Shown here: positions 1 to 64,000 of the stretch, piece after piece
How the letters are laid out: the number at the start of each line of letters is the position of its first letter
Numbering within the stretch: position 1 is the first letter of the stretch
Assembly: GCA_012295275.1 (NCBI GenBank)
Contig: CM022676.1
Coordinates: 12,834,001 to 12,898,000, forward strand
Source of the DNA: Chrysomallon squamiferum
Lineage: Eukaryota > Animalia > Mollusca
Length of the DNA stretch: 64,000 bases
Direction of reading: 5' to 3'
The notes under the pieces: generated by a model
The model's input: only the letters and a program-made list of their open reading frames with translations
The model's database searches: none
What the model was told of the DNA's origin: nothing
Translations under genes and position numbers: made by a program

Positions 1-135
1 TGAGATGAAGTAGATATTCAACTTGAAAGATAACTTACAGTAAACATTAATCTGAAGTAGATACTAAAATTGAAGTATATGTTACCGTAGATAATGAGCT
101 GAAGTAGATAGTTAAACTGAAGTATAACTTACAGA
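1..135. repeat. 47-bp tandem repeat built from the Ig4 exon end plus splice donor (gene B copy)
   Basis: Donor-like sites at 132, 85 and 38 (period 47); same unit as the array at 24050-24665. Confidence 0.85.
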
Positions 136-2535
136 AGACATTGAGTCGAAGTACACTAGATTCAGGTCTGGTTTGATTTGGTCTGTCTGTGAACAGATTC
201 TCAACAGTACACTTGTACTTATCTTCATTGTCTTCTTTTGTTGGTGTGATTGAGAAGTTGGATCCCACAAATGAAATGTCATGTTCATTTTTGATCCAGT
301 GAAATTTAGCTGGTGGATTTCCAAACTTACTTCTTGGTAAAGAACAAATCAGTGAACCTGCTTTTCCTTCAAGCCAGCGTTGTGTGGGGTTTGAAGACAA
401 AGATGGCTGACTAGGCGGATCTGAAAATAAATCAGTTGTTAATTACTAAACTGATGAATTGCAAATTAAAAGTGCATCTTAATTTGAAATTGTCACACTA
501 CAAATATGTTACTACTAGCATATGATTGAATAAACATTAACTTTAACCAACAGATCACAAATAAATCCACAAGTGTAACTCTTAATTGGATATATATTAT
601 TTTTAATTATTGAAAGTAAACAATATCTTTAGTAAATGCATACATACATACATATACACATATGTATACACACAAACAAATATATATGTGTACGTATGTC
701 TGTATGCACACACCGATGTTGAAATATATGCAGATATATTTTTACAAATTAATCACAAAAGAAAATCTAATGAAACCAACAAAAAAAATTTCCAATTTGA
801 AAGATGAATGAATATTTTGAACACTTAAATAAATAATAATCTTGAAACAGAAAACAAAAAAGAAGAAAATAAATAAATAAATAGAATTTACATTAAAAAA
901 TAGAATAATAATTCATTTTAGAGTGAGGTAGGATCAAACTCACAGTAAACAGTCATGTTGACAGATTTATTTTCAGTGTAGCCATCATATTTCCAGTAAG
1001 AAGTACAAACACACAGTTTGTTATTCTGAGTCCTGTTAGCTATGAAAGATATTCTACACGTTCTGGTTTCTTCTCTGTCAGAGCAGTGTACAGGATTATA
1101 ACATGTCCAGTTCAGATTTGGTTTTGGGTTTCCACCAGTTGTAGAACAGCTCAGTGTGACAGTGTCACCCTCAAACACAGGAAATGTTGTTCCTGTAATA
1201 ACCGGTGGTGAACTGGGAGGATCTGAAAATATTTGAATTTGACTCTGAAGCAATATTAAGACAAATCTCTCATTGTTTACTAACAATTATTTCCTATTTT
1301 ATTATTCTCCAAAAAAAAAAATAATAATAATAATATAAAATAAAAATACAAATCTCTCATTGTTGACTATCAATTATTTCCTATTTTATTATTCTCAAAA
1401 ATTAAAAAAAAAAAGTTGATGTTAATAAAAAGGTAAATAGAAATGTTAAAATGCAGCATACTGAATAGTTTGAATATCTGAGAAGTATATTAAAATAAGT
1501 AATATAGAAAAAATGTATTTGAAAATTAAGTATATATATATTCAATGTGAACTGGTTATTTTCAGATTGTTCTGTTTTATTTGTACCCTAATTTAATATG
1601 TGTATACTTTATATATAGTTATTATAAATTCAGACTGAGCAAAAAATAAAATAGTTAATTTGATGTAAATAATCTGAAATATCTGAATAACTCACAGAAG
1701 ACAGTCAGTGTTACAGTGTTACTTTCAGACTGTTTTGTTTCAGAGTTTGTCACTGTACACGTGTAAACATTTCCTGCTTCATTCCTGCTGATGTTTGTCA
1801 GTCTCAGTTGAGAGTTTGATGTGAGTTCATCATTTCCCAGCTTCCACGAGTAGGAACAGCTTGGCTTACACACAGCAACACAGTCAACACTGAGATTTTG
1901 TCCTTCTACCACTTCAACAGGTGATGTTAAACTGAGTGTAACAGAGTCTGGACCATCTAAATAATAAAATTAAAACATCATCTACAATATATGTGTTGGA
2001 ATATAATTTTACTTCATATTCTACTTGCATACATATGCACAAACACCTGTACATGTGCACCTGCACACATTCACACACAGACTAATTTAAATATGCCATT
2101 TAGTTTTAAAGTCTAACACTGCACTTTAAAAATGATTAAAAATCCAATAACTGTTTATTTAATATGATAATTACTTACAGTAAACAGGTAAAGTATAATT
2201 GTTGCTCTTGATTAAAGCTGTATTCAGTTTACACCACCAGAGTGTTTCATCATCAGCTGAAGCTCTGTTTATGGTCAGTGTGTAGTTCTTTACACTTGAT
2301 GATCCAGCGTCTGTCCCTTCTCCACACACTGGAGTGTAGCCAGGAGCACGAGCGAATACAACACAACTACCACCAGTCTGATAGAGAGAACCTTTCAGTT
2401 CTGCTTTACTTTCATTTAGTTTATAAAATTTTACTGAGTCACTGAGACCATCAGCCTGAGACACAGAACAAGTAAATGAAAATTTCTCATTCAACACTGC
2501 ATAAGACAAAGAACCAGACATCTTCAGTGATACAC
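133..2535 (-). CDS. Gene B (partial, continues off the left edge): Ig-superfamily receptor ectodomain, paralog of gene A; V-like Ig plus 3 C2/I-type Ig exons
   Basis: Four phase-1/1 exons with AG/GT ends: 2179-2535 (357 nt, V-like, FTC...WWC), 1696-1956 (261 nt, CVAVCKPSCSYSW...YTC), 944-1222 (279 nt, LSCSTTGGNPKPNLNW), 133-420 (288 nt, LICSL...GNPPAKFHW...YKC). The first three match gene A exons 1-3 in length; exon 4 is 1 nt shorter than in A. Leader exon not securely found. Confidence 0.9.
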
Positions 2536-2584
2536 CTGTAAAAAAGAGGAGAAAATTCAACAGTGCTTTCTCTTATTGTTTATA

Positions 2585-2626
<42 letters not shown>

Positions 2627-2659
2627 GATATATTTTTTTTTTCTGTCAATTGTTTTATA

Positions 2660-3600
2660 ATTCAAGCCGGTTGCTAATAATAGATTAGTGTCGGCCGCTA
2701 ACTCACCATAATAATTGTAGTTTCTAGATAGATCGCTAAACACTCCGCTGAAATTTTGAATTATTTAGTGTTTCAGAGTAAACAGCTACCAAACTATTCA
2801 CATCCATGTAAAATACAGATTTTAATGATCTTTCATAAGACACTGTACCAACTAGTCACCATGATAATAACTCCCAAAAGAAACCAAATACTGTAAGAGC
2901 ACAATGTTTTGAATAAAGAAAAGTATAAGACATATGTATATCAATTTGATTTGAATGTGTGATGTACTATTGCACAATCCATTTATGGTTTAATTCCACT
3001 TGATATAATGGTACGTACATTACATTATTTTGAAAAATGAATTTTATTCACACAAAAAGTAAAAATAAATTATAGATGTTGATAAACGTAATAGCGGACT
3101 TTATGCAACGCAATCAGCGCGCGTTTATCATTGATACGTGTGAAATATAATCCAAGCGTGATATTTGTATCTTAAAAAAAACTGATCAGAAGGATGTATA
3201 TAAATCATTAATTTTCTTGGCAAAAGCGTGGAAAATGATTTGCCTGTATCTATATCAGTCAGTAAGGCTCCAGCCAGTCTCAGAAACAATTTTGTTTAAT
3301 ATTGCTACGTAGACGATAGCATTAAATAAATACAAGCATAGAGAAATTATTATGAAAACAATCGTCTGACAAACTAAAGTTCATGAAATTATATGCCAAG
3401 GCGTAAAGGTATTGTACAGAGAAGAATTCCCCTATAGGTGTCATTTCATTCATATATGATCTGTGACAGCGTCTGTTAATCCGTAAAGAAACATTCATAA
3501 AACATATTGATAATAAATATATCCATACGCTGGTTGATTTTGCATGATATTCACTATACCGCCTGATTTCTATGATATCAAACACACAACAGAAACTGCC
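2660..3600. promoter_or_regulatory. Putative bidirectional promoter region between divergent genes B and C (CpG-retaining)
   Basis: Roughly two dozen CpGs in ~0.9 kb counted by eye, versus a few per kb in gene A introns; lies between the 5' ends of oppositely oriented genes; kappaB-like GGGGAATTCT on the minus strand at 3423-3432. Confidence 0.45.
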
Positions 3601-3755
3601 ACCCCAGCTGTTGCTATTAATTTTACCTGCAGTTATTTTGTTATATAATTAATATTAATACTGGTTTTTTTAAGTGAAAATAAAAGATGAGCATTATCTT
3701 CATTATTATTATTGGGATTGTGGTAGTGTTATTATTTTTATTGTTGTTGTTGTTA

Positions 3756-3805
<50 letters not shown>

Positions 3806-5514
3806 TTATACTATCTTGTTTAACATATTTCGTTTCAAATATAATCTGACAGTTAATGTATCTGTGTGGTATTTTTGGTAATATTTTTAAAACAGGTGTT
3901 TGTTATGAAGAAGCTTGTATAGTGCAGTCAGACAAACTCAGTGATGCAGGTGGTATAGCAGTTGACTCTGTGATAGGTTTTCTTGTGGCTTCTGTGATGT
4001 ATGGATTTCTTGAAATATTCAGAAGAAAAGGATACATCTGTAAGCGATAACATTTAACTGTATAATATTTATACTGAAAACAAACCAAAAAACAGTCTTC
4101 TTTTGTTGTTTGTTTTGTTTGTTTTTTTATTTTTAAATATAACAGTAAGGACATTTTTACATTCACTTTATGGAGACGAAAATACAAGAAATATCTGAAA
4201 AATTAATACACTGTGTAATGTTGAAATCAACATAATGAAATTGATTCAAATTGCCGTTTGACTAAATGAAATATTTTTTTTTATATAAATATCTAAAATG
4301 TATAATTTAAGATAGGTATACACCCAAATGTACAATCAAAATTCTTAAAGGCAACGCTAGCAGATCAGAATAATTCAGTTAATAATAATGTTCTTTCTAC
4401 TTACTTGACAAACGTGTGTGTGTGTGTGTGTATGTGTCCGTGCGTGTTTAGACTCTTAGAAAGATATATCTATAAAAATATTTGCATGCAAAGATAGAAA
4501 ACTTCAGACATTTTACTTTTTCTGCAGGTAACAAAAATGGATTTACTACGTAAGTTTATTTAGGTTATTTTTACAAAATTCATAAAACAAAAATTTAACC
4601 TTTTTTTTTAGATTTAGTATTATCTAATTTGTGAATGGTACTGAAAATGTACGTTTCACATAAAAGTTCATGTTCAGTGCTGTTTGAGTAAAACTGTTTC
4701 ATCTGTTACGATCTGTCTATTTGTTATGATTTGATTTTATGTGATATTTGCACTTACTTTAAAATAATGGTTTCTTCTTGCAGATACGATGATGTAAATC
4801 TGAGACCAGTAATCACACAAACTAGATCTGGTAAAACATTTAAAAACAGTTAAATTTATGGTTATTTTATTGAAATTTTAAAATAATTTTATTGAGATAT
4901 TCTACATGATGCTTTTATAAATAATAATAATAATTATTATTATTATTATTATTATTTATTTATAACTGAGAAGTTAAAAATATAACTAAGTGACACATAA
5001 CTGTTGGATTATACTGGTCTCACAAAATATAAATGATCTGTTTGTTTTTCACTTAAATTTTTTCTTGCAAAGTGATTAATTGTAATTCACAGAAAATGTG
5101 TCTGAGACTGATCAGACAAATCAAACATACGAAGGACTAGAAGAAAGGAGAAGCTCGGCAGATTACACTAAACTTCATTTATATGAAAACATAAAAAAAC
5201 AGGTTGTAAAAAGAATAATAATAATAATTCTGCAACAGTATAATTATTTTTTTAAAAGAATGTTTATAGTTTGTTGCTACAAAGAAATAATCTAAATATA
5301 TTTTGTCTTCTTTGAAAATATGTTGTTATGATATCCAGTCATAATTAATAATGAAGTGTAACATTAATAAAGTACAGCTTAAAAATATCTGGGCACAAAC
5401 ACTGTCATCACATAGAAGGAAGATCGGTTTACCTCAATTTCTTATAATAATGTCTGAAAAAATAAAACTTCCACTTTGAGATTATGACTCAACTAGTGAA
5501 GCATTTTGTAATAA

Positions 5515-5554
<40 letters not shown>

Positions 5555-5846
5555 TGCTATGTAAATAATACTAGAATAACAACCTTCAAATAGAATTTGA
5601 TCAATCCATGATACAGAGCAAAACTTTGATTATAGCAGTTAATTAATCCTCTGATTAGACATATAATTACAACAAAACTGCATTTATCAAAATCAAGGGT
5701 TTACTCTGTTCAAAGTCCCAAAGTTATATTTTAATAATAATAGTAAATAATAGCTATAAAAAGTTTTAGCATTTATTTATTTATTTATTTATTTTAAAAT
5801 TTCATCTCTGAAAGACATTCTTATTTTCTATTTTCAGTGCAAATGA
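3393..5846 (+). CDS. Gene C: small single-pass membrane protein with ITAM (adaptor-like, or orphaned 3' half of an activating Ig receptor)
   Basis: Exons 3896-4039 (TM: GVCYEEACIVQSDKLSDAGGIAVDSVIGFLVASVMYGFLEIFRRKGYI), 4528-4549, 4784-4830 (TYDDVNLRP) and 5093-5202 (TYEGLEERRSSADYTKLHLYENIKKQ) splice in frame with canonical AG/GT ends. Candidate last exon 5838-5846 (CK*). Candidate first exon 3393-3408 (MPRRKG) is weak. Confidence 0.72.
5093..5202 (+). CDS. ITAM-encoding exon of gene C
   Basis: YEGL-x8-YTKL fits YxxL/I-x(6-8)-YxxL/I and is followed by LYENI (YxN). Confidence 0.8.
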
Positions 5847-6599
5847 TTTGTAAATCGTCATCTATGGATCAGAAGAAACAGTATAAAATGAAATGTTATA
5901 AATCTAATTGTCATTTTTTTTTTTTCAATACTGATCCTAATTTTCTTTTCTCTTCTATTTTTTTTTTTTTTAAATCAGTTTTTATCATTCAGTTTACATT
6001 GTACTTTGTTATATGATTTAAACTAACAAAATACCAGACGAATATTAATAACTGACAGGACATCCAAACAATGATTTCCATAAAAGAGAATTTCATTATA
6101 AGAATCCAGTGGTGGTCATTTTGAAAGTGGCCTCTCATGATAGGTCCATCATTCGTCTGTATCAGTTTTATCAGTCCTGGGAAACTGCATAAATTAATAT
6201 AATCTCTCATGTAAGACTTACATCAAATACACACTTGCTTATTTCATGAACTATTTATTTCTTTGTGTGTTTGATCGCCCTCCCTTGAAATCATTGATAT
6301 CATATTTTGGTGATATTACTATTGAAAAAATTATACTCTAACAAAATGTACCATCAAACCTCCTGAATACTCGTGCAACCATAAATAAAATATCTGAAGT
6401 GGTAAAGTTTTGTCCAAAATATTTTTTTACAGCAGCCATTTCAAAAAAAATGCTTTAGGAATTTATATTGTTTTCTTTACATGTAACATCGCTAACATTA
6501 TTCAGGAGATCCCCTGAACAAAATTATAATCTCATGGATGAAATTAAATGTTCATGGTCTCTTGTTACACGGACTAATAATTGTGTATACTGTGATATA

Positions 6600-7389
6600 C
6601 AGTGGTACCTTGACTTACGAGTTTAAATAATTCCTTGACCAAGCTCGTATCTCAATTTGCTTTTATATGAAATAAATTTTTGCAACTGAAAGTAATTGAA
6701 ATAACATTAATCTGTTCCAGCCCCCTAGAAACCACCCCATTCTTGTTTTTTTGTGGTTTTTTTTTTTTTTTTTGGTTTTTGTTGTAACGTGCTTTTAAAT
6801 AAGAAAAAAGTATTTATAAATGACAAATATTGTATAAAAAACCAAATTAAAGAGAATGTAAAGAAATAAATTGGTTTTATAAAGTGTATTTATCTTGGAA
6901 ATCAGACAAATTATGTTAACGCCTTTGGCTGGAGTTACAGCCTTTGTCGACTCCTACAGCTTCAGTATGGTACACATCATAGAAGTACTACGCTCGGACT
7001 ACCTAGCCAATTCGACTACAAACACACCTCGCTCATGATTTTCTATGAATTCATGCTTTAATTAATTGAACAGCATCCGTTCTTCTTCTTAACAGCACTG
7101 TCCTTTGCCCTCACTTTCCTAGGATCCATGGCAGAAAAAATGAAATTTGGCAAAATACTGCACAAAACAGAGATAGTCCGCGGCGAGGTAACCACATGAA
7201 GTAAACGAGTGAGACGCGGGATGCTGGCCAGATGTTATTGTGTTCGTTGCGCCAACTAACAGTAGCATATCTGAAGCTCCCTTGTAACTTGGATTTTAAC
7301 TCACAACTCAAAGCAAAAAATCGACTGGGCGATTGCTCATAACTCGAAAAACTCGTAAGCTGGGGTACTCGTATGTCGAGGTAACACTG
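6600..7389 (-). mobile_element. Tigger/pogo-like DNA transposon deletion derivative, copy 1
   Basis: TIRs cagtggtaccttgacttacga...tcgtatgtcgaggtaacactg with TA flanks; minus-strand remnant of the transposase N-terminus (MDPRKVRAKDSAVKKKR). Confidence 0.85.
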
Positions 7390-10300
7390 TATATGTGGTT
7401 AACCCTCTGCCTTCTAATTGCTCTAGTAAATTAGTAATACCACATTTTGCGAGTACTACCAGTCCAAAAAATTCCTGCCCAAACTAAAACTACAACCTGC
7501 TTCTACTTTTGTTTTATCTGTATCTTTTTTTCTTAATTTAATATAAAAAAAATCAAAACAAAAAACAATAAATGAAAAGTTCTATACAAAAGTAATAGAA
7601 AAATATTTATTTGTAATGAAAGGAATAACAAAAAGTATATAAAACATTGTATGTTTTATCACACAACTGTAAATATGAATAAAATATTAAGAAGATAAGG
7701 CAAACATTTCTATGTTATTGAAAAGATTTAAAGTTGCAATATAACTTTAATTAATATTAAATATGATTTAGAATTTCTACCGATGAAATGGATATAATAT
7801 ATATTTATTTGAAGACATTTGTTAGATATAATTATGCACATAACACCAACTGCATGGAGGATTGTAAACATTTTAAATGTTTATCTGTATGCTTATAAAA
7901 CTTTATTAATAAATCATTTAATAAGCACTACATATTTCTATCTTCTTTTGTTTCAGAACTCATTCTGTAGAATATAAATTAATGACATAAGGAAAAATTA
8001 TTTCTTATATTTATATGTCACAGCAAATTGTTACTGCCAAACATTATTGTTTTATTAAAATAAGCAGAAGACATTAATCCTCTTTTAAAATAGAAAATCT
8101 TGTCAAGGTTTGATACATAGATAACCAAAGCATAAATATATATACATATTTGGTTAAAAATGCGTCAGAAGCAGTGATTTTCATTCAGAAATATTAGTTA
8201 ACAGAAATATTATTGTAAGTCCATCATATACCAGTCTAGAAGAACAGAATATTTATTATGTTAGTATTTTCTTAAATTTAAAATTATTATTCATACACAT
8301 AATACATTAAAAGAGTTATGTTTATTACTTTTGTGATTAGCTAATGCGCATTAAATACATGTGAAATAGTGAATATAGATAGAATATAGAAATGATAAAT
8401 AATTAAAAAAGAAAAATGTTTACAAATAGAAAATGTAAATTAAAATACTGAAAGTAATTAAGTAAAGGTTTTTGGGGGTTTTTTAGCGCAATGTTTCTAA
8501 TATCATCCAAAAAAAAAAAAAAAAAAGGAAACTTGCCAAATTAAGTAATAAAGAAAACCAGATTCCGAGTTGCATTCATTATACATCTGATTATGACAGG
8601 TTCATTTTACTGATTCATTAAGAGATATTTTGAATATATTAAGAAAATAATTTTAAAACAAGCTGTTACAAAATGTATATTTTATTTCTTATTTATTTGT
8701 ATAATAAGATTTTAATATAAAAATTATCAAACATCTATTAATGTTTCTTTCATTCAGAAGTAACATTTACAAAATGGAAGCAAAAAAGAGCAATTTCCAC
8801 TCACTTATATAACAATAATGTACAAAATGACATACTGCAGATTGTATTTAGAAAACAAACAAAAAGATATGTAACAGAACTAATGAAACTTTGCACAATC
8901 ATTTAAATCATTGTGATTAATAAGTATTCAGAGTAAAAGAAATTATTAAATGAAACCTTGCTTTAAGAAAGACTAAATAATGTAGATTTGACACTTTAAC
9001 ACAAATGCACACATATACTGACATAGTAGAAAGAAATGGTATGCATTTTAATTCAGTTGAATACTTTAAAAATTATTCATTTGGAGATTACTGATTGTTG
9101 AAAATATTACCTCATTTAACTGAACTTGGCTGCTTTTAAAGTTTGTTAATTAACATATACAATTTTGTTAATTATCAACAGTAATATAATGTTTGTGAAT
9201 TTCTATTCCAATTATTTACATTATCAGTTCACATTTATCCAAAAATAATTACTAGGCATTCCTATAGTTATCAACATACATTTTAATACATCCCTGAAAA
9301 TGGAAAAGAATTATCTAAATTTGATATAAAAAAACACAGAATAAAGAAATAATAAAGAAAAATTGCATTAAATATTAAACTCTGGTACATATTAAGAGTG
9401 TGCATAACATGAGGAATCTTGCATAATGCTATAACTAGTTAATTCTTGAAACTCTTAAACGGAGTCAGTGTTCTTATTTGATTCAACAACAACTATAACA
9501 AAAAAAGAGTACCATCAATTTTTACTGTCAGCTTTTTAACATGGCACCCTAAACTGACAGGTGTTTTGCACAGAATCACATAGCATTCATACACAATATT
9601 CTAAGTTATTGACAACAAGAAATTTTGCAGTTAGATGTAAATAAATAAATAAATAAATAAAGGAATCTATTGTTATGAAGGAATTTATGACACAAACTTT
9701 TACAGTTTCCTTTCAAATGAATTAGTGTTAAAGCTTCTAAATGCAAAATTTTATAAAACAGTATGCAAATATTTTGAATGTGTAAAAGAAAAAGAATAAA
9801 TTTTCTATTTTAAAGAGAAAATGTATATTCTGTTGAAATAACTGAAAAACCTTTAGAGTCGAAACCCTGTTGGATCAATATTGTAGGGATACAAAAAATA
9901 TCCAATCAGTATTAACTTAAATTATAAAATCAGTTGCATGAACTCATAATAAAAGTTTCATGTACATATATGTAACCAATTAAACTAATTAACAAAGTCT
10001 ATTTAAAATATCTATGGTGCATTTGGCTCAGCAAGAAACTATAGAAATGAAGAAGAGGTCTACTGCTTTTAAATAACATTTAGGTCACAAAAGTAATACC
10101 AAGGTTCCTTCTCTGATAACAAATAACTGATTAAGACAAATTAACTCTTTGTTTGATCCATGACCTTCTTTTATGCTTCATTTTAATATGGCTCTGCATC
10201 ACATGACTAACTGCTTTATGTAACAATCAACTCATTTACTAGAGTTGAGTGTTTTCTTTGAAGTTAGGTGAGGCAATTTAATACTTTGCTCAGTGTTTTA

Positions 10301-10821
10301 ATGACTCCTTTATCCGACAAGTGAACACTAATTACAAATCATGTCTTTTGACAATAACAAGTCACCAAATTTTTTGCCACTTTGGTTATATTCTCACTGA
10401 AACATTATGGCATTGACTATACTTACCTTTTTATACCACATAGCAAATTATTTTAACTTAAATAATTGGATTTGGTTAAACTGTTTTCCATATGTCTGGT
10501 AAATTTTAATATCTTTAGGGAAACTGGATACATTACTGTCTAGCAGAAAATATCAACATCACATAAAGTTACATTTAGAAAACATTTGCAGAATCCTCGA
10601 TAAACCATATTTTTTGTAATGCTAATTAAATAAACCAAAATGATTATGCAAAGTGGTCTTTATTTTAGTTATAAAATCAAAAATATTTATATTTCAAGTA
10701 AGTGTATAATACAAAATAATCAAATACATCTACTAAAATATATCTCTGGAATGCAATAAACAGTTTCCCAACGAAACTCATTAAGTAGAAGAAAAAGTTA
10801 GTTTTCACTCTTAGGCTCTGT

Positions 10822-10986
10822 TTATTTATCATCTTTATCAGGAAGTGGTTCTGCTTTCTTGTTCCAGTCAATGGAGACGTACTCCACTTTGTCCTGTGTT
10901 TTGTGAACTTGTTTACTTGGTTGTGTGTTAGAGAAATCTATACCAACATACAGCAGCCCATCTTCATCTCGGCCATGATTTTGTCC
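10822..10986 (-). CDS. Terminal exon of gene A with tandem ITIMs
   Basis: GQNHGRDEDGLLYVGIDFSNTQPSKQVHKTQDKVEYVSIDWNKKAEPLPDKDDK*; both motifs fit (I/V/L/S)xYxx(I/V/L); tyrosines 23 aa apart. Confidence 0.85.
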   Translation of the reverse strand, partial: GQNHGRDEDGLLYVGIDFSNTQPSKQVHKTQDKVEYVSIDWNKKAEPLPDKDDK

Positions 10987-12452
10987 CTGAAACAAAAAGA
11001 AACATGTGACGATTAATACAATTAAAGTATTGAACAAAACTGAAAAATATTTCTTTGAGTTCTACGTACATGTACATTGCCCAATATCCACACACTGAAT
11101 ATGTGTTAATATATAAGGCACATGCCATCTTTGTCATGTTAAGTACTATCCAAGCTCCTATATATAATTTTAAATAAAGATTTAAGTCCTTATATCTGGT
11201 TTGTTAGTTTGACACATTCAGACCTCCCCATTCCCTCTGTTTTATTGTTTTCATACTGAAAAACATGTCTCATTGTGTTTCCCTAATAATAGACTTCAAA
11301 ATAGAAATAATCACAGTTAAATGAGAAGACTAGAGGTGATGTAAACTGTTAAACTACTGAGGATGAGACATGTCTGCCCATGACTGCTCTAACCCAACAG
11401 TCTAGCAGTGGTACATTGTGGAGCCAGTACTTCTACAGCTCATTATATCACGAAACACTTTATAATGTCAAAATTAATCAAGTTTCAGTGTAATAAACAG
11501 AAATGTCTATATCTCTGTCTTGGCATTGAAATGTGTTAACATTTGGTCATTCTTTTGTTTTGTTTCTCTCATGTTATAAGGAGATCAAATTTCACGTGTC
11601 AAACAAAAAAAGTTACATACACAAAATTCATAATGAAATGTCAAACTGGGATATAAATTTAATATTTAATGAAATTAAATAAATTAGAATTCTTTGTTGT
11701 TTTGGGGTTTTTTTGACAGGGTTTCCATTTTCTTCGCTATCAGTTTCAACATTTGGTCACATTTTCTTCTTTATGATGACGGCTTCAAAGTTCTGCTAAT
11801 AAGTTCTTGTTTAGATCTGGTTTTATTTTTTATTTTTTATTTTTTTGCTGGGTATAATACTAGTTAAAATTGTCCTTTATTTACCAAGATTCAGGTGTGC
11901 CAAGAGTCAGTTCCATCCTTTTATTTCCTTTTTGATTTCATTCCTTTTAAATTTGTTCAACTTATTTAAGTAATTAATGCTTTGTATAAATGTAGATTTA
12001 TTACCTGGATATTCTGACCTATAGCTCCCTCTCCTTCAAATGCTGCATTGGCATATGTACCATCCTCCCGTACAGCATCAACATTTTCATAAACATCTCC
12101 TGTACACAAGTAACATATTAGTGAGTCAAATGGAATCTCATCATTGACACTGTTCAATGTGTTTATACATTTTCAGATGAATGTTCTTGAATCAAGTAGT
12201 TCCCTTTTTAAACCTATGTATTTATAAACTGTTTGAGTCACTTGAAATTTGTGTAATTATCATTAGTAAAACTATAGAAATGAAGAGTTTCTGAATAGCA
12301 GCTCTATCATGCCTTCAAACAAGTATTAAAATACTAAAATTAAGTTGTAAACAATTTTCAAAATACATTTTCAAAATAAAAACAAATGATAATAATAACA
12401 GAATGTTATCTTGACAAAGAATTAAATAATTTTACTATTTGCAAAGAAATAA

Positions 12453-12498
<46 letters not shown>

Positions 12499-14633
12499 TT
12501 TAAAATATAAATAATATGAAACCTTTCTGTCCTTTCTTCACTTTGTTTTCAGAATCTACTGAAAAGAAAGATGAAAAAATTAATTCGGCTTAAAACAAAT
12601 ATATATATATATATATATCTGGTAAATTAAATTAAATGGATTTTTGCTCTATGATTGTATTTTATCAATATTATTATGAAATATATTGTTAGTATTAAAT
12701 TTAATTTCTATTTAAATTTTTAAAATAAATTAAGTAAAAGAAGTAGTTTAACATTTAAATTATATCAAACAAGCTAAATTTTGCATATACAAATAAATAT
12801 ACACACACAAAGACACAGGTCTGGTTTACTTATACTTTTTTGGATGCAATAATTGTATTAACAAAGTGTATCCAAACTGATGTTATTACAGTAATGACTA
12901 ATTAGATCATGTAATACCACTTGACAGCAGATGTTGTTGCTGACCAGAGGCCATGTTTCCAAATATTTCAGTGGTTAGATTATAATGATGTCATAAAATG
13001 GCACAAACTGCTGTTAGCCAAAAGTGTTGTTTCAATGTCAGTTGAAGTCTGTCATAATAAACAGAACCACTGTATTGTTATTTTTACTACTAATGCCATG
13101 TTGGTTTCATGCTGGGCCTGCACATATATGTAATTTTTACCCCTAGGTTTGAACAACAAATTGGTAAATAATTTATATTGTCTTGCAGCAGCTTTTGTTC
13201 CCACCACATAGAAAAACGTGAAACGTTTCAATGATACATTCTAATATAAAACAATTGTATGAGGGACTTGATCGAACATGTTCATGCCTGCATCAGAAAG
13301 AAAATTGATCTGATGATCTTTTAAGTTAAAACAACAGAACATTTCTGCATTTTTCAGCCAGATTTATTGATTTTATCAAATGCATTATAAACAGCTATCA
13401 TTTAGCATGAACAAAATTTTATACAGAATAACATAATCTAAATTGTTCATAGATAAATTAGGCTGAAAGTTGTAGCTATTTTGCTGCTATCCACATTGCA
13501 TCAATTCATCAATTAGATACCCATTTCAACCTATCTTGTGGACTAATAGTCTTTTACCAAGAAAGCATGACTGACAAACCCAAGATGATTGTCCAAAATG
13601 ACAACCAAAATTTCATTGCCAGGGACGACTGTAAGCATTAGATCATGGTGTTGTGAGTTTTATGTAACTGAAACTGTTGTGACAAAATACATTACTTTTA
13701 CTGTGGTAGTATAGTTATTTTAGACAGTGATGATTAGTATATAAGTGTCTATCTCAGTTGTCAGTGTCTGAATTTGGAATCAGTTACTGGTTTCGGGTAG
13801 GATTCTTGTAAAAGATGTGACATCTGATTTCATGTAACTGTAAATTACTTTATCTGTTAATTCAATTTACAAACCTTTTTCTTTCTTTTTCTTTTCTTTT
13901 TCCTTTTTCTTTAACTTTAAATCTTGTTTTACCTTCTTTTTTTTCTCATTGGCAGATTCTGTTTGGCCTTTTTTACCTGTAATTTGTGGGAGAAGTAGCA
14001 TTAACTGATAAAACAGTTATCTGTTTTTCTTAACTAACAATTAAGAGATTAAACAAAGAAAGGCAGATTTTTATTTAATGATGCAGTCAATGCATTTCAT
14101 TTGTATAACTTATAATTATGATTATAGACTACAGAAAAATAAAAAATAAAAGTTCCAAACAGCCCTTCATGTTATTTCTTATTATTTGTTTTAATTGTTT
14201 TTATTACCTTCTTTACTCTGACTAGCTGTAGACTGACCAGGCTTTGTTTTCTTTACAACAGAATACAGACTTTCAGGATTCTCAACTGTTAACCCAGAAC
14301 TTGCACTTGGCTGAGGATCAGTTTGACTTGAATCATTTCCTGCTATAATAAATACAACATATTAAACAAATGTCACTCAATTAAATATAAAAATGTCAGC
14401 AACATCAGACACTTGACTCTTTGAGCAAAGTATATTATAAATATGAAATATCTCATTTCTGAAAATGTGTAATTCTTTAAACCGATAAAACCTAAAATAT
14501 TAGTAAAGCGGTATTGTGTCACTGTTTATTCATTTTGTTCTTTTTTCTTTTTCTTAACGGAAAATTACTAAAATTGTTATTTTCTAAATTTGATAATAAT
14601 ATCCTTGTTATCAACAAATAATAGTACTAGATT

Positions 14634-14666
<33 letters not shown>

Positions 14667-16147
14667 AACATGGTTACATTTATTTTTGACATTGTTCCCA
14701 TTCTTGAAGATCTCCAACCTAAACAAATGTACACACACTGGACTGTAAAAACCAGATTCACTTGGGACCAACACGATTTGCTGATTTAGACAGAGAGCTG
14801 GTTTATAAACATTGAAATGACATCAAATTGGAATATATTTTATTACAAATGTTACAGTTAAATGTCTATCAAGTGAAGTGGAGAAGCAGTCTGATGACTG
14901 TGGTTTTTCATATTTCTCTCCGAAGCTAACTCCTACATAATGAGAACCATGTTTAAAAATGGGTTGTAAAAGCTGTTTTTGGTAGTAATATATTTAATCT
15001 CTTTCATCATTTTAAAAACATCAGTGTATGAAAGTTCAGTCATTGTTTAAGAAGTGACTGTACTTGCAAAACTGTGTGCTGGTGCTGACAGAACTAATTT
15101 CTTTATAAACTTGTCTTTTGTTCTGCAATTTACACCTGGAATCCAAAACAGACAGCATATGGATTAGACAGGGTTTTATTCATAACAGATTAGCAATAGT
15201 TGGATGGGACTTTGAAATGGTATCGGGTATTTGTTCCCCCATAATCTTTAATTAATGTGAAATTTTTAGACTTGGATTACAATACATTTTTCTAAATTCA
15301 TTTTCCTCAAAATATTCACATCAGTGTACTAACTGTCCTGAGTATCTTGATAACTGGAAAAAAGAATTAGAAAAATAAAGTCATAATCTGCAGTTGGGCA
15401 TGGGCAGATTATCCAGGCCTGAGTAACTTTTCTCCTTTAAACAACTGATTTTCCTAATGTCAAAAGACAAATAAATGAGAATACCGTTTTGGTAGAATGA
15501 TATACTTTTATTACATGTATGTGTACAGTGTGAGAATATACATGATAATTAAGAGACAAACTTTTATTCAATGATTGCTGGTTGCACATGTAAGTATGGG
15601 CTAACTATACCTAATTGAAATATGTGGGATGTGAAAGATGGGGTAATTAATAGAAAATATTGGAACAGTGTTCTCTGTATTGTGTAAGCCTTTTTCAACC
15701 AGTTTAACACTGCTAGTACATGGTGTTACCACACACTCTTTACAACTGAACCAAGAACGGTTTCAAAAGGTGAAAACACTTAATGGCATTACAAGCTTGA
15801 CTACTTCACCAAATAATCCTCCTCATCATAATCACTGGTGTATAAAATAATTATTAGTGATAAATGGATTTATGGATAAATGTTTTCATCTTAACTGAAA
15901 AAAAAAGAAATGGGAGTTGTGATCATGTACCTGGACAAATGTATTCCCAGTTATTTCTCCACCTACCTACAGTTGTCAAGGTGCATTTGTGACTATCTAT
16001 TTGCAGTGATGTTTAGTCAGTTTTAACACATTCACAGTGTATACAATAATTACCACAAATAGAATGCAGAACTATACCTGAAAATAATCACCGAGTTGGC
16101 GAGAAACAAATATTCTCTGACACTGGCTTACACAGAAATCTGCATTA

Positions 16148-16209
<62 letters not shown>

Positions 16210-19200
16210 ATGGGGTTCATCATAGATGTGTTTCTACAAAATAACAGAAATAAATTATTTTTTGTTTATATGTATCTAAATAAATTATTGTTTAATAAAA
16301 TAATATATTTTTCATTTGTATTTTAACACAACAGAAAAGTTGTATATGGTTATATGAAAAGAATATTTCATGGAAACTATTTGTGCTAGAGATTCTAAAT
16401 ATATATATTTATTATCCAGATTTAGAATATCTAGCAAAAATAGTTTCCATGCAGCATCTTCCCAAACATCTTAGGATAATATGAAAGGAAATATTGAGAA
16501 AAACCCCAAAAGAGTTTTATAAACCATATTTCCATTAAGCGGTGATGTTAGCCATTATTATTATTATGTTATCTGTGTATATCCACTTCCTACTGCAAAA
16601 AACCTGAATTATTTACCTAAAAAAATAAATGTCTTAGATAATTTCCTAAAGAGCCATATCAAAAACTAAAAAACTATATTTTTTATTCAGATTTTATAAT
16701 TTTTGGCCTAGCATGTCCCCTTAACTGATAAAAAACAACAAAAGTTAGACATGAAATGTTAAAACAGTGAGATATAAACAAAACAAAAAGACAAATATGC
16801 ATTGGCATTATTGAGGAAGGAATTAACGAGACTGAAATCTGGTATGACTTGTTTTTGGCATCCTTTGTTAATATTATTATTGTTTATTGGTCATAAAAAT
16901 GATTAAAATAATATTGGACATGAAAATCAGAATGGAACAGATAATAAAGATACATTGATAGATGGATGGGTATACATAATTTACTTTAATTTTACAATGA
17001 AAGAAAAGGAAATCATATTCATTATCAGCATTTGTATGAATATTGCTAAAAGTAGATGAATATAAGTAATGTATTTTTTAATTGTAATAACTGAAAAGTT
17101 GTACTTAGAGTAAGAAAACCATTTTGACTTTCATGTTACTAAATTCTCCCAGAACAAATGTTTATTTTAATTTTTTTACATATAAATAAACTAATACCTA
17201 CCTGATGGTTTTGATTTATTTAAATTGTTATCTTTTGATGTATAGTACAAATCATTGTCTTCCAAAACTGGAGTTAAAAAAATAAAAAATAAAAATATTA
17301 ACTGTCATGAAAATAGAGAATCAGAAAAAAAATTCTTAAAATAAATAAATAAATGAAATATTTATAGATGTAATAAAATTAAAACTACCATTATTTTATT
17401 TGGACATCAAAAGTGTAATTGGTTCTTAATTGATTTTTATTATTATTATTATTATTATTATTTTATTTTTTATTTTATTTTTTTATTACATTTATTTTTA
17501 CATATACAGTGGTACCTCGAGTTACGAGTGCTCCAACTTTCGAGTTTTCCATGTTGTGAGCAATTGCCTGGTCGATTTTGTGCTTTGAGTTGCGAGCCAA
17601 AATCTGAGTTACAAGCGAGCTTCAGATATGCTGCTGCTAGTTGGCACAACGAAAAACACAACATCCACCCAGCATGGATCCTAAGAAAGTGAGTGCAGAG
17701 AAGAAGAGGATCATGTCCATTGAATTAAATCATGAAATCATAGAAAAATATGAGCGAGGTATGCATGTAGTCAACATGGCTAGGCAGTACAAGCATACTA
17801 CTTTTATGATATGTACCATACTGAAGCAGAATGAGTCGATAAAGACTATAACTCCAGCCAAAGGCATTAAAATAAGTTCTAACATGTGGACCTCTGTCCA
17901 TGAAAAGATGTAGAAACCCTGACCCTGTACACTTTACAAAACCAATATATTTCTTTACATTATCTTATATTTTGTCTTTTTATACAATATTTGTCATTTA
18001 TACATATATATTTCTTAATTAATAACATGTTGCAAAACATTTGGTTGGTTTTGGGAGGGCTGGAATGGATTAATAGGATTTCAGTTAATTTTATTTAGGA
18101 AAATTGATTTGATATACGAGCAAATCGAGTTACAAGATTGGTCATGGAATGAACTAAACTCGCAAGTCAAGGTACTACTGTATTTTTAACCTTAATAAAA
18201 CTCAAACCTGGCAATTTGAGTTTTCTTTTGTCATCAGACTTCAAATACAAATCATTATCCACCAAATCTGAAGCAAAAACAACAAAATCTTTTTATTTAC
18301 TTATATATTAAGTCTCACAGGACATAACATCTATATTAAAGCAAATAATAGCTGTAGCCATGTAAACATTTCTAATGTTCGTCAGCTACTGAAGATAAGG
18401 CACTGTCTTTTGTCTTTCTTCTTCAAACAAAGAAAATGTATTTCTGATAAACACTGATTTTGTAAATCAAAGATAAATGTTTATTTCTAATGGATTCTTG
18501 AGTTAACTATATTTCATGTTCAGTTTGGTATTTCAGAGTAATATATTGTTTATGAATCACACCTGGCATTACTCGACTCTTTAATCTGTCATCACGATTC
18601 ATGTAGTACAACTCATTGTCTTCTAGAACTAAAAGATGAATCAGTTATTCAAATAATTAATATATTCCATTCTCATTTCAAAAGTTTATTATGAATTTAA
18701 TGCAGTTAAATGGCATTTAAAACTAAAATGATTAGTTCAAAGTTAAAGATTCCAAAACTGTTCTGCAACAATGAATGACAACATCTTTAAATAAGTGGTC
18801 TAATAAAATTCTTTATACTCGGACATTATTACTTTATTGTCATTTTCGTAACATTAGCAGAGCATGAAAAGAAGTAGTATTACAAAAATCTGAATTCAGC
18901 AATTTTATCTATTTCCATAAAAATTGGTATCTTCTCACATATATGTCAGTGTCATAGATGGTGATTTTTACTTTTCTTTCTTTATTTTCTGACAAGACAA
19001 GACATTTTTTTTTCAGATCTTGTTAGTTTGATTTCACAACTACTCTAACAAAATATTTTTCAGATGTGATTAATTCTGATAATTTTAGTTAAATAAAACT
19101 GATTACCTGGCAAAACACATTCCGCATTACAGTTTGTCTGCCTGCACAAAAAATAATAATAAGATACACATTAGTACAGATAGAGAAATTTAACCTTTTT

Positions 19201-20542
19201 ATAGTTAATTTTATTATTTTGAACTTCAAATAGTTTTCTTTCCTACTTAAATATTAAAAATTAGTTATTACTGCTATTGTTTTGTTGTTTTGAAAGTTTC
19301 TTGATCATCAAAAATATCATAATGGAGTCATTGTAATAAAGAAGCTTCATGGATCAAGTAAGACAAACTGGAAAGGAAACTGGCTAGTATTTTCCAAAGC
19401 ATTTTCTGTATAAACATATTTTTAAATTTTTATCATCCTATAAAATTATTTTAAAAGTGTAGCCAACACTTCAACATACATAGGTGTAAATTTTGTTTAA
19501 CCATTTTGTGTTGTTTTCTTTTTTCTCCATTATTTTCATTATTTATTCAGTTATCTTTTTTTATTATTATTTTATTTTGTTGCTTGCTTCCTGAAGTCTG
19601 ATTCAAACACAGAATATCAGAACATGTACACCATACTCTGTGCAAATTAGATTGTAATACTGAAATTATCAAACATTAAAAACATTGTATTTAAAGTTTA
19701 AAAAAATGATGTATTTTTTAATGATGACAATCACAGACTTTGAGAAAAAATAGAGAAGAATGAGCATTTTTTGTTTCTTTCATAATACCTGGTTTTATCA
19801 AATTACACAAATGTTACTGAAACAATCATAGATTTATAGCTTGCTTGCTTCAGGGAAACACTTTGTATTAAATAAACTATTTTAAATAAAAATAAAATAA
19901 ACCACCAGCTATCAGCAAACGAAGAGAAAATATAAAGATTTCTGATGAGATTTATTAACAAACTACTATATACATTTCATATGGTGATTTTTGATATATA
20001 TATGCGTATTTTTGAGTGAGGTAAACTCTTAAGAAAAACAACAAGAAAAAAGAAAATGCAAAGAAAAAGAGATGGCTTCAAATAAAGGATGTAAACTTAG
20101 TAAAACTTCAGCATATAAACCTTCAGATGTGTTGAATGATTCCAGTAACATTAGAATATGTTGTTAAAACAAAACACTTTTTTGATACCATTTCTCATTT
20201 TTCATTTTTCTAAGATCTATATTTTGGTTGACATCTGGACTTTGTTTGGGTTTAGACCAAATTCAGGCTAGCTATTTATGTTACATGATTCATATATATA
20301 ATAGGTGACCCAAGCACATTTAATTAATAAGATAAACAAAACAAAAAATGTTTGGTATACCTGAATGAAGATTGTTCCAATATGAGTTGCATTAATAAAC
20401 AGCAAAACTTAACTAATTATGTTCCTCACATAAATAATGACTAATGAAATACAAACAAAGAAAAGTCACAGGGAAAGTAAAAACAAATTAGGATGATTTT
20501 TTCTTTTCTTTCTTATTCATCTGGTTTTAATAAAAATAATAA

Positions 20543-20574
<32 letters not shown>

Positions 20575-23500
20575 GGAAAATATACTCACAAAGCATTTTC
20601 AGCATCCTTTTCTGAAATATAAAAATTAATAGAAATAAAAATATCAGCAATAATAAACATTTTTTCAAAAACTAGTAAATGTAAATTCAAATGACAAATA
20701 ATTATCCCAAATTTTATAATTTTTATTTTGTAATTATTTTTTCTTTATTATGCATTAAATACCACTTATTTGACTAAGTTTATTATTTAAAATTATATAA
20801 AATAACAGAATACAGTTCTCAGATAATGAATATAATTAATACTTTTTTTTAAATTGTCCTGTTTACAAGTAATAAAATCATACTCTTTTTGGTGGATAAT
20901 CCTGGTAATACCCGTCTTCTAAGTAACACAATCAGTGTCACTATGACAACAATGACAGTCACAGAACCAACAGCTCCTCCTACAGCTGCACCAAGCAGAG
21001 CACCTGGATCACTCAGCTTTTCTAAATCTGTCATAGATAAACAATATTTTGCATTTATAAAACTGCTACAAAAAATAGGAACAATAATATTTTACTGTTC
21101 TGAAACCAATAATGTTATTGCACTACTTGCTAATAGCTGCCTGAGTATTAACTCCAGTTTGATCTCTCAGATAGTCCATTTGTTTTCTTAAAACTTCTGA
21201 AAACAAACCCATATAAATGATAATTAAAATAAACATACCCTCTACATGTACCAATCACTTGTATTAATTCTGACATGACACAAACTTAGCACAATCTTTT
21301 TTTGATGAAGCCAAATATCAAACATTTCATGGACCATGATTACCTCATCTACTAAACAGGAATTATCAGTAACCTATTAGTATTAAACTTGATTTGGGGT
21401 TGATATTTTGCATGGATCAGTCTTGGGAAGATCATTATTTCAATACATTCAATCAATAATCACACAACACACTAACATATAACAACAAATAATAAAATTT
21501 AAAAAAAAAGAAACCTGTAATAATTGCACTTGAATATATATTTCAGTTTAAATTATGTAGATATTTGTCAAGACGAAAACAAATATTTTAAAAATTATTA
21601 TATTAATAGAAAATGTTAAATGACCTTCTGTGGTTACTTTAATGACAACATAATTGCTCATATTGTCTGAAGTTCTTGTGTTTTCAGCTGAGATTCTCAC
21701 ATCATAAACTGTTTTATCTTTGAGACTGGTGATGTTATAAAACACTTTCTGTCCTTGTGTTGAGTCATCAAACCAGTTACTTGTCCAAGTAATCCAGTTA
21801 GAGTCACTTTGTGGTTTGTACTGCAGCATAAATCTTTGTTTGAAATTACCACCTGGGTAGTTAGGTAGCCAGGACAAGAACACTGTGTCTGATGTTGATT
21901 CTCTTTCTTGTTGGAACTCTTTAGGAGGAAGAGGTGGACCTGCTCCAGTTAGGTTCACAGAAAACTGAGAACATCCAACTTCATTACAGACAGTCAGTTT
22001 GTACGTTCCAGTGTCATCTTGTGTGAAGTTTGTGATTTTCAGTGAAATTCTGTATGCTGAGTCTTTAATTAGTTTGCCGTGAATTTTCAGTGTGACATTT
22101 GTCTCCTCAACATTCGTATTATTAAAACTTATTTCACTGTCAGATTTCATCCAGGTATAATTGTTCATAGTGGGTTTACAAAACAAAGTTTTTACTAATA
22201 AAACTGACTTTCCAATTTCAGCTCCCACAATGTCATGATTAGTTTCCATAGTGATCTCTGGATTTGCTGAAATATGAAAAGGAAGAAAAAAGATAAAATA
22301 TATAAATAAATAAATAAATACATAAAATGATTTTCTAAATCACTGACACAACAGATTCATATAATTATTAATAAAATGAACAACAAATATTAAAGTCAGT
22401 CAGAATGCATGCCATATACTTAAATAGCACATGCAAACAATAATCATTCTAAAATATTTCTAATCATTGTTTTGTTTTGTTCCTGATAAGAAATGACACT
22501 CATTTAATGATGCTGTAGTGTTTTGATGTTTATTTAGAAAAATGTCTGCGCTCTAACACAAAGGAAGTGATTGGTTCCATTGTTGAAACAGATATATCGT
22601 CAAATCAACTTTTAGAATCTGAATTTTGCCTGCAGGTTAGTTTACTTATTCCATGTAACAAAAAGATCAAAATACAAGTGAATAAACATTAATATGAAAA
22701 GTTTTGTGTCACTTGCAACATTTTTGGCAAGCATTTCTGTTTTCATTTACTTGAATGTTTTAAACTACAATCTGTTCTATGTAATGGAGAACAGAAGCTG
22801 TGGGTGATGAGAAATGGGTAAATGTTTACAGTACTTTAAAAAAACAAAGAAATATTAAAAGCTATCATTACAAGTTTAAAACTTAAAGTGTTTATTTTTA
22901 AACCAGCATATCTACAAATTATATTTTAAAATATCTTTAACAAATGCATGAAACATATTTGAAGTTTTCACCTTTAACATAAAATAAACTGTAGCCAGTC
23001 TGCTCCAAAGTTCCACTTCTGTCAGGAATCCCGTTGTGCACACTACACTGGTATGTTCCACTGTCCTGATACGAAGCAGAAACAAACATCAAACTGTATT
23101 TGTTACGTCCAACATGTCTGCCTGTCACTTTTCTAACAAACACTTCATTCCAGTAATGTTTGAAATCTGAGAAGTTCATGTTGTCAGGACGACCATCAGC
23201 AGAACAGTTTAATTTTAGTAACATGTTTTCTGTTAAATTTTCAGATGGGAAGCTGACATCAGGAGCATCTGAAATAAGTCAAGAAAAAAAAAAAAAAAAA
23301 AATCAAATTACCAGGTTTGTTTTGGTAAATTATTTAATCTGACATGTTATAAAGATTATATATTGTAAAATCATTTGAATGTTGTTGTTGACAAACATCT
23401 CCATATTTCAGTTATTTATATAATTGGAGTAATTCTGTTCAAGTGAAATGTTATTATGAGATTTACAATTGACAACAAGTCCCCCCCCAAAAAATCAATG

Positions 23501-24972
23501 AAACAGGGTTTTTTGTAAACTTTTTAATCTGACATGTTACAAGGATTATATAATGTAAAATAATTTGAATGTTGTTGATGACAAACATCTCAATATCTCA
23601 GCTATTTATATAACTGCAGTAATTATATTACAGTGACAATGTTAAGGCAAGACTTACAATTGACAATAACTTCAGTTTCAGACGAGTTCACAAGATTTCC
23701 ATGGTTACTGGTTGTTACAGTTGCTTCACATGTGTAACTGCCAGAATTATCTCTACTGAGGTTTTTCAAATCTAGTATTCCATTATTTACTTGAATATTT
23801 CCATCAAATTTCCACTTGAGTTCAACAGAGCTGGGGTTGCTGTCTGCTGTGCAGTTCAAGGTCAAATTGTCACCTTCTTTTACAGGATTTAATTGTGATA
23901 AAGATATTTCAATTCTAGGATAATCTACAAAATATTAACACTGTAACATTTTATTAAAATCTTATTGAAACAATTCTTTATTGAAACAATACTTTCCTGA
24001 AACAGTTACTTTATAGGCACATTCAAAAACAGCTGCAGAAGTTTCTAGTTCAACTGAAGTAGACAAATAAACATAAAGATAATTTACAGTAAACACTGAA
24101 TAGAAGTATATATTTAAGTTAAATTTTAACTTACAATAATCTTTGATTTGAAGCAGATAGTTAAACTGAAGTATAACTTACAGTAAACATTGAGTTGAAA
24201 TAGATATTTAACTTCAAGTATAACTTACAGTAAACTTTGAGGTGAAGTAGATAGTTAAATTGAAGTATAGCTAACACTAAATATCAAGCTGAAGTAGATA
24301 TTTAAGACTAACTTACATTAAGCATTGAGCTGAAGTAGATAAACTGAAGAATAACTTACAGTAAACATTAAGTTGAAGTAGAAAGTTAAACTGAAGTATA
24401 ACTGACAGTAAACATTCAGTTGAAGTAGATAGTTAAACTGAAGTATAACTTACAGTAGACACTGAGTTGAAGTACATAGTTAAAGTGAAGTATAACTTAC
24501 AGTAAACATTAAGATGAAGTAGATAGTTAACTTGAAGTATAACTTACAGTAAACATTAAGTTGAAGTAGATAGTTAAACTGAAGTATAATTTACAGTAAA
24601 CATTAAGTTGAAGTAGATAGTTAAAATGAAGTATAACTTACAGTAGACATTGAGTTGAAGTACACTAGATTCAGGTCTGGTTTGATCTGGTCTGTCTGTG
24701 AACAGATTCTCAGCAGTACACTTGTACTTATCTTCATTGTCTTCTTTTTGTTGGTGTGAATGAGAAGTTGGATCCCACAAATGTTATGTCATGTTCATTT
24801 TTAAACCAGTGAAATTTAGCTGGTGGATTTCCAAGATCACCTTCTGGTAAAGAACAAATCAGAGAACCTGCTTCTCCTTCAAGCCAGGGTTGTACAGGAT
24901 TTGAATACAAAGATGGCTGACTTGGCGGATCTGAAAATTAAATAATTCTTAATTAGAAATCTAAATAACAAC

Positions 24973-25015
<43 letters not shown>

Positions 25016-26294
25016 GTAATAACAACAATACACAGAAAAGTGAAACTGGTTTAAATATTAAATGTATACATGATGAGAACACAATAACATTGTTTATAAG
25101 TGTGACAGGAAGAAAACTCACAGTAAATAATCATATTTGTAGATTTACTTTCAGTGTAGCCATCATATTTCCAGGAAGGAGTACAAACACACACTTTGTT
25201 ATTCTGAGTCCTGTTAGCTATGAAAGATATTGTACATGTTCTGGTTTCTTCTCTGTCAGAGCAGTGTACAGGATTATAACATGTCCAGTTCAGATTTGGT
25301 TTTGGGTTTCCACCAGTTGTAGAACAGCTCAGTGTGACAGTGTCACCCTCAAACACAGGAAACGTTGTTCCTGTAATAACCGGTGGTGAACTCGGAGGAT
25401 CTGGAAAATAATTTTATTTTAAATGAAATAGAAAAATTAGCATTTTCATCAAATCTTCATTTGTAGTTAGTAAAAGTGTTTTCATGAAAAGTAAATATTA
25501 ATAAATCGATAAATCGAACAATTTTAAACTGCTAATATGAATGTTTGAAAGCAACTGTTTTTTATGATTAACATTTCCATCATCAATCAAATTAATGACT
25601 TTTATATGCACACTTAAATTTAAAAGAAGAAAAGATTGAAAATAATATTCCATTAAATTAGTAGTTACTTTGAGATATTAAACATTCATGTTTTGCAAGA
25701 AGAACTGAATAACTCACAGTAAACTGTCAGTATCAAGGGAATAATATTATAAACTAAACACTGTACAACTCACAGTTAGCAGTCAGTGTCAACTGGTTAC
25801 TTTCAGACTATTTTGTTTTAGACTTATCCTTATTTAAATCTTGTTAATGAAATAGTTAAAATAGTTAAACTGATGTAAAGAGTATTAAAGACAAATCTGA
25901 ATAACTCACAGTGGACAGTCAGTGTTACAGTGTTACTTTCAGACTGTTTTGTTTCAGAGTTTGTCACTGTACATGTGTAAACATTTCCTGCTTCATTCCT
26001 GCTGATGTTTGTCAGTCTCAGTTGAGAGTTTGATGTGAGTTCATCATTTCCCAGCTTCCACGAGTAGGAACAGCTTGGCTTACACACAGCAACACAGTCA
26101 ACACTGAGATTTTTTCCTTCTACCACTTCAACAGGTGATGTTAAATTGAGTGTAACAGAGTCTGGACCATCTGAAATAATTAAATTATTATTAAATAAAT
26201 ATTACCTACCTGTGAGAATGTAATTTTACTTCATATTCTACTTGCACACACATGGAGATACACATTTGCATGTGCATTTGCACACACTCACACT

Positions 26295-26344
<50 letters not shown>

Positions 26345-26798
26345 CTAATTTAATTATGCCATTTAGTTTTAATGTCTAACATTGCACTGTAAAAGTGATT
26401 AAAGTTCAAATAACTCTTTAGTTAACATGATAATTACTTACAGTAAACAGGTAAAGTAAAATTGTTGCTCTGTTTTAAAGCTGTAGCCAATTCACACCAC
26501 CAGAGTGTTTCATCATCAGTTGAAGTTGTGTTTATGGTCAGTGTGTAGTTCTTTACACTTGATGATCCAACGTCTGTCCCTTCTCCACAGACTGCAGTGT
26601 AGCCAGGAGAACGAGCGAATAAAGAACAACTATCACCATTCTGATAGAGAGAACCTTTCTCTCCTGCTTTACTTTCAATCAGGTTATAAAATGTTACTCT
26701 GTCACTAAGACCATCAGCCTGTGACACAGTACAAGTAAATGTAAATTTCTCATTCAACACTGCATAAGACAAAGAACCAGAAATCTTCAGTGATACAC
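10822..26798 (-). CDS. Gene A: ITIM-bearing Ig-superfamily receptor (7 Ig + FN3 + TM + long Tyr-motif tail); +1 frameshift in Ig4 as assembled; leader exon(s) upstream unresolved
   Basis: Exons with AG/GT ends and consistent phases: 26442-26798, 25910-26170, 25122-25400, 24642-24930 (289 nt, +1 indel), 23658-23924, 22972-23268, 21625-22266 (Ig+FN3), 20884-21027 (TM), 20590-20611, 19107-19141, 18563-18628, 18208-18267, 17202-17267, 14208-14342, 13875-13976, 12523-12558, 12005-12099, 10822-10986 (stop). Tail motifs: NELYY, NDLYL, NDLYY, SLYSVV, VYENV, TYANA, LLYVGI, VEYVSI. Confidence 0.88.
12454..12496. repeat. (CA)n microsatellite
   Basis: Perfect dinucleotide run. Confidence 0.95.
16152..16203. 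repeat. (GT)n microsatellite
   Basis: Perfect dinucleotide run. Confidence 0.95.
17507..18180 (+). mobile_element. Tigger/pogo-like DNA transposon deletion derivative, copy 2 (intron of gene A)
   Basis: TA|cagtggtacctcgagttacga...cgcaagtcaaggtactactg|TA. ORF 17641-17913 encodes a CENP-B/psq-type HTH N-terminus (MDPKKVSAEKKRIMSIELNHEIIEKYERG...ICTILKQ); no DDE domain. Confidence 0.9.
20884..21027 (-). CDS. Transmembrane exon of gene A
   Basis: DLEKLSDPGALLGAAVGGAVGSVTVIVVIVTLIVLLRRR: uncharged hydrophobic span with a glycine zipper and a basic stop-transfer. Confidence 0.9.
21625..22266 (-). CDS. Ig7 + fibronectin type III exon of gene A
   Basis: YTW...LKITNFTQDDTGTYKLTVCNEVG (I-set), then GPPLPP...VFLSWLPNYPGG...FMLQYK...YNITSLKDKTVYDVRISAEN (FN3). 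Confidence 0.9.
24050..24665. repeat. 47-bp tandem array (~13 units) of the Ig4 exon 3' end plus GT donor in a gene A intron
   Basis: Donor-like positions 24641, 24594, 24547, 24500, 24453, 24406, 24359, 24316, 24275, 24228, 24181, 24134, 24087. Minus-strand unit: CTACTTCAACTTAATGTTTACT|GTAAGTTATACTTCAGTTTAACTAT. Confidence 0.92.
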
Positions 26799-28058
26799 CT
26801 GTAAAATAAAATAAAACTTGTTTTATATATTTCTGTGTGTCTATGTGGTAATCTTCACCAAAATATTCAAAATTTTCAAAGTTAAGTATTGTAAAAATAC
26901 ATTATTATATCACTCTTTCTTTCACTATTTTTCTTCTGTGCCTAATGACCTGTTTAATTTTAAACTTTTTTGTGGGGGGGGAGATGAAGGCATATTGCTA
27001 GATGTGAAAACTAACATAAATATTGTTACATGTATATATCTCTTTTTTCTCTTTCTTTTATGTTTTTTGTTTTTGTTTTGAGGCTAATAACTTGTTAGTT
27101 TTTGTATTTTTATGGTTTGGTGCTAAAATAAGAAAGAATGTGAAATCAAAGAATTTCCTGTGTTGAGTTGTCAATATTAATTACTGACAATTTGATCTAC
27201 TAACCTAAAACAATAGTTTCAATTTTTACTACTTCTATATTGTCAATAACATGTCATTTACAGTTAAAATGTTGATTCTGTTAGTATGATGTGAACAATT
27301 CGTACACATGAAATAAATAAATCTTTGTTTTGAAAATGCACAGTAAGCCCAAAATAACACACACATGCAGCTCATTACAGGAAGTAAATATTCATATTGG
27401 CAAATAAATGTTATTCACTGGCAACTGGTTATTAAACAGTAATAACCAACTGGCAGGTAAAACAATATTAGGTCTAAAAGAGTTAAACAAGCTAAACATA
27501 TTTAATTTGTAATAAATGAAGTGCAGATATGAAACACAAATGAACAAATATATATTCATTTGATAGATATGGTTGCAAAAAACATTATGAAAATTTTCAA
27601 GCCTATCTTAAATATATTTTCAGCTAAACCTTTCAAAAAAAGTTTTCTTTGGTTTTTTTTGTGTTTTTTTTTTTCTTATTATTATTAATTTATTTATTTA
27701 TTATTTTATTTTTATTATTTTTGCAACATGGCTTTTAATAATGGAATTTTGAATACTTAAAAAAAAAACTGCTAGAGAAGAGAGAAAGCAGAAATCCAAA
27801 AACGTAATAGTGTAAGTGTTGTTAAATGTATGTATTTCTTATAATTTAATAAAAATGGTGAAAATGAATCATGTGTCCACAATAATGAATTTCCTTTTAG
27901 TGTAAGCTGCCCAAATTCCTGAGACAAGAAACATAGCCATATTTGATAGATCATAAACCTGCACAGCATGACTGGATGCACTTGCCATTTGTCAAATTAG
28001 GATGAACTTTCTTTGAAATTCAATTTATGCCAATCAAAAGTTTCTCCTTTATTTAGTG

Positions 28059-28760
28059 ATATGGTACCTCAAGTTATGAGTGCTCCAATTTGCAAGTTTT
28101 CCAAGCTACAAGCAACGAACAACACAACATCCGCCCAGCATCTTGTGTCTCACTCGTTTGCTTTATGTCGTTACCTCGCTGTGGAAGCATCTCTGTTGTA
28201 TTGTGGTCACATTTTGTGCAGTATTTTGCCAAATTTCCATGGACCCTAAGAAAGTGAGTTCAAAGGACAGTGCTGACAAGAAGAAGCGATGATGTCCATT
28301 GAATCATAGAAAAACATGAGTGAGGTGTGCGTGTAGTCAACATGGCTAGGCAGTACAAGCGTAGTACTTCTACGATGTGTACCATACTGAAGTAGAAGGA
28401 GTTGATAAAGGCTATAACTCCAGCCAAAGGCATTAAAATAATTTCTAAGCTGCAGACCTCTGTCCATGAAAAGATGGAGAAACCCTAATCCTGTATACTT
28501 TACAAAACCAGTTTATTTCTTTATATTCTCTTTTATTTTGTTTTTTTTTATACAATATTTGTCATTTATACATATTTATACATACATTTTTTCTTATTTA
28601 AATACACGTTACAAAAAATTGGGATGATTTCTGGGGGACTGGAATGGATTAATGGTATTTCAATTAATTGCATTTGGAAACATTTATTTGATATACGAGC
28701 AATTTTGATTTACAAGCTCAGTCACAGAATGAATTAAATTCGTAAGTCAAGGTACCACTG
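28059..28760 (+). mobile_element. Tigger/pogo-like deletion derivative, copy 3
   Basis: tggtacctcaagttatga...cgtaagtcaaggtaccactg; MDPKKVSSKDSADKKKR remnant; colinear with 17507-18180. Confidence 0.85.
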
Positions 28761-29294
28761 AATATATATATATATATATATATATCTAACACCAATGAGT
28801 CGTGATAAACTATATTGTACAATCTATTTCTGAATGATCAAGCAGATCTGCTGGATGGCCATGCGGAATAAAAAATGAATTTCACTATCTGCAATTCATT
28901 ATTAATGTGGTTAGGCAAGAAAACTCTTCCACAAGACAATAAAACAAAGGACTCACAACAAAATAGCAAATACCTTTCATCACAGATTCACTGAAGAAAC
29001 ACTGGTTTTGATTGAATGGAATAAAATTAAAGTTAAGTTTTGGCTGAAATTAGAAACTGTCACCAGTCAAAACAGAGGTTTGGTATCATTTGCTTTAAAG
29101 AGTAATAATGACAAAACATTTTTATTTTAAAAAATTTCTGTACGAAAGGTAATAGATTTTAGTATTGCTCTACTCAATAATCATTTTAAAAATATGCCTC
29201 TGCTCCTGTATCACATAAAACTTAGCCAGCATCTTTATATGTTTCTGAAAATTCTGTTTACATAAAGAAACATGCAGCATCAAATCTGTCATAT

Positions 29295-29470
29295 TTGTAG
29301 TGATGCCCACAACTGACTATTGTAACAGTTTCTTAGTCAATGCTCCTAAATGCCTTTGCAGCATTTACAGTTAGTGCAAAACACAGATGACAAAATAGTC
29401 ACTAGAATAAAAAATATGGGTCACATCAGACCAGTCTTCCTGATGTTTCAGTAATATTGCATCGAATTTG
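29295..29470 (+). mobile_element. L2/CR1-type LINE ORF2 3' fragment (degraded)
   Basis: Translates with frameshifts to DYCNSFLV...LQLVQNTDDKIVTRIKNMGHIRPV, resembling the conserved LDYCNSLL...LQLVQNxAARxV...HITPVL tail of L2/CR1 ORF2. Confidence 0.6.
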
Positions 29471-30034
29471 AGAAAATGTATAAAGTTAAGTTATCAACTC
29501 TCTTATAATTTTGTTATTCTAATGATATTTGCATAATCTGTTGTTTACTTCAGATGTGACTGAAGCATATTAGCTTTATGTATTAACTTACTGTTGTTTC
29601 TTTAATTTGTTTTTAGTTCAATTATATTATACAGCTCCTTTTGATTTCAATATCAGCATTTTCATACATCACATAATGTATTTTACAATTTGTAGCTTCT
29701 GTTAAAATCTATTCAGTGAATAATACACTGTAAGATATGCAAGTGATGAAGAGCAGCACTTTGATTTATAAATAAATCTTATCCATTGTTTCAAATTTTT
29801 CATTCCTTCCTCTTGTTAAAATTTTCATAATTGACCATGAAAATGTTTAAAACATATCAATTATATCAAGAATTTTAACAAACAAAAACATTTTAAAAAG
29901 CAGGTTCATAAATTAACAATAAAGCAAAATACTGGTTTGTTAGTGGCTGCATTAAAACAGTGACACAATTTCATAAGAGCCTTGTAACCAAACTTTTCAT
30001 ACTAAGAATCAATTTAGTCTGCTTTTCTACATAT

Positions 30035-30368
30035 CATATAAGTACTACTCTTTTACTGCCTAGCCATATCAACTACACGCACACCTCACATGTTTTTCTA
30101 TGATTTCATGCTTTAAATCAAAGGACTTCATCTGCTTCTTCTCACCTCTGTCCTTTGCACTCACTTTCTTAGGATCCATGGTCAGAAAAAAGAAATTTGG
30201 CAAAATACTGCACAAAATGCAGACATTGTGCTGTTCACTGCACCAACTAGTGGCAGCCTATCTGATTTCAGATTTTGGCTTGCAACTGAAAGCATTAAAT
30301 TGACTGGGCAAATGTTCATAACTTGGAAAACTGTTAAGTTGGAGCACTTGTAAGTCCAGGTACCACTG
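30035..30368 (-). mobile_element. Tigger/pogo-like 5' fragment, copy 4
   Basis: One TIR (gtccaggtaccactg|TA) plus a minus-strand MDPKKVSAKDRGEKKQMKS remnant. Confidence 0.8.
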
Positions 30369-32160
30369 TAAACTGTACTGATAATGGTGTCTTTGGACTT
30401 TTTTAATGTCAACTTTGCACCATTTCAACATTTTTAATACATTTATAAATTCATACAGTAATGTACTATACACCGCAATAAACAGAATAGAAGAAATCAG
30501 CTTTAAATTCTAACCCCCACTTACCCCTTATAACCATAACTGATCAGTGTATTACCCAAAATGTAGAGTTTATTGACTTTCTCATCATTATGCCAAAACG
30601 TGTGTGCTTTCTGATTAAAATTTGTAATGTTCATTGCCTAGTTAGGACATTACCAGGACTTTTTCAGTGAAATCCTAATTAATAAATGGTGACAGCCATT
30701 ATATATATACATATATTGCACTGACATTTTGTAAACAAATAAAAGCTTTTCATTTCAATTAGTATAATACTATGTTTGGTGAAAAGATGAAGTACTGAAC
30801 TGTAATTGGTTAATTTATATAAAGTGCATACATGTACTTCTGCATCTGTATAATCGAATGCCTTCTAGTAATTAGCCAACAAATCAAAATTAAACTAAGC
30901 TGACAACAAAACAAATTTGGGAATAAAACACTCATAAGATTTGACAGCAACCTCTGATTATAAATATCTACAAAATAAAAAGCATGTGCTAAAACAAACT
31001 TTAATTTGCCAAGCCAAATCTGTTATATTTTATGACTTTTTTATATTTATTCTAATGTCAAAAGAAAAAATTTGAAAAAAAACCTTCAAGACAATTTTCA
31101 TATTTGAATTTAGGAACATCTTAAAGATTACAAAATTGTATATGCTGTCTCAGTGACTAGTCTGAGTGGTATTAATACCTACAATTTGGCACATCCCATC
31201 TAATATAATAGCATCAGGTGTTAATTATCTCAGAGAGCTTAAACTACTAAATGACTATTCTGTATCCACTAGAGAACAAAAACACAAACAAGAATTCAGT
31301 ATGGATAATTCTTTTATTTATATATATATATATATATATTACATAAATTAACCACCAAGGGCAACATACAGTTAAATGATTTGAACAATACAATTTAAAA
31401 GCAAATACTTGAAATAGCATTGCTAGATAATACTAAACCAATTAAACCTGATTTATCTACCTAATTAATCTTTTAATTATCGGCATATGTTATCTTAGTT
31501 TGTAAGTGTAAGTTTGTACCACAGAATAAAACTTTAAAAATCCAACAGTAATAGATTTAGCTATCTTCAATCAATCAACATGCATGTTACATACAAAAAA
31601 CATTAAAATATAATTAGCATAGCCTGAGTGGTCCTTTTCTTGTGCAGGTGGCCCTCAGGCACTGATCAAAGAAGTCCTGTTCAAAACTCCTGCCAGCTAC
31701 TTATATAACCATCATGCAGGTGTTCAGTAAACACCTCTGCAGACAGCCTTTCTGAATTTACTTAGCAACTTTAATGCCCATTTTGAATTTGTTAATCCCA
31801 GTGTTTCTTAGTTTGTAAAATAACATAACTTCCTCTAATTATATAATACAGCTTCTAAACAGTCCATATGTCTGCATACACTCTGCTATTTAGTTTTCAT
31901 GTATTTACCCCCATTTTCTGACATTTATTAGGTAACATTTAAGAACTGTAAAAATATAAATTATAAACATGATTATACAAGATAGCTAAATAAATATTAT
32001 CGCAAAATAATGATATATTTAAGATAAAATGTAGCAGACATTCTGCTTTAAATGGGCATATAAAAATGAAGGTTTTGTGAATATTATATAATTCACTATA
32101 TAAAAAACAAAATTACTATTAAAAACAAGTCTTGCAAAGAGGCACTAATGAGGTTCCACC

Positions 32161-32193
<33 letters not shown>

Positions 32194-32749
32194 CATGTGT
32201 GTTTGCATATGTGTGTGTGTGTGTGTGTGTTTGTAGTGTGTGTATATGCATATATCTGACAAGAGATACCTGATTTAGATAATTTAGGAAATTTTGCAGT
32301 TTAGGTGTACCTCTTGGTTTTTTTCATGGACCTTGATTACATGGATTTTGTGAAATCAAAACATAGTAACCTGGTCAAACTTCAAAGCCTTCAAAACCAG
32401 TTCCATTAAATAGAGCACTACACCATAATGGTTAAATGTTTAGCAAACACTGTTGTTACGAAAGAAGAAATATCTTAAGTATATTGGTTATCTTTTGTTT
32501 GTTGTTCAGCATCTGTGAATTCATATTAAAGCTAATTAAGTAGTGTGTGAAATGACTATTCTACTGTTACTTGTGGTGATTGGATTCTCTGCTATTAACA
32601 TTCTTTTATTATTGGCAGTGTGGCACCGATATCAACTTACTATTTGTATTTGATCACACACATATTGTAAAGGACCAGCTCAGCAAATAGCTTTGAGGTG
32701 GGTTTTTTATAGCAAAAATAAAAAACATGCCTAACACATCAAAAATAGA

Positions 32750-35350
32750 CACTATTTTAGAATTCATGTCGGCCCAATGGTCAGTATTATCAAGTTATAC
32801 AGCTTCATTATGGACCAAGAACTCACTCCTCCAACAAACCAGAAATCTGTAGAAAACTTGTAGGTGAAACCTGGTTCATGGCTATCCATGACAATCACAA
32901 ATTCCTGTTTGTGGACTTTATGTTGACAACCTTGGTGTATTCATACCAGCAGGAATTCCTTCATGGAACAAAATGTGACAATCTGCCATCCAAACATGAA
33001 ATCATCTTTGTCCACTGTACTCTTGTGCTACATACTCCAAGGACATTATCTACTATCGGGTCAGGTGAATACATCAAAGTGGAGCTCCCATAGGCATTAT
33101 TTACTGTTGGTGATGATTCTGCTATGGCTATGTCTAGTTTTGAAACTGTCCTCAAGAAGCTCATGTCTAGACTTCTGCAGTTCTGGGTTATCTCTAATAG
33201 GAAGGAGTTGCCGCAAAGATGGCTTATGATTTGTATTGTGGAGCTGATCGCCTTTTGGCTACTTGGCACTATATAATAGATGCTCTCCAAATAAATAATA
33301 TCAAGCTCTTGCCCAATGTCCTTTATCTGTTATCATCCTTGGATGGAAGTAGAAGCAAAGTATTATCACTGCAACTCTGCTTAGAATAGCTGCTCTTTCC
33401 TCTTCCACGTGAAAAGATTGATGGTCTTCAGTCCTTCTTTGGATTGTGTTCTCCCACACTTTGCCAGCCACATCACATCTTCACAATGAACAATCAGCGA
33501 AACAGTATCAAGACAGTGTCAGCTGGTCTGATACCTTAGTACATGTCTTTAAATCTGGTCACATGACTCTGCACACCAGTGAAACAGTCATTTTACCTTT
33601 GATCATCAGCTGTGGATAGTAACCAATGGCTCTGTGAAAGAAAATGCCACTGAGGCTACATTTTATATTACTTGAGAAAGTAAACTGCATCTTGTCAGTT
33701 TCATCAGTGAAAAGCTTCTAGAGAGACAGATCCTGCAGTTACAATGTGAAGTAGAGGTTTTATTCATTTCTAATGCCTCAAAACATTTCTCTCTGTATAC
33801 ATCATTCAATCCAAACACATGGCATGCATTTTTATGGAAGCAAACCCTGTATCCAAACTTTGAGAAGATGTGCTGAGGTGTACTGATATTTCTTGTCAAG
33901 TATGCTCCTTTGTACAATGTACAGATTCAGTTCTTTGAGGCATTTCTCTCCTGGATATCATGAACAGACATGCTCATATTCCACACACCAGTTGATCATC
34001 AGGACTGTCTATCCAGTTACGATGTTCAGACGCACTGTTAACATGCCATCTGGAAAAAGGGACGTATCCTTCCAGAAAAATCAAAAACATTCAAGACATT
34101 CTAAGTTATGTTAACATAGCTTCCAATGCTAAAGATGTTTTTCTCATTGATAAACACACTGAGTGATTAAGACATGTACATGAATGCATTATTTTAACAC
34201 AAGAAATACTTGGTCATCTTATCACAGCTTTACAAATACAACATGATCACTTACAACAAATACAACATATCATTAACTGAACCTTGTGGTTTGTTGCCAC
34301 TTCCAGTTTTATGCTTATGATATGGAAACTACAACTGAACATTTACAAGCAGTTATGACCAGCAGTTATCATCAGCATTCTTTATTGTCCTAGATACCTC
34401 AAACTCTTACTAAACAGTCCACCTGTCATACTCCTGGCACCATCAATCAATCATTCACTGGTGAGATAATGAGAAATAATAGTTAATCTTTGTGGTTCTA
34501 ATCTGTTATCTCTTACAACAGTCTGTATGATAAAGAAAAGATGTAGTGAGGTCTTGCAAAACACATTGGGTCAGTATTTAGCTTGGAAGTTAAACCACTT
34601 GAGGGATCATCTGCTGTAGTTCATGCTGATGATGCACCTGGTTTCCTGCATTCAAGAATGGCAGGCTGCTTGAGCAACATAGCATTACAACAGACTGGAA
34701 GAGCTAAGAATTTAAACAAGAATCAAGTGACTGAACTAGCCATTCAAGAGGTGACATATGAATTACTATTCCAAGATCCCATGGGAGGTGCAACAACCCT
34801 AAGAACACTTTCAAATGCTATTTCAATTAATGAATTTGCTCGAGGTCTCTCATCTCATGAAATGTAGACCTAATGTGACCATTTTTCCATTATTCAGATA
34901 CCACTTTCTGATATGAACCATATCCAGAAGCAACATGAGCTGTATCACATCAACCACCACTAGACTGAAATATCAAAAGCCTCGAACAGAAGAAAACCTA
35001 CTATTAACTTATTGAGGTTTATGATCTTGTGTATATTTACAATGACAAAAGCAAATTGTGTGCCAGCAAATGATACCTTGTAGTTTCAACAGAGGATTCC
35101 TGGTGCAGCGTCATAGTACTTCACAGTACCTCTTATCGTGTGGAAGTGTCATAATGCTTACGCTACCTCTCAGATAGAGAAACTGCCAGTATATCTTATT
35201 AGTGGTCACAGCTGTGACTCTTCTAAGGTTTCTTTTCGGGGTATTCCCAGCACCTGAGTTCCGTCTTTACCAGAAATACCTTCTGAGATGCCCATGTCTG
35301 CAGGAGAAACTCCAGAACTCTCAGTACCCTACAGTTGTCCATCCATTGAT
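32750..35350 (+). mobile_element. Highly degraded Ty3/Gypsy pol remnant (ADD-type RT and integrase)
   Basis: RT-like fragments SAMAMSSFETVLKKLMSRLL and EGVAAKMAYDLYCGAD (~33115-33250). ORF 34583-34867 (ADDAPGF...GRAKNLNKNQVTELAIQEV...RGLSSHEM) resembles an integrase core. Many stops and frameshifts; LTRs not identified. Confidence 0.65.
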
Positions 35351-35785
35351 CGCAGTATAGGTGATGTAGGTGTTTTAGGGTCTATGTCAGGGATTAATAA
35401 CTTCAGATTTAGACAGAATTTGTTAAGTGATAATATAATACTATCATCATAACTAGAAATATAACACATTAACCAACAGAACAAATACATTTCTACTTAC
35501 ATAAAAGGAAATAAAATGAATTTGTCTAAGTTGTTAATTGTGGGGTTGTTTTCTTTTCTTCTTTCTTTTTTTTGTTTCTTTTTTTTGTGGGGTTTTTTGT
35601 GGGTTTTTGTGGGGTTGAAACTACAAAAAAAAGGAACAGGCACTGGAAAATTAACATTATTATCATAACATAAATTTTAAGTTACATTAAATTGAATTAA
35701 ATAATATCTTAACCAAAATAATGACACAGAATATGTAACAAAATGTCTCCCTATTAATACTATGATATGAATTGATAATGCCTCA
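35350..35785 (+). repeat. Dispersed ~430-bp repeat, copy 1
   Basis: Direct copy of 38735-39185 (cagtatagg-gatgtaggtgttttaggg...aataatatcttaaccaaaataatgacacaga). Confidence 0.85.
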
Positions 35786-36299
35786 TTGATAACACTTCCA
35801 ATAAACACTTGTCCATCACCATCCATTAATAAGTACATTTCAGTGTTTTATTATTGCAACTAATTCTTTCTCTTTTCTCGTTTCATTAAATGAAACAGTA
35901 AGTGAGGTCAGTATTTAGTATCTCTAGGTATGAGTGCACTTAATTTGTTTTTGTTTGGGTTACCAATGATATTAATGAGAAGAGAAAAAAAAGATCACGC
36001 TACAGTGGTTAATTCATATTAGGGCTAATAAAGTAGCGGATGAAGTGGCTATTCTACTGTTACTTGTGATGATTTGATTCTGTCAGTCCGCTGTTGTTGT
36101 TTGTTTTTGTTTTTCCTTTTTTCCCCCATCAATAGCAAATTCCCAAACTCAAAAGGATATGGTAATTTACTATATGTTTTAAAGCAGCATCAGGTCAAAT
36201 ATTAGTTAATTTTTCTAGCAGAATTTCTTAAAATGATGTTCCTGAAAATCCAAAATAAACCTAAACGGAGAAATGGGTAAAAATAACAAATGAATATTA

Positions 36300-38800
36300 T
36301 AAGAAAATCATGAAGAACAAAAACAGTCAATTATGCCGAATAGAGTATTTAAATGGAATGTTTAGACCTATCTTCTTTTTCATTTTGCCTAGTATTTTTA
36401 CAAATAACCCCTGTACTGATTGTTTAATAGCCATTTGAAGCGAAGCGGGTAGTGTCTCTCAGTAAAAAATATCCCTTTATGAACGACAACTCTACATGGT
36501 AGTCTGCCAGAAATAAACATAAAAATAATAGAAGAATTTTTTTTTTTTTTTTTAATTTAACAGTTCAAGAACGACACTCTTACTCAGGAATGATCTCATG
36601 TTCATCTATCAAATTCAAAATGACCTAAAACATAATATTTCACTCAGTAGATTTAATTCTATTAAGGTCTTCATAAATAAGGACACTTTATTGAATAGAT
36701 AATGAAAATTTGATAAAGATATATCTTGAAATATGTTTTTTATGACTTAAGTTGACTTTAAATAAAAGCTATTTAAATAAAACTTTTAGTATACATAGTA
36801 CTATAAAAGGATCGTCCAGTGACATTTCGGACGTTTAAAACCTTTAGCGAATAAGAATTGGATGAACTTTTGTCAGGACAACAGCAGAAATAAGTGTTTT
36901 TACTTTTTTGTGCTATCCTGTTTTGTTGCTGCTGTTGTTCTTGTTGTTGGGGTTTTTTTGGAAAAAAAAATTGAGGGGGCATTGTTTTTTGGGGGGTTAA
37001 TGTATTTCTTCATATTTATATTATTTTATAAAATAAATCAAATCATAGCATTAATACAGGCAGCCATGATTTCATCATAACCGGTTCACATGGCAAGATA
37101 TTCTTGTAACCGAAACTATGTCTAGTCAGCAGCGATGATCTATTTTGGGGGGAAAAATATTATATATCACACTATATTAATTTAGAAACAAAACTGACTT
37201 GAAAGTAAAAGGCTGTATATTTTCACACAATTTGTATTTATTTTTTAATTTCCACGTACCATGTATTATTTTCGTTATACAGTAATCTTTCGTCATTAAC
37301 GTGTTACGCAAGCACATGGCTGCCTGTGTCAGTGTGACGAGAAAAAGTTTATCTATAATGTATTGGGGTTTTTTTCCTATCAAAACTAGCAGTAAAACAG
37401 GAAGAAAAAAGAAAAACAAAATATTCATTTAAAAACCTTTGATGACAAAACGAGAATAAACTGGTATGATAACATTAACAGCAATATTAATGTCAAATGA
37501 TTTAGATACATTTTAGACACATTATGTTTTCATGCACACTAAAAAATGCATAAATAATAAATATATACTGCAGGATATCTACAAACAAAATTTTAAATAA
37601 ATAATTCTCAGTACAATACAATTACGATAAATAATTATACTGTAAGAAAAAAGAGAGGGAGGCAGAAATAAATAATAAGAATTACTATCATTTTAAGTTA
37701 TTGTCAGATTACCCCATCAAAATAAGCGAGAAAAGAATCTTCCTAAATGCTTTGTTCTTACTATATGCCATCAGTCCAAAACTGTTATATGTAACAGCGA
37801 AACTCAAATGCGGTCCCTTATTAGTTTTATTGTCGACCTATTTGCGAATCCACAAATAGAGGGGAAGCGTGTAATTAGGACCCTCTGTTTAGTCTGTAGA
37901 CGAAATCAAGTTCGTAATAATAAAGGTGTCCAGAAAACAATTCTAAATTAGTACAATTTAAGATGATCTACGTTTTTCTTCTATCGGGCTATTTTTATTT
38001 TTTTATTTTTTTAATTTTTTTACGTTCGTTGAATGTTAAATTATTTTACCCGTTTTAGTGTACTCCACTCAAGCTGACTGAACTCGGGATCAAGTAATAC
38101 AACTGTGAAAGATGCCGTGTTTTTTGATAATAATAATAATAATAATTTTGAGTGGTATATAACTAACCTGAACAAATTCCAACGCATAGAAAAAACTGCA
38201 CGTACTCCCCTATCCTGTACATTGCTTCTTACTGTTCTAATAAAACCCAAACACTTACTACTTCCGCTATGGTGTACTTCAGTGTATGGAGTGCCATTTC
38301 GCCACAATATATATACATTTTTAAGTAATAATAATAATTAAATGACATTTAGTCATTCGCGGTATTTGGCAAACAAGCATAATGCCAAGCGGATACGTTC
38401 GTGAGCCAAGTTATTCTAGTGAATGACTTTGTTGATTATTCCATGATTACAATAACTGGTGTCCTAATTCGCTGTATTTTAAGAATAAAACAGAAAACAA
38501 GTCATTGATTCTTTTAATATCTGCTAGACTTACAAAACTGAATGTACATTATTAATTACTAAACAGCCTTCATCTTTAGTTCAAATTACAGCCTGGGTAT
38601 CCGGGATATGGACGTAAGCCCCCAGTATAAAAATGGATAGGCGAACAAAAGCCCCACCAGCAGAAATGCTTATTGTCCTCTGAACAACTGTAAAATTCAA
38701 ATGGACTTCTGTGCCAATGCCTAAAGTGCTCGTTATCACAGTATAGGCGATGTAGGTGTTTTAGGGTCCATGCCAGGGACTGATAACTTCAGATTGACAC
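36300..38800 (-). promoter_or_regulatory. CpG-retaining zone, likely promoter/first exons of gene A
   Basis: CpG more frequent than in the gene A body. Candidate minus-strand exons 38259-38297 (MALHTLKYTIAEV|gtaagt) and 37260-37323 (AAMCLRNTLMTKDYCITKIIHG|gtacgt) are phase-compatible with the V exon but make a poor signal peptide. Confidence 0.35.
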
Positions 38801-39185
38801 GGAATTTGTTACCGTGATAATATAATACTATAACTAGAAATATAACACATTAACCAAGAGTATTGCTAAACTTATTTCACAAACACATTTCTAATTGCAT
38901 AAAAGGAAATAAACACAACGAATTTGTCTACGTTGTTTGCTTGTTGTTGTTTTTTTTTTTTCCTTTTGTTTGTTTAATGTTTTTTTTTTGTGTGTGTGTT
39001 TTTGGGGGGAGGGGTATTGAACCTATGAAAAAACCTATGGAGAAACGACATTATTATCATAACATAAATTTTAAGTTATGTTAAATTGCGTTAAATAATA
39101 TCTTAACCAAAATAATGACACAGATAACATTACAAAATGTCTTCCATTAAGTTTGAAGACTGATGTGAACTGATAATTCCTCATG
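38735..39185 (+). repeat. Dispersed ~430-bp repeat, copy 2
   Basis: Direct copy of 35350-35785 that retains more CpGs. Confidence 0.85.
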
Positions 39186-39353
39186 CCAAACTAACTATGG
39201 CAAATTGATAAAGTTTGAATCTGTGTTTCTATTTTACAAGAAACTTAGTATAACTTGGCCGCTAATCAATTTATCTCTAAACTTTAAAGACTGTCTTTAA
39301 TGTTTCGTCATCGCGTATTTCACCGTGAAAAGATATTACGGATGGTTTAGCAT

Positions 39354-39588
39354 CCAATGACATTACATAACTACATCAACATATAACCATTATTTTTAAA
39401 ATAAATTATTATTTTTAATTAATTAAATACTACTTTATTCTCATCAGCACATTTACTTAAATGAACACTACATATACAGCAGCTATAACTATTAGGCAGC
39501 AGCTGTAAACAGATATTAAACAAAGTATCAGAACAATTGTCCACCCAGACAACTGCTCCCAATGTTTCTTCAAATATGCCAATCAGAA
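39354..39588 (+). repeat. Dispersed repeat/MITE-like, copy 1
   Basis: Near-identical to 53246-53497; contains ggacaattg-type short sub-repeats. Confidence 0.8.
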
Positions 39589-40084
39589 CTCTAGTTATTT
39601 ACTTATATTGGCATTTAAAGCAGTTAATCTAATTTATTCATACATACATACATACATACATATATACATAGATTTATTTATTTATTTTTGCTGTTTTATT
39701 AATACAGACTAATGAATCTTAAGAATATATACATAACACAACTGATAATTTAATAAGATTATTTATAGTTACTATGTAAACAATAAGGCAGCCACTGAAA
39801 CTTAATTAACTGACATCCAGCTTTCAGTATTAAAACAAAAACGAAATTATCTTCCTCACAGTTTCGATCTCGGTTGTCAAGTTGAATTAATTTGAAGTCA
39901 GTTATTCATATTGTGAATATGTGCACAACTGTCCATTATTTCGGCTTCTATGGCGTAAGAGATGTTTCCTCTTTTTAATTTGAAGTTAATATCCCTCTCC
40001 CTGTCAAGACACCTGGAATAGAACTGTATCAGCTTGTAAATTCATTGACAGTTACACCAGCGAATAGCAGTGAACACTCTCATG

Positions 40085-42660
40085 TGTCGATTTTACAGTC
40101 CCACGGGAATCGGAAGCCCAAATCGGAAGTGATTGATTTGACTTCATCTGGATATGAACTAAACAAAAATCTTAGGTAACAAAATGTTAGACCCATGTAA
40201 GGCCCAATGTCAAAGATGGCCACCGTCACTGGTGGAAAATGCAGAAAATGGCATACCTCTGGAACTACTTGACCAATTTCAATATTGTTAAACTCCACTG
40301 TTGGGTTTTCAAAGATGCCTGATAATCTGGAATAAGTTTAAAGTCAAGATAAAGGTCATGTTTTACTGCTTTCAAGTTGACTGGATATCATTTATGCAGT
40401 AAGGTCAAAACAAAGGTCAACATATGATGAACATTCAATAAAATCTTATTATAACAATTAGCTAATGTTACAGTTTTAATTAATTACAGCATAATATTAG
40501 AATTTAGTCGTACAAACACCAAGGCGCACATATATATAGATACACAAGTTCAGGTTTAATTCTGATCACAAATATGTAAACAGAAGCAATTAGCAATAGT
40601 GAACTGCACTGCATGTGGGGCAACCTATTTAATTTTGTCCTATAACACCAAAAAGGAGATAAACAGACAACACATTGAATACGATTAAATTTGGGCTAGA
40701 AAAGCCTGTTTAAAGGTTAGGTTCTTTAAGCATAAATATAAAACACATATATCATGGAACAGGCCATGTTGAATACGATTAAAAAGAAAATTAAATTTAG
40801 TGCGTAAGACATGGGACATAAGAGTTACGCTGGTTGTAGGAAACTTCTTTCCCTCCAGATTGCTGTACCTCAACAGATTTCAAAGCAAAGTAGGTATGGT
40901 AGTTGCATCAGAGCTATATACTTAGCAAATTAACTTTTCGATGGGTCACACTTCCATTGGCAGCCTACTGTCCACCAGATCATGGTTTAGAACACCCGTT
41001 CGGCAAGGAGTTGCAAAGCAGAGAGGATGGAATCATCACTGAGCAAGGGCAGGTGTTAGAGTTCTTTACGATGTCAACAAATTTCTCTCCCCAATCTGCA
41101 CCTGTTATGTCATGGAAACCAATCAGACATTCACACTTTTCTCATCCAGTGACATTCACACGCTCACGAATGTTGATCGATCGATACTGTTGCCTTTTCC
41201 AGTGATGAAACTGAGTTTGGTGAATGCACGAAGTTGTACATGAGCTACAAAGTCAATCTACGAGATCAGTATATCTGTATCTCTCAGAGCGGAGACACCG
41301 ATGGCATCGATTTCATGTAAAAGTAATCATGGTGTCTGCCTCCTCGGTGATTTTGAGTGAATATCGACTCAGCTAAGGAATGGGTTGATTGATCTGAAAT
41401 CAGGTACCTTTCACCGCCTTTTTCATCTTTCAGGTTGGTATTACCAAGAACGATGGAGATTGAGCGAAGTCACAGCGGTCAAATATGATGCGCTCCTTAT
41501 CGTGCGTTTTCACAATCCACTTTCTTTTCATCCCAGCCGAGTTTCTTATGACACGATGCTCTTCAGCAGTAAACCGCAATGAAAAGGTTACCTTCGCAGT
41601 GGACCTGGATGGAATCCCTCAGCTTCAGTGCATTCGTCAAAAAGTGAAGGGCGATTTCGACGGACAGCTGGTACAGCTCATCTGAAGAATGAGAGGCAGT
41701 TGAGAAGCGGGGAAATCTACACCATAAAGTTAATCTATGGCAGTGTGATAAGAACATGATCACAATGACCAACCACCTTTTTCATGTCAAGAGCAATCTC
41801 ATCATCCAGTGCTGCATGCCTCCTAGTTCCCTTGACGGCATGCACTAAAGATGTGCTGTAGGCACTGAACTTGTTTAACGTAGTCAGTCAAGAAATGGAC
41901 CAGTCGTCAGCATTCATGCCAGCCACCTTAGGTTCTGTCTTGTCAGCATATTGAGATGCCAATCATCATAGATGTCTGTGACATTATCACTTCTATGGAG
42001 AAAACTGGACCTCAGTTACTCACACTGCTTGTCGTTTTCCCAAGTACTGCATCAAACTTGAGGCAAGCACATATGTGAAATGATACTCATTTCCACTCTT
42101 GAATACCTTCCCTCTATATATCCCGGGAGTAAATGCCAATTTCAACAGCAACTGTATCTAGTCCACTTCCCTCGAGATACATACAAACACACATGTCTGT
42201 GTAAGACAGTAAAGAAAGATATACCTGCCTGGCTCTTGAAACACAACGATTGCTCCCAACTGACTGGTGGATTTTACTGAATGTGTATCATATGTTGACC
42301 TTTGTTTTCACCTTGCTGCATAAGTTTGAACTCCAGTTAACTTGAAACAAGACAAAAGTACTCTTACCTTAGCATGCCCTTTACCTACTATCGACCTGAA
42401 ATATATTCCAGATTATCAGGCATGTTTAAAAACCCTATAGCAGAGTTTAACATCACTGAAAATAGTCAAGTAGTTCCAGAGATATGCCATTTTCTGTCTC
42501 TTCCATGAGTGATAGCGGCCATCATGGATTTTTGACCTTACAGGTGTGTAAAAGTGGGTTACCTAACATTTTTGTTTAGTTCATATCCAAATGAAGTCAA
42601 ATCAACGCAATCTCATTTTGGACATCCAATTGCTACCGCTGTACATCTGAATCTACGCTA
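40085..42660 (-). mobile_element. Academ-like DNA transposon relic with long TIRs and FEN1/XPG-type nuclease motifs
   Basis: ~350-bp imperfect inverted repeats (about 40095-40445 vs 42270-42645). Ordered minus-strand motifs EEADT (~41331-41345), RDTDILI (~41270), GFHDITGADWGEKF (41080-41120), FPTT...LMSHVLR (~40800-40845). Family assignment is from recalled AcademX architecture, not a search. Confidence 0.6.
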
Positions 42661-42774
42661 CAGACCCAGTGCTGACTTGGAAACATAGTGTTAGTAATTA
42701 TATAATAGGGTCAGCAATGATAAAATACGTTTGAAATAATCTTCTGAAATGTTGCTACCGGGGTTTCCTCTGAA

Positions 42775-43410
42775 TCTAGGACAATTGCTTATCAGAACGT
42801 ACCTCATGGGACAGTACAAAGTAGACATTTGTTCACCATTAAAATGAGAAATAGGGCAAATGCTAATTTTTAGGTTTTTCATTAATACAATTTTATTTAT
42901 TATTTTATGAATAGAAAATAACATAATTTTTGGTTGATAAAAAAACCCATAAAACATATTATATTTCTAAAGTCACAACTTCAAAGTTATGTTAATTACA
43001 CAGTTCACTTAATTCAAGTTCTTGAGACACCTATAATTGTTTAAAGAGGCAGTTACTTCTGACTGTGATTATAAACATCAAAGGCATGTAACGTGTTTTA
43101 GATATATGTCTTAAATAGTAGTAACATTATAGTTTTACAGTAAGTCAAACTTTTATACTTTGTTGTTTTTAGTAATTAGTTACTTTTAGCATTTTACCTC
43201 TACTCTGCAAGACTTAACGTTTTGATCATCAAAGTTTAAAAAAAAAAAATTGAAAATATTACTGATTGAGAATTACTTTTATCTTATTTTATTTATTATT
43301 TATTTATAAGAGATTCCCACTTCAACCAAACCATTTATACACACATATCTTAAACTAAAATAAAATTGTATTGAAAAAACTCAGAAGAAAACATCAGCAA
43401 TTGTCCTGCT
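42775..43410 (+). mobile_element. MITE-like non-autonomous element, copy 1
   Basis: Colinear with 56805-57376; inverted ends ggacaattgct...agcaattgtcc. Confidence 0.7.
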
Positions 43411-43439
43411 CTGAGTGAGAAAATGCTTTAAATAATATG

Positions 43440-44560
43440 TTCAAATGAGAACTGCAGAATGGCTACTCTATTCGCCATACCAGAATTGTTTGTACCTCTT
43501 TGAGTGTCACAAAGATAGAATCTCCCTTTGCTATATCATGGTTCGGTGGTTGGAAGCACAACATGTAAACCTTGAAAATCGAGATGAACATTGTAAGTGC
43601 ATCATGGTGTATTTCTTTCATCATAAAGAAACCGTTTGTGCAGATACTTTATTACTTGAATAGTGTTCATTGCAGCATATTGGAATAAAATGTTGACACA
43701 TGTGCTTTCTTTAATTCAGTTACTCTCGAGGTTTGCCATTTTCTGGAGAAAATCAAATAACTGGATCAGCAAATAATGGAAACTATTTAGTATTTTAGAG
43801 CTGTTGAGTGAATTGAACCCTTTTTGGAAAAACATCTCAAACTGTATTGAAACCCATTATATTTATTGCCAAATATTTGTGAGAAATTTATAGAATTAAT
43901 GGGACACAACATGTTCTTCATGCTATTTTTCCAAGAAATAAAATAGTCAAAATATCATTCTTCTTTTTGTCATGAAGCAAAGAACCTAGCAGTCATTGTT
44001 GATGATTTTCTTAATGAGAACACAATTCCATTAACAAACTGGCCATGGTCAGGCTAATCACAATATCTCAAAAAACATTATGTCTGGACACCATACTGGA
44101 TTGCAATCATGGATTCATCAACTGAATGAGATGGTTGTCTCTGTCCCCTGTGCTGGACACAGCTTGAAATCTATATTTACAAAATAAGCTTTGCAGCAGA
44201 ATGGGACAGCAGTGTTTGGATTGGCTTTCATTCATGTGCATGGAAAACGATAACCTGAAGACTACTGACTTCAGGCCAATTATAAAGCAATTTTCTTCAA
44301 AGAAATTTGGCAAATGTTTGTGTTGAACACTTGCTTTATAATAAATAATTCATAGTAATTTTATACTGTGCCTTCTCCATCATGGTTTACCAGTTGAATA
44401 TCAATATGTTGAAATTTTGTTTTTGTTTATCGTGGTTTGGAAACACCAATAAAATAAAATTGTATCGACCATTTGCATTGTAATTCCTATAAGTGGTTGT
44501 GATTAAGGGCCCCCAGTGCACTGCTTGCCCACAGAGCATATAATGTTGCTAACACAGCCT
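43440..44560 (+). mobile_element. hAT transposase relic (ZMYM1-like/Tip100-type)
   Basis: Ordered fragments EWLLYSP, RGLPFSGE...NNGNYL, ELLSELNP, GQANHN...IMSGHHTGLQ, VPCAGHSL match hAT motifs (LxFRG, GNFL, GQxYD, MSG, PCxAHxLNL); GC-rich gggccccc terminus-like sequence near 44510-44560. Confidence 0.7.
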
Positions 44561-44959
44561 GACCTAAAAGTCTTGTTCTTTTAAAATATCATTTGAATGT
44601 GGTGATAAACATAGACTAAACAAAAGGTTGAACAGACAGCTGCTTACAGCTTTAACTGACTTTTAATTTCCTTGTATTGATTCTTGATATTCAAAATAAC
44701 CTACATAATTTATTAGCATTTGCATTATTTAACCCAAGTTTATAAATAATATTGAGTTATAAGAAGTAAGAACAGCTTGCCAGCAATGACCAAGGTCATC
44801 AAGATTAGCAGAGGTAAGTAAGTTTAAGGTTCTTGTCTGCATAGAGAGCAAATCTATTTCTTTATAAATATTCAGTGAATTTTTCTGTTACACTTACCAT
44901 CCATTTTAAAACAAGAAATTCTAAGCAGTGAACTGAATATTTCCTTTGTGATTTACTTT

Positions 44960-46260
44960 ACACTTTACTAGCTCTGTTGACACCATTCATCTGTAATTCA
45001 AAAGGTTGATGGCTATAATGGGCTTATCCAAGAATTTATTCATGGTCAGTGCCTTCAATAAGTTCTTCAGAAGCTTAGTGTTTTTTCAAAATCTTTAATA
45101 AATGTTCAGTTATGTCCAACAAAAACAAGAAACTGCCTAACCGTATTGTGATTCTTTGATGTAAGTCAATCCTGAATCTTTTATTTATTGTCATTGTGTG
45201 TGTACATTAACATCTTTGAAACAATTTGTTCCAGAAACTGTCCTTGTATTGTTTGATGCGAACACCTTTCCTGTCTTTCTTGAGCTTCACAAGATGTTTT
45301 TCTGAGATTTAGAAAAGATATATTAAGCAGCAGTACTATTAAATAGAGAAGGACAGTACGTTTTGGTGGTTTATTCGTTAATAAATAATGAGTGCATTCC
45401 TGTATTATCAGTTTGGTACATTGTTTGTCACAGTGCAACTGCAGTGCATACCCACCCAAAAACATGTTAACTTAGAAAGAAAGTCTGTGGTAATCCAGAT
45501 ATCTGACACCCGAATGTTTCAACTTCTTCTGTTGGAATTTGTTGGTGTTGTTTAAATGGTTGCTCAATTTCAAGCTTAGTTCTATATATGATCACAGTTC
45601 TATGCCAATGTTTTCAACTCCATTTGAGAAAATGTTGTGAAATTCTAAAAAATATATATATATACCTTTTTTTCCCTCCTAGAAATTCTTTATCAATGAC
45701 ATCTGCTTCATAAAAAAAAAAAAAAAAAAAATTCTAAAAAAGATCAAATCCTAATTTTAACAGAGTTGAGCTATCATCAATTTCTTCAATTCTTACAGCT
45801 TGTAACTGATATAGAAGAGCTCAAGATGATATAGTTACAGTCTTAGTTGTTTTGATAGTAACATGGACATCAACATACATTTTAGCTTCACAAATGCAAT
45901 TTACAAATTCTAACAATATAAAAGAGCCTTTGGTTAATTGAATCAAAAATAAATTAACGCTATATAAAATGTATTTGTCCAAACTTTTCCTAGAGAAAAA
46001 TTTTATTAAGAAAATTGTTTATCCTGAAGTAACAAAAGACTGAAAATATAGCCATGATAACGGAGTTGCTCCCCACTAGAACATTCAATCTTTAGAATAA
46101 AATCTAATGGATGCATGATAAATTATTTTTATAAAACCTCTTTGAAAAAAATGGATACTGCAGAACCAGCATCTAACGATGCCTTAGTTGTATATCATTG
46201 AGATACTTTGGTATTGGATGTTCCACTAAACTGTGTTCTGCATGTTAACTGGGCTTTTAT
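44960..46260 (-). mobile_element. Degraded Ty3/Gypsy pol remnant (protease to RNase H)
   Basis: Minus strand: ASLDAGSAVSI (protease), HPLDFILKIECSSGEQLRYHGYI, VRQFLVFVGH*TFIKDF (RT thumb), QPFELQM (RNase H start); heavily decayed. Confidence 0.6.
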
Positions 46261-47951
46261 ATTTACAATCTATAGGTTCCTCCTCTCAATATTTGTAATT
46301 TAACAGCTTTTATATTGATAATTTTCTAACTTTATCAATATCCATACTGTATATGACTATGTAGAAAACTGACTTGTTCATTTACAGATGCCTGCCAGTG
46401 GACTTTGCTGAGGTGGTGGCTGTTGTCTCCAATATCTGTGAGATTTTGATTGCTTGATTGGTTGGTTGGTTGATGTCTTAAGACTTGCTGCCTCTGCAGA
46501 AAGTTGTTTAATTACAAATTTTATTCCTTAAAATTTAGTGTTACAGCAGCTTAACTGATAATCTTCTTAATAAATTTAAACTTTGACATATCAGCTTCCA
46601 TTCATCTCAGTCATTCTAGAGGTTGCTGAAAGGTTTCCTCTTGATTACAAAAACTACACTGACTTGAAATTAAACCACTCTGAAGCTGATTAAAAAGCAT
46701 CTCATCTTTTCAAATCTCTTTATACCATCCCTGTTTATTGCCCCTCCCAAAAAAAAAAAAAAAAAAAAAACTTGAGCAACTAACATCTATATTTAAAGGT
46801 GTATAATTACAAATTTATCTGATTTAAGCATTTCTTTAAATCCTGGAACAAGCTGCTTTAGAATTCAGTAAACTAATTTGGAAAACTAAGTACTGGTTTT
46901 ACGCAACATACTCACATAGAAAAAATTACCTGATAAACCAGACCAGCCTATATCAGGTCTATATAAATCATCAATAAACAGCAAGTTTCATTTTGCTTCA
47001 TATTTCATGAATAAAAATTCTATTTTTGTATGCAGTTGTTTTCAAAAATGGTTTTAAGTTGCTATTATCAGCTGTTGCAGTTAACTAAAAAAGTGTTGAC
47101 ATTTATAAGGAAATCCCATTCGTTGACCATGTATGCATACCGTGCACATATCCACTTCATCAGTGTTAAGGCTTTCAATAATTACTGTGTGATTCAAAAC
47201 AGAACTGAAGTTTTTATTTGTTCTAACAGTTTTATTATTTCAAGACATTCCATCAAAAATTGAATGTATGTCAGTAACTTCATAAATAAAACAATTACAT
47301 AACTCTAAAGAAATCAACCCGACCCTGCCCTTTCCTAATGTTTTCTATTGCAATATCAGTGCCTTAAAAACATGTATCTGTTATTCAAGAAAAGTGAATG
47401 ACAAGAATATGCGATGCAAATGGTTCAATGATAAACATTTGTTTCTTTTTAAATTCACTTATTAATATGTACCAGCTTATCAAATGATCAAAATAAAGAG
47501 GTCTATAAATCAACAACCATTTTTTTCTTTCCCAGAAAACTGGACAAACTACTAGAGCATTAAAGGGCCAGTACTGAAGTTTTGTGCAAGTAGTATTTAA
47601 TAATCACACCACCTTACTATGATGTAGTATTTCGAGCCTGGTGATATTTCTGTGACTAGATCTAACTCTAGAATTAGTGACGTTTTGTAATCACTATTTA
47701 CTTGGGGATGTGTAGTGAAAATTTGAATCTGAAACAAGTTGCTTTACAATACAATAAACTAATTTGGAAAAACAAGTTCTGCTGAAAAGATGCTTGGTAA
47801 ATAAGAAATGGCTAGTGCACAACCAGAACGATTAGCTTAATCAGTAAACAAAATACAACCTCACCGTGCAAAAAAAAAGAAATGAAAATTAGAGTAACAC
47901 AAACCCTCAGACTAATTCTGTCAATGAAAATAAACAACATAATGTAGGTAA

Positions 47952-50900
47952 TGTTGTATTTAAATGGTGTTATAGTTAACATTGTTACAGTTTACGATGT
48001 TTAAGGGAACCGGAAAAATATAGAGTATTATATGAAGTCACCAAGAGCGTGCGTCAGTTTTGTTCGTAGCAATTTTTGAAACGAAATAAATTGTTTGGAA
48101 ATTGAAATGAACTTTATGTTTTAATGTTAAAACATAACAATTGGGGACGAGGATGGGATAACACTTATTGAACTGTTTCCTGAAATTAACTACTTATGAA
48201 ATATGGCTACCTACGGTAAAGTTGAAGAGTTTGATCTAGAAAATCCTGATTGGGATGAATACATCGAACATTTGGAACAGTATCTGTTGGCGAATGATGT
48301 AGAAGATGCCGAAAAGAAACGTTCCATTTTGTTGTCCGTATGTGGTGCCAAGATTTACAGGTTGATTCGAAATCTGACTTCGCCTGAGAAACCGGCAAGT
48401 AAGACTTACGAACAATTGAAAACTTTGATAGGAAATCATCTCAAACCAAAACCTTTGGTGATTGCGGAACAGTTCAAATTCTATCAACGGAAACAAGAGC
48501 CCGGAGAGACTGTAAGTGAATTTTTGGCAGAATTAAGAAAACTGACAGAACATTGTGAATTTGGTTCATTTTTGACTGAAGCATTAAGAGACATTTTGGT
48601 CTGTGGTCTGTCTGAAAAGTCTATACAGAAAAAACTTCTCTCTGAACATGACTTATCACTGAGGAAAGCATCGCAAATAGCTGTTAGTATGGAAATGGCA
48701 GCTAGGGAAACTGACATGCTGAAAATTGGAATGAAGTCAGAAACGGAAAAGTTCCACAAAGTTTCTGTCATTGAATGCTTCCGGTGCGGTAAAACTAATC
48801 ATCATCCTGATGCATGTTTTTACAAAAAGGCAAACTGTTATAAGTGTAATGAAACAGGACATTTGAGTAGAAAATGTCGAAATCAAAAGAAAAAAATAGA
48901 AAGACAGGAAAGCAAACAGCTGGAAAAAGGAAAAAAGAAATTTCCAAAGTTGAAAAAGAAAAATTCTAAACTGAATGTTGTGAATCAAGATTCTGATAGG
49001 GACCTTACGGAATCAGAAAGTGGTACCAGTGATTCTGAAATTGAAAATGCTGAATCTGAAACAGGTTTAAAAATTCATGAGGTTCAGGAAGAATCTGGAA
49101 GTAACGAAACTGAATCAGAAATTATAAAAGCTGTTCTTGAAAATAAAGAGGTTGCAATGGAAAGGAATGACAGTGATTCTGAACAGTCAGTTTTCTCAGT
49201 GAAATCTACGAAAGCGAAAGAAATTCAAATTTCATTGGAACTCAATGGTGTGCCTTTCAAAATGGAAGTAGATACGGGTGCTTCTGTATCGATAATTTCT
49301 AATAAGGCTTATCAGGAAAAATTGAAGAAAACAGTGCCATTGAAATCAACATCGATTGTGTTGAAAACTTATACTGATGAAGTGGTGCCAGTTCTTGGGC
49401 AAATTGAGGTGACTGTTAAATATGGAAAGCAGAAAAAACTTTTACCTTTAATTGTGGTGAAAGGAAATGGACCAACTTTGTTTGGACGGAATTGGTTCCA
49501 AAACATTCAGTTGGACTGGAACAGTATTAAGATTATGAAAGCCTGTGGAAACTCTGAAGATTTGTTCAGTAGATACTCAGTTTTTTCAAATGAGTTAGGA
49601 ACAGTAAAAGGCATAAGAGCTCATCTGAAAGTGAAAGAGGATGCTACTCCAAAGTTTTTCAAGGCTAGACCAGTACCTTATGCTTTGAAGGAAAAGATAG
49701 CCGATGAACTTCACAGACTTGAAGCAGAAGGAATTCTAGAAAAGGTAGATTTTTCTTAATGGGCTTCTCCTATTGTACCTGTTTTAAAACCTGACAATAC
49801 CATTCGCATTTGTGGCGATTACAAGGTTACCATAAATCCTGTGTTGGAAGTGCCTGAGTACCCTTTGCCCACTGCAGAAGACATTTTCAGCAAACTCAAT
49901 GGAGGACAAAAGTTCTCCAAACTGGATTTGCCACATGCATACCAGCAAGTGTTGCTTGATGAAAAGTCGAGGAACTATGTCACAATCAATACTCACCTTG
50001 GACTTTATCGCTATACAAGGTTGCCATTTGGAGTTGCTGCAGCGCCTGCTATTTTTCAACAAACTATGGACAAAGTGCTTCAAGGGCTAAAAGGTGTAGG
50101 TTACATTTTGGATGACATCATAGTCACTGGAAAGGATGACACCGAACACTTGAAACATTTGAAAAACACTTTGAAACGCCTAGAAAAATATGGAATTCAA
50201 CTGAAAAGGTCCAAATGTGCATTGATGAAAGATGAAGTTGAGTACTTTGCATTTATTGTGAACAAAAATGGGATTCAACCTTCTGAAAGAAAAGTTGAAG
50301 CTATTCTGAAAGTGCCTGAACCTAAGAACAAGAGTGAGTTGCAGTCTTGGTTAGATATTGTGAATTACTATCGCAAGTTTGTACCCAACATGTCAACAGT
50401 TATGGCACCGCTAACAGCGTTGTTAACCAAAGATACAGAGTGGAAATGGAGTGATGACTGTCAGCAAGCATTTTCCAAAGTGGGAAAACTGTTAGCATCA
50501 TCTAAAATTCTTGTCCACTATGACCCAATGAAACCAGTAATGTTGGCAGTAGATGCAACTGCGCATGGTATTGGAGCGATAATATCACATGGAAATGAAG
50601 GATCAGATAGGCCAATAGCATACGCTTCTAGAACTCTGACATCAGCAGAACGCAAGTATTCCCAAATTGAGAAAGAAGCACTGGCAATAATTTTTGGAAT
50701 ACACAAGTTCCATCAGTACCTGTATGTTAGAAGATTTACTTGTTCACAGATCGTAAACCACTGACAATGATTTTTGGACCTAAAAAGAATATTCCAGTTC
50801 TGACAGCCTCTCGACTACAGCGTTGGGCTATTCAGTTAGCTGGATATCAGTTTGACATTAAATACAGAAAAACTACCAAAAATGGAAATGCTGACGCACT

Positions 50901-52846
50901 GTCCCGACTACCACTTCTGCAAACTGAAGAAATATTTGAAAGTGTGTTTTGGCATGAAGACAAGCAAGCAATATGAAATCAAGTCAATGGATTACCTATC
51001 ACTGCAAGAAATATTGCTAAAGCAACTGCAGTTGACAAAGTATTATCTCGGGTTGTACATTATAACATGTATGGATGGCCAGAAGAGTCTTCTATTTCAC
51101 CGGAGCTGTTACCTTATTTCAGAGTGAAAGATGAATTAACCGTGGAGGAAAACTGTCTTCAAGGAGGAATGCGAGTGATTATTCCCGATAAATATCGAAC
51201 AGATATTCTGCATTATCTTCATGAAAATCATCCTGGAATTGTGCGAATGAAATCTTTGGCTAGATTGCATGTGTGGTGGCCTCATATGGATATTGACATT
51301 GAAAAGAAAGTTAGCAAGTGTAAGTGTTGCCAACTACAACAAACAGTCATGCCAAAAAGTACAGCTAATGCATGGATTTGGCCCACCAAACCATGGCAAA
51401 GAATACATGTTGATTTTGCTGGACCATTCATGAAAGAAATGTTCATGATTGTGGTGGATGCACATTCTAAATGGATGGAAGTTTTTCTAATGTCCAGTAC
51501 CAGAGCAACGCATGCAGTAGAGACATTGAGAAATCTCTTTGCAAGTTATGGAATGCCAGAGCAGTCGATTTCTGATAATGGACCTCAGTTTGTTGCAGAG
51601 GAATTTGAAACATTTCTTAAGAAAAATGGAGTGAAACACATCAAATCAGCTCCATACCATCCAAGTTCAAATGGTGAGGCAGAAAGAGCTGTTCGTACTT
51701 TCAAAACTGCAATGAAAACAGTTGAGTCACGAACCATGAACCAGAAGATTTCATCATTCTTGTTTGCGTATCGGAACACTCCACACTATACTACAAAATG
51801 TACTCCATCAGAATTGTTTCTTGGCAGACGTGTTCGAACGAGATTGGATATTTTGCGTCCAAGTTTGGAGAACTCTGTTAAAAAAAGAACTATTCCAAAA
51901 GCAAGTAAAACACGGGTGTTCAATGTTGGAGATTCAGTACAAGTGAGGAACTACAGAGGATCTGACAAGTGGTTGAGTGGAAAAGTACTGTGTCAGCTAG
52001 GGCCTGTTACCTACAGAGTGAAAATTGGAGATTTTGTATGCAAAAGACATGTGGATCAACTTCGTAAATGTGTGCATTTGGAAGATAATAGGAACCCGTT
52101 CCGAGAACTGTCTGCAATTGGTACGGAGTCTGAAATGGAATTTGCTGAACCAGCTGTTCAGGTGGAAGAGACTGAGATCAAAAATAGAACGGTTACTTCT
52201 AATGCCGTAGACGTAGAGGATGCTTCTAATGCCATCGACGATACCGTTGACGATGTACCGCAACTACCAATACCGTCTACCCCAAGATATCCTAGACGTG
52301 CTCGAAAAACACCTCAAAGACTGATAGAAACTATTTAAAGTGATTTAATCTGAATATGTGTAATACGGAATTCATTGAAAGATTGTAGAATTAGTGTTAT
52401 TTTTTGTTATTATATATTTTTGTTTTAAGAATAATATTTGTGATTTGAAGTTCCATATGTGACCAATGAACATACTTGATAAACTGTAATTGAACTATTA
52501 GTATTATGGTGTCCAATGAAAAAAAAAAAAAAAGTGTATTTTTTAAGTTCAAAGTTCCATTGTTTAATTATTATTAATTAGTAAATCACACAAATTTATT
52601 TTAGAAATTTACATATAACATAATTTGTGGGTAAATTGAAAATTTGGTGGGGAGGAAGTGTTGTATTTAAATGGTGTTATAGTTAACATTGTTACAGTTT
52701 ACGATGTTTAAGAGAACCGGAAGAATATAGAGTATTATATGAAGTCACCGAGAGCGTGCGTCAGTTTTGTTCGTAGCAATTTTTGAAACGAAATAAATTG
52801 TTTGGAAATTGAAATGAACTTTATGTTTTAATGTTAAAACATAACA
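47952..52846 (+). mobile_element. Full-length Ty3/Gypsy LTR retrotransposon (Mag-like), young but disabled
   Basis: 188-bp LTRs 47952-48139 and 52659-52846 (TG...CA, 3 mismatches); 5-bp TSD GGTAA (47947-47951, 52847-52851); PBS TGGGGACGAGGATGGGAT at 48142-48159 (tRNA-Ser-like); PPT 52646-52658. Confidence 0.97.
48203..52338 (+). pseudogene. Gag-Pol polyprotein of the Gypsy element, interrupted
   Basis: Gag with two CCHC knuckles, protease DTGAS, RT ILDD, RNase H, integrase HHCC + D,D35E (DFAGP, SDNGPQF, SNGEAER). Stops at 49757-49759 and 50974-50976; frameshift near 50740. Confidence 0.95.
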
Positions 52847-53245
52847 GGTAACAAGCAAGACACAAAAGGTGCAGTCTTCATGAAAGTGTCACACAGGGCA
52901 GACTAATCCTTCTTACCACACCTAGCTATACTACCAACCCTTTCAATATCAGTGCTCCAGTTGATGGTCGTGGACATTTTTTTTCATAGTTTGATCCCTT
53001 AACATCTAGACAATTTGACTTTAAATTAAGGAATTTTCATACTTTATTCTGTTTTTCATTTTTTATTTTTTTTATTTATTACTTAATATTGTTCCCTTTA
53101 TATTTTGAAGATCTCAAATATATGAAGTAGTGCCATGTGACACACCAAAGTTGCCAGTACTTTCACCTAACCCTGAAAAAAAGAAAGTTATATGATGAAA
53201 AACCAAAAGGCAATCAACAGCTGATATGACCTTAATAATCAATTC

Positions 53246-53497
53246 AATGATATTACATATCTAGTTCAGCATATAACAGTTATTTTTAAAATAAATTATT
53301 ATTTTTGATTAATTAAATACTACTTTATTCTCATCAACACATTCACTTAAATGAACACTAACTGAAATAAACACCAGCTATAAGTATTAGGCAGCAGCTG
53401 TAAACAGATATTAAACGAAGTACCAGGACAATTACCCCATGGACAATTGCACCCTGGACAACAGCCCCCAATATTTCTTCAAATATACCAATCAGAA
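53246..53497 (+). repeat. Dispersed repeat/MITE-like, copy 2
   Basis: Near-identical to 39354-39588. Confidence 0.8.
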
Positions 53498-54114
53498 TGA
53501 TTTTCAAGTAACATTCCAATAAATTAGTCAAAGCTAACTAGAGTCAGCTAATTCCTAATTCGGGCTAATTAAATACTTAAGCTTTCTTTGATTTGGCAAG
53601 TGATCTATAATTGAGATGAATGAAACAGTATATTAGGTAGTAAAAATATTATTTTCTGTAAGATGGAGTTTATCGACTCAGAGTGTGGTCATCCAAAACG
53701 TGCCTTCGCAAACTATGCATATGTCCGACAGAAAGAACTCAGTAGTGGAGTATTACTACTAATAATAATAATAAATTACAAAAATGAATATACTAGAGAA
53801 TTCATGAGAAGAAAAAAGAGAATAATAAATTGATAAAGCAATAACTTTTTAGTTTATCTGAGTGCCGAGTACATTTTTGATAAAATATTCAGTCTAACAT
53901 AAGCAAAAATAAAAGTAATTGATCCTAATGCATAATTTTGTTTCCTGATTGTCTTGTTCAAAAAGGTATGTACACTACAAACTACAATTTGAAATCTTTT
54001 ACCATTTTTTCAACATCAAAGTTAGCTGTTGAACATACAATATTAATATCTTAACTTCCCTTCTTACACACTAAGCAAGACATACCTTTATAATTATAGA
54101 TTAGGTTCTACTTC

Positions 54115-54160
54115 AATAATAATAATAATAATAATAATAGTAATAGTAATAATAATAATC

Positions 54161-54208
<48 letters not shown>
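54115..54208. repeat. (TAA)n microsatellite
   Basis: Imperfect trinucleotide run; similar runs near 2590, 3760, 5520, 20545 and 24975. Confidence 0.95.
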
Positions 54209-54211
<3 letters not shown>

Positions 54212-54799
54212 TAAATGAGTAAACAAATGAAATAAAGTATTTTAATAACAGTCTTTTCATTTTGAAGGTTAGAGCAAGTTTTATAAATTTCTCTATTTTA
54301 AAATAAATATGCTAGAACTGGTAGTTAGTCTACAAGACAAAAGTTCAGGAAAACAAATTGATTTGTCCAGATTTGGTTTCCAGTATTAGTTATCAGCACA
54401 GAACCTTCATTATTAGTAATCTTTCATCTCAAAATTTTTGTTTTCTTTGATACTGAACTTGAATTGAAGCCTCTGTCTTGCAACATAAAGCAATTTTGGA
54501 TGGAAATTTCTCAAATAAATCCCATTTTCATGTGAGCTTCCTACTTATTCCTGCACAGGATTTACTTAAACTGAATATTGCATGCAGTTAGGCTCCTCTA
54601 ACAATACTTTATACTTTTCTGATGAATTTGTTAATTATCATAAAAATTAAATGATAGCAACCAGCAAAAAATGACAACAAATATCAACAGAATCAGAAAT
54701 TAACTGAATAAACTTTAGAATTATTCATACTGACTGAAGCTGATTAACATACAGTTTTTACAAAGCTGCATATGCCTTTTATGACAATTTTTAAAATCA

Positions 54800-55600
54800 G
54801 TTTTGCAAATGACGGGAATGAAAATGAAACACTCAGGAAAACATATTTTTATTAATTTATTTATTTACAGATATAGATATTTTTTACTTTAATATTAAAG
54901 ATTGTATAAAATTATAAAATTATTTAATCATTTTCATGGATGTCTCATAAATTCCAACTTTAGATGGATAGCTCAAGATGTGACTAGGCTACAGACCAGT
55001 AGATCTAAACTTCGGCGGGGTGTAAAAAGTCCTTATACAATATGTGCTTTTGACCAAGCATTAAATAGAAAAAACGTATGGTCGAGCTACGACAATTGAA
55101 CGAATGACGCATCAGGAATTGGTGGAAAATACCAAAGAAGAAGGATAGTTTCGTTGCGTTCTTACAACACCTCTGCCAGTAAGTTATTAAATTTATCAAT
55201 TTTATGTTGTTTTTCGCTAATATTTAGAAACAAACATTTCAGTAGAACAACTGGTACACATTTCGGCCTGGAGTCTTTCATTATTTTGCGGATCACAGTC
55301 GTGGCATTCACAATGGAAGTAAGTGGTATTCTGATAATGATTATTATGATAATTATCTTGATTTAAATATTATTTGTGTTTCAGTGTTATTATATATTTA
55401 CACTATTATACTAAATAAATTCAAACAAATGCTCGCTAAAGATGTGTAACAAGAAAGTAGATCTATAGCACCGTATACGTCAACGAAGTCGTTTTTATAA
55501 CAGATTATATGATTCAAATGAAGTACCAGCTGATCTGAATGAACGACATGCTACTGTTACTAATATCACATAATGCGGCGTCTTTTATTTTTCTCAAAAA
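54800..55600 (+). promoter_or_regulatory. CpG-retaining putative promoter/5' UTR of gene D
   Basis: Local CpG enrichment around the first ATG exon; ISRE-like GAAAATGAAAC at 54820-54830. Confidence 0.4.
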
Positions 55601-58600
55601 TACATAAATAGAAAATATGATTAAAATAATTAAATGAGCATGTAGAACAATCATAAATTAATAATTTTTACAAATAAAACACTACAGAATAACAACTATT
55701 GTCTGAGTAAAATTATTGCATAGTTTAAACTGCACGTAAATTATTCAGTAATCTGAAATTGATACAGAAATTAAATTAAAATAAACATGATAAATGTTTG
55801 TGCATAATTACATATACAGTAAAAATTGCAATTTACAAAGGTTGCAAAGAGAGACTCAAGGCAGAGTCTGAAGTAATTGTAAACAAATATTAAAATGAAA
55901 CATTTGTTAAATATTTTAACAGTTATCGCATGAATCTGTGTAAAATATTTTGTTACAAGCACTGTTTTAATAGAAACTGAATATTAGTGTATATATGGAG
56001 ATATTTAATTTCATTTTCATAACAAAGGCTGGTTATATCTTATTTTCTTATTTCACGATTTCACGTTCACATAACTTCACTTCTCCCTATTTATCTAACA
56101 TAGCTTGAATCTTGTATTAATATATATACATTGATTTTTAATTTATTTTTTTAATTTGTGATGTTTAATTATTTTACAGATAATGATCATAGAAGTGGCT
56201 GTGCTGTTTTTCTTGATTGCTAACAATTCTGTAAAAGGTATGAACGGCAGTAAAATTACATAATAAATTACTGTAAATTATCATTATATTTAGGCATTTT
56301 AGAAAAAAAAGTTCCGATGATTTCTTTAAGTATTAAGTTATATTTTGATACTATGTATATATATGAGTATGCATAGGCCTACCTTGAAAGTAGCTTTGCA
56401 GTAGTATTCCTGTTTGCTGTCAGAAATTTCAAAGACTAACATATTCAGATTTTTCTATCTAGGGGTCATGCATTTCTCTATCCTACATGGGAACTGAGAT
56501 GTTGCCTTTTATTTCTATGGCAGCATGTAACCATTTTGAAAGAAACAAGAATAACAACAAAAAAAAAGGAAAAAAAGGTTAAAATGATTAAAATGAAAGA
56601 CAAATTACTTTAGCAGTGAATATTTAATGATTAGTTTTTGCTGCAGATGATTATAAAAGACTATACTTAATATTGTTTTATTTTTTTATAATTTATTTAT
56701 AATGTTAATGCCCCACAATATCACCAAAATCAGCAAAATAAAATCCAGATTGATGAGACAACTAATAAATACAGGTTCTATTGTATTATGAACTAATACT
56801 GAATGCAGGGCAATTACTGGACAATTAATTGTTCACTGGACGACTGCTCACCGGACATTTGCTCACTGGACAATTAGTCACCTTTAGGCTTTTTTTTATT
56901 AATATTATTTTAGTAATAAAAAAGACAACATAATTTTTTGTTGATAAAAAAGAACATAAAACAGAATGTCCCAAGGCACAGCTCTAAGGCAGTTACTGTG
57001 ATTATAACGTGTTTCACATGTTCAATACTGATTACATTATAATTTTAAGGTAACCATTAAAACTTTATTGTTGGTTTAGGTAGTCAAACTTTTATTCTTA
57101 TGTGTTGTTTTTAGTAATTATTTACTTTTTAGCATTTTATCTCTACTCTGCAAGGCTTAACATTTTGATCATCACAGATTTAAAGAGAAATTAGAAAATA
57201 TTGCTGATTGAGAATGAATTTTGCTATCTTTTTTATTTATTTATTTATCAGAGATTGTTACTCCCACCAACCATTTACACATACATATGATAACCTGAAA
57301 TAAAATTTATTGAAAAAAGTCAATGTTGTGTTGAGCAGTTGTTCTACTTCTCACTTTATTGGTGAGCAACTGTTCATACACTACTAATTTTACTGTAAAT
57401 ATAACTGTAGAGCTTGTTACATAAAGAAAGCTAAAATAGCAACATCTTACAAAATATAGACCAAATTATAATGCAGAAAAGACAAAACTGTTATTTTCAC
57501 CAATACATAATGTATTAATTATTGTCTATGATCAGTTTTTTTGTGTAAAGGCCTTTAATTTATTTAAATTAACATAAAACTTATTTGACGTAGGTTGAAT
57601 GAGTTGTTCATTTTTCAGGTGGTGTAACGAAGACATACATAGATTGTGTAAGACCAGGTTATCCTGGACACAAGTCAACAGTCATTTGCAGAGTAAATGA
57701 AACTGTGCAAAATGGTTTACAAATGTTTCGTGCAAATGGTGATCAGGTACTGACATGTGATGCTGCTCACACTGTTTGTTTTCCAAATGGAAGAATAAGT
57801 GGTTACAATGCTACCATTGACCCAAGTACAAAAGATGTCATATTTACAATATGGTCATTCAATCCTGACATAGATGTTGGAACCTGGACATGTGGTGATG
57901 GATCAAGAATTGGAGTTGGTGAACCTACATGTAACAAAACTGAATTAAGTATGTAAATATAAATATACATAAAATAATTGCAGTTGAATATTAATCGCTG
58001 AAGCAAATTGATAATTGTCTTTATAAATGTTTATCAAACCTGTTTATAATGACCACACATGGGATGTCTCTAAAGTGGCCTTTACACACAGGTGACCATT
58101 ATCTAGAGGCCCTTGATTTAGTAATTATTATTAGTTTTTTTTTTTTTTTTTTTTTTAACCTTAATATTACAGTTATAAAAAATGTAAGTGACAAGTACAA
58201 ATACTTTTGTGTGAAATAACATTTTTTATTTTATAAGATAATTTCCATGTTAGTAAATAATGTTCATTGTTTAAAATAGTGAGTTTGATAGTTTTCCATG
58301 TCATTGCACATGTAATGAAAACATATGTTTAAAAAAGTTAATTTGAGAACAGATGACACCAGCATAATAATCAGTCTTTCATACACTTAAATTTTTTGTT
58401 CATATTCTTTTAATAATGTTGATTTTCTGATGTTAAAGCTATGAAATTTTGCATGAAAACTCAGGAAATATTGACAGTAACGTTTATAAGATAGTTTGTT
58501 TTATTGAAAACTATTACCAAGATGGCATGTTTAACTAAGCTTTTTAATGTATGACATCCAGTGATAGTTTGATTATTTGGTAACTCAATAAGCAGCAGCT

Positions 58601-61600
58601 AAAAATGTAATCTTAATAATCTTAAGAATCTTTATTGATTGCTGCCAACAGCTATTTATATCTGTTGATCAGTTATCTTATTATGTCTAAATTAGCAAGC
58701 TCTTTGAGTAAATTTCTTAATAAGCATAATGTAATTACACAATGCAGTAACAACAGTTAAAAATTGCATTAGGAACAGCAAATGATAGCTGGGTATTTAA
58801 ACAACTCTTAACTGCTTTGAGTACAACAATGGAGATCCAGTGAAATTGTCTCATTGTTGTAACATTGTGTCAGAGAGGTTATTGAGTGTGTATGTTTTTC
58901 AATTACCGTCAGCAGAACTTGGTTAAATTTGCAAATACTGAAATGTTGTGTCCATTACAGTAGGTTCAGTTGACTCTTATCAGTTAAAGAAGGAAATGCC
59001 TTTTGGGGCATTTGTGGTGACCGTTACAGCCAAGTGTTCTTCTGAACAGGTACCTGTTAGACCAGTTTCGACTGTGTTTGTGTGTCCATCTATCTATAAT
59101 TTTGATAATTCAAACTTGGTGGTGTCAAAAAATAGTTTAGCTTTCAGGAAATTCAAAATTTTCAAAATTCAAATACTTACAGGAATTCCAACTGATGATA
59201 CTATGTTGTAATAAACATACACTCTTGCATATTTAATTAACTTAGTAAGTACAAAACAGTAAAATACACAACTATAATGAATTTGACATACATATCCAGA
59301 TACTAGAACATGTGTGTGTGTGTGTATTTGTGTGTTTTTGTGTGTGTGTTCATGTGTTTTCAGATTTCCTATCTTGGCAGAACGGAATTAACACAGTTTG
59401 TTAACTGGCCTTTAATTACAAGCAGGATTTTTGGCTCGATATGCTCATTTGTAAGCAAAAACACACCAATAAATGAAATTTAACACTTTACAATAATTCT
59501 TTGGTTATGTGTTATGTAAAGAGGACTTGCACAGATGATCAGTAGTAAGTTAATTTCAGTCTTCTTAATCAACGACCCATTATTTGTGGAAACAATAGCT
59601 TGATCATTCCAATACTTTGAGTTTTCAGAGGCAAATTTCAGTTAAATCACTAGTCAGGGATTACAAAACACCTTTCGGAAAGAGAGATTTTCACGTTATT
59701 GGTATTTGAATTCTTGAAGGTCATTAACAAGGTATATAAGAGTTCGGTGTGATAAGACTTTCATTTCTAGACATATAAGTGTTTGAAACATCTGAGTATG
59801 AATTTTGAAATCTTGACTGTGTGTTGCCATTTATCTTAAGTTTATCAAGGTTGTTAAATGTGTGGTAATTAAAGGATTATGGAACACTTAATAACTTGAT
59901 TTCTGATTTATCAGAAATGAAAAACCACAGCTGTTCTGACAGTTTATCACATTCAACTAAAAGTTTCAAAATTATAAAAATGATCTATTTGTTGAGTGTT
60001 AACATATTCTTTTATATATATATCTAAACATATTACAACATTAACTACCAATGACCAAGATAGGTTTTGCCCATAATACTCATATGCCTAACAAACATTC
60101 ATTTAAAATCAGTGTGGCAAAACACAAAAAATATAAATTGTCTGACACTAATAATAGTTTGATTAACTAAACATTATTTTTTAAAGTAATCATTAACCTT
60201 TGGATAATTAATTTTTTTGTTTTGTTTTTAACGTTGTCAGTTTCTAAAATTTGCCTTTCAGACAACATCACACTGATTCCACCAGAACCTGGTGAAGTTA
60301 CTGAAGGAGAGAGTCTGGATGTAACATGTGATGCTAACTGTAAACCACCTTGTTCATTTTCCTGGATGCTTGAACAAACAGAAATAAGCAGCTCATCACA
60401 GCTTCATCTCAGTAATGTAAAAACTGAACAGAACGGGGAAGTGTACACATGTATAGCACAGAATTCTAAAAAAACATCTCAAAGTATAAACTTCACACTG
60501 ACTGTTAAAGGTAAGATCTGCACAGTTTATGTGATAATCTTTCCTATATTGTTTTCATTTCAATATATTTCTTGTGCACAAAAAAAAACAGAGTTAAGCC
60601 ACACACCTGTCAAATGTCAATTATGTATTCTGTAGTCACTTAGTAGTTAGTGGCAACTTTTTCTTTGCACATTTAAACAAAAAAATAGCATTTGACTTGG
60701 AAATGTACCATACTGCTGAAAAATCATTAAAAATTGTTCATTAAATTGAATTTGTATACATTTTTTTAATTTTTAATTTTTGCATTTAGTATGTACATAT
60801 GAAAGGAATGAGGAGAAGTTGTGAGTTATCTACTCTCAGTAGGTGGCATAGTCTGTACAGGATTAGCGATGTATTGTTTACGACAAAAGCTATTGCTAAC
60901 AATGAGAAGTTACTATTCAGTGTATAACAATTAGTCTATGCCATCATGTCACTAAAGTGGAGACATTTTACCATTGTAATAAATACTGGTGCTCATGACA
61001 GCATACATCTAATTTATAACTAAATATAACCAATGTAGATTACAGACTTGTATGAAAGTTGTATCAGAACAAATATTATGTTGAATATCATTAAACTTAA
61101 AAACAAACTTGCTCTCTTCCTATGTATAAAACATTTCATTCTTTAAAACAAATGTTTGTACAAAGCCTAACATCCTTAAACAATTTGCCTCAAATGATAT
61201 GAAAAATAACTAAAAGACAACAAACAAACAGCTGTATATTAAATTGTCACTCTCACATGATACTTCTCCTTTCCACATTACTCTGATATAATTTGACCAA
61301 AGAAAATGTGTTGACTTGTGCTTTTTGTTTTAATTCCCTATGGATAAGATTCCTCAAACCATCTTTTTTTCTTCTTCTTTTTTTTAATTAATTTCTTATT
61401 AAATTTAAAATATTCTAAAAAGATGTGTTTAGATGTAAAATTGGTTGGGAATTGTACTATGTATGCATTTTGAGGGTGAGAGGGTAAACACAATAACATA
61501 AAATATATTATAGTTATGTTATATAAATATACTGTTTATAATAGTAAATAATGATACGGGTGCACAGATTGAAATTCTACATAACCCATTACTGGTAATC

Positions 61601-63433
61601 CTTTCATAAATCATATTTTTGATTTTTAAATATTGGTAATAATACATATATGATAAGGACTATGAGAGATAGATTATTATTTAAACAGTTCATGGAAAAT
61701 CCTGAATAAAATGTGCACTTCAGAAAGCAGACTTTTTATTTTTATTTTTTTCTCCACATATTTGTTTTTAGAGGGCTTTTCGAATCTCAATGTGTTTTTC
61801 TTCTGTTGGGGTACATGTTATTTCTCTGGATGATTATATTTGCTGTCAAGATGCCAGTAACTAAGGTGCTTACTATCTCATCTATGGGATATAGACATTT
61901 ATAAAATTATGACAGGGATTAGTAAATTCAAATTGTGACAGTAATGTGTTATCATGATGGTAAAATACATATCCACTGGATAAATCAACAAGAGTGCAAA
62001 TTTAAGATTAGAAATTACCTTTAAAAGTTTATCATATATTTTCCTGTAAAAGGGTATTACAAATGCCAAACAGAACTTTAGTTATTTGCATTCATCAGTA
62101 GATAAAAGGCAGTTTTTTCACTTATTATCATTATTAATATATCATTTACTTAATATTTGTCTTTGATTTATCTTTCCTCAATTTCATATATAGAGATAGA
62201 TAATCTCAAGTTTATATAAATACAAGAATTAGTACATTAATAAAATTATCTGTAGTTAGTATACATGTAAGAAATATAACTTCTGAAATACATTTTATAG
62301 AAATCTTGGTTTTACGTTAAAACAAAGATGAGATTATATATATTTGTCACATTGATATCGTGAAAAAATAGGCTATAGATCTCTGGATTTAAAAAATAAA
62401 ATGCTTAACAAATTTTATCTTAAAGATTTTGGCAGCACTTAGATAATTTAGTTTTAAATAAAGAAATGTATTGCTGTTTGCTGAAAATATAAAGAAATAT
62501 TAAAAATTAGTTTTTGGGGGGTTGCTTTTTAATGTACAGTTTTATAAATTAAATTGATTTTATGGTAAAAGAAATAATCGAAAAGGCCATAGTTATTTTT
62601 GTTAGAAGGAAAAACATTGTTTATGAATGCTAGAAATCTATATTAAGCTTAATAATGGTTATAAATGTTTGAGATAAAGGTATATAAAATGACATTTTGA
62701 AAATTTTATTTTGTGTATGTGATAAATTAATGGTTATCTATAAAATTGGATTATAAGTTACAATGAAAACACAGAATTACAATTTAACTTACATAAGGAA
62801 TAAGTTTCCATAAAAATAGAAATTATCAAAGCAGTGGAAGCAAGGCCATTAATTAGCCTAAACAGGAACTTTTCCTTTTTAGCTGAAGAAAGAAGTACAA
62901 CAAGTGTTGCTACAACAACTCCAAACCTGGGATCAGGTTCTGGCTGTAACTTAGTTTGTATTATCCTCATTACAGTGATCAGTGTCACAGGTCTTTGTAT
63001 AATCATAACATGCTGTCTGATATCACAAAGAAATCAAAAGACAAAGAAAAATGATAAAACTACAAATATTGAACTGAGCAGTAAAATGAACATTGAAAAG
63101 TCTCAAACTGAGGTTTCTGTTGATATCAAAGCAGAAGAAAATTGTAACATTCAAGAGAACATTGACAAAAAACATGACACTGAAGATGTAGAAACTTCAC
63201 AGTCTGTCAAAGATAGGATTGCTAATGAATCTTCGTACAATATGTCTGGTAACCATGGAAGTGATGAAGATAATGAAAGTTCTGAAGATTACTCATATAA
63301 TCAGACAAATGTAAAACCGTCAAATCAACCAGTCAGTAAAGATGTCTGTAAAGAACTCACAAAATCTGAAGTTTGTCAACAGTCAGTCACTGATTCACTG
63401 AATAAAACTGATGTGAGCAACAATACAGCATAG
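55313..63433 (+). CDS. Gene D: type I membrane protein with signal peptide, V-like Ig, C2-type Ig, Ser/Thr stalk, TM and acidic low-complexity tail
   Basis: Exons 55313-55318 (ME), 56180-56237 (IMIIEVAVLFFLIANNSVKG), 57619-57948 (6-Cys V-like, DVGTWTC), 60262-60510 (CDANCKPPCSFSW...YTC) and 62883-63433 (TM CNLVCIILITVISVTGLCIIITCCLI, stop TAG) splice in frame with AG/GT ends. The ATG at 56183 is an alternative start. Confidence 0.85.
56805..57376 (+). mobile_element. MITE-like non-autonomous element, copy 2 (intron of gene D)
   Basis: Sub-terminal ggacaattgctcacc-type repeats with inverted ggtgagcaactgttc; body colinear with 42775-43410. Confidence 0.7.
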
Positions 63434-63805
63434 AGCCAACATCCTACCAGACAGAATTACAATAATGCTGATCATCAGAAAACAAAACATATTATTACTA
63501 TTGATGTCAAAATCAAATTATAAACAAATTAAGCAGTTTCAAATTTAATTTGTTTTTTATTCCAAACTTTTTATTTGCTTCAGCTCAGTACACTTAGCTA
63601 CATTCTTCATTATTTCAGATAATTTCTAGATGCCAGTGATTGTTTGTCGATTCTGCTTAACTAATCAAGGAATAGCTTTATTTCTATCTTCTAATTCTGA
63701 TATAAAAAAAAAGCTTTAAAAAGAAGTTTATACTATGTTGACTGTTTTAGTTCCACATTGAGTAATATGCTTATTAACATAGATAAAGGTACAGCTTAAT
63801 GCCTG

Positions 63806-63810
<5 letters not shown>

Positions 63811-63857
<47 letters not shown>

Positions 63858-63861
63858 ACAC
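63811..63861. repeat. (CA)n microsatellite
   Basis: Dinucleotide run. Confidence 0.95.
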
Positions 63862-64000
63862 TGACACAGAGTGAGATAAATGCAAGTTTATATTAGAATC
63901 GACAATAGCAACAACACCATCAAGCAGTAAGTAACACAATCACATTGTTAGCCCTAACCTTGTGCTAATCATTCATGTAACCTCAGTTCCGCTTCCACTG

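Follow-up and report, generated by a model that had tools for sequence, protein, structure and literature searches.

The window, by which we mean the whole 64-kb stretch of DNA analysed here, is likely part of a marine snail genome. A sequence-only reading had placed four membrane-protein genes in it, and all four loci (A, B, C and D) are present, but locus C comprises a 3' half only and gene B is cut by the window edge. The genes are clustered, the ITAM exon of C lying 5.5 kb from the ITIM exon of A, and CpG-rich zones are found at 37-39 kb and 3-4 kb. The features are as follows.

133..2535, minus strand: gene B ectodomain exons V 2535-2179, Ig2 1956-1696, Ig3 1222-944 and Ig4 420-133, running off the window edge
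3896-4039, plus strand: locus C transmembrane (TM) exon (sequence model; related RNA contigs)
4528..4830, plus strand: locus C short tail exons 4528-4549 and 4784-4830 (YDDV); the first letters of the 22-nt exon are present in RNA loose ends
5093..5295, plus strand: locus C last exon, ITAM YEGL-x8-YTKL plus YENI (AATAAA at 5366)
10822..10986, minus strand: gene A last exon, tandem ITIMs LLYVGI and VEYVSI (splice model, motif scan)
12005..14339, minus strand: gene A tail exons c6-c9 (SLYSVV, VYENV, TYANA), c7 off frame (splice model, motif scan)
17202..20611, minus strand: gene A tail exons c1-c5, of which three are repeats of an (L/V)xDNxLY exon (splice model)
20884..21027, minus strand: gene A TM exon, TM without a charged residue (splice model)
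21625..22266, minus strand: gene A Ig7 and FN3 exon (splice model, Pfam); within the window, the RNA loose ends that precede C-type TM exons match best at its 3' end
22972..23268, minus strand: gene A Ig6 exon (splice model, Pfam)
23658..23924, minus strand: gene A Ig5 exon (splice model, Pfam)
24642..24930, minus strand: gene A Ig4 exon, shifted out of frame by one base within a run of A (289 nt against 288 nt in B; split tblastn match)
25122..25400, minus strand: gene A Ig3 exon (splice model, Pfam)
25910..26170, minus strand: gene A Ig2 exon (splice model, Pfam)
26442..26798, minus strand: gene A V-set exon, which has C57 and C70 as an additional Cys pair (splice model, predicted fold)
38168..38222, minus strand: candidate, unproven leader (signal-peptide) exon of gene A (phase-1 GT donor score 9.0, hydrophobic core, CpG-rich zone, in-frame join)
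56183..63433, plus strand: gene D, with leader 56183-56237, Cys-rich Ig-like domain 57619-57948, Ig 60262-60510 and stalk, TM and tail 62883-63433 (sequence model)

Gene A had been described as a 7Ig-FN3 receptor with ITIMs, and the model bears this out: 18 exons run from 26798 to 10822 on the minus strand, every intron is GT-AG, and the predicted product consists of a V-set domain, six further Ig domains, an FN3 domain, a TM and a tail. Pfam finds the Ig domains and the FN3 domain, the V exon scoring weakly (E 0.003-0.04); the latter is predicted to adopt a V-set fold (pLDDT 95.6), with antibody and TCR V domains as top PDB matches. The Ig domains keep their Cys pair, and the TM resembles those of the Gigantopelta aegis proteins P0001, P0002, P0003 and P0005. 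Three motifs in the tail match the ITIM consensus (SLYSVV, LLYVGI and VEYVSI), the chance of such a pair given the composition of the last exon being 0.0008, and the tail is predicted to be inhibitory. The link between its ectodomain and the ITIM tail is predicted from splice-site modelling and from an abalone homologue described below. Two exons are off frame, Ig4 through one extra A and c7 (13976-13933) at an A8 run; omitting both leaves an open frame of 992 aa. The frameshift in Ig4 may be either an assembly error or a real lesion and, given two off-frame exons, gene A could be a pseudogene. The A/B dN/dS ratios near 1 (0.8-1.6) would also fit relaxed selection.

Gene B is a paralogue of A, as proposed, with identities of 94/118 in V, 83/86 in Ig2, 84/92 in Ig3 and 80/95 in Ig4. 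The accompanying suggestion that its V domain is diverged holds in part: V differs more than Ig2 (p 0.0003) and more than Ig2-4 pooled (p 0.005), but not more than Ig4 alone (p 0.48). Positive selection on V between A and B was not significant (dN/dS 1.6, p 0.38). No leader exon for B or C was found in the window; one suspected for B near 3400, similar to the candidate leader of A, proved no better than shuffles at either the protein or the DNA level. Gene D encodes 394 aa with zero internal stops, comprising a leader, an Ig-like domain, an Ig domain, a TM and a tail, and a motif scan found no ITIM or ITAM match in it, in agreement with its earlier description as a two-Ig member lacking signalling motifs. 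Its first domain gives a modest predicted model (pLDDT 64.5) with V-domain matches.

Locus C was read initially as an ITAM protein with an acidic TM and no Ig exons; the ITAM tail stands, whereas the Ig-less reading and the acidic-TM adaptor do not. By itself the ITAM motif says little (4% by shuffle). The tail as a whole, however, shows homology to an ITAM tail from G. aegis, with 23/56 identical residues and a score of 132, where shuffles reach at most 48. Three RNA runs (X1, X2 and X3), with contigs from one study, were used, the run word shares (0.03-0.09) being left out of the evidence. Contigs from two of the three span exactly the TM exon of C, at about 91% likeness (10 and 13 differences listed); from X3 no contig covered this exon, which is uninformative. 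Both contigs splice the C-type TM exon to an FN3 domain at the 3896 acceptor. Their 5' loose ends each match the end of the FN3 exon of A at 25/30 positions, the best match in the window (200 shuffles reached at most 22). On the 3' side, the loose ends enter the 22-nt exon of C. Spliced transcripts are therefore seen for the C type, although the contigs do not derive from the window's copy. As the contigs show only 30 loose letters, we infer the link of the FN3-joined transcripts to the ITAM exon, and the same-species activating ectodomain is covered by 30 nt only. The TM Asp (3964-66) occurs in the window copy only, both contigs having Gly, and a Glu near the cytoplasmic end of the TM (4012-14) is common to the window copy and both contigs. 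C-type TMs occur in at least three variants (those of the window, X1 and X2), which may be alleles or paralogues.

The window contains no Ig or FN3 exon upstream on the strand of C. The window's C would be a 3' half, either displaced or orphaned, that lacks an ectodomain in its own orientation. We put it at close to an even chance that C is an orphaned relic. It is less likely, though well worth considering, that C and B are one gene split by inversion or misassembly; comparison of 2630-3895 with the introns, FN3 exon and upstream region of A gave only microsatellite matches, and hence no inversion breakpoint was found. That the ectodomain of C lies to the left of the window seems unlikely.

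The relatives of these genes in other gastropods clarify how ectodomains and tails are combined. G. aegis P0002 follows the ectodomain of A through its successive exons (44-65% identity), and its two terminal ITAMs show homology to the tail of C; the tail of P0003 is of like kind, and these tails have the canonical dual-tyrosine ITAM spacing, repeated in tandem. No ITIM tail on an A-type ectodomain was found among the G. aegis proteins, of which P0004 and P0005 are partial. In the abalone Haliotis cracherodii, by comparison, the tail of the V-Ig-FN3-TM protein P0124 matches the last exon of A (45% over 47 aa, E 3.6e-6; score reached by 0/1000 shuffles). Tail exons c5 and c4 also resemble P0124 (score reached by 0/1000 and 11/1000 shuffles); c3 shows no resemblance in the same test and c6-c9 give no significant match to it. 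A second abalone protein, P0011, has a tyrosine-rich, ITAM-like tail, and the contig size common to P0124, P0011 and P0137 (45,300,709) suggests that all three lie on one scaffold. The similarity of the abalone ITAM tails to C is borderline relative to chance. Because G. aegis joins the ectodomain of A to the tail of C, and abalone joins a family member to the tail of A, one ectodomain type carries either an ITIM or an ITAM tail.

The ectodomains appear most alike within a lineage. The Ig7-FN3 region of A is 60-63% identical to the G. aegis ITAM members and 30% identical to the abalone ITIM member, and in the tree it groups with the G. aegis rows (93/99); the tree support (93/99 and 83/89) falls below the tool's mark for strong support and P0124 sits on a long branch. 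Likewise, Ig3 identity is 88-94% within species and 60-71% between species. The same pattern is described for vertebrate paired receptors (PMC3210942) and, as in those, the tails seem to predate the relationships among the ectodomains. In the V family, which is large and diverse, 159 clusters are found at E<=1e-10. Among its matches 35/150 were long enough to examine, and of the 25 with a TM two have an ITAM and one an A-like ITIM tail. The names given to the family in databases (such as hemicentin-like, titin-like and syg-2-like) hide its probable paired-receptor nature.

Taken together, it is probable that the window holds part of a gastropod-expanded paired-receptor family in which V-set, Ig and FN3 domains are joined to an ITIM tail (A, from the genome model) or an ITAM tail (C-type), as the sequence-only reading had proposed in outline. 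This family is likely a mollusc counterpart of the vertebrate paired immune receptors. On the model of the vertebrate and oyster receptors, a surface ligand would be bound by the V domain farthest from the membrane. The clustered ITAM form would recruit Syk/Shark and lead to phagocytosis or inflammation, and SHP/SHIP phosphatases brought in by the ITIM form would dampen the response. The ectodomains would be kept alike by gene conversion or by an exchange of tails, such that both forms read one ligand. This ligand would most likely be a microbial or self surface and the receptors would be carried by haemocytes or epithelia, while motif-less members such as D may be adhesion molecules or decoys.

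An unlikely though serious alternative is a lineage-expanded adhesion family of nephrin/SYG-2/CEACAM type. Its tyrosine motifs would act in adhesion or in signalling to the cytoskeleton (Nck, Abl, SHP2), in neurons, epithelia or biomineralising tissue, and not in immune pairing. The Ig-rich layout with a single FN3 domain fits it, nephrin, Sns and SYG-2 sharing with gene A the order of multiple Ig domains, one FN3, a TM and a tyrosine-bearing tail, as do weak matches to Drosophila nephrin and, in the PDB, to CEA, Robo, DSCAM and SYG-2, the YDDV of C, which we take to be Nck-binding-like, and the fact that most TM-bearing members of the V family are without ITAM or ITIM. Ig and FN3 proteins are, moreover, described in the sclerites of the scaly-foot snail (PMC11871041). 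However, the identity to Drosophila nephrin (23-24%) compares with about 60% to several G. aegis paralogues, so that these genes are not single-copy nephrin/Kirre orthologues; they are multi-copy, fast-evolving and lineage-restricted. That one type of ectodomain carries two separate, conserved kinds of tail, and that the ITAM spacing is repeated in tandem in G. aegis, also argues against this alternative.

It is improbable that C is a free-standing ITAM adaptor, either DAP12/FcR-gamma-like or type III from the in-frame ATG at 3856, pairing with A-, B- or D-type chains. Adaptors of the DAP12/FcR-gamma type have their own leader, a tiny ectodomain and a conserved acidic residue in the middle of the TM. 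The short Cys-containing stalk of C, a frame open from 3856, the nearby CpG-rich zone and the lack of upstream Ig or FN3 exons would suit such a protein, but the FN3 junction in both contigs, the Gly in place of the TM Asp, the missing leader and the TMs of A and D, which carry no basic residue, do not. A search for homologues of the TM exon of C, short ones included, returned none (eight candidates; a weak search).

An allorecognition complex in which allele-specific V binding decides between self and conspecific non-self, as in Hydractinia Alr or Botryllus FF/FcoR, is very unlikely. To our knowledge, gastropods are solitary animals without natural fusion, and we know of no fusion or rejection biology in snails. 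This part of the initial proposal finds no support in the named matches, among which there is no Alr-like protein, or in V selection; the C-type TM variants and the 15 of 24 A/B differences in V that fall on the C-C'-C'' and F-G segments (p 0.04, post hoc) would be in keeping with it. Alr and FF/FcoR are described as IgSF genes of invertebrates that lie in clusters and bear ITAM/hemITAM and ITIM tails (PMC9546547, PMC12582321), and the snail family shows the Alr-type layout of a V-set, I-set and FN3-like ectodomain on ITAM/ITIM tails. They are, however, proven allorecognition loci of colonial animals, to which no sequence link was found. Alr proteins have two to three atypical Ig domains, domains 2-3 being described as lacking the Cys pair kept here (PMC9546547), and in Botryllus ligand binding and signalling are reported on two separate genes.

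Returning to the paired-receptor reading, CEACAM1/CEACAM3 (an ITIM against its own ITAM), Siglec-5/14, PIR-A/B and KLRC share with the snail family like ectodomains on opposing tails, a membrane-distal V domain and clustered genes. There is no orthology, the best PDB match, CEA, being a generic Ig match; the snail family, known here from sequence, has a longer 7Ig and FN3 ectodomain and an activating form that bears its own ITAM and has no basic TM residue for an adaptor. Among molluscs, oyster CgIgR (five Ig and an ITAM), which binds bacteria and recruits Syk (PMC6994640), and the inhibitory CgIgIT/IgIT2 are Ig receptors with tyrosine motifs, likened to the present family by description only. 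The text consulted describes no FN3 in CgIgR, and reports the oyster receptors as single genes and not as a shared-ectodomain pair. The 'CEACAM5' orthogroup OG0000013 of Lan et al. (2021) contains 130 genes in G. aegis and 101 in C. squamiferum, four CEACAM5-like genes being high in the symbiont-housing gland (PMC7895826), and the pearl oyster has clustered Ig-FN3-TM genes with copy-number variation (PMC9646362). These too are likened by description, ITAM and ITIM being unmentioned in the text searched of both papers. The literature searched contained no description of a gastropod paired-receptor family, molluscs being represented by single receptors only, and non-vertebrate ITAM/ITIM receptor clusters are described from a cnidarian and a tunicate (PMC9546547, PMC12582321).

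A bolder view, which we hold tentatively and at somewhat less than even confidence, is that gastropods evolved a true paired-receptor system independently of vertebrates, in which gene conversion or tail swapping preserves the likeness of a single Ig-FN3 ectodomain borne on ancient ITIM and ITAM tails, motif-less decoys being present as well. In symbiont-bearing vent snails such a system would balance tolerating against eating bacteria, and a real inversion may have divided a single activating gene into B and C, giving a structural on/off polymorphism. Inhibitory and activating pairs with a shared ectodomain are a central design of vertebrate innate immunity. If the paired-receptor reading is true, a gastropod family carrying both tails on one ectodomain would carry this design into the protostomes and allow convergence to be tested against a deep origin, and it would provide concrete candidates for how snails and abalone tune their responses to microbes or symbionts.

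The cluster of four genes claimed by the sequence-only reading is real, with exon structures found at the paralogous Ig receptor genes A and B, the TM-and-tail locus C and the two-Ig gene D. Their closest proteins are those of the vent snail Gigantopelta aegis (60–62% identity, five matches among 459 candidates), followed by abalone proteins at 25–29% identity, so the DNA probably comes from a gastropod related to G. aegis. The features of A and B are as follows.

26798 to 10822, minus strand: gene A as modelled, 18 exons, all with GT-AG ends
38222-38168, minus strand: candidate leader exon of A, in a CpG-rich zone
2535-133, minus strand: gene B, four exons with 85–94% DNA identity to A, continuing past the window edge

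The modelled exons of A encode, in order, V, Ig2–Ig6, Ig7 with FN3 (a single exon), TM and ten tail exons. A Pfam scan confirmed the Ig and FN3 domains where scanned, Ig4 being covered via B's copy and not A's; the V exon falls under the Pfam cut-off but is predicted to adopt the V-set fold, with strands C, C' and C'' present (pLDDT 95.6). In the tail, the (L/V)xDNxLY repeat occurs three times and the ITIM consensus is matched at three sites, of which the last two have, as a pair, a chance probability of 0.0008. The Ig4 exon and tail exon c7 are each one base off frame at A-runs, for which homopolymer error is plausible, and omitting both leaves a 992-aa open frame. Possible further tail exons lie on the minus strand at 16233 (KHIYDEP, broken by a CA repeat) and 14932 (EKYEKP), with phases that show no simple fit to A. 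The intron that follows Ig4 contains a 47-bp minisatellite in A (24055-24662) as well as in B (1-153); the repeat unit resembles the Ig4 exon's own end and splice donor, giving many cryptic donors.

In locus C the TM exon is followed by two short exons and then by a final exon carrying YEGL-x8-YTKL. C had been read as an Ig-less ITAM protein with an acidic TM, and within the window there is indeed no Ig or FN3 exon upstream on its strand; a leader exon was sought and not found. RNA contigs over 3815-4075, one each in two of three runs (one study) and 90–95% alike, cover the TM exon alone. At their 5' loose ends, 25/30 letters in each contig agree with the 3' terminus of A's FN3 exon, the best match anywhere in the window (200 shuffles reached at most 22). 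Their 3' loose ends include 16 nt from the start of the 22-nt exon of C; ungapped 30-mer scores against that exon (24 and 21) are close to the shuffle maxima, since a few additional exon letters precede it in the contigs. In C-type copies the TM exon is thus joined by splicing to an ectodomain of A's type. With 10 and 13 listed differences from the window copy, and 7 between the two, the contigs come from C-like copies and are not evidence for the window copy's own expression; their TM exon is 6–9 nt longer, which suggests that window C has lost the usual donor. The Glu close to the cytoplasmic end of the TM is retained in both contigs. An adaptor reading is not supported, given the junction with an FN3 exon and the replacement of the TM Asp by Gly in both contigs: C is one half of an A-like receptor, the half with the TM and the ITAM, and a free adaptor is the least probable of the readings considered here.

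The 1.4 kb separating B's V exon from C's TM exon, on opposite strands, is a geometry that would fit a single B+C gene split by inversion; however, the CpG-rich zone between B and C is like those found upstream of A and of D, and B may have its own promoter there. In A (20611-20590, minus) and C (4528-4549, plus) alike, a 22-nt, phase 1-to-2 exon directly follows a 144-nt TM exon, a shared layout that suggests descent of both tail types from one ancestor. Just past the YENI motif of C lies an A-run (5190-5210, plus). If it differed by a single base, the C-terminus would change in length, which leaves the hydrophobic end of the tail model in doubt.

Relatives in other snails carry both tail types. 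The ectodomain of G. aegis P0002 corresponds to that of A exon for exon, and the P0002 tail, ending in two ITAMs, aligns without gaps to that of C (23/56, score 132; shuffle maximum 48). Among nine relatives' tails examined from protein homolog matches, five have ITAMs, one has wider-spaced YxxL motifs and three have neither; none is A-like. A V-domain profile search returned 311 clusters at E≤0.001 (159 at E≤1e-10). Among 150 listed matches, 35 were at least 250 aa, 25 of these with a TM. Two of the 25 carry ITAMs and one has a tail like A's; the others show neither, bar stray single matches. The A-like tail belongs to P0124 of the abalone Haliotis cracherodii (V..Ig..FN3-TM), whose contig has the same length as those of P0137 and P0011, suggesting that the three lie on one scaffold. 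A's last exon and exon c5 each match the P0124 tail (0/1000 shuffles reach either score), c4 matches weakly (11/1000) and c3, c6, c7 and c9 do not match.

When 15 Ig-FN3 segments next to the membrane are placed in a tree, A groups with five G. aegis rows, including ITAM ones (93/99), and P0124 stands apart on a long branch. Since A's tail matches P0124 but its Ig-FN3 segment groups with G. aegis ITAM proteins, the tails look older than the ectodomain relationships, a pattern that is suggestive only, a G. aegis ITIM member being absent from the proteins recovered. The same pattern in vertebrate paired receptors has been termed 'merohomogenization' (PMC3210942). The same V domain also occurs in other architectures (P0026, P0027, P0081, P0006), including tandem V-I repeats, a draper-like-named protein and an apparent multi-pass membrane region, and seems to be a recognition module that moves between proteins.

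The claim of a variable V domain is weakly supported. Amino-acid identity between A and B is 94/118 in V, 83/86 in Ig2, 84/92 in Ig3 and 80/95 in Ig4; V divergence exceeds that of Ig2–4 pooled (p 0.005) but not that of Ig4 alone (p 0.48), the V-domain dN/dS of 1.6 does not reach significance (p 0.38), and the test that places 15/24 V changes within segments C-C'' and F-G (p 0.04) is post hoc. The description of D as motif-less is borne out for ITIM and ITAM: it encodes an intact 394-aa protein (leader, Cys-rich Ig-like domain, Ig, stalk, TM and tail) whose tail gave no ITIM or ITAM match in a motif scan. Its two domains each have G. aegis relatives (35–51%), and the model of domain 1, although modest (pLDDT 64.5), matches V domains.

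The window is 31% GC animal DNA, with introns and microsatellites. CpG observed/expected peaks at 0.7–1.1 at 3001-5000 (between B and C), 37001-39000 and 55001-56000, against 0.04–0.3 in gene bodies, and these peaks likely mark promoters or insertions; A's gene body is CpG-poor, unlike the zone around its candidate leader. Between A and D lies a young Gypsy-type LTR retrotransposon (47946-52846, plus). Over 194 nt its terminal repeats are 97% alike; the gag-protease, RT and integrase-like frames, identified by eye, are broken by a stop and a frameshift. One transposon-like element has four decayed copies (6595-7396, 17500-18183, 28112-28765, 30028-30370; 69–82% alike).

A paired-receptor family is the probable reading, better founded than at first sight but through a different anatomy, with ITAMs on an A-like receptor. 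By analogy with vertebrate receptors and oyster CgIgR (PMC6994640), and under published motif definitions (PMC9546547), a ligand on some surface would be bound by the V domain, ITAM members would recruit Syk/Shark, leading to uptake or inflammation, and ITIM members would recruit SHP/SHIP to restrain them. Short-tailed members such as D would, on the same analogy, be adhesion molecules or decoys. A non-immune adhesion family is unlikely as a reading of the whole. An allorecognition complex, for which Hydractinia Alr and Botryllus FF/FcoR are neighbours in print, is unsupported and has little probability. Other published neighbours are oyster CgIgR and IgIT (PMC11999971), pearl oyster Ig-FN3-TM gene clusters with copy-number variation (PMC9646362) and an expanded 'CEACAM5' orthogroup in G. 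aegis, where four like-named genes are high in the oesophageal gland (PMC7895826). The ITAM/ITIM literature searched on molluscs (gastropod, bivalve, abalone, snail, oyster, Gigantopelta and Chrysomallon), with most subscription journals outside its coverage, describes no shared-ectodomain ITIM/ITAM pair.

Follow-up and report, generated by a model that had tools for sequence, protein, structure and literature searches.

Probable exon-limited homogenisation of domain 2 and possible diversification of the V domain in paralogous immunoglobulin-type receptor genes of Chrysomallon squamiferum

Why do two related receptor genes of the snail Chrysomallon squamiferum differ so strongly in their V-like domain and so little in the domain that follows it? 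The question arises from a stretch of 64,000 nucleotides (the window), in which a preliminary description had noted this contrast between two paralogs, copies A and B, and had ascribed it to diversifying selection on the recognition surface of V. Both copies are encoded on the minus strand. Copy A comprises a V-set immunoglobulin (Ig) exon (2179–2535; identified by its AG/GT bounds, its translation, its invariant columns and the fold predicted for copy B), a domain 2 (D2) exon of I/C2 type (1696–1956), a domain 3 (D3) exon (944–1222) and a domain 4 (D4) exon (133–420), beyond which the gene lies outside the window; all four exons are open, and their splice sites are intact. The corresponding exons of copy B are V (26442–26798), D2 (25910–26170), D3 (25122–25400) and D4 (24642–24930), followed by Ig domains 5 (23658–23924) and 6 (22972–23268), a single exon encoding Ig domain 7 and a fibronectin type III (FN3) domain (21625–22266; Pfam fn3 E = 8e-8, which passes the cut-off), a transmembrane (TM) exon (20912–21027) and, within 10822–20611, seven cytoplasmic exons that are predicted from splice signals and phase alone and join in frame. 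The predicted layout is V-Ig6-FN3-TM, and the predicted tail carries three motifs, SLYSVV, LLYVGI and VEYVSI, that match the ITIM consensus [ILVS]xYxx[ILV] given in the available part of a preprint on Alr genes (bioRxiv 10.1101/2022.03.04.482883).

RNA contigs demonstrate the splicing of V-D2-D3-D4, and in one of them the V exon of copy B is joined to D2. In one transcript, the V exon sits spliced behind a different Ig-like exon, which leaves the earlier premise of a membrane-distal V insecure. A minus-strand exon of a second V-like type, V0 (see gene C below), was not found upstream of A or B, and the signal-exon candidates there were unconvincing; likewise, the interval 2536–10820 upstream of A yielded neither a signal nor a V0 exon and holds orphan plus-strand exons of another gene. 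A loose end from run X7 was rejected as a signal exon, as it is unmatched in the window and looks like an intron acceptor. Among the RNA contigs listed, none carries a spliced A-type V transcript, which does not prove that A is silent. Near 24749, a short run of T has one base too many, which shifts the frame of the copy B D4 exon in the window; a B-like RNA contig does not have this base, and the homopolymer-type error indicates that the assembly contains small mistakes; nevertheless, it is most improbable that A and B are merely two haplotypes or the product of a mis-join, since intron stretches of A were recovered with 0 differences from two independent DNA runs, the core of the B V exon was recovered with 0 differences from two other runs, and the introns of A and B are largely unalignable, unlike those of alleles.

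The V domain is, according to structure prediction, a true V-set fold. The model of the copy B domain (pLDDT 98) contains the DSSP strands A, B, C, C', C'', D, E and F and a broken G, and its top structural matches are chains from antibody and TCR V-domain entries (best TM 0.78); the Pfam V-set match reaches only E = 0.003, under the cut-off. An alternative prediction from a two-sequence alignment gave pLDDT 56 and was not used. The B- and F-strand cysteines (Cys22 and Cys101) are invariant in 77 of 77 sequences, an additional Cys57/Cys70 pair is also invariant, and the position of the C-strand Trp is occupied by Phe in 71 of 75 relatives; copy A has both cysteine pairs and Phe36 in place of the Trp.

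The V exons of A and B are 357 nt each and differ in the amino acid at 24 of 118 complete codons, through 34 nucleotide changes apportioned into 28.5 replacement (Nd) and 5.5 silent (Sd), compared with 3 of 86 residues in D2 (Nd 4, Sd 1; Fisher p = 0.0003 for amino-acid divergence). The difference counts of the preliminary description are thereby confirmed, and the peptides that it quoted are correct. Its claim that V diverges far faster than the neighbouring domains did not hold up: 8 of 92 residues differ in D3 and 15 of 95 in D4 (Nd 18, Sd 6), with p = 0.02 and p = 0.48, respectively, in the test against V, and domain 2, rather than V, is the outlier. V exceeds the pooled D2–D4 in amino-acid divergence (p = 0.005), with no difference in the ratio of replacement to silent changes (p = 0.42). 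D2 has 1 silent change against 5–6 in each other exon, which by itself is not significant (p = 0.24). Furthermore, D4 also shows a dN/dS of ~1, indicating that loose constraint is not special to V.

What sets D2 apart is a tract, comprising this domain and the 5' half of D3, that is poor in all changes, silent ones included. Within the 1185 aligned exon nucleotides, the tract test found a 200-nt stretch with 1 difference and a 400-nt stretch with 7, a depletion seen in 0 of 2000 permutations, and A and B are identical over runs of 139 nt in D2 (1761–1899 in A) and 125 nt in D3 (1060–1184), the 3' half of which has diverged; the D2–D3 and D3–D4 introns are hardly alignable between the copies. 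D2 is not a slow domain, as its long-term divergence is as fast as that of V: when compared with 10 V-D2 pairs of relatives, V has 48% and the adjacent D2 49% identity, and those pairs show 56% (V) and 52% (D2) identity among themselves, values in which V identity is favoured by retrieval of the relatives via V as 50%-identity representatives. In the sequencing runs, from which the best 40 of 228 matches and the best 40 of 92 variant rows were taken, D2 lies on one contig with a depth of 2422 in DNA run X1 (intron contigs, 117–283) and 199 in run X2 (intron contigs, 8–16), unlike V, for which up to 9 contigs per site occur among the matches listed. One RNA contig joins a B-identical V half to an A-identical D2; contig assembly loses rare variants and can create chimeras, so both this join and the deep D2 contig are suggestive only.

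A nearly change-free tract, a deep single contig and a V-like long-term rate together point to homogenisation of D2, in the pattern expected of concerted evolution, where a tract poor in both silent and replacement changes belongs to a domain whose long-term rate is not low. Consequently, the contrast between V and D2 is in itself no evidence for selection on V. Gene conversion of D2, which the preliminary description had named as the explanation that would undo its own, largely accounts for that contrast, although separate and weaker evidence for diversification of V remains. The homogenising process would be gene conversion, for which recent exon replacement would look alike, and the D2 sequence may be common to about 10–13 loci. 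We consider it probable, with some reserve, that D2 and half of D3 were homogenised by exon-limited gene conversion and that V, which likely escaped, may diversify on its C–C'' strands.

Whether V is itself under diversifying selection is a finer question. For the whole exon, dN/dS is 1.75–2.2 at kappa 1–3 (p = 0.21–0.09), which is not significant, and the kappa estimated from the data is 1.1–1.9. The conserved core is spared, as the 24 changes leave all 20 family-conserved sites untouched (p = 0.007), and outside this core pN/pS rises to 2.0–2.8 (p = 0.02–0.10). The adjacent intron has diverged at 12/98 positions (0.12), a level from which the non-core pN of 0.14 does not differ (p = 0.40), and the pooled exon pS (18/312) lies below this intron value (p = 0.04), such that the neutral rate may be underestimated from silent sites. 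Pooling V with 23 further variants gives 47 replacement to 10 silent changes (p = 0.15, 0.06 and 0.03 at kappa 1, 2 and 3), which becomes 37 to 9 without the gapped zone (p = 0.28, 0.15 and 0.10, respectively), and four fully phased V forms give 21 to 4 (p = 0.12–0.26).

The intron comparison and the D4 rate are what would be anticipated if positive selection were absent, that is, if surface residues in V and D4 change almost neutrally within a young family of redundant genes, with conversion as the sole source of the mosaic; copy A would then perhaps be a 5'-truncated duplicate, in keeping with the missing upstream exons and transcript noted above, and the C–C'' patch an ancient tract acquired from a different copy, as suggested by one RNA form, F3, that has several residues in common with A. 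We regard this account as unlikely, given that the sparing of the core shows a V that does not evolve like a dead gene, that all V samples tested lean towards replacement, and that the exons and splice sites of A are intact.

The location of the variation provides a further line of evidence. The preliminary description had placed the A/B replacements in two patches corresponding to the predicted C/C' and FG regions. Although 10 of the 24 changes fall in these 26 codons (naive p = 0.013), the clustering disappears once the patches are treated as chosen after the fact (p = 0.89; a two-window scan reaches 10 changes in 89% of 600 random placements), and single-window scans give p = 0.47–1.0. On the predicted structure, with the front face assigned by strand alternation rather than coordinates, the A/B changes occupy 7 of 25 front-face and 17 of 93 other positions (p = 0.21). 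The variation in other copies or alleles lies mostly in strands C–C'' and favours the face originally proposed. Two RNA forms of V differ by 11 nt within codons 28–55, 10 of them replacement and 1 silent, and other forms carry a one-codon insertion in this hypervariable patch (26632–26715 in copy B; BC loop, strands C and C', and C'C'' turn). Among the variants listed, 17 of 32 positions are variable in C–C'' against 17 of 86 elsewhere (p = 0.0006), and the non-A/B variants occupy 8 of 25 front-face against 7 of 93 other positions (p = 0.003). This variation favours the C–C'' half of the proposed face; its FG patch is not secure.

Taken together, the non-core pN/pS and the C–C'' variation speak for diversifying selection on the recognition surface of V, the whole-exon result and the intron-like pN speak against it, and we place the two sides about level. 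It is likewise an even call whether copies exchange the C–C'' patch and selection maintains its variety. That selection on the GFCC' face alone explains a V outrunning its neighbours is less likely still than the near-neutral account: the spared core, the C–C'' variants with their insertion, the V-set fold and the excess over the pooled domains all suit it, but D4 is nearly as divergent, D2 lacks silent changes too without being slow in the long term, the A/B changes show neither more clustering than random placement gives nor an excess on the front face, and significance depends on kappa. The preferred reading is thus homogenisation of D2 beside a V that may diversify.

The two copies are likely members of a multi-copy gastropod family of modular Ig cell-surface receptors. 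The window holds a related short gene, C, on the plus strand (56183–63433), with a signal exon read by eye (56183–56237), the V0 exon (57619–57948), a D2-like Ig exon (about 60262–60511; 49% identity to D2) and a transmembrane and tail exon. A profile comparison of V0 with V found no similarity (probability 0.4%). A full HMMER scan with V retrieved 153 relatives, whereas word-indexed protein searches with V returned no match; the 20 relatives that were looked up are all proteins of Gigantopelta aegis (e.g., XP_041373960, XP_041372978, XP_041372799 and XP_041362182), of which 12 are on 53.4 Mb contigs, apparently one chromosome. They share the V type (four invariant Cys, Phe for Trp and W-x-C), the V-D2 pairing and V0 modules, in one case with an FN3-TM-tyrosine tail, but show 39–57% identity per domain, and blastp of D3 and D4 among the fetched G. 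aegis proteins gave weak matches and no close one. The records assign no function, and "CEACAM8-like" on one relative is a record name only. Literature searches found no paper on this receptor family, although supplementary tables of genome papers on G. aegis or other snails could list it; the family is apparently undescribed, and its evolutionary pattern has precedents in other families of immune receptors.

Several characterised families resemble the present genes in part. Siglecs have an essential F-strand arginine and lack the F-strand cysteine, whereas A and B have no Arg in residues 95–107 and retain Cys101. SIRPs combine one V with two C1-set domains; here, D2 and D3 give no C1-set match, D3 has a weak C2-set_2 score, and V is followed by six Ig domains and FN3. 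Nephrin/Sns-type adhesion receptors have 8 Ig domains and 1 FN3, a layout that V0, V, six Ig, FN3, TM and tyrosine tail would match; the likeness is one of layout only; nephrins are conserved and single-copy, and the present family is fast and multi-copy. The N domains of CEACAMs lack the B–F disulfide, unlike the present V with its two invariant cysteines. In the available part of a study of CEACAM1 paralogs (PMC7042247), these are similarly IgV-IgC receptors, encoded in tandem and bearing ITIM or ITAM tails; exons are reported to be affected by gene conversion more than introns, and diversifying codons lie in or near the CFG face. There, however, the V (N) exon is mostly homogenised with one paralog escaping, whereas the present genes have a homogenised D2 beside a V that is not. 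The Hydractinia Alr genes, as described in the accessible text of the preprint cited above (bioRxiv 10.1101/2022.03.04.482883), also form an invertebrate cluster encoding V-I-FN3-like-TM proteins with ITAM/ITIM tails, and Alr12A/B exceed 90% identity except in domain 1 (64%), for which exon shuffling is invoked; every Alr domain 1 lacks the pin cysteines that are invariant here as Cys22/Cys101. Copy B has at least seven Ig domains, and no allorecognition phenotype is known for the present locus. Among gastropods, Biomphalaria FREPs are immune genes with variable Ig domains, and the excerpt consulted describes FREPs, CREPs and GREPs (VIgLs) as secreted with a C-terminal fibrinogen or lectin domain (PMC11999971), neither of which occurs in copy B, which ends in FN3-TM-tail; the clustered polymorphic transmembrane genes of Biomphalaria PTC2 show, in the portion available, silent divergence above replacement divergence, unlike V (PMC7494358). 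These comparisons with FREPs/VIgLs and PTC2 are of kind only.

By architecture and analogy, copy B could be an inhibitory receptor whose V domain or domains bind a variable foreign or self ligand and whose tail ITIMs would recruit SH2 phosphatases. A bolder and rather doubtful reading is that of an undescribed cluster of exon-shuffled germline V receptors with ITIM tails, in which V heads would be exchangeable on a homogenised stalk, copies would trade the C–C'' patch of these heads and selection would maintain its polymorphism, as a molluscan counterpart of CEACAM/SIRP or Alr that tells self or symbiont from foreign cells; the named relative in this gastropod lineage, G. aegis, is a symbiont-bearing vent snail. 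Domain mosaics with a divergent V head are known from CEACAM and Alr, so that the pattern is unsurprising, and the headline contrast owes most to an unusually uniform domain 2. The remaining value lies in the receptor family itself: to our knowledge, few variable membrane receptors with inhibitory tails have been characterised in molluscs, and if selection on C–C'' is real, this family would be a concrete candidate for polymorphic recognition in the gastropod lineage.

Copies A and B, two minus-strand Ig receptor genes with V exons at 2179-2535 and 26442-26798, respectively, have diverged as a mosaic, with 77 differences in the 1185 nt of the exons for V and the following Ig domains D2 to D4. 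Of the 118 residues of V, 24 differ, with 28.5 replacement and 5.5 silent changes; the corresponding figures are 3 of 86 residues for D2 (4 and 1), 8 of 92 for D3 (9 and 5), and 15 of 95 for D4 (18 and 6). The preliminary description held that V diverges far faster than its neighbours, with replacements clustered in two patches, and ascribed this to diversifying selection on the recognition face. Its difference counts for V and D2 are correct on recount; however, V is not far ahead of all neighbours, as D4 is statistically level with it (p=0.48), and the two patches hold 10 of the 24 changes, a number equalled by 89% of random placements in a test whose two windows were chosen after the fact.

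The contrast between V and D2 is best accounted for by recent homogenisation of D2 between the copies, probably through exon-limited gene conversion, an alternative that the preliminary description had itself named against selection and that applies to this contrast. A tract over D2 and the 5' half of D3 contains one difference in 200 nt (0 of 2000 permutations were as extreme); silent changes are also scarce there, and the introns beside it are hardly alignable between A and B. Simple constraint on D2 would predict long-term slowness, whereas D2 is as divergent as V in relatives: identity to 10 adjacent V-D2 pairs is 48% for V and 49% for D2, and 56% and 52% among those relatives themselves, in a comparison biased toward V identity since the relatives were found with V as the query. 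In two DNA runs, D2 forms a single contig at 9-13x the depth of diploid intron, a rough estimate because contigs drop rare variants, while V breaks into many contigs. One RNA contig, possibly chimeric, joins a B-identical V half to an A-identical D2. Exons resembling D3 (944-1222 in A) have a far higher read depth than D2 and, in RNA, join other upstream exons (loose ends at 1222); judged by these reads, D3 is thus reused in further genes.

V itself is, on the structural model, a real V-set fold (pLDDT 98, from 77 sequences) that matches antibody and TCR V-domain entries, carries an extra invariant cysteine pair, and has its C-strand Trp replaced by Phe. The 24 A/B changes all avoid the 20 core positions that 75 distant relatives conserve (p=0.007), and V is therefore not decaying. 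Outside this core, which was defined independently of the A/B comparison, pN/pS is 2.0-2.8, with p between 0.02 and 0.10 for the combinations of four thresholds with three kappas. The whole exon has a dN/dS of 1.75-2.19, not significantly above 1 (p=0.21-0.09), with kappa estimated from the data at 1.1-1.9. Contigs of four runs aligned to the V of B contain extra forms with variation centred, among the 40 of 92 variant rows listed, on codons 28-55, which span the BC loop, strands C and C', and the C'C'' turn. Two forms, present in runs of two studies, differ by 10 replacement changes and 1 silent change in these codons and share the downstream V half in the run X6; two others, only partly phased, bear a one-codon insertion. 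In the rows listed, variable positions make up 17 of the 32 sites in C-C'' vs 17 of the 86 outside it (p=0.0006); variants other than the A/B changes affect 8 of 25 front-face positions vs 7 of 93 others, with faces assigned by strand alternation; the A/B changes alone show no front-face enrichment (p=0.21).

Against selection stand the pooled variants, with 47 replacement and 10 silent changes (p=0.15-0.03), or 37 and 9 after removal of the gapped zone (p=0.28-0.10), and the four fully phased forms, with 21 and 4 (p=0.26-0.12). Furthermore, non-core pN (0.14) is close to the divergence of alignable adjacent intron (12/98; p=0.40), and silent divergence in exons lies below that of adjacent intron (p=0.04), so that the silent-site yardstick may be too short. 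Pasting of a conversion tract is another possible source of a localised V patch, and the dN/dS of ~1 in D4 likewise counts against selection on V. The preliminary observation thus holds in part, and its interpretation has partial support: probable D2 homogenisation largely removes the V/D2 contrast from the case for selection, separate and weaker signs of V diversification persist, and we consider the case for positive selection on V about evenly balanced.

In this window (31% GC), copy B is nearly complete, comprising V, D2-D6, D7 with a fibronectin type III domain, a transmembrane segment, and seven small predicted tail exons, in a phase-consistent chain with AG/GT ends interrupted solely by one extra base in D4. 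This base lies within a T run at ~24749 and causes a frameshift. Either an assembly error or a private allele probably explains it, since one RNA contig that combines a B-like D4 with as many D3 differences as B (10) shows just two gaps, neither of them at that position. The predicted tail carries three ITIM-consensus motifs; its 66-nt exons at 17202-17267 and 18563-18628 are mutual duplicates, each with a tyrosine pair. Copy A is visible from V to D4, the remainder lying beyond the window edge. The V-D2, D2-D3 and D3-D4 introns are spliced out in RNA contigs at the predicted ends, and the corresponding joints have zero depth in two DNA runs. In one RNA contig, the exon spliced in front of V ends in 30 nt, 26 of which are identical to the end of the exon for V0, a second V-like domain type; V is hence not outermost in that transcript. 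On the minus strand of the window, a search of the regions upstream of A and B found neither a V0 exon nor a convincing signal exon, and copy A may accordingly be 5'-truncated. A 47-bp minisatellite directly follows the D4 exon (13 copies in B, 24055-24662; also 1-153); its unit comprises the last bases of that exon and its splice donor, thus creating an array of donor-like sites. Shorter repeats of the end of the D2 exon occur in the D2-D3 introns.

V0 belongs to gene C (56183-63433, plus strand; V0 exon 57619-57948), a short relative with the order signal-V0-D2-like-TM, head to head with B. A full HMMER scan returned 153 relatives; all 20 of those examined come from Gigantopelta aegis. Most of these proteins are uncharacterised, and they share V, V0 and D2 modules in variable order, V being first in some and behind other domains in others. 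An Atlas look-up also indicated mollusc clusters, and the source is probably a gastropod. Tests for membership in Alr, Siglec, SIRP, CEACAM or FREP failed for this receptor. Just upstream of the V exon of A, plus-strand orphan exons of another membrane protein (3896-5240) encode a hydrophobic segment followed by YDDV, YEGL, YTKL and YENI motifs, with no ectodomain exons seen nearby. A Ty3/gypsy-type LTR retrotransposon (47946-52846; terminal repeats 97% identical) no longer has an intact gag-pol, which carries a frame change as well as two in-frame stops, and four decayed copies of one repeat (6595-7400, 17500-18183, 28112-28765 and 30028-30370; 70-82% alike) are probably a DNA transposon.

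A literature search, with most subscription journals outside its reach, found no paper on this gastropod receptor family, which appears undescribed. Its evolutionary pattern is already known: the copies resemble CEACAM1 paralogs, for which exon-favouring conversion and diversifying codons near the CFG face are reported (PMC7042247), and Hydractinia Alr12A/B, which are alike apart from domain 1 (bioRxiv 10.1101/2022.03.04.482883). Tandem copies would swap exon-sized tracts, homogenising the stalk exon D2 while V retains its core and varies on C-C''. By analogy, the encoded protein is probably a single-pass receptor with putative variable-ligand binding through its V domain(s) and putative inhibitory signalling through the predicted ITIMs.
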